Assembly (NCBI GenBank): GCA_035873215.1
Contig: JAYWMS010000393.1
Location: forward strand, 1-30,767
Direction: 5' to 3'
Length of the DNA: 30,767 nucleotides
Source: Nitrospirota bacterium
Lineage (GTDB): Bacteria > Nitrospirota > Nitrospiria > Nitrospirales > UBA8639
A program made the translations under genes and the position numbers. Below are positions 1 through 30,767 of this stretch, one piece after another; positions within the stretch are counted from its first letter, which is position 1; each line of letters begins with the position of its first letter. The notes under the pieces were generated by a model. That model searched no databases and was not told where the DNA came from. It saw only the letters and a list, made by a program, of their open reading frames with translations.

Positions 1-155
1 CCCCCCTGATTGCTTCATCTGCAGTGAGAGTCCTCCATCCCATTGAATTCTACATTCAGAAGTTCCCAGTCTTGCCGGTCCCGAAGTGTACACAGCTCAG
101 GATGCCCTCGCAATGTTAGGTTTTAGGCTCCATTCAAAGGATTATTCCCTGTTTG

Positions 156-185
156 TTGAGAAGGTTGGAAGGGCTTGGTTATAAT
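156..185 (+). promoter_or_regulatory. Candidate sigma70 promoter for the phosphonate/lipid operon
   Basis: TTGAGA (156-161), an 18-nt spacer and a perfect TATAAT (180-185), upstream of the repeat at 223 and the CDS at 503. Confidence 0.45.
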
Positions 186-222
186 CGCACGGTTAAAGCA
201 ATGCCGGATAGATTAGCTGACT

Positions 223-414
223 GGGAATGTTGAAAAAAGCCGCCAGCGGTGTTCTCGCCCTTTTGGCGTGCTCACGTACTGGGAGTACGCTCCGCGCCCC
301 AAAATGGCTGCGGCCTTGCTGGACGGACTTTTTTGACCATTCCCGGCGGCTTCTGAGATTGATTTTGTCTAGGGCCTGTATGGGCCATGTGAAAGAAATT
401 TTCAACAGGCCCTA
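223..414 (+). repeat. Modular MITE-like palindromic element, copy 1
   Basis: Starts GGGAATGTTGAAAAA, has an inner inverted end TTTTTGACCATTCCC (330-344) and an outer end TTTTCAACAGGCCCTA (to 414). The core is similar to 14956-15215 and 18358-18723. Confidence 0.8.
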
Positions 415-502
415 CTCTGATTATCTCTGTCTTTTTATACACTCTGGGGCTTGTCTTGTCGCCTTATTAATTCCTTGTAACTCTAACAGATAGGTCTTTA
501 TT

Positions 503-1000
503 GTGATCGAAAGTGATGATTTTGTTCAGGCGCTGCAGGATATCGGGTTTGATTTATTTACGGGTGTTCCAGATACGATTCTTGGCGGAATTATTGCCAC
601 ATTGAGCGATCGGCAGCTCTATACTCCAGCCGTGCGTGAAGATGAAGCCGCTGCGATGGCAGCTGGGGCTTTTTTAGGAGGGAAAACTCCTGCCGTATTG
701 ATGCAGAACTCAGGGTTGGGGAATGCACTCAATGTTTTGATCTCGCTGCACTTGATCTATCGGATCCCGTCTTTGCTGATTGTGTCCTGGCGTGGGTTTG
801 AGGGAAAAGATGCGCCGGAGCATCTCGTCATGGGACAGACGATGCCTCAGTTGCTCGACTTGGTCAAAATTCCGCATCGCACATTGTCAAAGGACACGAT
901 GGTGGAGGACCTGAAGTGGACGGCACACACATTCAGGGAACAACGCATTCCTGTCGCGTTGTTATTGAAAAAGGGAATCGTCAAAACGGTACAACCATAA
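503..1000 (+). CDS. Phosphonopyruvate/sulfopyruvate decarboxylase alpha subunit (Ppd/ComD-like, TPP enzyme N-terminal PYR domain)
   Basis: Motifs FTGVPD, REDEA and LMQNSGLGN are typical of ComD/Ppd alpha domains. Confidence 0.85.
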   Translation: MIESDDFVQALQDIGFDLFTGVPDTILGGIIATLSDRQLYTPAVREDEAAAMAAGAFLGGKTPAVLMQNSGLGNALNVLISLHLIYRIPSLLIVSWRGFEGKDAPEHLVMGQTMPQLLDLVKIPHRTLSKDTMVEDLKWTAHTFREQRIPVALLLKKGIVKTVQP

Positions 1001-1002
1001 TA

Positions 1003-1083
1003 CGTGAACCGTAAATCGTAAGCCGTGAAACGACACATCGAAAATTCGGTTCTGACGTTTCGGATTACGGATGACTGGTCACG
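1003..1083. repeat. Inverted pair of degenerate heptamer tandem arrays (CGTRANN x4 ... reverse complement x4)
   Basis: Left arm CGTGAAC CGTAAAT CGTAAGC CGTGAAA (1003-1030). Right arm CGTTTCG GATTACG GATGACT GGTCACG (1056-1083). Confidence 0.55.
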
Positions 1084-1155
1084 ATTCATCACCTTGGAAG
1101 GATATATCAGTGAACGTCCATCTACTAGCGGGAATCCAATTGAGAGTAGGGAAAC

Positions 1156-1749
1156 ATGATGAGACCTGAAGAGGGGGTGATGCAAAGCCGGGCGCAGGCC
1201 ATGGCGGCGCTGCTTGATCAATTAACCGATCACCCGGTGATCGTTTGCAATGGGTTTCCGTCACGGGAAGCACAGAAGATCAACGATCGACCCGGGAATT
1301 TCTACATGATTGGGTCCATGGGCGTGACCGCGTCCATCGGATTGGGATTAGCGCTGGCTAAGCCCGATCAAAAAGTTGTGGTGTTTGATGGAGACGGGAA
1401 TGTGCTGATGGGGATGGGGACGCTTGCCACGATCGGGGCCTTGAAACCCAAGAATCTCATTCATGTCGTTTTTGATAACGAGGTGTATGGGACAACCGGC
1501 AATCAGCCAACCTATTCTCGGTTGGTTCGCTTGAATCATATGGCGAAGTCTGCAGGCTATGTAAATGTGGAGCGGGTGTGGGAACGGGAAGACATCGTGT
1601 ACGAATTCAAGGATATGTTAAAGCAAGATGGACCAAGCTTTTTGTTAATTAAAGTCAATGAACAGATTGAGGATGCTGATCGTGTGGCTCTGGATCCTGC
1701 TGATATCACGTCGAGGTTTAAAGCCGCCGTTGAATCTGCTTCATCATGA
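1156..1749 (+). CDS. Phosphonopyruvate/sulfopyruvate decarboxylase beta subunit (TPP-binding, ComE-like)
   Basis: TPP/Mg motif GDGNVLMGMG...DNEVYGTTGNQPT and FYMIGSMG. Confidence 0.85.
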   Translation: MMRPEEGVMQSRAQAMAALLDQLTDHPVIVCNGFPSREAQKINDRPGNFYMIGSMGVTASIGLGLALAKPDQKVVVFDGDGNVLMGMGTLATIGALKPKNLIHVVFDNEVYGTTGNQPTYSRLVRLNHMAKSAGYVNVERVWEREDIVYEFKDMLKQDGPSFLLIKVNEQIEDADRVALDPADITSRFKAAVESASS

Positions 1750-1802
1750 ATAACCTGATACTTCTTAATAGTGGTTGTACCTGAAAGGAAAATAGGTCTC
1801 TG

Positions 1803-2897
1803 ATGATACTCCTCAATCCAGGTCCCGTGAATGTTTCGGAGCGCGTTCGGAACGCATTGACGATGCAGGATATTTGTCATCGGGAATCCGAATGTGCGGA
1901 TCTCATGGCCAATATTCAGGACAAACTCCTGCGGGCTTTTGTGCCTGGTGCGGAATCGGACTACGTGGCGATTTTATTAACGGGCTCCGGGACGGCGGCG
2001 GTTGAGGCGACGATTCTCTCAGCGTTGCCTATGGGTAAGCGCTTCATCGTGATCAATAACGGGGTCTATGGCCAGCGGATTTCCTTGATGGTGGCCTCGC
2101 AGCGCCTGGGGACGTCTGAAATCAAGGCGGAATGGCATACTCGCCCCGATCCTGAAAAAGTTCGGTTGATTCTACAACAGCACAAGGAAGCCTATGCTGT
2201 TGCGATGGTCCATCATGAGACCACCTTGGGCCTCATCAATCCTGTAGAAGAAATCGCGAAGATCGTGGATGGCTTCAATCGAGTATTTATCGTGGATTCG
2301 GTGAGCGGATTGGCCGGCGAATCAATTGATATCGCCAAATCACACATGTATCTGGTGGCTGGCACGGCGGGAAAGTGTATTCAAGGCTTTCCTGGAGTCT
2401 CGTTTGTGCTGGCTCGCAAAGGCTACATGGACAAAATGTTGAAATTCCCCAAACGGTCCTGTTATCTGAACCTGGCGAATTACTATCAAGCGCAACAGCA
2501 AGGGAGCGTGCCGTTCACACCGGCGGTGCAAGTGTATTCCGCGTTTCATGAGGCGTTGACGGAGTTGCTGGAAGAAGGCGTGAATAATCGTATCCAACGT
2601 TATGCCCGTGGGGCAAAAGTGATTCGCGAAGGTATGGCAAGTTTGGGGGTTCAGGCTGTGTTGCCCGCAGAGGTACAATCCAATTCTTTGACGGCCTTTT
2701 ACCTGCCGGATGGGGTGTCGTACCAGAATCTGCATGATCAACTTAAAGCACGTGAGTTTGTCATCTATGCAGGTCAAGATCATTTAGAGTCCAAGATTTT
2801 CCGGGTGGCTAATATGGGCAATCTGGAAGAGAAAGATTTCCAAGCCTTCCTCTCAGCATTCGAAGAGGTCTTGCAAGGGGCACCTGCTCAAACATGA
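1803..2897 (+). CDS. Class V PLP aminotransferase, 2-aminoethylphosphonate transaminase (PhnW/AepZ-like)
   Basis: LNPGPV, GSGTAAVE, HHETTLG, DSVS, and the PLP lysine in GTAGKCIQGFPG. Confidence 0.85.
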   Translation: MILLNPGPVNVSERVRNALTMQDICHRESECADLMANIQDKLLRAFVPGAESDYVAILLTGSGTAAVEATILSALPMGKRFIVINNGVYGQRISLMVASQRLGTSEIKAEWHTRPDPEKVRLILQQHKEAYAVAMVHHETTLGLINPVEEIAKIVDGFNRVFIVDSVSGLAGESIDIAKSHMYLVAGTAGKCIQGFPGVSFVLARKGYMDKMLKFPKRSCYLNLANYYQAQQQGSVPFTPAVQVYSAFHEALTELLEEGVNNRIQRYARGAKVIREGMASLGVQAVLPAEVQSNSLTAFYLPDGVSYQNLHDQLKAREFVIYAGQDHLESKIFRVANMGNLEEKDFQAFLSAFEEVLQGAPAQT

Positions 2898-3625
2898 ATG
2901 CCGTGATTCTGGCTGCCGGCGTGGGGACGCGATTACATTCCCTTACCCAGCATCGCCCCAAATGTTTGATTGAACTTGGTGGACGATCGTTGCTGGCTCG
3001 GTATTTTGACGCCTTGGCTAAGGTGGCTATCCGGCACATTGCCATCATTGTTGGATACAAACACGAAATGATCCGCGAGGCGGTAGGGACGTTTTCTGGT
3101 TCACATTCTGTACAATTCATCCTGAATGAAGATTATCGAAGGGGGAGTGTCGGATCATTGTGGCGGGCCCGGGAAATGTTGGATGATGATGCCCTCATTA
3201 TGGATGCTGACGTGCTGTTTCATCAGGCGATTCTCGACCGGCTTGTACAGTCGGCCCATCCCAATGCGTTACTGATGGATGAAACCGTCCAACAAACGAC
3301 CGAAGAGTGCATGGTAGTGGTCCGGAATAACCGGGTTGTGGCTTTGACCAAGCGTATGCCCACGACCTATGATGTGGTGGGTGAGGGTGTCGGGTTTCTT
3401 AAGGTGGCTAAGGCTGATGGGCCGAAACTTATCCAGGCGGTAGAAGGGCGAATCAATTGCGGTCAGCTGGATATGGATTATGAAGATGCTTTGGAGGAAT
3501 TTTTTCGGTCGACGGAAGTCGGTTACGAAACGATAGGTGGTTTTCCCTGGGTTGAAATCGACTTTCCGGAGGATGTACAACGTGCGCAAAATGACGTGTT
3601 GCCCAAGTTGCATCAGCATGTTTAG
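2894..3625 (+). CDS. LicC/PntC-family cytidylyltransferase (phosphocholine/phosphonate CMP transferase)
   Basis: ILAAGVGTRL...PKCL signature, DAD motif and WVEIDFPED C-terminus. ATGA overlap with the upstream stop. Confidence 0.85.
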   Translation: MNAVILAAGVGTRLHSLTQHRPKCLIELGGRSLLARYFDALAKVAIRHIAIIVGYKHEMIREAVGTFSGSHSVQFILNEDYRRGSVGSLWRAREMLDDDALIMDADVLFHQAILDRLVQSAHPNALLMDETVQQTTEECMVVVRNNRVVALTKRMPTTYDVVGEGVGFLKVAKADGPKLIQAVEGRINCGQLDMDYEDALEEFFRSTEVGYETIGGFPWVEIDFPEDVQRAQNDVLPKLHQHV

Positions 3626-3680
3626 ATAATGGAAGCCTACAGCTTGTTAGAAACCTAAAACATTCTTCTTAGATCAGGTT

Positions 3681-5150
3681 ATGGACGGAACTCTTCACAA
3701 ATCGGAAGTTGGCACACTCGATACCGCGATTCTCCTGGCTTCTTCAGGTGTTTTTGATATTGGGGTGAATACTGAAACGCCTACGGTTGGCGCATTGACC
3801 CGTATTGGTGGGTTGACCCTATTTCAGCGTACGGTTTTTACCTTACAACGTGGCGGGATTTCACAAATTTTCGCGCTCGTCGGAGATGAAGAAGCAGAAT
3901 TGCGGTCTCTGATTCATGCGGACGATCGCGTACAAGCTGTGATTCGATGGTTGCCGACACGAGAATTTCCTCCATCGGACCCGCAAACTTGGGAAACTCT
4001 GGCTAGCGAAGTCAAAAGCTCCTGTTTAATCCTCGGGTGCCATATGGTGTTTTCTCCTGCGCTCGTTGAATCGATCCGCGAAGAGTCGCGTGATGGCCGG
4101 GTGGTCGTTGCAATCGGTCGGCCCGGAGAGCCGGGATGGACGGGAAACCCTGGGGTGTTGATGCGAGCCGATGCCTCTTCAACAGGGGTGTCACACCGCA
4201 TTGTGTTTCACGATAAACTTGGTCGACCGCATGCCGCTTCGCAAGAATCCGGAGAAGGGTTAGCCCCTGCGGTAGACTTGGTCGCGTTACCTTTTAGGCT
4301 GATGGGCATATCCGGCGCCTGGAATACACCTGAAACCGGTCCCATCCGATTGGCCCTGGAGCAGGCAGCTGCAGAAGGTGTTGTTCAAACCGTGTCGGCT
4401 TCTACCCATGGCTACGTGGATGTGCGTGGTAATAATGGTGCGAGCCGGGCTGAGCAGATGCTGTTTAAGTCGTTTCAAACGGTGAAGGGCAGTCTTGATG
4501 GTGTCATCGACCGATTTGTCAATCGCAAGTTTTCGGCTCTCTTTACTCGTGGGTTCATTCGCCTTGGCCTTTCTCCAAATACGATCACCATTCTTTCGAT
4601 GATGATAGGGTTGGCTGGCGCAGCTTGTTTTGCGACCGGCTCCTACCAGATCGGCATTGTCGGGGCCCTACTCTTTCAATTGGCGGTCATCATTGATTGC
4701 TGTGACGGTGAAGTTGCCCGACTCACCTTTGCAGAATCACCATTTGGCCAAGAACTTGATATCATTGCAGACAATATTGTTCATATGGCGATTTTTGCCG
4801 GAGTGGCCTGGGGTTCGTATCTGACAGGTCCATGGGCGCAGACGCATTGGCCCCTACTACTGGGCGCTATTGCGATCTTGGCCAACGGATTTTCCCTGTG
4901 GTGTGTGAATGTGGTGCGTCATATGAAAGGCAACCCGCTTCGTTGGAGTCGACTGAACGTGTGGCAACGAAAGCGATTGGAGTTTATTTTGGGGAATGTC
5001 GCGAACCGTGATTTTTCGGTTGTGGTATTACTGTTTGCCTGCGTCGGCATCTTGCCGTGGTTTCTTTGGTTGGGAGCGGTAGGCACAAGTTTTTTTGCAC
5101 TTTTCATGGCCTGGATTTTACGTCGAGCTCTTCTTCCCCGTTCTGCATAG
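3681..5150 (+). CDS. CDP-alcohol phosphatidyltransferase with a degenerate N-terminal nucleotidyltransferase-like domain
   Basis: DGEVARLTFAESPFGQELDIIAD matches D-G-x2-A-R-x8-G-x3-D-x3-D exactly. The C-terminal half is hydrophobic and multi-TM. The N-terminus is NTase-like (AILLASSG...IGGLTLFQR). Confidence 0.85.
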   Translation: MDGTLHKSEVGTLDTAILLASSGVFDIGVNTETPTVGALTRIGGLTLFQRTVFTLQRGGISQIFALVGDEEAELRSLIHADDRVQAVIRWLPTREFPPSDPQTWETLASEVKSSCLILGCHMVFSPALVESIREESRDGRVVVAIGRPGEPGWTGNPGVLMRADASSTGVSHRIVFHDKLGRPHAASQESGEGLAPAVDLVALPFRLMGISGAWNTPETGPIRLALEQAAAEGVVQTVSASTHGYVDVRGNNGASRAEQMLFKSFQTVKGSLDGVIDRFVNRKFSALFTRGFIRLGLSPNTITILSMMIGLAGAACFATGSYQIGIVGALLFQLAVIIDCCDGEVARLTFAESPFGQELDIIADNIVHMAIFAGVAWGSYLTGPWAQTHWPLLLGAIAILANGFSLWCVNVVRHMKGNPLRWSRLNVWQRKRLEFILGNVANRDFSVVVLLFACVGILPWFLWLGAVGTSFFALFMAWILRRALLPRSA

Positions 5151-5154
5151 CCCA

Positions 5155-6162
5155 GTGATCCGACTGGTATTTCTCATCATTGGTTTTCTCGCCCTCGTCG
5201 GTCTCGTTTGGCATATCGGACCTTCGCAGATATTCCTCGCGGTTGAACAACTCAGTTCTCTGGCGATTTTCGTCATCTTCCTCACCATGGTGCCGGTTTA
5301 TGGCCTTGAAGCCTATGGATGGCAACTCACTCTGGGCTCACTGACAACGCGTGTCGGATTTCTTCGGTTGTTCGCCGTCCGGATGGCCGGAGAAGCGATT
5401 AATATGACGACCCCCACCGGATATGTCGGTGGTGAGCCCATGAAAGCCTATCTCCTTCAACAGTACGGTGTGGATTTAGTTGATGGGCTGGCTTCGGTGG
5501 TCACTGCCAAGACCACGTTAGTATTAGCCCAAATCTTGTTTATGTTGATGGGTATGGGTTTGACGGTGTGGATACTAGGCAGCTCGGATTATAACCTATT
5601 AGCTGCCCTCGTCAGTGTGGGGATGTTGGCGCTGGGGCTCTTTCTTTTGTTTGCGGTCCAGCGGTACGGCATTGGTGCCGGTTTATTGCGTCTCTTGCGT
5701 GCGATCAAGATTCGGCTTGCTTTCCTGGAAGCACGAGAGGCCAAACTTCTGGAGTTGGATGAGACCATTCAAAAGTTCTATCGAGAACGGCATGCTACGT
5801 TTTTGTTTGCGGTCGGGGTGTTTTTTCTTGGATGGCTGGCTGAGGCCTTAGAAGTGTATGCCATTCTGTATTTCCTGGATGTTCAGGTTGACCTTCTGTC
5901 TTCCTTGGCTATTGCGGCGTTGGCGGTGCTGATTAAGGGTAGTGTTTTTTTTATCCCCGGGAGTCTAGGCGCACAAGAGGGAGGCTACCTGCTTTTGTTG
6001 TTGGCATTTGGCTATGACGATGTCACCGGGATTACCTTTGCCCTGTTGCGTCGATTGCGGGAGATTATTTGGATTGTTGTGGGTTTAGTGTTCCTTGCGC
6101 TTTTGAAGGATAAGAAAAAGTTGCCTCCGGCGGATACACCAATGCCGGTTCATGCAGAATGA
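5155..6162 (+). CDS. Flippase-like lysylphosphatidylglycerol synthase TM-region (UPF0104) membrane protein
   Basis: Multi-TM protein with TPTGYVGGEPMKAYLL and PGSLGAQEGG motifs. The in-frame GTG at 5155, just after the upstream stop, is preferred over the ORF-track start at 5095. Confidence 0.75.
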   Translation: MIRLVFLIIGFLALVGLVWHIGPSQIFLAVEQLSSLAIFVIFLTMVPVYGLEAYGWQLTLGSLTTRVGFLRLFAVRMAGEAINMTTPTGYVGGEPMKAYLLQQYGVDLVDGLASVVTAKTTLVLAQILFMLMGMGLTVWILGSSDYNLLAALVSVGMLALGLFLLFAVQRYGIGAGLLRLLRAIKIRLAFLEAREAKLLELDETIQKFYRERHATFLFAVGVFFLGWLAEALEVYAILYFLDVQVDLLSSLAIAALAVLIKGSVFFIPGSLGAQEGGYLLLLLAFGYDDVTGITFALLRRLREIIWIVVGLVFLALLKDKKKLPPADTPMPVHAE

Positions 6163-6253
6163 GTCTGTTGAGACTGAAAACAGATTCGTGAAGCAAGAAA
6201 CATGAGGAGTTGGGGCTGGGCTAGAGAGGAAAAGTGGAGGGTACTACATGCTA

Positions 6254-7270
6254 CTACAGGTCTCGATTGACCATGTAATCCGCGACAACGGCGAGTGATC
6301 TTCGTGCCGTGGAGTCTTCAAAAGAGTCCAATGTGAGAAGGGCCGAATCGATGTATTCTTGAGATCTGGTCATGGTGTAATCCAAAGACCCATGACATTC
6401 CATCATGTTGGTGATTTCTAGCAGTTCTCCTTCTCCCAATCCTCCCGCTTCAATTTTCTGAAGGATTTCCTGCCTTTTTTCATAAGAGGAGGATTGCAAC
6501 AGGTGCAGCAAGGGTAGTGTCACCATGCCTTGCATGAAGTCCTGGCCTAGTGTCTTCCCCAATCGTGTTCGGTTGGCCATGTAGTCCAATCGGTCATCCG
6601 CCAATTGAAAGGCAATCCCAAGATACATCCCAAATTGATAGAGGGCTTTCTGTTGTGTGGCTGTGGCGCCACCGATAATCGCCCCGACCTTGCATGCGGC
6701 TGCTACGAGCGCTCCAGTTTTGTATTCGATAATCTGCAAATAGTCTGTTTCGTTTTGAACGGGCTTTCGATTCGCGCACAGCTGAAGAATTTCGCCTTCA
6801 GCCATCTTGCGACAGGCGACAGATAGCACATCGTTGATGTCATGATTCTGAAAGGCCACAATTTCTTGCATGGCCCGGGAGTACAGATAGTCACCAATCA
6901 GAATGCTGGTGTGATTTCCCCAGATTCGCCTGGCTGTGTCACGACCTCGTCGCAAATCCGCTTCATCTAAGACATCGTCATGGAGAAGGGTTGCAGTGTG
7001 AATGAATTCGATAAGACTGCCGAGTCCAAACGCTCCCTGTGGATCAATGCCTCCCAGCCGGCTACAGAGAATGAGAAGGAGTGGGCGAATACGCTTGCCA
7101 CCCCCAGTTAGGATATGGGTGGCGATTTCGTTGATCAGCGGGATGGGGGAGTCAAGATGCTGTTGAATCTGCGCTTCTATTTCGCGCAAATCTTCACGGT
7201 ACATACTCCATACATCTTCCATCGTAAGGGAAGCCATGGAGCCTTGAACAACGGGAGGGCCTTTAGCCAT
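6254..7270 (-). CDS. ispB: Long-chain polyprenyl diphosphate synthase (IspB/HepT-like)
   Basis: GGKRIRP, first DDxxD (HDDVLD) followed by RRG, KTG, and second motif DDRLD. A small Ala at -5 from the first DDxxD points to a long-chain product. The start may be a few codons later. Confidence 0.8.
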   Translation of the reverse strand: MAKGPPVVQGSMASLTMEDVWSMYREDLREIEAQIQQHLDSPIPLINEIATHILTGGGKRIRPLLLILCSRLGGIDPQGAFGLGSLIEFIHTATLLHDDVLDEADLRRGRDTARRIWGNHTSILIGDYLYSRAMQEIVAFQNHDINDVLSVACRKMAEGEILQLCANRKPVQNETDYLQIIEYKTGALVAAACKVGAIIGGATATQQKALYQFGMYLGIAFQLADDRLDYMANRTRLGKTLGQDFMQGMVTLPLLHLLQSSSYEKRQEILQKIEAGGLGEGELLEITNMMECHGSLDYTMTRSQEYIDSALLTLDSFEDSTARRSLAVVADYMVNRDL

Positions 7271-7370
7271 CGGGGGATAGTAGGTGAGGGTCTAGTGAAT
7301 GTCAAGGATTGGGGAGGGGATATGACTCGATCGAGGGAGGCGCATAAAACGTAGATTACGAGCGCTTATC

Positions 7371-7400
7371 TTGACACCCTTAAGGGGCTTCAAGTAAATT
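7371..7400 (+). promoter_or_regulatory. Candidate sigma70 promoter of gltBD
   Basis: Perfect TTGACA (7371-7376), an 18-nt spacer containing the palindrome CCCTTAAGGG, and TAAATT (7395-7400). Confidence 0.5.
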
Positions 7401-7525
7401 TAAAAGTCACCCTGCCTACCTATCCGTGCTCTGATCATGTCACCATAATAGAGAGGTTTTGCAGGCAATGAAATGCCGCGGCCACCCTGTATGGCTGCCG
7501 GGTTTATCTCCCTATTCTTGATAAA

Positions 7526-10500
7526 TTGAATGGTTCATTAATGTTGTCTATGCCGCCTACATTTGGTTTGCCCCCGCGTCAAGGGCTCTATGATCCGCAA
7601 TTCGAAAAGGATGGTTGCGGCATCGGGTTTGTGGCCAATATCAAGGGGAATAAATCTCATGATATTGTTCAGCAGGCTCTCCAGGTTTTAAAGAACCTGC
7701 ATCATCGAGGAGCCCAGGGGTGTGATCCTTGCACAGGAGATGGGGCTGGTATCCTCATGCAGATCTCGCATGAGTTTTTTCGGCGGGCTGCTGCGGATAT
7801 CGGAATCAACCTTCCCGAGGCTGGGGGCTATGGCGTCGGGATGGTATTTCTCCCACAAGACGAGCCATTGCGCCATCAATGTCAAGGGCTCTTTGAATCG
7901 ATCATTCGAGAAGAAGGTGTTCGGTTTTTAGGTTGGCGTGATGTGCCTGTTAAACTCGAACACGTCGGGGATCAGGCCAAACAAACTCTTCCATACATCA
8001 GGCAGTTCTTTATCGCTCGCGACATTTTGAATGAGGCGCAATTTGAGCGGAAGCTCTATGTGGTGCGGAAACGCATTGCCCGCGCCATTCGAGAATCGGC
8101 CTTGGTCGAGCGCGGCAAGGTCTACGTGTGCAGCCTTTCTGCGAATACGATTGTCTTCAAGGGCATGCTCTTGCCCAAACAATTAGGCCACTTTTTCTCA
8201 GACTTAGAAGATACGAGCATGGTGTCGTCACTGGCCTTGGTGCATTCACGTTTTAGTACCAATACCTTTCCAACTTGGACTCTGGCTCATCCTTACCGTT
8301 ATACCGTTCACAATGGCGAGATCAATACGCTCCGCGGGAATGTTAATTGGATGCGAGCGAGACAGGGGCGATTGGAGTCCGACTTGCTGGGAAAGGATCT
8401 CGAAAAGCTGTATCCGATCGTCTACGAGAACCAAAGCGATTCAGCCTGTTTGGACAATGCAGTCGAGTTTTTGGTGATGGCGGGGCGATCGTTGCCCCAC
8501 GTCATGATGATGCTCATTCCAGAGCCCTGGGTAGGAAATCCAAGTATGAACCTTGACCGGCGCGGATTTTATGAATATCACGCGTCGATGATGGAACCCT
8601 GGGATGGCCCAGCAGCCGTCGCCTTTACCGATGGTAAGCTTATTGGCGCGACCCTCGATCGGAATGGGTTGCGGCCCTGCCGTTACCAAGTGACCACCGA
8701 TGATCTTGTTGTGCTTGCTTCTGAAGCCGGGGTTCTTCCGACCGATGCCAAAAACATTCGGGAGAAAGGTCGTCTTCAACCAGGGCGGATGTTTCTGGTG
8801 GATACGGTCCAGGGCCGAATTATTGACGACGAAGAAATTAAAGCGGATATTGCCGGGCGCAAACCATACCGAACTTGGTTGACTCAGCATCGTGTGTCCT
8901 TGGACGAGTTGCCAGAACCATTGAGCGTTCCACAACCTGATCATCCTACGCTTCGGGAACGTCAGCAGGCCTTTGGCGTCACCATTGAAGAGCTCAAAAT
9001 GGTCCTTACTCCCATGGGTATTAATGGCGAGGAACCGACGTCTTCTATGGGGACCGATACTCCGTTAGCGGTTCTTTCGAATCGACCTCAGCTCCTCCCG
9101 AAGTATTTTAAACAACTGTTTGCTCAAGTGACGAATCCACCCATTGATCCCATTCGTGAACAGTTGGTGATGTCACTGGTCACGAGCATTGGGCCCAAAC
9201 CGAATCTCATCGCGGAAACGCCAGAGGCCTGTCGGCGTATTAAAGTCCGGCAGCCGATTTTGACGAATGCCGAGTTGCAGAAACTCCGCGAGTTTGAAGA
9301 CCCGCATTTTGTGAGTAAGACCCTGCCGATGTTGTTCCGGGTCGCCGAGGGTCCTGATGGATTGGGTTCGGCGGTTGATCAGCTTTGCCGAGATGCATCC
9401 AAAGCGATCAAGGAGGGTTATAAGTTTTTGATATTAAGTGATCGTGGTATGAACGAGGAGTGGGCTCCAATTCCCAGTCTTTTGGGGATTGCGGCGGTCC
9501 ATCATCATTTGGTGCGTGAGGCTACCCGGACCGAGGTGGGTTTGATCCTTGAAACGGGTGAGCCGCGTGATGTGCACCATTTTGCCTGTTTGATCGGCTA
9601 TGGGGCTGGCGTGGTCAACCCCTACCTGGTGTTTGAAACCTATGTAGATTTGGAACGTGAAGGGTATTTACCCGAAGGCGTGGATGCCGATACCGCCTCG
9701 GAAAAATTTATTAAAGCCATTAATAAAGGGTTACTCAAGATTTTTTCCAAGATGGGAATTTCCACCGTGCAATCCTATTGTGGCGCCCAAATATTCGAAG
9801 CGCTGGGACTCAGCCAAAAACTCGTGGATCGTTATTTCACAGGGACCCCCTCGCGTGTCGAAGGCATTGGCATGCGGGAAATTGGCGAAGAGACGTTGCG
9901 TCGTCATTCCGTGGCCTATCAGCCTGCGCCCATACGGCAACTCGATTTCGGGAGCGAGATTCACTATCGCATCCAGGGTGAACATCATAATTGGAATCCG
10001 GACACCATCTCTAAATTACAACATGCCACTAGGGTCAATGATGCAAAGTCCTACGAAGAGTACTCCCAAATGGTCAATGACGAGAGCAAGTGTCGCTCGA
10101 ACCTTCGTGGATTGTTTGATTTCAAATTCGAACCACAACCCGTTTCCCTCGAAGAAGTCGAGTCAGTGAAAGATATCGTCAAGCGCTTCACGACGGGTGC
10201 CATGTCCTATGGCGCGATCAGCAAAGAAGCTCATGAAACCCTGGCGATAGCCATGAACCGCATTGGAGGCAAGAGTAATACCGGTGAGGGCGGGGAAGAT
10301 GGTGAACGATTCGTTCCGTTGCCCAATGGGGATTCGAAGAATTCGCATATCAAACAAGTGGCTTCAGGGCGATTTGGTGTCACGGCGAATTATTTAGTGA
10401 ATGCAAAAGAACTGCAAATTAAGATGGCGCAAGGCGCCAAGCCCGGGGAAGGTGGACAGTTGCCTGGGCATAAGGTGGATGAAATCATCGCCAACATGCG

Positions 10501-12100
10501 ATTCTCGACTCCGGGTGTGGGTTTGATTTCCCCGCCGCCCCATCATGACATTTATTCGATTGAGGACTTGGCTCAGCTTATTTTTGACCTGAAAAACTCC
10601 AATCCTGAAGCGGATGTCTCCGTGAAGTTGGTCTCCGAGGTTGGCGTAGGAACGGTCGCGGCCGGGGTATCGAAAGCGCATGCCGATAAGGTCCTGATTA
10701 GTGGTGATTCGGGCGGAACCGGAGCTTCACCCCTTTCGTCCATCAAATATGCCGGCATTCCGTGGGAAATTGGCTTGGCTGAAACGCATCAGACACTTGT
10801 GCTTAATGATCTTCGAGGCCGGATCAGAGTCGAGACTGACGGGCAAATGAAAACTGGGAAGGATGTGGTGGTCGCCGCATTGCTGGGTGCGGAAGAATTT
10901 GGTTTTTCTACAGCCCCGTTGATTGTTGAAGGCTGCATTATGATGCGGAAGTGCCATCTGAACACCTGTCCGGTCGGCGTGGCCACACAAGACCCTGAAC
11001 TTCGCAAACGATTTACCGGGCAACCTGATCACGTAGTGAATTTCTTCTTTTTTGTCGCCGAGGAAGTTCGGCAATTCATGTCGAAACTGGGCTTCAGAAA
11101 ATTCACCGACATGATTGGGCGAGTCGATAAACTTAAGGTCCAAAAAGCAATGGATCATTGGAAGGCAAAGGGTTTGGATTTGTCTCCTTTATTATGGAAA
11201 CCAGAGGTTGAACCTCATGTAAAAACATATTGTGTCGATCGCCAAGACCATGGCTTAGACAAAGTGTTGGACAACAAACTTGTCCAACTATGCCAACCGG
11301 CGATTGAGCGAGGGGAATGTATTTCTCTAGACCTTCCGATTCACAACACCGACCGAACGACGGGTACCATTCTATCTAGTCACATTGCACGGAAGTACAA
11401 AGAGGATGGACTTCCGCCAGATACGATTACCATCAACTTTACCGGTTCAGCTGGGCAGTCTTTCGGTGCATTTGTGTCTCGAGGGATTACCTTGAAGCTC
11501 GAAGGGGAGTCGAATGATTATCTAGGCAAGGGTTTGTCAGGCGGAAAAATCATTGTCACACCCCCAAAAGGGTGTACGTTTAAGCCAGAAGAAACCATTT
11601 TGATCGGGAATACCTCGCTGTATGGAGCGACTGGTGGGGAGTGCTATTTCTACGGCACGGCCGGCGAGCGCTTTGCCGTGAGAAACAGTGGTGTTCGAGC
11701 TGTCATCGAGGGTACTGGCGATCATTGTTGTGAATATATGACCGGTGGCGTAGTGGTTGTGTTGGGGCGAACCGGTCGGAATTTTGCCGCGGGAATGTCA
11801 GGTGGCGAGGCCTATGTCCTGAATGAGGATGGGAAATTTGAGTCGCGCTGTAATCGGGGCATGGTCGAGTTAGAAAAAGTTGCTGATCCACAAGATATAC
11901 AAACCTTGCGAGCGATGATTGAAATGCATTTGCAATACACAGGTAGCCAAAAAGCCAAGATGATCTTGGATTCGTGGGCGAGCAAGCTGCCAAAATTTGT
12001 GAAGGTGATGCCGGTGGATTACAAGCGAGTGTTGGCTGAACGGAAAGCGGCAGCGGCCAAGCAAGCGAGTAAGGGTTCAGAGATGGTGGCCCATGGCTGA
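7526..12100 (+). CDS. gltB: Glutamate synthase large subunit
   Basis: N-terminal nucleophile [33 protein letters not shown], 3Fe-4S motif [12 protein letters not shown] and C-terminal GXGXG repeats. The true start may be ATG 7541 or 7550. Confidence 0.98.
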
Positions 12101-13529
12101 TCCGAGAGGGTTTGTAAAATATGCACGGGAAGGCCCCAAGCGTCGCCCGGTTGAACTACGAGTGTTGGATTGGAAAGAGTTGTATCAACCCTTTCCTGAG
12201 GAAAAGCTCCGTAATCAGGGTGCGCGATGTATGGATTGCGGGGTTCCCTTTTGTCAGAGCAACATGGGCTGCCCGGTCGTCAATTTAATCCCTGAATGGA
12301 ATGACCTGGTCCATCGTGGCCGATGGAAGGATGCTCTCAAGGCTCTCCATGCGACAAACAATTTTCCAGAATTCACTGGCCGGTTGTGCCCTGCCCCCTG
12401 TGAATCAGCTTGTGTACTCGGCATCAATAGCGACCCTGTATCCATCCGCGTGATTGAATGGAACATCATCGACCGAGGGTTTGATGAAGGGTGGATTGAC
12501 CCGATTCTTCCTGTATCGAAAACAGGAAAGACGGTCGCTGTGATCGGGTCAGGACCTGCGGGGTTGGCTGCAGCACAACAACTGGCTCGGGCTGGGCATA
12601 CAGTCACGCTGTATGAAAAAGCGGATCGCATCGGCGGCTTGCTTCGATACGGTATTCCTGATTTTAAGATGGAAAAATGGGTGATCGATCGACGCCTTGA
12701 TCAAATGAAAGCCGAGGGGGTCCGATTCGAAACCAACGTGAATGTGGGTGTTGATATCACGGCGGAAGCCTTGCTGAGCCAATTTGATGCCGTCTGTTTA
12801 ACCTTGGGCGCCGAGGAAGCCCGTGATCTCCCGGTTCCCGGACGGGAATTACACGGGGTGCATTTTGCCATGGAGTATCTTGTCCAGCAAAATAAAACCA
12901 ATGCCGGGAATAAGCTTTCCGAAGGGCAGATTACGGCAAAAGGAAAACGTGTGGTGATCATTGGCGGTGGGGACACAGGTTCCGATTGTTTGGGTACGGC
13001 TCATCGTCAAGGTTGCACCGAAGTGCATCAATTTGAATTATTACCCGAACCGCCGCCCCAGCGAGCGACGTCGACCCCCTGGCCGCTGTGGCCGATGCAA
13101 CTTCGATCGTCGCATGCACATGAAGAAGGATGCGATCGGGAATGGAGTGTATCGACAACCAAATTCACGGGAGTAAACGGGCAGGTGACCCAGCTGCATG
13201 GACATCAAGTAAAGTTTGAGCAAGGCAGGTTCTCCCCAATACCCAATACTGAGTTTTCGTTGGATGTGGATCTGGTGCTCCTGGCCATGGGGTTCACCGG
13301 CCCTGTGAAGAATGGACTGCTCGATAGTCTTGGTGTGACATACGATCCCCGTGGGAATGTGGCTGTCGATGAGCATTATATGACCAATATTGATGGTGTG
13401 TTTGCTGCCGGAGATACGAAGCGCGGCGCTTCCTTGATCGTATGGGCGATTGCGGAGGGTCGACGAGCGGCTACGGCCGTCGATGCCTATCTGCTGTCTG
13501 GAAAACGTGTTTCAGCCTCGCACTCGTAA
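12093..13529 (+). CDS. gltD: Glutamate synthase small subunit
   Basis: CMDCGVPFC and [12 protein letters not shown] Fe-S clusters, GSGPAGL FAD motif, GGGDTGSDC and AGD...GASL. Overlaps the gltB stop. Confidence 0.97.
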
Positions 13530-13654
13530 TCGCAACAGTTCGATTCATTCATCTCTGCTTTTGTTTTCATTTCTCCCTTCTTGATTCTTCTTTGATGTTG
13601 AATTTCTTCAGGCTAACCGTTCAATCTAAGCACCGCAATTGCAAAGCTGCTCTC

Positions 13655-13760
13655 CCCTTCATAGTTCGACAGGCTCAGTACGAACTGAGGGGCTAGCTGC
13701 TACTCGTTAGGTGAGAGTCCGTTCGCTCTGAGCCTCCAAGGCTTCGCGGCAGTCGAAGGG
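13655..13760. repeat. REP-like palindromic pair between convergent genes
   Basis: Arm TTCGACAGGCTCAGTACGAAC (13665-13685) is complementary to GTTCGCTCTGAGCC...GTCGAA (13721-13757), whose unit is interrupted by about 17 nt. Related units occur at 15106-15130, 18374-18421 and 18601-18622. Confidence 0.65.
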
Positions 13761-13935
13761 TTCTGGGATGTCCCCCTCTTGTTTTTTGTCCAACGGTTTA
13801 TGGAATTTGATCAATCCAAAACATGGAGTGTCTTGGCCACAGGAAAAAAATAGTTGGGGGCATTTCGGGGGGCGACTGATTTTTGGAACCAGCTCTTACT
13901 CACGAAAGGAAAGTGCAATCAGAAACAGCAATCGG

Positions 13936-14898
13936 TCATTTGGCCTTTTTTTCTGGGCCCTTGAGAATGTGTTCAATGGCTTGAATGAGACGTCCTTCAA
14001 TCTCCGAGATCTCTTTGGGGCCTACTTCGAGGAGCTTCCCTCCACCACCCAGCTTTTCATAGAAGGCCTTCACTCTCAAGGTGGTTATCGTGGCGGTCGT
14101 GGCTTCCAGTACCACGACATACTGGTTTCGGAACCCAGGCAGTTCAATAGACTTTGAAATCGAGGTTTTTCGTTCGGTGATGAAAAACGCTCGTTGATCG
14201 GTTGCCATGTTACCCAGGAGAGCATATCCGTGTTGCGACAGGGCCTGTGTGGTGGCAGACACGGCGGCTCGCAAGGCAGACGTAAGCAGTTGAGATTTGG
14301 CGTTCTTGATATCAGTCTTCAGTGAGTGTCGGAATATGTCCCGTTGTCGGCGAAGCCAATCATTATCGCGTTTGAGTTTCTGTTTCTCTTGATTCAGTAT
14401 CTGTTTCTCTTGATTCAGTTTCGCCTTCTCTTTGGTTAATCGCGCAGCTTTTAGGGTGAGTTGTTGATTATCGTTGGTAAGGGTGTGGCCGGATTCTTCG
14501 ATGCTTTCCAGTTGCTGGGTGAAAGTACGTTCTTTTTCTCTCAGCTCTTGACTGAGTCGATTGATTTGTTCTTGTAAGACGCGATTCCCTTCTTCCAGCG
14601 TCTTCAGCATGGAATCTTTTTTGATGGCTTGTTTGGTGAGTTCTTCGTTTTCTTTCAACAAGGGCGTGTTGTCGGGAGGGCATCCCAGCAGGAACACGCT
14701 GGCTGTGATCAACAGAATGGAGGGCAGCGATGAATAAACCTGACGAAAAAAATGGAAGAATGCTTGACCAGATGTGATATGTAGGAGCGGGTTATTCCCT
14801 TGGTTCACGAGATGCCTTGAATGCACGGTTTCAACGATCAAAATGTAAGGTGCAGATAATTGGTTGCAGATTGTATGCACCTCAATCGAGTAATGCAA
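13936..14898 (-). CDS. Hypothetical coiled-coil lipoprotein
   Basis: Hydrophobic stretch ending in the lipobox LLGC, then about 110 aa of heptad coiled coil and a globular C-terminal domain. The real start is probably downstream of 14898 and is uncertain. Confidence 0.65.
   Translation of the reverse strand: MHYSIEVHTICNQLSAPYILIVETVHSRHLVNQGNNPLLHITSGQAFFHFFRQVYSSLPSILLITASVFLLGCPPDNTPLLKENEELTKQAIKKDSMLKTLEEGNRVLQEQINRLSQELREKERTFTQQLESIEESGHTLTNDNQQLTLKAARLTKEKAKLNQEKQILNQEKQKLKRDNDWLRRQRDIFRHSLKTDIKNAKSQLLTSALRAAVSATTQALSQHGYALLGNMATDQRAFFITERKTSISKSIELPGFRNQYVVVLEATTATITTLRVKAFYEKLGGGGKLLEVGPKEISEIEGRLIQAIEHILKGPEKKAK
14379..14419. repeat. 21-bp-period tandem duplication encoding one coiled-coil heptad
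   Basis: TCTGTTTCTCTTGATTCAGT occurs at 14379-14398 and 14400-14419 and encodes LNQEKQI LNQEKQK. Confidence 0.9.
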
Positions 14899-14955
14899 AT
14901 GAGGTACTCACTGTGCCGAGGTTCATTGACCGGGCAATCTGAGGAAAGGTAATGT

Positions 14956-15215
14956 GGGAATGTTGAAAAAAGTCGCCAGCGGCGTTCTCGCCAGTTTACC
15001 GTGCTCACGGACTGTGAGTACGCTCCGCGCGTCAAACTGGCTGCAGCCTTGCCCGTGGAAAAAGGCGGCTAGGCGCCCTTGGGTTTGGGCGGGTGATATA
15101 ACGAACCCTTCGGAAAGACTCAGGGCATGCTTTTTTGACCATTCCCGTCAGCTGCTGATATCGATTTCCCCCGGGAAATTTTTTTGGCCATGTGAGAGAA
15201 ATATTCAACATTCCC
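14956..15215 (+). repeat. Modular MITE-like palindromic element, copy 2
   Basis: Perfect 12-bp terminal inverted repeat GGGAATGTTGAA (14956) / TTCAACATTCCC (15204-15215), inner end TTTTTGACCATTCCC (to 15146), and the shared core and tail of copy 1. Confidence 0.85.
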
Positions 15216-15233
15216 CACAGAGGAAATCAGCGA

Positions 15234-15872
15234 ATGCCTGACCTGATCCGGAAAACGTTTCCCGTTCCACCGTTGGGATGTAATTGTTCGATTCTCGGTG
15301 ATCCTGAGACGAAACAGGGGATGGTTGTTGACCCTGGTGGAAACGCTGATCTGATTCTTCAGGAAGTATCGGCGTTGGGCTTGAGCATCAAAGCCATCAT
15401 TCATACACATGCCCATTTTGACCACTTCTTGGCCTCAGGCGCCATGAAGAAGGCAACCGATGCTCCGCTCTGTCTCCATCCTGATGATCGGGAGCTTTGG
15501 GATATGCTCGAGGTGCAGTGCCGATTGTTTGGTGTGCCTTTTGTCCCAGCACCCGAACCGGACCATTGGCTTCGTGATGAGGAGGTGCTCACGATTGGGA
15601 ATGTTAAGGGACAAGTACTTCATACCCCTGGCCATACGCCTGGTTCGTTATGCTTCTTATTTGAATCGGAAAAATTGTTATTGTCGGGGGATACGTTGTT
15701 TCGCGGCAGCATCGGGAGAACCGATTTATGGGGCGGTGATTCAGGGGCTATCGAGCGGTCTATTCGGGAACGTTTGTATTCTCTGGATGCCTCAACCCGG
15801 GTCGTGACCGGACATGGTCCCGAGACGCAAATCGGGTTCGAACGGGCCAATAACGCATTCTTTTCGGACTGA
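15234..15872 (+). CDS. MBL-fold metallo-hydrolase (glyoxalase II-like)
   Basis: HTHAHFDH (HxHxDH), HTPGHTPG and GDTLF...GRTD. The ATG at 15234 with upstream AGAGGA is preferred over 15192, which lies inside the repeat. Confidence 0.9.
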   Translation: MPDLIRKTFPVPPLGCNCSILGDPETKQGMVVDPGGNADLILQEVSALGLSIKAIIHTHAHFDHFLASGAMKKATDAPLCLHPDDRELWDMLEVQCRLFGVPFVPAPEPDHWLRDEEVLTIGNVKGQVLHTPGHTPGSLCFLFESEKLLLSGDTLFRGSIGRTDLWGGDSGAIERSIRERLYSLDASTRVVTGHGPETQIGFERANNAFFSD

Positions 15873-16158
15873 TATTCCTCGGTGATGGTGGAAAAGAAAA
15901 ACATCGGGCTGAATCGGGATTCGAGTAGTAGCCACGCGGGCGCTATCTGTTTGATTTCCATTATGTTTTGTGACTCGAAACTGATCCAGAATCCATCTTG
16001 CGTCCTGATTGCGCTTATGGTATAAGGGTCCATTCGTGATGGGACAGCATGTCGTTATTTGTCGAAACGTAGGTGTAGATTACTGCAGAATGGCCTTGAG
16101 GTTCTTTAACGAGGACTTTTCTATTACTAACGCTTTTTTTCTGTTGAGGAGGTAGGCA

Positions 16159-16653
16159 ATGCACAAGGTGCTTCTATCCGTCCTTTTTAGTTTAATTCTT
16201 ATTGCGGCTGGGTCTTCGGTCGCATTGGCTTTACAGTCCGGTGGGGTCGAGTTTGGGGATCTGGCAACCGGTTCAGTCGTTGGTCAACCATTTACTGCGT
16301 TAAATGTTGACCTTGAATACACCGCCTTGATGCTTGGTGGGAAGAAAGCCTGGTATCCTGGAACTGCGATTCTTGATCTTAGAAACGCAGGAACTGGAGC
16401 GCGGCCGATGTCCCCTGTCTTAATCAAAGTCACCAATACTTTGGATAGTGACCATGGGTTTGACATGTCTGCGGATTCACCGTTCGCGGCCCCAACTTCC
16501 ATGCATATCAAGATCGTGGTAAAGGCTGGAGAAACCAAGTATATTGGGATCCCCCTGAGCGACCTGACGTATGTCACTGCCCCTGGTAGTTTGAAGGTCA
16601 AATGTCAATTGCATAAGGGTCACCTTGGTTCGAATCTTCTGATCTTTAAGTAA
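16159..16653 (+). CDS. Secreted cupredoxin-fold protein, nitrosocyanin-like
   Basis: Sec signal (ALA), TNTLDSDHGF, VKAGETKYI and CQLHKGHLG. RBS GAGGAGG. Confidence 0.7.
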   Translation: MHKVLLSVLFSLILIAAGSSVALALQSGGVEFGDLATGSVVGQPFTALNVDLEYTALMLGGKKAWYPGTAILDLRNAGTGARPMSPVLIKVTNTLDSDHGFDMSADSPFAAPTSMHIKIVVKAGETKYIGIPLSDLTYVTAPGSLKVKCQLHKGHLGSNLLIFK

Positions 16654-16689
16654 GGATCAGGGTCAACTCAGTTTTTTGAGTGTGAACAA

Positions 16690-16726
16690 AAAAAGCCCCG
16701 TTCCCTACCTGGGAACGGGGCTTTTT
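16690..16726. terminator. Bidirectional intrinsic terminator
   Basis: A-tract, 11-bp stem GCCCCGTTCCC/GGGAACGGGGC, 5-nt loop and T-tract, lying between convergent genes. Confidence 0.9.
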
Positions 16727-16744
16727 CTTTCGTCTTCTTATGGC

Positions 16745-17086
16745 TTACACTTCCTCATCTTTTCCGCAATCGACTTTCGAATTTAGCGGTATATGTTGAG
16801 CCCCAAGGATTTTTCCATCCATAATGATAAGGAGGTAGCGGTTTTCAATCGACGGGCCGTTGCTTGTATTCCTGACAAAGGCATTGAGATCCACGATCAT
16901 TTCTTTTTTCGTCTCAGTCTGGGCATTGTTAATGACCCAGAAATAGTGCATGGCCTTCGGGTACAGTTTGGCGATAAACCGATCAATGACAGCGGGGACT
17001 TCGGGTGCGGCAGCTTGAACGGGTGTGGCCAGCGTGGCCGTTAAGGCCAAAGTGGTCAGGATTTGTGTTGGGTTGATTGTTATCAT
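16745..17086 (-). CDS. Small secreted hypothetical protein
   Basis: GGAGG RBS before the ATG at 17086, signal peptide (LTTLALTATLATPVQA) and a stop next to the terminator. Confidence 0.7.
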   Translation of the reverse strand: MITINPTQILTTLALTATLATPVQAAAPEVPAVIDRFIAKLYPKAMHYFWVINNAQTETKKEMIVDLNAFVRNTSNGPSIENRYLLIIMDGKILGAQHIPLNSKVDCGKDEEV

Positions 17087-17434
17087 GGCAGCCTCCCTTT
17101 GGAGTGATGTCAAATTATAACTCCGATTGTTGTCCTATCATGTTATTATCGGATACATGCTCATTATATTTAGCTGTCAATTGGTATCATACCAGGATTG
17201 TTAGAAAGGGGAAGGGTTATACGCTGATGTGGTGAGTTGGTTTGTGATGCCAATATTTAACCGTATATATAATATGTAAAGGGAAAAGTGGTCTGGGTTC
17301 TCGTGTCTCCGGGGATCAAGGCCCTTTCTATTTTTTGAAGAGTAGCATCATGAACCATTGGGCATTAAATCAACGAATACATATGAAGTTTGGGGAGCCA
17401 GGATGAGCCATCATCCAGGTGTTCAATCTTTTCA

Positions 17435-17935
17435 ATGTCGAAAACAAAGGTTCCAATTCTGAAGAAGTCAGGGAATTCAACGAGAATAGTATTCCTTGTT
17501 GTCATGGCGCTTCTGCTTGTGTCAGGGGCCATGTTATTTAATACTCCCCATCAAACCGAAGTTTTTCAGATTAATTTTCCTCATGGTGTGGCGCTCCAGG
17601 GAGAAGTCGCGAATACCCCCGAGAAACTCTTGTTCGGATTGGCTTTTCGTGAGCGGTTACGACCGGATGGAGCCCTGCTTCTGATATTTGATGAGTCGGG
17701 ACCGCATACCGTGTGGACGAAAGCGTTTCAAATACCGGTTGATTTGATCTGGGTCGACGAAAGTAAGCATATCGTTCATCTTGTCCGAGATGCAGAGCCA
17801 TGCCATGAGGACAAGTGTCCACGCTTTGGACCACCTCCGGAACATGCTCGGTACATTATTGAAACGAATGCCGGGTTCATTCGGGGAGCTGATGTTCAGA
17901 TTGGTCATGAATTGACCTTTGCTCTTCATATGTAG
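17435..17935 (+). CDS. DUF192-family membrane-anchored protein
   Basis: N-terminal TM, EVANTP...GLAFR, IPVDLIWVD, PC...CP and YIIETNAG, all following the DUF192 pattern. Start uncertain (17390 or 17435). Confidence 0.75.
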   Translation: MSKTKVPILKKSGNSTRIVFLVVMALLLVSGAMLFNTPHQTEVFQINFPHGVALQGEVANTPEKLLFGLAFRERLRPDGALLLIFDESGPHTVWTKAFQIPVDLIWVDESKHIVHLVRDAEPCHEDKCPRFGPPPEHARYIIETNAGFIRGADVQIGHELTFALHM

Positions 17936-18008
17936 CGGCGGTGTGACCTCAAGCCCACTTTCAGATGCAGTAGGGTTGATGAGATAGGATAAGAGGTTCC
18001 GCGTTTAA

Positions 18009-18356
18009 ATGATGAATATGCCAACATTTCCTTTAGAAGATTTCGTGCTCGTGGCTAAAGTCGAGGATGTTCCAGATGGCAAGGGCAAGGTTGTGAAAGC
18101 CAAAGGAAAGCAGATTGCTCTTTTTCGGGTGAAGGAAGCGTTTTATGCCATCAATAATGTCTGTCCTCATCAGGGCGCCTCACTTGCAAAGGGGCGATTG
18201 AAGCGGTATGTAGTGTCTTGCCCGTTGCACGATCTACAATTTGATATTCGAAGTGGATTTCAGACCGATGGTGGCGGCTGCCGTGTCGCCGGGTATGATG
18301 TGCACGTTGAAAATGGGAATGTGTACGTCAAGCCGAAAGCCCGCAGTTTTATCTAG
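18009..18356 (+). CDS. Rieske [2Fe-2S] ferredoxin (NirD-like fold)
   Basis: CPHQG and CPLH Rieske ligand motifs in a 115-aa protein. Confidence 0.9.
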   Translation: MMNMPTFPLEDFVLVAKVEDVPDGKGKVVKAKGKQIALFRVKEAFYAINNVCPHQGASLAKGRLKRYVVSCPLHDLQFDIRSGFQTDGGGCRVAGYDVHVENGNVYVKPKARSFI

Positions 18357-18357
18357 T

Positions 18358-18723
18358 GGGGGGTGTTGAAAAAGCATGTCCTGAGCCCTTCGGCCTTGCT
18401 CAGGATAAACTCCGTCGAAGGTTCCGCCAGCGGAGTTCTCGCTCTTTTGTCGCCTTCAGGCTCACAGACTGGTTGCTCTTCGCGACGTTCGCGCTTACGT
18501 ACTGAATAGTATACTCCGCGCGGCAAAGAATCTGCGGCATTGCTAGTGTAAAAGGGCGTCTTGGCGCCCCTGGGTTTGGGCGGGTGAAATAGCGGGGACT
18601 TCCTTCGGCAAGGCTCAGGACAGGTTTTGAACCCCGCTCATAATCTCCAGCAGAAAATGAAATGGGTGCCGTGAGCCGGGCAAGGAAAATTTTTACGATA
18701 TTCGACAATTTTCAAATGGCTAG
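18358..18723 (+). repeat. Modular MITE-like element, copy 3, with nested REP-like insertions
   Basis: GGGTGTTGAAAAA left end, CCGCCAGCGG-GTTCTCGC core, a 29-bp block (18563-18591) 27/29 identical to 15072-15100, and CTAG at both flanks (18353-18356 and 18720-18723). The right boundary is approximate. Confidence 0.75.
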
Positions 18724-18798
18724 GATTTTTATGGCCCTTTTATGGTTGAGCGGGAGGGCCCATGCGACATGAGGAAGAGAGGATGGTAGAATCGTAGC

Positions 18799-19116
18799 AT
18801 GGCGGTGGAACGTTCTGACACCAAGGTGATTGTGGCGACGAAGGGGAAGCCGTTTTCCGTCCGGTTGTGGGAAGATCGAACGCGCGGCGAACAATGGGTC
18901 CCCTCCTACGATTCGTCTGTGTTGGTAATGATTAGCGATGATTTTTTGCGCACGACGAGCAATAACGCTGTTGATTCCGGGAGCCGAACCTTTGAATTTG
19001 AAGCGCTGCAAGTCGGCACTCACCAGATAGAATTCCAAAAACGCTTGGCCTGGAAGTTCACAGCCGAGGATCGTCGGATCTTTGTGGTCAATGTTCAAGA
19101 CTCCTCCACAGTATAA
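18799..19116 (+). CDS. Chagasin-like (protease inhibitor I42 fold) protein with divergent loops
   Basis: Size and pattern GKPFSVRL...G.QW...G.RTFEFEA...GT.QIEF...AW fit the I42 family. Confidence 0.6.
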   Translation: MAVERSDTKVIVATKGKPFSVRLWEDRTRGEQWVPSYDSSVLVMISDDFLRTTSNNAVDSGSRTFEFEALQVGTHQIEFQKRLAWKFTAEDRRIFVVNVQDSSTV

Positions 19117-19131
19117 AGGGTATTTTCAGTC

Positions 19132-19980
19132 ATGCCCCCTATCGCCTATCTGAATGGGCAATTCCTTCCCCTTGAACAGGCGCGAGTTTCAATCGATGAT
19201 CGGGGTTTTCAGTTTGGTGATGGTGTCTATGAGGTGGTCCGTGTCTATCGAGGCAAGCCATTTCGGTTAGAAGATCATCTGATTCGTCTCGAGCGTAGTG
19301 CGCAAGCTATCAGCATCCCCATGACTTTGAGTGTAGGAGAATGGGAGCGGGTGATTCGGGACGGTATCGATCGAAGCCAATTGGAAGAATGCAAAGTCTA
19401 TATTCAGATCACACGCGGGGTGGCCCCGCGGGAGCATACGTTTCCGTCCTCGTCCATTCCGACGACGGTGATGACGGTTCGCGATATTGACAGCATTGAT
19501 GCGGTGTTGCGTCAAGGTGGTGTTTCCGCGATCACGTTGCCCGATCAGCGATGGGGGCGCTGCTCGATCAAAAGCCTCAATTTGCTCCCGAACTTATTGG
19601 CGAAACAACAGGCCAAAGAGCAGGAGGCCTTTGAAGCAATTCTTATCAAAGAGGGGAGCGTGACGGAGGGAACATCGAGTAACGTCATGATGGCATCAGA
19701 TGACGTGCTTGTGACCCCGGCATTGAGTGATCAATTGCTGGCCGGGGTGACTCGACAAGAGTTGCTCACACTTGCACGTCATGCGGGGATACAAGTCGAA
19801 GAGCGAGTCGTTAAACAAGATGAGTTGATGGAGGCACAGGAAGTGTTTCTTGCCGGAACCACGATTGAAGTCATCGGGGTGACAAAGCTCGATGGAAAGC
19901 CTATTGGAAATGGCCACGTTGGATTGATGACACGACGTCTTCAATCGATGCTGCTGAATGCAGTGGCAAATGAATGTTGA
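19132..19980 (+). CDS. dat: D-amino acid aminotransferase (PLP fold type IV)
   Basis: DRGFQFGDGVYEV, YIQITRG, IKSLNLL (PLP Lys), EGTSSN and LAGVTR. Confidence 0.85.
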   Translation: MPPIAYLNGQFLPLEQARVSIDDRGFQFGDGVYEVVRVYRGKPFRLEDHLIRLERSAQAISIPMTLSVGEWERVIRDGIDRSQLEECKVYIQITRGVAPREHTFPSSSIPTTVMTVRDIDSIDAVLRQGGVSAITLPDQRWGRCSIKSLNLLPNLLAKQQAKEQEAFEAILIKEGSVTEGTSSNVMMASDDVLVTPALSDQLLAGVTRQELLTLARHAGIQVEERVVKQDELMEAQEVFLAGTTIEVIGVTKLDGKPIGNGHVGLMTRRLQSMLLNAVANEC

Positions 19981-20154
19981 ACCTAACCGAATGCGTGGCG
20001 GATTTGCGTGACCAAATGTGCTTGATTGGTCCCAACTAGGTCTTGAATCCACAGGTCTGGGTTCGTACGGTCCCAAAATGTCCCAATTATACAGACCATA
20101 TTTGTTTGTTTCTGCAAAAAGGGGATTTTCTTCTTAAACAAGCCATGAGAATGC

Positions 20155-20184
20155 TTGACACCTCCTGGGTGATTTGAGTAATTT
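20155..20184 (+). promoter_or_regulatory. Candidate sigma70 promoter of the multicopper oxidase
   Basis: TTGACA (20155-20160), an 18-nt spacer and TAATTT (20179-20184). Confidence 0.45.
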
Positions 20185-20283
20185 TTGCTTGATTTTTCTC
20201 GTCGAAATTCTGCACGGAGTAATTTGACTAAACTTCCTGGGTCTTTATCGTCCTGAGTCAGGTTTTTTTAAGGAGGCCGGTCC

Positions 20284-23200
20284 ATGTTTTACTTCAATCG
20301 TTCCAATGCCACATTTCCTGCGATCCTCGGTGTAGTGGGGACCCTCACTGGCATATTCTTCATGATTTCACTTTCTGGGGCTCTGGCTGAAATTCCCGAA
20401 TCGTCAGATCTCGTCCTGCATACGGCTATGAATCAAGCACCGCCGGGTTGGGCTGAACGTCTCAAGGGGCAGACCATTATTGAAAATGCGAAAGAAGGCA
20501 GGGCCGAGCGTTCTGCGCTGGTCGAACTCCAGCACGAGCGCATGATGCAGCAGATGGAAAAGGAGATGTCGCACGACTCCAATTCCGGTGGGTATAACAC
20601 GATGTCAAAGATTCACCAGTACGGCGGCGGAAAGGGCAACTATCTGCTGTCATCGGATGGTGAAATTGAACCAGTGTCCATGTCAGGCCAAGGAAAATGT
20701 CCGTCATCCGTTCCCGTGAAACACTATGACATTTCTGCCATTAATATAGAGATCACACTGAATCAGTGGCTCGATTACTATCCGGGCTACATGTATATCT
20801 TGACCGACAATATTGAAAATGCCCGCGAGGAAGAGGCAAAAAATGCTGAGGCTCGCGAATCAGAAGGTCACCATGACCCAGGTGCGGTGAAAAATGGAAT
20901 CCAAGGGCAATGGATTCAGCCGCTTGTGATTCGAGCGAACCAAGGAGATTGTGTCAAGATCACTTTACGTAATCAGCTGGAGTTTGGTGAAGATGTGAGC
21001 CTTCATATTCATGGCTCAAGCATGCTGGTGGCCCAAACGGGTCAACCGGCCACGACGACCAATCCGGATGCCATTGCCTACGGTCTTCCCGAAGAAGAAG
21101 ATGATGATGATGATGAAGAAGCTGAAGAATCCGACAAAGAAGTTGTTAAAAACCCCAATGAAGGTGTCATAGACATGGAATGGTATATCCATCCAGATAC
21201 CCAAGAGGGTGGTCGCCAATTCCATAGCTATAGCAATGATCGCGAATTGACCGTCATGGGCCTCTTTGGGGTGTTTGTCGTGGAGCCCAAAGGTTCCAAA
21301 TATCTAAATCCGTTGGGGTTGGGGAAAGCCACTGATATGTCTAGCGGCTGGCAGGCCATCATTCAAAATGGCATGGGCCCGGACTTTCGAGAATTTGCGC
21401 TGATTTATCATGAGGTTGGTGATGAAGCGTTTCGGCCGGTCAATAAGCATGGAGACTTTCTTCCACAACGAGATCCCTTAACTGATGCGTACCGGCCTGG
21501 TGCACGTGCCTTGAATTATCGAAGTGAACCGTTTGGTATCAACAATATGCATGTGCAACATGAATACTTTGGTTTTGAAGATGAATCGATGGCCTACAGC
21601 TCCTACACGTTTGGAGATGCTGCTCCGACGATTCCGCGAAGTTATTTAGGAGACCCAGCCAAGTTTCGTCTCGTTCATGGTGGATCGGAAGTGTTTCATT
21701 CACACCATCCGCATGGTGGTGCTATCCGATGGCCTAGAAGTCCACGAGCCATTGATCAAATGCCCATGTGGCACAAAGGTCAAAATGGCCCAGTGAAATA
21801 TCCATTGATTCGTGTCAAGACCGACCGCGTGGATGTGGAAGTGATCGGGCCATCAGAAGCCATTGATCTTGAAACGGAATGCGGATCAGGGTTGTGCCAA
21901 TGGCTGGCCGGAGACTTCCTCTTCCATTGCCATGTTGCGCATCACTATGTGGCAGGAATGTGGGGTTACTGGCGTGTGTATAACACGCTTCAAGTCCCTG
22001 GCGTGAAAAATGATGTCATGGCGCCTTTACGGGAATTGCCCGATCGAATTGGTCGAATTTCTCGTCCCGTGACCTCAGATAAACTCGTTGGGACGACCGT
22101 GGATTGGTTCGGGAAGAAATTCAACATTGTCGGGAAAAAGAAGAAATCCAATTGGAAGTCTAATCCTGCCGTCGTCAACATTTATGACTGGGTGGAAATG
22201 CAATTGCCGACGCGTGGGAAGCCAGGTCATACGGATGATGAAATCGGTCAGTTGAAGTCCTATGATGCCACCGTGATTGATTGGACCTGGAAGGGGAATC
22301 GTGCGCTTAGTGAGAGAGAAAGTACGACAGACAATCCCAAGTACCATCCGAAGTGGCAAGGCTATAAAGCCGGAAAGCGTCGGGCAATTTGGTTTGAACC
22401 AACAACCGGTAAAGTCGCCTGGCCGTGGTTGACTCCGCATTTTGGGAAGAGAGTTCCCTTTTCACCCGATCGGAACCCGGCTCCATGGTTGGAAATGATT
22501 CATCTGGATGAAGATGGCCAGCCGTCTGTGGAACCAGCCAAACCAGGTGAAAACGGTCGCTGGAGCCTTTGCCCGGATCGTGCTGGTTCTCAAAAATATA
22601 ATGTGCATTTTATTAAACTTCCGATTGAGTTATCGGCAGCCCAAGGTGATCAACCAGCAATCGTTGACCCCAACGGGTTGTTGTATGTGTCTCATGATGA
22701 AGAAGAGGCAATACGGGCTAACAATGATTTAAAAGTGCCGTTTGTGTTCCGTGCCAACATTTATGATTGCATGGATTGGATTTTAACGAGTGAATGGCTG
22801 GATGATGACATTACGAACTTCCAGTCATCCAAAATCAATACGCATTTTCACTTTGTCCAGTTTGACAATCAGGCCTCTGATGGCGTGATTACAGGGTTTT
22901 CCTATGACCAATCCATGCGGCCCTTTACCCAGTTCGAGAAAAAAACGGATAAGGGGTTGCCGCTTCCAATGAATGCGAAATTTACGAAGGCCGGTAAAAA
23001 AGGCCAGCGGACAATCCATGTATCGAATGCCTCACAGTATCATGTGGGAACGGTGATTTTGGTTGGCGCGGACAATGTGAAGGGTAACGAGGTGAAGCGC
23101 ATTGTTGCCATCAAGGGTAAGAAATCGGCTTCAACTGGCGTTGGAATCTATACAGTTGGATCCGGAGATACACTTGAAAAGATTGCGCTCTCCCATGGGA

Positions 23201-25449
23201 CCAGCTTCGGTGAATTGAAAGAAATGAACGAATTGGCGAATGAAAATCTAATTTTCGTTGGCCAAAAAATCAAAGTTCCCGGTAAGGGTGGCAAGGCCTT
23301 CGCCGGTGGTCCTGGGACACTGACCTTCAAATCACCCTTAAAGCATAATCATCCTGTGGGTGATATTGTGACGGTGGAGTTCGTGCGCCAGCGGTTCTGG
23401 GTCGATGCCGACGTGGGGTCGGTCTTTTGTCATGACCATGCCTTTGGTGGAACCACCTGGCCTCACGGTGCAGTGTGTACCTTCATAATTGAACCCTTTG
23501 GCTCGACCTATCATGATCCAGTTACTGGTGCACCGAAACGGACAGGCCCCGTGATGGACATCCATACGATTGAGCCGGTGGGATATGGTGTCAGTGGAAG
23601 TTTCCGTGAACTCATGGTCCAAATAATGGACACGGTTCCACATACGGTGAACGTGGTGACTGCCGGGAATCCTCCCGGTCAGCCCATTGAAGTGGCGTTG
23701 GAAGCAGGCCGGACGGTATCGTTCCAAATGCCGCCGAACAATATGATCAAGATGACGCCGATGCCATTCCTGAATGGCGGGACTCATACAACCGGGGGTG
23801 CGTTGAATTTCAGAGCCGAGCCGTTTGCTCAACGGTTGGCGAACAATCCGGCCACATCACAGATCTTTAGCAGCAAAACGCACGGGGATCCCAGCACGAT
23901 TATGGTCCGTGCGTATTTGGGGGACTCCATTGTCTTCAGATTGGTTGATGTGACGATGAATGAGAGCAACGTCTTCACCATTTCTGGTCATGCGTTTTTG
24001 ACTGAGCGCTATGCCGGTGATGCCAATCGGAAAAATTCAATCCACATTGGTATTGCAGAACGGTATGACCTGGTTGTGGCACAAGCAGGAGGTCCACGGC
24101 TGCAACCTGGAGATTATATGTACTTCAATGGGCGCAATTCAAAATTTTCAGAAGGGTCTTGGGGTATTATTCGGGTGTTGGAAAAAGAAGTTCCTGACCT
24201 GAAGCCATTGCCCAACGCAGGGTTTGGCCAAACCGGGATTAAGAAACCTTTACCGATTTGTCCTAAAGGGGCACCGGTGAAGAACTTTAATGTTGTGGCT
24301 ATTGATTTCCCACAAATGACCTTTAACCCGAATGTGGAAGAGGCCATTGAAGTGGACTTTGAACGGAAAATCGAAGTTCAAAATCCGGATGCGAAAATCT
24401 ATATCCTCGAGGAGGAAGTGGCGAAAGTATCCGGGAAATACCAGCCCATGCCGCTGACGTTGCGGGCGAATGTGGGTGATTGTTTAAAAGTAAAACTGAA
24501 AAACAAGATGAAGAAGAGCCGTGCGTCATTCTCGGCCTTCAGCTTGGCGTTTAATCCTAAAGATTCTCAGGGAGTCAATCTCGGCAACAATCCAGGTGAT
24601 CAAACGATCGCTCCGGGGAAGACCCGAACCTATACCTACTATGCTGATCCGTTCTTTGGGGAGACGCAATCCCTGGTTTGGGATTGGGGTAATGTGGCCA
24701 TGAATCCTCGGAACGGCTTGTTTGGCGGGATCGTGATTGGTCCTAAAGGATCCCAATATCGTGATCCGCAGACCGGTGCGGATATCTCATTAAAGAATAG
24801 CTGGAAGGCTGATGTGATCGTTGATCGGACCATTCCTGGGAATGAAGCACGCCAGAACTATCGCGATGTTGCCTTATTCTTCCAGGAAGAAGACAACATC
24901 ATTGGGACAAGTTTCATGCCCTATGTCCAGAATGTTGCAGGGTTAATTGGTATAAATTACAGGTCGGAGCCTTATCTGTACCGAGAAGAGGAAGGCTGCT
25001 CGCTGGGTAGGATGTTCCAGCCATGCCAGGTAGATGATCCGAAAGATCCTGTGACACCACTCATTCAAGCTCATGCAGGAGACCCAGTTCGCATCCATGT
25101 GTTTGGTGCGAGCAATGAGCAGAACGGGATGTTCAGTGTTGAAAAACATGAATGGCCGATTGAGCCGTTTATGGGCGGTGCCGATCACATCAGTGTCGTG
25201 GAATTTGCTGGCTCAGAAGGAATAGATGCGTTCATTCCTTCGGCTGGTGGCCGGTTTGCCCTATCCGGGGATTATGTGTATAGCAACGCCCGGTTGCCAT
25301 ATTCACAGTCAGGACAATGGGGGTATTTCCGCGTTTTGCCGGCAGGGGATCAACGTATTCTTCCCCTGGGTGGAGTGAGTCCCGGTGTAAAAGAAGCCAA
25401 GGTATCCCAACCTGAAAAAGTCCTCGCTCAGCCAGTTGCGTTTAAATAA
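20284..25449 (+). CDS. Giant exported six-domain multicopper oxidase (MnxG/ceruloplasmin-like architecture) with inserted LysM domain
   Basis: Sec signal and RBS AAGGAGG. Copper motifs [28 protein letters not shown] and CHDH. Six RAxxGD-initiated cupredoxin repeats. LysM at aa ~956-999. Confidence 0.85.
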
Positions 25450-25480
25450 CGCGTTGTAGTTGTTCGAGTCTGACAGGAAT

Positions 25481-25517
25481 AGCGGGGAAGCCGAGGTTCG
25501 GCTTCCCCGCTTTTTTT
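25481..25517 (+). terminator. Intrinsic terminator after the MCO
   Basis: 14-bp stem AGCGGGGAAGCCGA/TCGGCTTCCCCGCT followed by a T-run. Confidence 0.9.
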
Positions 25518-25594
25518 CACATGTGTTTGGAATTGCGTAGGGTCAGTTGCGACAATATTGTGAGACGGTAGACTCGATTGAGAAGGAGGGTTTC

Positions 25595-26515
25595 ATGAAG
25601 GTCCGGGTTTGTAGGTTGTTGATCAGTCTCTTGGTATGGCTGTGCAGCGTCTCATTCGCATGGCCGTATGAAGAAAGACAGGTGGTCAATGGAGGGACCA
25701 TAAAGGGGAAAGTTTTGATCACAGGGAATACGCCAAGGCCCATGGCCTTTAATTTGGTGACCATCCCGGACGCGGTTTACTGTGGCCGTATTTCCACGGG
25801 TACAGGATGGCGAATCGTGGAGGATTTTATCATTGGGTCGAATGGGAGCCTTAAGGATGTCGTGGTCATGCTCAAGGACGTCAAACAGGGAAAGCCCTTT
25901 GATTTGCCAAAGGTCAGAGTTGATGCGATGGATTGTGATTTTTTGCCCTTTATCAATGTCTTGCGCGACAAAGATGAGGTTACCGTGATCAATATGGATC
26001 CCGTGGAACATGACATCCAGGGCTATGAAACGGCTCGTGTTCGTGGAGCACGGATTCTATTCAATCGCCCTCTCCCTATGAATCCGTTTCATAAGGTCCT
26101 TGGACTGTTGAACAGCCACAAGCACATGGCTGGTAAACCCATGATTGAAAAAATTCATCTGCGTAAGGGACGAAATATCTTTGTCATGCAATGCGGGTTT
26201 CATCCCTACATGTTTTCCTGGGGTGTGGTGATCCACAATCCCTACTATTTCATCACCAAGGAAGATGGAAAATTTGAAATTTCTGATGTTCCCCCTGGAA
26301 ACTATATCTTGCAGGTTTGGCATGCCGGGATGAAAGAATACCTTGAGCGTCCTGTCACTGTGAAGCCGAAGGGGACTTTGTCAGAAAATTTTGTGTATGA
26401 GGCACCGAAGGGGCGACGGAGCGTCCATGAAATGATTGATAATACCCGATTTGGGTTGGAATTACTTGGAGAGGGTGTGGAAGTGATTCCATCACTGAGA
26501 CTCCAGAAACCTTAA
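25595..26515 (+). CDS. Secreted cupredoxin / carboxypeptidase-regulatory-like (transthyretin-fold) protein, paralogue 1
   Basis: AAGGAGG RBS before the ATG at 25595, signal peptide, GGTIKGKV, NMDPVEH...QCGFHPYM and GKFEISDVPPGNY.L.VWH. Confidence 0.8.
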   Translation: MKVRVCRLLISLLVWLCSVSFAWPYEERQVVNGGTIKGKVLITGNTPRPMAFNLVTIPDAVYCGRISTGTGWRIVEDFIIGSNGSLKDVVVMLKDVKQGKPFDLPKVRVDAMDCDFLPFINVLRDKDEVTVINMDPVEHDIQGYETARVRGARILFNRPLPMNPFHKVLGLLNSHKHMAGKPMIEKIHLRKGRNIFVMQCGFHPYMFSWGVVIHNPYYFITKEDGKFEISDVPPGNYILQVWHAGMKEYLERPVTVKPKGTLSENFVYEAPKGRRSVHEMIDNTRFGLELLGEGVEVIPSLRLQKP

Positions 26516-26519
26516 AAGT

Positions 26520-27434
26520 ATGACCCCGTTGAGACAAGTCACACAATTAGCCATTTTGGGTTTCTTTCTCGGAAATTTCCCTGCTTTGGGATATGAGGTA
26601 CAAGAAGTCAAAGAGGGTGGGACGATAACTGGCCGCGTGAAGTTAACAGGAACGGTTCCGGACCCCAAAGCCTATAATCTTGTGACCTTTCCTGATCCGG
26701 AATATTGTGGGCGAATTTCGAATGGTAAAGGATGGCGGCTGCTACGAGATTTTCGGGTTGACGAAGAAGGGGGTTTGCAGAATGTCGTGGTCCTGCTCGA
26801 GGGAGTAAAGCACGGAAAGCCGTTTTCTCTGTCGATCCCGCGCATCGAAGCCCGAGATTGTCGATTCCTGCCATTTACGACTGTGGTGCGAAGCGGGCAT
26901 GGGGTAGAAGTCATCAACATGGACCCTGTCATGCATGATATCCAGGCTTATGAAACCTCTATGTCGTCCGGTCCCCGCGTCTTGTTCAATTTGCCGCTGC
27001 CATTCAATAACATGCATCATCGAGGTGATTTACGAGCGATGCATGATCATAAGCCCGGTTCATCCTTGGTCCGCCAGTTTATGTTGAGTAAAAAACGTCG
27101 AACCTTTGTGATGCAATGTGGTTTTCATGCCTACATGGAAAGTTGGGCGATTGCCGTGGAAAATCCGTATTATGTCATGACTGATGTTCACGGAAAATTT
27201 TTTCTTGATGATATTCCTCCTGGGACCTACGACCTTCGGGCTTGGCATCCCAGTGTGAAACACGTCATCAAACATACCGTGATTATTGAGCCCGAGAGTG
27301 AATTGGTGGTTGATTTTGAGTTGCCGTCACCTGGGCGGAAAAAGACAGTGCTGACTGTTCGAACTCCTCCCCGGTTTACCCCAGCCGCTCTAGGGCGTGA
27401 ATTTACCATTGAACCGATTCTTGAGCGTCAATAG
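26520..27434 (+). CDS. Secreted cupredoxin / carboxypeptidase-regulatory-like protein, paralogue 2
   Basis: Tandem paralogue of 25595 (NLVTxPDxxYCGRISxGxGWR), with NMDPVMH...QCGFHAYM and GKFFLDDIPPGTY. Confidence 0.8.
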   Translation: MTPLRQVTQLAILGFFLGNFPALGYEVQEVKEGGTITGRVKLTGTVPDPKAYNLVTFPDPEYCGRISNGKGWRLLRDFRVDEEGGLQNVVVLLEGVKHGKPFSLSIPRIEARDCRFLPFTTVVRSGHGVEVINMDPVMHDIQAYETSMSSGPRVLFNLPLPFNNMHHRGDLRAMHDHKPGSSLVRQFMLSKKRRTFVMQCGFHAYMESWAIAVENPYYVMTDVHGKFFLDDIPPGTYDLRAWHPSVKHVIKHTVIIEPESELVVDFELPSPGRKKTVLTVRTPPRFTPAALGREFTIEPILERQ

Positions 27435-27437
27435 CGT

Positions 27438-28112
27438 ATGGGTTTCCCTCACCCCTGTGTGTATGTGAAGGAGTTAGTCCTAACTCCCTCCCTCCTTGCT
27501 TGGCATCTCGGATTGTCCATTTTCATATTAGGTTTGACAGGAAATCTGGCGCTGGCATTAGACCAACCCGGTCCTCCCGTGAACGACCTGGTTGAGTTTT
27601 CGGCGAAAATGAAATGGCGAGTTGGAGGGAAAACCGCCAAGGCTCAATTATTCGTTCAGAAGGATCGGTATCGAATTGAACATTTAGGCGGAATCAAGAC
27701 AGATCTGGGTTATGCCGGAGTGACCATTGTGCGGCTCGATCAGCAAAAGGTCTGGTATGTGATCTCCCAGCGTCGACTAGTCATGGCTGTGCCTGTGACA
27801 ACGGAATTCTTATTGCCATTTTCAATCCGACTAGAAGGAGAAGTTTCAAGGAATCTGCTTGGCGATGGGTTTGTGGGGAAGCAGCGGGCACAATTGTATG
27901 AAGTTGGAGTTGATCAAGAGGGGCATCGCGAAAGGTACTATGAGTGGGTGGATGCGGAACGGAACATCCTTTTAAAGTTGGTCAGTCTAGATCGTGATTG
28001 GTTTGTGGAATATGAACATGTGGTCCTCTCCAAACAACCTGATTATTTTTTTAATCCCCCCTTGGGATATAAAAAATATGAGGCGAGTACGCGTCAAGCA
28101 GAGAAGGGGTAA
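27438..28112 (+). CDS. Exported DUF4412-like / LolA-like beta-sheet protein
   Basis: Signal-like hydrophobic segment ending ALA, FSAKM...KDRYRIE...VTIVRLDQQKVW pattern and C-terminal DYFFNPPLGYKK. Start uncertain. Confidence 0.55.
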   Translation: MGFPHPCVYVKELVLTPSLLAWHLGLSIFILGLTGNLALALDQPGPPVNDLVEFSAKMKWRVGGKTAKAQLFVQKDRYRIEHLGGIKTDLGYAGVTIVRLDQQKVWYVISQRRLVMAVPVTTEFLLPFSIRLEGEVSRNLLGDGFVGKQRAQLYEVGVDQEGHRERYYEWVDAERNILLKLVSLDRDWFVEYEHVVLSKQPDYFFNPPLGYKKYEASTRQAEKG

Positions 28113-28117
28113 CGTGC

Positions 28118-29476
28118 ATGATGAGTAATTGCAAATATGTTTCGGTCTCGTTAGCTATCCTCGTGACTTGTTTTGGCATTTCAATCATTGGGGCCGTTGG
28201 GGGCCAGGGTACGGAAAGCCTTCAAGAAGCCAAGGCTGCGTTTGATCAAGGCAAGTTTGAACAGGTACTGGGGTTGATTGAGCCACTTATTACGGCAGGC
28301 ATTGATCCTAGAGCCAGCCTGCGATTGAAGATGTTGAGCCTTATTCGAATGGGGGAAACCAGTGATGGCGTGGATGTATACGATTACTGGACGAAGGATT
28401 CGTGGAAAAAGGATGAAGCGTTGCTTCGTGAGTTGGCACTTCACACCATCCTTCCTCTTCGGACTGATATGCGGGAACAAATGCGAGGTGCAGCCTATAC
28501 CGCACTCAAAGAAATATCGTCTTCCGAGGTCATTCCCTTCATGGAGGAAGGATTGACTGATGGGTCTGGGATGATTCGGGTCTTAGTGGCTGAGGGCCTG
28601 AGTCATTATGAATCCGCGCTCGATTCACCGAGATTTCAAGAAGCCCTAAAGGATCCTGCGGGGTTGGTTCGTGTGACGATACTTAAAGGGTTAGGACGGT
28701 CTGGTGCTCAATCCAGAGTCTCACTTATCACTCCACTTTTGGAGGATAAGCAGGAAGTCGTCCAGGTGGCCGCATCCGGTGCCTTGTTTATGTTGGGACA
28801 GACAAAACACTGGGACCGCATTAAAAAGGCAACGGAGGTGGATGAGGGATATGAGCGTGGATCAGCGCTGAGGATCTTAGGGGAACTGGGTGACCCTAGG
28901 GCGTTGCCGATTCTGAAGCAAGGCGTATTGGATCGGCAACCCTCGATTCGAGCAGCCACTGCTGCTTCATTAGGACGACTCGGATTGTCTGAAGCTGTCT
29001 CGATCCTCATCCCTATGTTGGCAGATCCTGTTCCGGCTGTACGAAGTGTCGTGGCTGTCACGCTAGGCCAATTAAAGGCTGAAGAAGCCATTCGTCCTTT
29101 AACGAGAACTTTGCATGATCGAAATGACGGGGTACGGGTGGCTGCTATCGCGGGGCTTCTGAAACTGAATACTCCTTTTCAGGTGGTGTCTCATACTGTC
29201 CAAGAATTGATAGGAAGCACGAATCCCGGGCTGAGGTCTTCCGTGGCGAAGGCCCTTGGCAATGGACGGGCTCGTGATGTGGCGGGGCTCCTTACTTTGC
29301 TATTGAATGATCCCATTCCCAAGCCCAGGATTTCGGCTTCTCGGTCCCTGGGTCGAGTCGGAGGCCGAGAGGTCATACAGGTATTGAAACGCACGCTTCG
29401 AGATTCCGATGCTGCGGTGAAAGTTACAGCCGCTGGGTCGATCGCACGAATTCTTACCCAAGCAGAAAAAACTTAA
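28118..29476 (+). CDS. Exported HEAT-repeat (PBS-lyase-like) protein
   Basis: N-terminal hydrophobic signal or anchor and about 10 repeats of L..D....VR..AA.ALG. Confidence 0.85.
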   Translation: MMSNCKYVSVSLAILVTCFGISIIGAVGGQGTESLQEAKAAFDQGKFEQVLGLIEPLITAGIDPRASLRLKMLSLIRMGETSDGVDVYDYWTKDSWKKDEALLRELALHTILPLRTDMREQMRGAAYTALKEISSSEVIPFMEEGLTDGSGMIRVLVAEGLSHYESALDSPRFQEALKDPAGLVRVTILKGLGRSGAQSRVSLITPLLEDKQEVVQVAASGALFMLGQTKHWDRIKKATEVDEGYERGSALRILGELGDPRALPILKQGVLDRQPSIRAATAASLGRLGLSEAVSILIPMLADPVPAVRSVVAVTLGQLKAEEAIRPLTRTLHDRNDGVRVAAIAGLLKLNTPFQVVSHTVQELIGSTNPGLRSSVAKALGNGRARDVAGLLTLLLNDPIPKPRISASRSLGRVGGREVIQVLKRTLRDSDAAVKVTAAGSIARILTQAEKT

Positions 29477-29528
29477 CAAAATTAAGTAGTTGGTTCGATG
29501 TTGCTGAAAGCAAGAGGTGGTACGTTAC

Positions 29529-29557
29529 TTGACACCCTTTCCTCATCTTGTTATATA
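29529..29557 (+). promoter_or_regulatory. Strong candidate sigma70 promoter
   Basis: TTGACA (29529-29534), a 17-nt spacer ending in TGn, and TATATA (29552-29557), followed by an AT-rich region. Confidence 0.65.
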
Positions 29558-29707
29558 AAAAAATGATTACTTTTTTAAAAATTAACAAAAAATTCAGCCT
29601 TTCCAAGCACAAGCATTGGATTGGCGAGACGGCATTAGAGTCAGGAGCCGTCGTGTTTTATTCCCCCCCGCTTTCGTCAACAATTATTCTCAACTAGGAG
29701 GAAAGTT

Positions 29708-30508
29708 ATGCGACATGGTCGGTCTCTTACTTTGTCTGTTTTGCTGGGAGGCATTCTGCTTGCCATCCCCTTGATTGCCCAGGCAGGTGGTACGATTAAA
29801 GGAAAGGTCACGTATTCTGGAAAGGCAATTCCCGCAAAAGAATTTGCTTTTTCTAAATTCCCGAATCCCGCATTTTGCAAGAAAAATCCAAGCCAAAAGG
29901 GTGATGACACCCGGTTGTTGAAAGAGGTTGAAGTTGACGGGAGCAAAGGGTTAAAAAATGCCATTGTGTCTGTCCGAGATATTAAGACCAAAGGATTAAA
30001 GAAATCCTATAAGCCAAAAGTGATGGCGAAATTATGTGAGTTTCTTCCCTTTACTGGGGTTCTCGTTAATAAAGGGAAATTCTATGTGGAGAATACTGAT
30101 TCCGATCCCGATGATCCGAAATCGGCTGAGGGTGTGCTTCATAACCCCCACAGCTTTGATGTATTGGGTGCGAAATCCTCAACGTTGTTTAACATTGGCT
30201 TGGCCAAAAAAGGCGATAACTTAGACAAGAAGATTAAAATGCGCATGGCCAGGAAGGGTTCTGTGCTTCGGTTGCAATGTGACCAGCATGAATTCATGCA
30301 GGCGTGGTTCTTGCCCGTAAAAAATATGCACTTTGCCACGTCTGGCGCCGATGGGAGTTTTGAAATTAAAGATGTTCCCGCTGGCAAACACAAAGTCTTA
30401 GCCTGGCATCCAGTTGCCGGTAACGTGGAAATGAACGTTGAAGTTAAAGACGGTGCGACCGTAGAAGTAACGTTTGATATTAAGAAGAAAAAGAAATTTA
30501 AAGGGTAA
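29708..30508 (+). CDS. Secreted cupredoxin / carboxypeptidase-regulatory-like protein, paralogue 3 (Lys-rich)
   Basis: AGGAGG RBS, signal peptide (AQA), GGTIKGKV, VLHNPH...QCDQHEFM, GSFEIKDVPAG and C-terminal KKKKKFKG. Confidence 0.8.
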   Translation: MRHGRSLTLSVLLGGILLAIPLIAQAGGTIKGKVTYSGKAIPAKEFAFSKFPNPAFCKKNPSQKGDDTRLLKEVEVDGSKGLKNAIVSVRDIKTKGLKKSYKPKVMAKLCEFLPFTGVLVNKGKFYVENTDSDPDDPKSAEGVLHNPHSFDVLGAKSSTLFNIGLAKKGDNLDKKIKMRMARKGSVLRLQCDQHEFMQAWFLPVKNMHFATSGADGSFEIKDVPAGKHKVLAWHPVAGNVEMNVEVKDGATVEVTFDIKKKKKFKG

Positions 30509-30535
30509 GATTTACTCGTGTCCTTTTTTCGGTTC

Positions 30536-30573
30536 AAAAAAGGCAGCAGCGGTTTTCCGTTGCTGCCTTTTTT
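30536..30573 (+). terminator. Intrinsic terminator (possibly bidirectional)
   Basis: A6, an 11-bp stem GGCAGCAGCGG/CCGTTGCTGCC with one G-U pair, a TTTT loop and T6. Confidence 0.9.
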
Positions 30574-30767
30574 ATTTACATGCGTATGCGGGTTGTTTGT
30601 CAGTTCATATTCCCACCTTGCGTTCCCAACTTGACCCTCGTTAAGATCCTTCGTTTATCATGCATGTTTGAGTGAGTCGTAACTTGTAAGGATCGCCTGT
30701 GCCTCGAGAATTGTCGCTTGGTGAGATATTTCAACTTGGCTACTATTGGGAAACCAAAATCCTGCTC

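Follow-up and report, generated by a model that had tools for sequence, protein, structure and literature searches.

The three related intergenic repeats in this window (the whole stretch of 30,767 nucleotides that was analysed) belong to a family of MITEs, gene-less non-autonomous transposons, with approximately 300 copies in the genome. Our working model, which we consider probable, is that the fold of this family has been selected in the lineages that spread and that the tip of its hairpin is a cargo module read on one strand. We infer that the copies do not act as a regulatory RNA maintained at individual loci. The host is a Nitrospirales genome of marine sediment, with an assembly that is 91% complete and divided into 529 contigs. 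As judged by blastn and nhmmer, the family makes up 1.8% of this 2.72-Mb assembly, and it is present in 34 of 41 related genomes. The element was initially described as having three copies, a count that holds for the window and not for the genome. Its copies are 122-330 nt long, non-coding, and dispersed over many contigs.

Copies and modules in the window

Pairwise alignment supports all three of the look-alike copies that had been proposed. Copies 1 and 2 share 88% identity across 98 nt (222-319 and 14955-15052) and copies 2 and 3 share 79% identity across 87 nt (15017-15103 and 18508-18594), and the tails of copies 1 and 2 match too (328-365/15130-15167 and 383-415/15186-15218). The starts remain as given by the sequence-only reading, and we refined the ends to the positions below.

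156-185, + strand: promoter-like site TTGAGA-18-TATAAT, 5' of copy 1 and outside the element; consensus match at 11 of 12 positions
223-412, + strand: copy 1, module A (223-344, the 122-nt rod hairpin) plus tail module C (345-412)
223-239, + strand: left terminal inverted repeat GGGAATGTTGAAAAAAG of copy 1; partners at 328-344 (inner, CTTTTTTGACCATTCCC) and 401-412 (outer, TTCAACAGGCCC)
257-308, + strand: helix 2, the core stem of the sequence-only reading (257-266 with 299-308); site of hypervariable, compensated positions
268-295, + strand: tip motif GTGCTCACGTAC-N5-GTACGCTCCGC of copy 1, the most conserved part of the family
14956-15214, + strand: copy 2, whole; no intact target duplication
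14956-15052, 15053-15129, 15130-15146 and 15147-15214, + strand: left part of A, inserted B, right end of A and C in copy 2
15001-15028, + strand: tip of copy 2
18354-18356, + strand: TAG stop of the Rieske ferredoxin gene (18009-18356), one base ahead of the 5' end of copy 3
18358 to about 18636, + strand: copy 3, an extended module A with extra arm modules
18377-18423, 18454-18497 and 18535-18618: arm modules of copy 3, with 22, 5 and (B-type) about 122 copies genome-wide
about 18492-18519, + strand: tip of copy 3, degenerate

Contigs from other metagenomes part from copy 1 exactly at 222/223, 344 and 412. The stretch at 18637-18723, formerly assigned to copy 3, has no further copy anywhere in the genome and is probably ordinary spacer outside the element. 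The target duplication is intact in none of the three window copies; in copy 1, TGACT faces TACTC.

The core stems were described correctly for copy 1, in which GCCCTTTTGG (257-266) pairs with CCAAAATGGC (299-308) with one mismatch, and for copy 2, in which GCCAGTTT (14990-14997) and AAACTGGC (15034-15041) pair perfectly. In copy 3, TTTGTCGC (18446-18453) does pair with GCGGCAAA (18520-18527) with one T-G, and this stem belongs to the same helix, but it lies a few positions further in than those of copies 1 and 2. All three copies contain the GTACT-loop-AGTAC hairpin, which carries a single mismatch in copy 2 and two mismatches in copy 3.

The modular look of the family results from optional blocks: B, which occurs in about 107 copies, C, and the further two arm blocks of copy 3. 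BOX/BIME mosaics likewise have optional blocks in a fixed order, but their units stand separately in arrays, and no single pair of inverted repeats with a target duplication encloses the whole element. The units of BIMEs are REPs, which are tied to RAYT enzymes.

Ends, target sites and the search for a partner

The elements carry terminal inverted repeats (5' GGGAATGTTGAA... and 3' ...TTCAACAGGCCC, with ...TTGACCATTCCC as a further, inner copy). They are flanked by a target duplication of 5 bp, exact in 32 and with one mismatch in 44 of 150 copies, compared to 1 and 4 after shuffling. The contrast initially drawn with inert MITE debris is consequently not supported. The target logo is palindromic, CC-HTWAT-GG, and its middle 5 bp are duplicated. 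Together, the inverted repeats and the duplication point to a DDE transposase of the cut-and-paste kind, supplied in trans, which would insert the elements into such sites.

The inverted repeats appear to have an IS5-style character, in that they resemble the repeat GGAAGGTCTGAAAAAGCC of MITEPsy1/ISPsy2, with about 14 of 19 positions alike between it and GGGAATGTTGAAAAAAGCC here. MITEPsy1, whose partner ISPsy2 belongs to the IS5 family, is an element of about 100 nt that is mobilised in trans in Pseudomonas syringae (PMC3189936). Its targets, CTAG/YTAA, appear to be shared by the CAGGATGTTGAA subfamily here, but it differs from the present family by its 4-bp duplication (versus 5 bp in the main subfamily), its few copies and its known partner. 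IS5-type MITEs are recognized by an inverted repeat of IS5 type, a YTAR/CTAG target and a 3-4 bp duplication; here the CAGGATGTTGAA subfamily is found at CTAG/TTAG, whereas the main subfamily duplicates 5 bp.

The suggested check for a DDE or HUH transposase with matching ends found none in this genome, nor was there any autonomous element with such ends in the 91%-complete, 529-contig assembly. The IS4/IS5-type elements of two complete relatives do not have matching ends either, and all 26 DDE_Tnp_1 (IS4/IS5-type) loci of this genome and its relatives have other ends, the nearest being GGGCAYCTCTAAAAAC. Pairs of inverted-repeat-like sites 0.5-5 kb apart, considered as candidate partners, were all neighbouring MITEs or ordinary genes. 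A blastn search of a plasmid collection gave no match to the element. When filled and empty sites were compared, contigs of other samples broke at the element bounds and no clean empty site was recovered; reads of public runs yielded neither a clean empty site nor proof of transcription.

Covariation and proposed selection on the fold

Module A is a near-perfect palindrome of 122 nt that folds into a rod hairpin on either strand (-59.3 and -58.7 kcal/mol). Across 73 copies, 93.0% of cells are paired versus 87.8% after shuffling, and 20 pairs are changed on both sides versus 10.8. None of the 500 shuffles reached any observed value, and slid controls paired at most 47%. The stem covariation is therefore real, and the proposal that structure is kept over sequence was well founded. 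In helix 2, both sides are changed in 10 of 14 pairs. Between subfamily consensuses, 19 double differences are compensated, versus 2 non-compensated doubles and 9 singles. Among private hits on Watson-Crick pairs (n=59), 35 break the pair, 17 lead to G-T and 7 are paired via a change on the partner side. This combination of compensated differences between subfamilies with mostly pair-breaking private changes suggests that the fold is kept in spreading lineages rather than per locus. The hairpin would thus be selected in lineages that still spread, while most inserted copies simply decay, as their private substitutions indicate.

ERIC repeats, too, are said to show compensatory substitutions, as Wilson and Sharp reportedly noted in 2006. 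A close parallel is bcr1 of the Bacillus cereus group, a gene-less, dispersed and transcribed repeat of about 155 bp with 5-bp direct repeats (Okstad 2004, Klevan 2007; PMC3184786). Compensatory base changes maintain its RNA fold, which is degraded in many copies (PMC3184786). The present family resembles bcr1 in its dispersed, gene-less nature, its 5-bp direct repeats and its compensatory changes; in contrast, bcr1 forms a cruciform of two stems, where the present family has a single rod, and it is confined to one species group.

Covariation could also arise independently of selection if template switching or arm-to-arm repair copied changes between the palindrome arms at replication. Module A, with its near-perfect palindrome and its equal folding on both DNA strands, would lend itself to such copying, the variable positions are concentrated at a few stem positions, and the seven private two-sided changes exceed what independent hits would give at approximately 1.8% per site. 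However, most private changes are uncompensated, and efficient arm correction should erase conserved mismatches and the tip loop, yet a T-G at pair 47-74, a G-G in the inverted repeat and the asymmetric loop of the tip all persist; we regard this explanation as decidedly improbable. A cis-regulatory RNA kept by the host (a leader, a riboswitch-like or a stability element) and controlling the downstream gene was suggested by the co-varying stems and by the arrangement in the window, where all three copies do point toward the downstream gene, copy 1 is located between the promoter-like site and the operon, and copy 2 ends 18 nt ahead of the ATG at 15234. The shared direction does not extend beyond the window, since genome-wide the downstream gene is co-oriented with the element in 56 cases and not in 49, and the genes 3' of the three copies are unrelated (a TPP enzyme, an MBL hydrolase and a chagasin-type inhibitor). 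With about 300 copies bearing inverted repeats and target duplications, private mutations that break pairs and no Rfam match, there is no sign of leader function; this alternative is already largely refuted and extremely unlikely. Even harder to credit is a small protein encoded by the repeat from an ATG in the left repeat, with a frame running through module A. Copies 1 and 2 are indeed overlapped by open frames (227-493, 88 codons, and 14954-15241, 95 codons), but the variation is paired across the arms with no third-codon-position bias, module insertions and deletions shift the frame, and the repeats lie in both orientations relative to genes.

A recurrent hairpin tip and its position behind stop codons

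The best-conserved part of the element is the hairpin tip, in which a 5-bp apical stem carries a variable loop and an asymmetric internal loop (TCA / CTCC) is conserved. The tip GTGCTCACGTAC-N5-GTACGCTCCGC also occurs in palindromic repeats that are present in high copy number and have different ends, among others those of Rhizobiales, Paenibacillus, Alistipes and Peptococcaceae. Repeats bearing it span at least five phyla (Nitrospirota, Alphaproteobacteria, Bacillota, Bacteroidota and Myxococcota), while a reversed-pattern control for this search gave 0. In Alistipes, the closing pair of the tip co-varies (TGC..GC versus TCC..GG). The Rfam search advised in the sequence-only reading returned no family at the gathering threshold, whether for the window or for 8 loci of other phyla; at E values up to 10, the three copies and a Mesorhizobium copy gave chance-level matches, generic noise of long hairpins. 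In the literature, the tip string was found only in one paper on a Thalassospira small RNA, and a search for Nitrospira plus MITE retrieved nothing relevant. As a MITE family, the element is ordinary biology. Less ordinary is a single tip that is kept almost letter for letter in high-copy repeats of these five groups, whose elements have unrelated ends. Its recurrence in such repeats in at least five phyla suggests that it behaves as a conserved cargo module, read strand-specifically.

A strand-specific role finds no support toward the downstream gene, and co-orientation is absent overall in tandem-gene contexts (32 versus 37). It does find support at the opposite side: the stop codon of a co-oriented upstream gene is abutted by the 5' end of the element in 28 cases and by the 3' end in 3 (17 versus 2 for A+C copies and 11 versus 1 for A-only copies). 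The Rieske ferredoxin stop next to copy 3 is one instance of this abutment. Of 200 copies with an intact 5' end, 48 abut a stop or end the reading frame at a TGA inside their own repeat. In Alistipes, comparison of the 5' end with the 3' end gives 19 of 42 versus none at the expected boundary distance, and Rhizobiales show the same bias (about 35 versus 11 of 66). Paenibacillus does not (8 versus 6), such that the bias toward the upstream gene is present in three of the four lineages tested. It is confined to exact abutment, as copies 7-60 nt behind a stop show no orientation bias (22 versus 18).

The strand effect at the upstream stop fits an action that works through RNA, or that is coupled to transcription, on the 3' end of the upstream gene. 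Alternatively, only sense-oriented copies may be tolerated at the abutting position. Taken with the recurrence of the tip, the bias argues for a role of the tip and rod in the 3' end of the upstream mRNA, as a putative terminator, stabiliser or protein-binding hairpin, to which we would give somewhat less than an even chance. As read from the sequence, a TTTTTT run comes after the stem (model positions 17-106) on both strands, although a simple terminator scanner cannot score a loop as long as that of the rod; SPRITE-type terminator-like repeats have a G+C-rich stem followed by a U run at gene 3' ends. ERIC/IRU and Correia/NEMIS repeats of enterobacteria and Neisseria are comparable imperfect palindromes (100-160 bp) that bear inverted repeats and are frequently co-transcribed at the 3' ends of genes, with reported effects on mRNA stability or termination, but they have a TA duplication, no sequence in common with the present family and no reported cross-phylum tip motif. 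Better conservation of stop-abutting copies was considered and rejected: these copies are slightly less well paired and their tips less conserved than those of other copies, which gives no sign of stronger purifying selection on them. The choice of strand from mismatch counts was also abandoned, because G-T and A-C mismatches contradict each other between the total (121 versus 199) and private changes (17 versus 8).

The bias could instead stem from insertion, by oriented targeting tied to transcription or to the stop context, rather than from later selection or RNA function. Its limitation to exact abutment and the lack of better conservation in the abutting copies are in keeping with this, but the target logo is palindromic, the two ends of A-only copies differ by only one base within the first 16, and the bias tracks the orientation of the tip in three lineages with unrelated element ends; we consider an insertional origin unlikely, albeit of appreciable weight. 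Far less probable is a REP/REPIN-like or IS200/IS605-type single-stranded DNA element, in which recognition of the tip by a HUH (Y1) enzyme would impose the orientation. REP/REPIN-RAYT systems do share with the present family hairpins behind genes, a conserved structure and a strand-specific head, and a conserved, strand-specific tip on variable arms, the oriented placement behind genes and the Y1_Tnp genes of relatives (17 in G016 and 6 in G010) would all be in keeping with it. Against this, REP/REPINs are much shorter and lack inverted repeats and target duplications, which are clear here and are not made by Y1 enzymes; despite about 300 copies, this genome has no match to Y1_Tnp (PF01797); co-orientation fails overall in tandem-gene contexts; and the elements of a complete relative (14 forward, 26 reverse) show no clean replichore switch.

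Returning to the model of a cargo module carried by MITEs, the 28-nt tip GUGCUCACGUAC-N5-GUACGCUCCGC would probably serve as a site for some protein or nuclease shared among bacteria, and MITEs with unrelated ends could have carried it across at least five phyla. In the sense strand directly behind stop codons, it could set 3'-end formation or decay. We put forward only tentatively, and as a rather doubtful proposal, that it is an undescribed functional module spread by MITEs and acting in mRNA 3' ends behind stops. If the stop-codon bias reflects function, the tip would be a portable, widespread and unnamed mRNA 3'-end signal or protein-binding hairpin, and its carriers would be under selection in two roles, as parasites and as portable 3'-end signals. 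In one subfamily, the tail module contains a hammerhead-like CTGATGAG, which we discarded as a candidate because the required GAAA does not follow. At the level of the assembly, the family, at about 1.8% of the genome, probably explains the 529 pieces, and it creates false small ORFs.

Copies and anatomy of the repeat

The window holds three copies of a modular repeat, whose positions and quoted stems had been correctly recognized from the sequence alone, as had the promoter-like site upstream of copy 1 and the 18 nt separating copy 2 from an ATG. The description of a "three-copy element" was nevertheless wrong as to number: blastn places the repeat at ∼296 sites, which together make up 48 kb (1.8%) of the assembly (a 2.72-Mb MAG in 529 contigs, 91% complete with 3.4% contamination), and nhmmer recovers ∼300 copies, 152 of which are full length relative to copy 1. 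Many copies are located close to contig ends, and a search of 41 genomes from the same order found the family in 34. The start first proposed for copy 3 (18358) stands, but its end at 18723 does not, the last 85 nt having no other copy in the genome.

Refined bounds of the copies in the window
223-412: copy 1
14956-15214: copy 2
18358 to ∼18636: copy 3

According to the repeat finder, copies 1 and 2 are 88% identical over 98 nt and copies 2 and 3 are 79% identical over 87 nt, with matching tails as well. The left repeat TGTTGAAAAAG, with CATGTCCTGAGCCCTTCGG-type arms behind it, occurs at many more sites of the source genome, G000 (e.g., contig positions G000:C100:5182, C174:1941, C350:1845, and C395:2859); since these lie outside the ∼300 counted copies, the superfamily is larger than our census.

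The element starts with GGGAATGTTGAAAAAAG and ends with ...ATATTCAACAGGCCC. Its body, module A, is a near-perfect palindrome of 122 nt (223-344 in copy 1) closed by an inner repeat copy, CTTTTTTGACCATTCCC, and it folds into a single rod on either strand (-59.3 and -58.7 kcal/mol). Six T directly follow the inner stem on both strands, and, judged from its sequence, the rod resembles a very long bidirectional terminator. Module A stands alone in ∼23 copies; the optional parts are a tail, module C (∼97 copies), module B within the right arm (∼107-122 copies), and two rarer arm modules found in copy 3. In one subfamily, the tail module is CAACTGATGAGGCCCGTCTTATCATGGG (e.g., G000:C393:61-252, C234:2873-3064, and C432:857-1048), which includes the hammerhead ribozyme CUGAUGAG box, the remaining hammerhead core not being evident. 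ORFs 227-493 (88 codons) and 14954-15241 (95 codons) take their ATG from the left repeat and read through the element, and annotations of these genomes are likely to list such internal frames as small hypothetical proteins.

Conservation of the fold

The sequence-only reading had inferred that structure is maintained, and comparison of the copies bears this out. Among 185 copies, 86.8% of the core cells are paired, versus 79.9 ± 0.27% with shuffled partners and 33-40% in slid registers. A set of 73 copies, 61 from the source genome and 12 from other Nitrospirales, was compared with 500 shuffles.

Covariation in the 73-copy set (observed; shuffled)
Cells paired: 93.0%; 87.8 ± 0.2%
Pairs changed on both sides: 20; 10.8 ± 1.6
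Cells changed on both sides: 161; 41.8
Covariation score: 0.143; 0.057

The observed values were reached by 0 of 300 shuffles in the larger set and by 0 of 500, for any measure, in the smaller one, a significance that is overstated because the copies are related to one another; slid controls of the 73 copies paired at ≤47%. The core stem originally noticed (257-266 / 299-308 in copy 1) has changed on both sides in 10 of its 14 pairs, as exemplified by columns 39-87 (UA 29, CG 15, GC 7). Since paired cells and two-sided changes both exceed the shuffled controls, we conclude that the structure is kept.

The level at which it is kept emerges from comparing differences between and within subfamilies. 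Pair differences among the four subfamily consensuses comprise 19 compensated doubles, 2 uncompensated doubles, and 9 single breaks. Inside subfamilies, pairing does not lower the frequency of singleton substitutions (1.8% at paired versus 1.0% at unpaired sites), and of 59 singletons on Watson-Crick pairs, 35 break the pair, 17 convert it to G-T, and 7 remain paired via a change on the partner side. This pattern fits selection in lineages that are still transposing, followed by decay once inserted. Arm-to-arm correction within the palindrome could be an added source of compensated changes, but the persistence of conserved mismatches and of the asymmetric loop at the hairpin tip argues that such correction is weak.

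Target sites and gene context

The repeat family is a MITE family. Of 150 full copies, 32 have identical 5-bp flanks and another 44 have flanks with a single difference, versus 1 and 4 in shuffled pairings; the flanks define a palindromic target, CC|HTWAT|GG, whose middle five bases are duplicated. Insertion regenerates target-like junctions, which may explain the nesting of elements. Contigs from other metagenomes diverge from the window exactly at 222/223, 344, 412, 14956, and 15168, and a subfamily with CAGGATGTTGAA ends is located at CTAG/TTAG. No autonomous partner was found in the source genome, which has two DDE_Tnp_1 matches and none to Y1_Tnp, and the IS4/IS5-type elements examined in two complete relatives have different ends (closest, GGGCAYCTCTAAAAAC). 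The repeat of MITEPsy1/ISPsy2 (IS5 family), GGAAGGTCTGAAAAAGCC, is similar to that of the present family (PMC3189936). Relative G016 carries a short palindromic element (locus L119:616-756; arms GGGCACCTCTAAAAACC / GGTTTGTAGAGGTGCCC, 107 nt apart) whose ends match those of full IS5-type elements found in relatives (L124, L125); it is a second MITE family, with its partner element visible.

A possible role as a leader, proposed earlier in preference to MITE debris, is not supported, since orientation is not biased toward the downstream gene (co-oriented in 56 cases, not in 49) and the downstream genes in the window are mutually unrelated: a TPP-dependent enzyme heading a phosphonate-type operon, an MBL-fold hydrolase, and a chagasin-type inhibitor. 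In tandem gene contexts, 32 copies are co-oriented and 37 anti-oriented (p = 0.63); both sets of counts are based on crude ORF calls made with the elements masked beforehand. The operon (503-6162), which begins with the TPP-dependent enzyme, its N- and C-terminal TPP domains split into two ORFs, and a class-V aminotransferase, looks like a phosphonate pathway of the aminoethylphosphonate type. Elsewhere in the window, a perfect 16-bp inverted repeat at 16690-16726 (AAAAAGCCCCGTTCCC / GGGAACGGGGCTTTTT), flanked by A and T runs between convergent genes, is a textbook two-way intrinsic terminator, and a 47-nt direct repeat (25854-25900 and 26779-26825, 81%) lies in adjacent ORFs of similar size (25547-26515 and 26520-27434) that are probably tandem paralogues.

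The Rfam search proposed with the first reading matched the element to no family. A transcribed, MITE-like repeat that has 5-bp direct repeats and shows compensatory changes has already been described (bcr1), and ERIC and Correia repeats are co-transcribed at gene 3' ends and alter mRNA stability (PMC3184786). Given these precedents, the element as such is a new family of an already known type of repeat.

The hairpin tip across phyla and at stop codons

The apex of module A, here called the tip, consists of a short apical stem, a variable loop, and an asymmetric internal loop (TCA / CTCC). Its exact pattern, GTGCTCACGTAC-N5-GTACGCTCCGC, with 23 specified bases and a chance expectation of ∼0.02, was found at no fewer than 118 loci when one genome per species was scanned. 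By record titles, the matches listed include Nitrospirales, many Rhizobiales (chiefly Mesorhizobium), Acidocella, Sphingosinicella, Paenibacillus, Listeria fleischmannii, Peptococcaceae, Alistipes, and Kofleriaceae. The motif forms the center of a long palindrome in every lineage, with arms and ends that differ.

Tip matches per genome, with ≤2 mismatches
Mesorhizobium: 42
Paenibacillus: 60
Alistipes: 86
Peptococcaceae: 18
Listeria fleischmannii: 1

The reversed pattern gave 0 matches in all five genomes. The closing pair of the tip co-varies in Alistipes (TGC..GC versus TCC..GG), whose elements have quite different ends (GGCTGCRCATATCGCACGCC), and Paenibacillus elements have the ...TGTTCAAAAAGTC repeat in common with the present family, with a 5-bp duplication (TTGTA, TTATA, TTAAA). 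The tip string appears in a single paper, where small-RNA reads of Thalassospira lucentensis contain it at more than one locus (PMC6413936); the family sequence is present in one metatranscriptome, which is not proof of transcription.

We scored an element as abutting when its end lay ≤3 nt from the stop of a co-oriented frame of ≥100 codons, as for copy 3, which starts at 18358 behind the Rieske gene TAG at 18354-18356. Among 150 A+C copies, the 5' end abuts a stop in 17 and the 3' end in 2 (p = 0.0007), and frames continue to a TGA within the repeat in a further 9 versus 2; A-only copies give 11 versus 1. Altogether, the 5' end is intact in 200 copies, 48 of which lie at a stop or have a frame ending at the TGA within the repeat. 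Copies 7-60 nt behind stops have no orientation bias (22 versus 18), and abutting copies are slightly more decayed than others. Of 42 Alistipes copies, 19 follow a long co-oriented frame whose end lies 48-55 nt ahead of the tip, at the 5' boundary of the element; on the 3' side, no frame in the opposite orientation ends at the matching distance. The bias is ∼35 versus 11 of 66 in Rhizobiales; Paenibacillus is symmetric (8 versus 6). Since the bias keeps to the orientation of the tip in elements with unrelated ends, a link to the tip strand is more likely than one to any single transposase. We did not find described in the literature one conserved tip common to elements with unrelated ends across phyla and oriented at stop codons.

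Two conserved loop blocks next to the tip, GTTCTCG and CTGCG..CTT, have exchanged sides between Rhizobiales (L006, L011, L032, and other loci) and Nitrospirales (window 248-256 and 308-321), as though arm-to-arm recombination had inverted the tip inside its palindrome.

Follow-up and report, generated by a model that had tools for sequence, protein, structure and literature searches.

The six co-oriented genes at positions 20284-30508 of the window (the whole stretch of 30,767 nucleotides that was analysed, from a Nitrospirota genome) may form a periplasmic copper redox module, in which a giant multicopper oxidase (MCO) and a dedicated blue-copper partner would together constitute an O2-consuming electron sink; we favour this reading tentatively. 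The pairing of the MCO with an adjacent cupredoxin gene is the conserved core of the module, which is found class-wide and is not restricted to nitrite oxidisers. The products encoded at the locus (Table 1) are a 1721-aa MnxG-like MCO, three paralogues termed cupA, cupB and cupC, a protein of LolA/DUF4412 fold (p224) and a HEAT-repeat protein. All six open reading frames lie on the + strand. Near the N-terminus each protein carries a hydrophobic stretch with K or R before it, and all six are thus predicted to be exported, by this heuristic rather than by SignalP, in keeping with the exported, co-oriented set described in the initial annotation.

The host is a marine member of the Nitrospirales. 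It had been taken for a probable nitrite oxidiser, and this is supported by a full-length NxrA (1562 bits to Kuenenia NxrA), whose gene lies elsewhere in the genome, outside the locus. No match to a haem-copper oxidase was found in the host genome, at 91% completeness. A motif search found no CxxCH in any of the six proteins, so that the earlier description of the system as haem-free holds for these genes, but not for the wider locus, which in a relative includes cytochromes c and bd-like oxidases.

Table 1. Features of the locus, in coordinates of the window
Feature	Position	Strand	Description
Promoter candidate, sigma-70-like	20157, upstream of MCO	+	TTGACA-18-TAATTT; consensus match only
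Promoter candidate, sigma-70-like	20224-20251, upstream of MCO	+	TTGACT-16-TATCGT; consensus match only
Shine-Dalgarno site	20270, ahead of MCO	+	AAGGAGG; read from sequence
MCO	20284..25449	+	1721 aa, predicted exported, MnxG-like, probably six-domain; Pfam Cu-oxidase families
Poly-acidic loop	21091..21147	+	E/D run from aa 270, MCO domain 1; sequence reading
Type-1/trinuclear-cluster motif	21925..21960	+	H548-C549-H550-x3-H554-x4-M559; single canonical copy; aligns with MnxG HCH block
LysM domain	23149..23280	+	aa 956-999; PF01476 54.5 bits, full profile 1-43; between H854xH856 and H1050xH1052
Intrinsic-terminator-like hairpin	25481..25518	+	14 pairs (10 GC), then T7; 32 nt past MCO stop codon
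cupA	25595..26515	+	306 aa, predicted exported; ligand loop CGFHPYM at 26192-26212
cupB	26520..27434	+	304-aa paralogue; ligands H139, C200, H203, M206; loop at 27117-27137
p224	27438..28112	+	Predicted exported; LolA/DUF4412-like half-barrel fold
HEAT-repeat solenoid	28118..29476	+	Predicted exported; PF13646 135.8 bits
Sigma-70-like site	29530..29558	+	TTGACA-17-TATATA; in 231-nt AT-rich spacer ahead of cupC; consensus match only
cupC	29708..30508	+	266 aa, basic (K+R 46, D+E 27); H145(N)-x-H148, loop CDQHEFM at 30278-30298
Terminator-like hairpin	30546..30574	+	After cupC

Three Pfam copper oxidase families match the MCO above their cut-offs: PF07732 (Cu-oxidase_3, 35.8 bits), PF07731 (Cu-oxidase_2, 27.5 bits) and PF00394 (Cu-oxidase, 21.5 bits). 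Its nearest solved relative is Bacillus MnxG (PDB 9bxa), which is matched by phmmer (E 1.1e-73) in six stretches that cover most of both proteins, several of these being cross-matches between repeated domains. The MnxG model is also the sole NCBIfam oxidase model to match strongly. Orthology with MnxG itself was rejected, the equivalog NF041487 scoring 118.3 bits against a cut-off of 3100. Beyond the type-1 (T1) motif, the His pairs H472xH474/H475xH477, H854xH856 and H1050xH1052 could supply the trinuclear cluster. The T1 motif (70/70), H472-H477 and H854/856 are invariant in all ~70 orthologue alignments, and H1050/1052 are His in 58-59 of ~69 orthologues, the remainder being mostly alignment gaps beside the LysM insert. 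The domains, the T1 motif and the four HxH pairs together place the protein, as judged from its sequence, in the multicopper oxidase superfamily. The LysM insert matches the LysM domains of LytE and LytN and would fit tethering of the MCO to the cell wall, a location that had already been suggested for it. It is present in 44 of 66 orthologous loci and is therefore a lineage-specific insert.

The cup proteins are true paralogues (43% and 30% identity, tblastn E 1e-80 to 1e-21). Residues C79, C130, H155, C216, H219 and M222 are invariant in all three (cupA numbering from the mechanical TTG start at 25547, although the ATG at 25595, behind a GGAGG site, is almost certainly the true start). Among 91 diverse members of the family, some of them picked without the motif, the Cys pair, the His and C-x2-H-x2-M are each at least 90% conserved, and the cupB-type ligands are 100% conserved in orthologues and intact in all 15 of the cup genes that adjoin distant MCOs. 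The AlphaFold2 model of cupB (pLDDT 88, pTM 0.86) places a cupredoxin core at residues ~91-213. Foldseek matches this model at probability 1.0 to 5fc9, amicyanin, plastocyanin, auracyanin and MauL (TM by target 0.55-0.70 for these five) and to the NirK cupredoxin domain. The family profile finds 5fc9 (E 1.3e-7) and amicyanin (E 4e-4) in the PDB, and profile and model alike match a blue copper protein of N. maritimus. Model and ligand conservation thus support the initial annotation's view of the three paralogues as hidden type-1 copper proteins, at which copper would be bound by the conserved ligand set.

Annotation has missed the cupredoxins in these proteins. In the source annotation the cup proteins appear as 'carboxypeptidase regulatory-like' or 'hypothetical', and Pfam finds neither PF00127 (Copper-bind) nor PF13473 (Cupredoxin_1) in cupA, cupB or cupC; distant cup paralogues on another contig (C274) give sub-threshold cupredoxin matches of 17-23 bits. 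In cupA the cupredoxin domain appears to be preceded by an N-terminal strand and followed by a beta-sandwich of CarboxypepD_reg type at the C-terminus. The PF13620 (CarboxypepD_reg) match in the cup proteins is confined to the C-terminal part and to profile positions ~29-81, and is below threshold, at 24.3-30.7 bits where 32.3 are required. When a custom profile was built from full repeat units, its first strand fell on the N-terminal GGTIxGxV in all three paralogues, with insignificant scores. The architecture is likely to be that of a split CarboxypepD_reg domain into which a cupredoxin has been inserted.

An insert of the form H-x8-H-x-H is conserved in cupA and cupB (H166, H175 and H177 of cupB) and absent from cupC. 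It hints at a second metal site, for which a simple electron shuttle would have no need. This His-rich insert, together with a Foldseek match of the cup model to the copper-resistance cupredoxin CopI, could point to a locus for copper handling, with the MCO as a CueO-type periplasmic cuprous oxidase, the cup proteins as CopI-like agents of copper binding, detoxification or delivery through their His/Met-rich loops, and p224 and the HEAT protein as chaperones. The organisms rely heavily on copper enzymes, and FGE-like genes lie farther downstream in a relative; FGE is a copper enzyme fold, with NirV among its relatives. We regard this explanation as very improbable, since neither a copper efflux ATPase, CusCBA, CopA/B nor a copper sensor was found in or adjoining the locus, the MCO appears to have six domains and CueO three, cupC does without the insert, and a putative counterpart of the MCO is highly transcribed without copper stress.

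The initial description of p224 as DUF4412-like stands for its fold but not for its sequence. The p224 model (pLDDT 83) matches AFDB clusters named DUF4412 (E 4e-10 to 1e-8, TM 0.5-0.7) and, with probability 1.0, LolA, RseB, MucB and ependymin-related proteins, and language-model look-alikes named DUF4412 score 0.95-0.98; however, no Pfam family, PF14371 included, is matched at E <= 0.1. H82 is its sole conserved metal-type residue. The HEAT protein is the solenoid it was taken to be, with PF13646 (HEAT_2) in six stretches and PF02985 at 84.5 bits, and orthologue conservation reveals no conserved His or Cys in it. Both proteins may be non-redox assembly or scaffold factors.

Sampling of the class recovered the MCO from 83 of 84 genomes; outside the class, ~217 genomes of the phylum yielded none. 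Wherever a Nitrospirales locus has 1.2 kb of flank or more, cupA is directly downstream of the MCO gene, bearing out the synteny on which the idea of a module depended. Conservation of cupC 2-5 kb downstream of the HEAT gene is seen in ~40 loci, and p224, the HEAT gene, the LysM insert and a DUF255 gene come and go among loci. Seven genomes from other orders of the same class are without NxrA and contain 11 MCO copies, at 52-62% MCO identity, eight of which are followed by one to three cup genes that keep CGxHxxM. It is the presence of the pair in these orders that makes the module class-wide and not specific to nitrite oxidisers; a role in nitrite or N-oxide chemistry, as once suggested, is weakened by it.

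The cup family as a whole is large (13,667 profile hits), and many of its members lie away from any MCO, so that the family is not dedicated to MCOs, which argues against a dedicated partnership. The host genome has at least nine cup paralogues, some adjoining cytochrome c genes; two of those outside the locus come after a dihaem cytochrome c. A closed genome from the same family shows the locus extending further in the same orientation, with genes for two bd-like oxidases, two FGE-like proteins and three cytochromes c, of which one is fused to an EB_dh domain. It is therefore conceivable, though unlikely, that the MCO acts alone on a small substrate while the cup proteins serve the Nitrospiria respiratory chain at large, as high-potential carriers between cytochromes c, NXR and bd-like oxidases, and adjoin the MCO only because they share a respiratory island. 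The terminator between the MCO and cupA and the promoter-like site of cupC's own would suit such a loose linkage, as would a role for the nxr cluster's cupredoxin-like proteins in serving either NXR or the oxidase, which Lücker et al. (2013) suggested. Against it, MCO and cup genes stay adjacent at MCO identities down to 52-62%, in different orders, at loci with several MCO copies and where NxrA is lacking. Unrelated neighbours would be expected to persist less than this, p224, the HEAT gene, the LysM insert and the DUF255 gene being variable by comparison.

Because a strong terminator hairpin separates the MCO gene from cupA, the six genes probably constitute two or three transcription units. 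A consensus search for a sigma-54 -24/-12 site gave no match above chance. In N. moscoviensis a putative MCO ranks 19th in the transcriptome during plain nitrite growth and the two genes after it (309 and 305 aa) rank 130th and 147th (PMC6606698 supplement); these highly transcribed genes are putative counterparts of the MCO and cup genes. The hairpin fits the approximately four-fold transcript drop from this MCO to the next two genes, if the presumed homology holds. Terminator and unequal transcripts argue against a fixed 1:1 complex, and to that extent against the cup proteins as shuttles for the MCO. Two metatranscriptome libraries contain near-identical fragments of the MCO, HEAT and cupC genes, a weak indication.

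The initial annotation doubted that the family was new, and rightly so. Lücker et al. (2013) described an exported putative MCO as 'highly conserved' between Nitrospina and Nitrospira, and in Nitrospina gracilis and Ca. Nitrospira defluvii it clusters with cupredoxin-like proteins, bd-like oxidases and conserved unknowns (PMC3578206). A Nitrospinae MCO has been named MnxG in ocean metaproteomes (PMC9477243), and in a Pacific metaproteome just one Nitrospinae oxidoreductase is more abundant than a putative Nitrospinae counterpart of the MCO.

These reports, with the place of MnxG as nearest solved relative and sole strongly matching oxidase model, raise the question of an Mnx-like metal oxidase. 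On that view the MCO, in the periplasm or at the cell wall, would use O2 to oxidise Mn(II) or Fe(II) directly, and the Mn(III) or Mn oxides so formed would serve in superoxide defence. The cup proteins, which have tri-His loops, would act like MnxE and MnxF as accessory subunits that bear copper, rather than as free shuttles. The conserved H-x8-H-x-H of cupA and cupB, the acidic loop of the MCO and the retention of the pair in NxrA-lacking orders are compatible with this. A Mn-based defence against ROS was indeed proposed by Lücker et al. (PMC3578206). All eight Ca. Manganitrophaceae genomes have one to three MCOs, possible orthologues of the one here; while Mn(II) was being oxidised, one of these MCOs stood at the 95th percentile of expression, and CarboxypepD_reg proteins also occur in 8/8 genomes (PMC9040806 Table S6). 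For Mn lithotrophy, however, Yu et al. prefer Cyc2 and porin-cytochrome complexes, leaving the MCOs unexplained. Moreover, 118 bits against the equivalog cut-off makes the MCO no MnxG orthologue, and the 19th rank of its putative counterpart was reached in plain nitrite growth. The cup proteins also appear to be T1 cupredoxins, unlike MnxE and MnxF, which are small accessory subunits with type-2 copper and not cupredoxins. On balance an Mnx-like role seems rather unlikely.

In the copper redox module that we favour, the core would be the giant MnxG-type MCO and cupA, to which this lineage would have added cupB, cupC and the LolA-fold and HEAT proteins. The exported MCO may be anchored to peptidoglycan through its LysM insert. 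Through the HCH motif its T1 copper (C549, H554, M559) would connect with a trinuclear cluster lying between domains 2 and 3, where O2 would be reduced to water. Each cup protein would have one T1 site, with His, Cys, His and Met as ligands, in a cupredoxin held inside an Ig-like sandwich, and could act as a one-electron shuttle docking at the T1 site of the MCO, in the manner of pseudoazurin or azurin with NirK. Copper-to-copper transfer of this kind is plausible from gene linkage. The most likely flow would be from a periplasmic donor pool to the cupredoxin, the MCO and then O2, giving a non-proton-pumping, O2-consuming sink that may serve in oxygen or ROS protection and in redox balancing. 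The complete ligand set and the LysM insert of the MCO, the cupredoxin fold, the class-wide linkage, the respiratory neighbourhood, the N. moscoviensis expression and the lack of a haem-copper oxidase match in the host genome at its 91% completeness all favour this reading; from them we infer the copper occupancy, physical docking, electron direction and physiological donor or substrate.

Where both the electron donors and the site of O2 reduction are periplasmic, no energy is conserved, which is puzzling for one of the most transcribed functions. In addition, the six-domain MCOs of known function, MnxG and ceruloplasmin, take electrons straight from metal ions, and to our knowledge a protein electron donor is known for NirK but not for the six-domain class. 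It is a distant prospect that the electrons run the other way, the cup proteins carrying them from the MnxG-type MCO into the respiratory chain rather than to O2. The MCO would then oxidise Mn(II), Fe(II) or another one-electron donor at T1, and cupA and cupB would pass the electrons to the bd-like oxidases and cytochromes c whose genes follow downstream in relatives. MCO and cupredoxin would thus form an energy-conserving metal:cupredoxin oxidoreductase, present both in the Nitrospirales that oxidise nitrite and in sister orders that lack NxrA and may be Mn lithotrophs. For MCO-based Mn lithotrophy, Yu et al. (2022) saw the obstacle in the need for transfer to a periplasmic carrier and not to O2.

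Most nitrite oxidation on the planet is the work of Nitrospira and Nitrospina, but their handling of oxygen is poorly understood. Many relatives are likewise reported to be without a canonical haem-copper oxidase, and the enzyme that confers O2 affinity in ocean Nitrospinae has been called unknown (PMC8115632). Twelve years after it was first noticed, the giant MCO is still without a proven substrate. The oxidase has been known since 2013, but its probable blue-copper partners, behind the 'carboxypeptidase regulatory-like' label, offer a testable electron route. That the pair persists in NxrA-lacking sister orders, with LolA-fold and HEAT proteins joining it in this lineage, makes it relevant to O2 scavenging, ROS defence, possible manganese or iron cycling by nitrifiers and the unexplained MCOs of Mn-lithotrophic relatives.

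Among known systems, the Mnx complex of Bacillus sp. PL-12 (MnxG with an MnxE3F3 ring; PDB 9bxa) has a giant MCO of six cupredoxin domains, as the one here probably does, and the two are similar along their length; the HCH/T1 block and HxH pairs align, and both oxidase genes cluster with small metal-binding accessory genes. However, the present MCO is ~500 aa longer, with a LysM insert and an acidic loop, and is predicted to lie in a Gram-negative periplasm rather than a spore coat, and its accessory genes encode 30-kDa cupredoxin-Ig, LolA-fold and HEAT proteins in place of MnxE and MnxF. The passage of single electrons from pseudoazurin or azurin to NirK is a precedent for a T1 cupredoxin serving the T1 site in a copper enzyme with several cupredoxin domains. 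The cup model and profile match the cupredoxin domain of cupredoxin-fused three-domain NirKs such as that of Thermus scotoductus (PDB 6hbe). NirK differs in reducing nitrite at a T2 catalytic copper, whereas the MCO here is predicted to have a trinuclear cluster of the O2-reducing type and docking by its partner would be by analogy. Amicyanin, whose ligand loop is a short C-x2-H-x2-M, and MauL have the fold in common with the cup proteins, as well as this loop and a His-Asn/Asp N-terminal ligand. Amicyanin is free-standing (~105 aa), in contrast to the cup domain, which is probably embedded in a CarboxypepD_reg-type sandwich, has an extra conserved Cys pair and, in cupA and cupB only, the H-x8-H-x-H insert; nor are there methylamine dehydrogenase genes here. 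CopI is also a cupredoxin with an extra His/Met-rich metal-binding stretch, but the cup locus is without a copper-resistance context and differs in domain architecture and conservation pattern. Finally, the cluster of NXR, bd-like oxidase, cupredoxin-like and MCO genes in Nitrospina gracilis and Ca. Nitrospira defluvii (PMC3578206) is apparently the same kind of island, its 'cupredoxin-like' genes being compared here by description; the partner architecture was not described there, and nxrA lies elsewhere in the present host.

As far as fold and ligands go, there is good support for the claim of the initial annotation that the three paralogous proteins cupA, cupB and cupC, encoded beside the 1721-aa MnxG-like multicopper oxidase (MCO), are hidden type-1 (T1) copper proteins, because structural comparison, family profile and ligand conservation agree. 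The paralogues show identities of 43% and 30%, and their sole Pfam match is a sub-threshold one to CarboxypepD_reg at the C-terminus. A profile run against 1.8 billion cluster representatives brought up 13,667 relatives at E <= 1e-3, of which 158 reach E <= 1e-30, and nearly all full-length relatives carry C-x2-H-x2-M. Even in a 91-sequence alignment that purposely took in members without the exact motif, C63, C114, N133, D135, H139, C200, H203 and M206 (cupB numbering) are at least 90% conserved; C63 and C114 are likely to form a disulphide. Asn or Asp comes directly after the ligand His, a feature shared with classical cupredoxins. Residues ~91-213 of the AlphaFold2 model built from this alignment (pLDDT 88, pTM 0.86) match, with a Foldseek probability of 1.0, the N. 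maritimus cupredoxin 5fc9, amicyanin, plastocyanin, auracyanin, AcoP, MauL and CopI, as well as the cupredoxin domain of three-domain NirK. From sequence alone, the family profile matches 5fc9 at E 1.3e-7 and amicyanin at E 4e-4, and it also picks up NirK.

Coordinates of the six genes and associated features in the window
Feature	Position	Strand	Description
Spacer before MCO		+	303 nt; sigma-70-like sites and strong Shine-Dalgarno site
MCO	20284-25449	+	MnxG-like multicopper oxidase
Hairpin 3' of MCO	25481-25518	+	14 bp, GC-rich, then T7; 32 nt past MCO stop codon
cupA	25595-26515	+	putative T1 copper protein
H-x8-H-x-H of cupA	26090-26125	+	H182, H191, H193
cupB	26520-27434	+	putative T1 copper protein
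H-x8-H-x-H of cupB	27015-27050	+	H166, H175, H177
p224	27438-28112	+	LolA/DUF4412-fold protein
HEAT	28118-29476	+	HEAT-repeat protein
Spacer before cupC	29477-29707	+	231 nt, AT-rich; own TTGACA-17-TATATA site
cupC	29708-30508	+	putative T1 copper protein

An N-terminal GGTIxGxV strand resembles strand one of the C-terminal sandwich, in a test that was consistent in all three paralogues and not significant; if the strand belongs to that sandwich, the cupredoxin would be inserted into an Ig-like domain. A possible second metal site is the H-x8-H-x-H motif, which cupA and cupB orthologues conserve at 87-96% and cupC lacks; it falls in a low-confidence insert immediately ahead of the Cys ligand loop. 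By charge, the MCO is acidic and cupC strongly basic. As an explanation of the locus as a whole, copper handling is very improbable. At least nine genes of the cup family occur in the window's own genome, among them members on contigs C274 (L083:1446-4163), C114 (5328-6239), C368, C152, C426 and C301. Those on C274 are two tandem, more distant members directly 3' of a dihaem cytochrome c gene, with sub-threshold Pfam matches to Cupredoxin_1 and Copper-bind. Two distant family members elsewhere have unrelated neighbouring genes, which give no information on partners.

The MCO matches three Pfam Cu-oxidase families and LysM. Its one canonical block, H548-C-H-x3-H554-x4-M559, aligns to the HCH block of MnxG, and further His sets are found at H472-S-H-H-P-H477, H854xH856 and C1049-H-D-H1052. 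The T1 block, H472-H477 and H854/856 are invariant across all ~70 orthologue alignments, whilst H1050/1052 are His in 58-59 of ~69 orthologues, the remainder being mostly alignment gaps beside the LysM insert. H241xH243 was discarded as a copper pair because position 243 is Asn in most orthologues. These predicted ligands are consistent with a single T1 copper plus one trinuclear cluster lying between domains 2 and 3. Between the last two His pairs sits a complete LysM domain (aa 956-999), a lineage-specific addition, since 44 of 66 orthologous loci have it and canonical-Nitrospira copies do not; it probably pins the oxidase to peptidoglycan. The closest solved relative is Bacillus MnxG (9bxa; E 1.1e-73 over six matched stretches), but the MCO is not a MnxG orthologue, since it scores 118 bits on the NCBIfam equivalog against a cut-off of 3100. 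These two results bear on the possibility that the MCO oxidises metal directly, in the manner of Mnx, and that the cup proteins are its copper-bearing subunits, which we regard as rather unlikely.

Synteny across relatives, proposed in the initial annotation as a check, is clear: 70 loci from named Nitrospirales/Nitrospira MAGs carry the MCO at 68-85% identity, and in all of those with at least 1.2 kb of flank cupA lies directly 3' of it. In ~40 loci the complete series MCO-cupA-cupB-p224-HEAT-(one extra gene)-cupC is seen, and canonical Nitrospira loci have the MCO (sometimes two in tandem) with cupA. In a phylum sample of 301 genomes (300 plus the window's own), the MCO occurs in 24/24 genomes of the window's family, 50/50 of a second family and eight of the nine remaining genomes of the class, and in none of ~217 genomes outside the class. 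That the MCO tracks nitrite oxidation was ruled out: seven genomes of the class, 96-99% complete and from other orders, carry it, and no NxrA, the nitrite oxidoreductase subunit used as a marker, was found in them with a query that in the control genome, G088, recovers NxrA at 95% identity. Loci from five of these seven have one to three MCO copies per genome at 52-62% identity, and 8 of the 11 distant copies have one to three cup genes downstream, at most a few hundred bases away. These cup genes retain CGxHxxM in 15/15 cases and DPxxH[N/D] in 14/15; p224 and HEAT were not found at the MCO loci of the five genomes. Because the pair persists without detectable NxrA in other orders, the conserved unit is the MCO plus a cupredoxin, a property of the class and not of nitrite oxidation as such. 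The suggested link to nitrite or N-oxide chemistry is thereby undercut, and weight moves from nitrite-specific roles to the handling of O2 and reactive oxygen species (ROS) or to metal oxidation.

Two or three MCO paralogues are common in a genome, at times in tandem (L037 and L046 of canonical Nitrospira; G108, G231, G269 and G277), and the distant copies tend each to have their own cup gene or genes; duplication seems to take in the module as a whole. The extra gene of the ~40 related loci encodes a 674-aa exported thioredoxin-like DUF255 protein (L011:19155-21179), with a Thioredox_DsbH domain and a six-hairpin-like part. In the window the spacer before cupC takes its place, and the best match in the same genome (contig C229) is 38% identical. 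Two loci titled 'Nitrospinota bacterium' (L009, L049) are probably from mislabelled Nitrospirales MAGs, given that their MCO is 84% identical to that of the window.

A T1 site has essentially one job, single-electron transfer, and pseudoazurin or azurin with NirK provides a precedent for a T1 protein as redox partner. Since the pair is also kept class-wide, a T1 protein beside a T1-bearing oxidase would most simply be its redox partner. The best explanation, tentatively held, is that cup protein and MCO exchange electrons and that the trinuclear cluster is the end point at which O2 would be reduced. A complex prediction for MCO residues 130-620 with mature cupA gave 0.14 against a mark of 0.34, a result that counts neither way, the fragment comprising domains 1-2 only; the predicted T1 site and trinuclear cluster lie in domains 2-3.

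The other two products look like non-redox components, since H82 is the sole conserved metal-type residue of p224 and the HEAT protein has no His or Cys conserved among its orthologues. The initial annotation had called them a DUF4412-like protein and a HEAT solenoid. p224 has no Pfam match, and its model (pLDDT 83) is a LolA/RseB/ependymin-type half-barrel that matches AlphaFold clusters named DUF4412, to which a language-model search also points; the HEAT match scores 135.8 bits.

The ORF listing likewise bears out six same-direction genes on the + strand at 20284-30508, and by a heuristic all six products have the expected export signal, an N-terminal hydrophobic segment flanked by K/R. Gaps within cupA-cupB-p224-HEAT are 3-5 nt and a second hairpin closes the cupC 3' end; the spacing of the genes points to two or three transcription units. 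The start of cupA is most probably ATG 25595, behind GGAGG, rather than the mechanical TTG 25547. A search for a sigma-54 promoter 5' of the MCO, prompted by Pseudomonas mnxG and by the sigma-54 regulator close to the Manganitrophus MCO, gave no match better than chance. Near-identical short contig fragments of MCO, HEAT and cupC in two metatranscriptome libraries are weak evidence for the presence of these sequences in RNA, and inform neither operon structure nor expression level. The genes upstream of the MCO are of a housekeeping kind and unrelated to it (glutamate synthase large and small subunits, metallo-beta-lactamase, DUF192, Rieske protein, class-IV aminotransferase). Farther off in the window are a 164-aa ORF without a Pfam family (16159-16653) and, at 503-6162, a run of split TPP-enzyme (phosphonopyruvate-decarboxylase-like), class-V aminotransferase, nucleotidyltransferase, CDP-alcohol phosphatidyltransferase and LPG-synthase-TM genes that looks like a phosphonolipid head-group pathway.

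The window stops 260 nt past cupC. In a closed same-family genome (L079, G088:C1:2056500-2073500), cupC is followed on the same strand by genes for an O-methyltransferase, DUF420 and a PCP_red-domain protein, then a bd-like oxidase, DUF3047, two FGE-sulfatase-fold proteins and a second bd-like oxidase, and then two cytochromes c and one cytochrome c fused to an EB_dh domain, all co-oriented. The description 'haem-free' thus holds for the six genes, whose products all lack CxxCH, but not for the wider locus. The window's own genome probably holds the same island, fragmented by assembly breaks, because orthologues of the downstream genes occur on small contigs (C62, C25, C448, and also C221). 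That genome is from a nitrite oxidiser, as first proposed: it encodes NxrA (1562 bits to Kuenenia NxrA), and it has five bd-like oxidase matches; no haem-copper oxidase was found in it at 91% completeness. The island also allows MCO and cup genes to be no more than loosely linked within a respiratory cluster; set beside the adjacency of MCO and cupA across relatives, this is again an unlikely reading, on a par with the Mnx-like one.

The oxidase and the gene island are already in the literature. The L079 island matches the cluster drawn for Nitrospina gracilis and Ca. N. defluvii by Lücker et al. 2013 (PMC3578206), who proposed a Mn(III)-based ROS defence for a "putative multicopper oxidase" and reported cupredoxin-like genes in the nxr cluster. 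A Nitrospinae "MnxG" was the second most abundant Nitrospinae oxidoreductase on a Pacific transect, with its maximum at the top of the oxygen-deficient zone (Saunders 2022, PMC9477243). In the N. moscoviensis transcriptome, the putative MCO NITMOv2_3987 ranks 19th, at ~45x the median; the two genes directly 3' of it, annotated "conserved exported protein" (309 and 305 aa), come 130th and 147th, and a 265-aa exported protein near a second MCO comes 20th (Mundinger 2019 and supplement, PMC6606698). By size, position and annotation, not sequence, these are putatively MCO, cupA, cupB and cupC. All eight Ca. Manganitrophaceae genomes have 1-3 MCOs (Yu 2022, Table S6, PMC9040806), one of which reaches the 95th percentile of expression during Mn oxidation, with a sigma-54 regulator two genes away that co-varies with it and a LolA-like gene seven genes away. 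CarboxypepD_reg proteins also occur in all eight; these and the MCOs are no more than possible orthologues of the proteins encoded in the window. Passages matched by term searches in the N. marina proteome, sponge-symbiont and Oslofjord papers make no mention of the module. To these accounts the present analysis adds fold and profile evidence for a widespread cupredoxin-in-Ig architecture, the class-wide, NXR-independent linkage of MCO and cupredoxin, the assignment of p224 to the LolA fold, the variability of the LysM insert and the transcription-unit layout, and it makes the function of the module directly testable.
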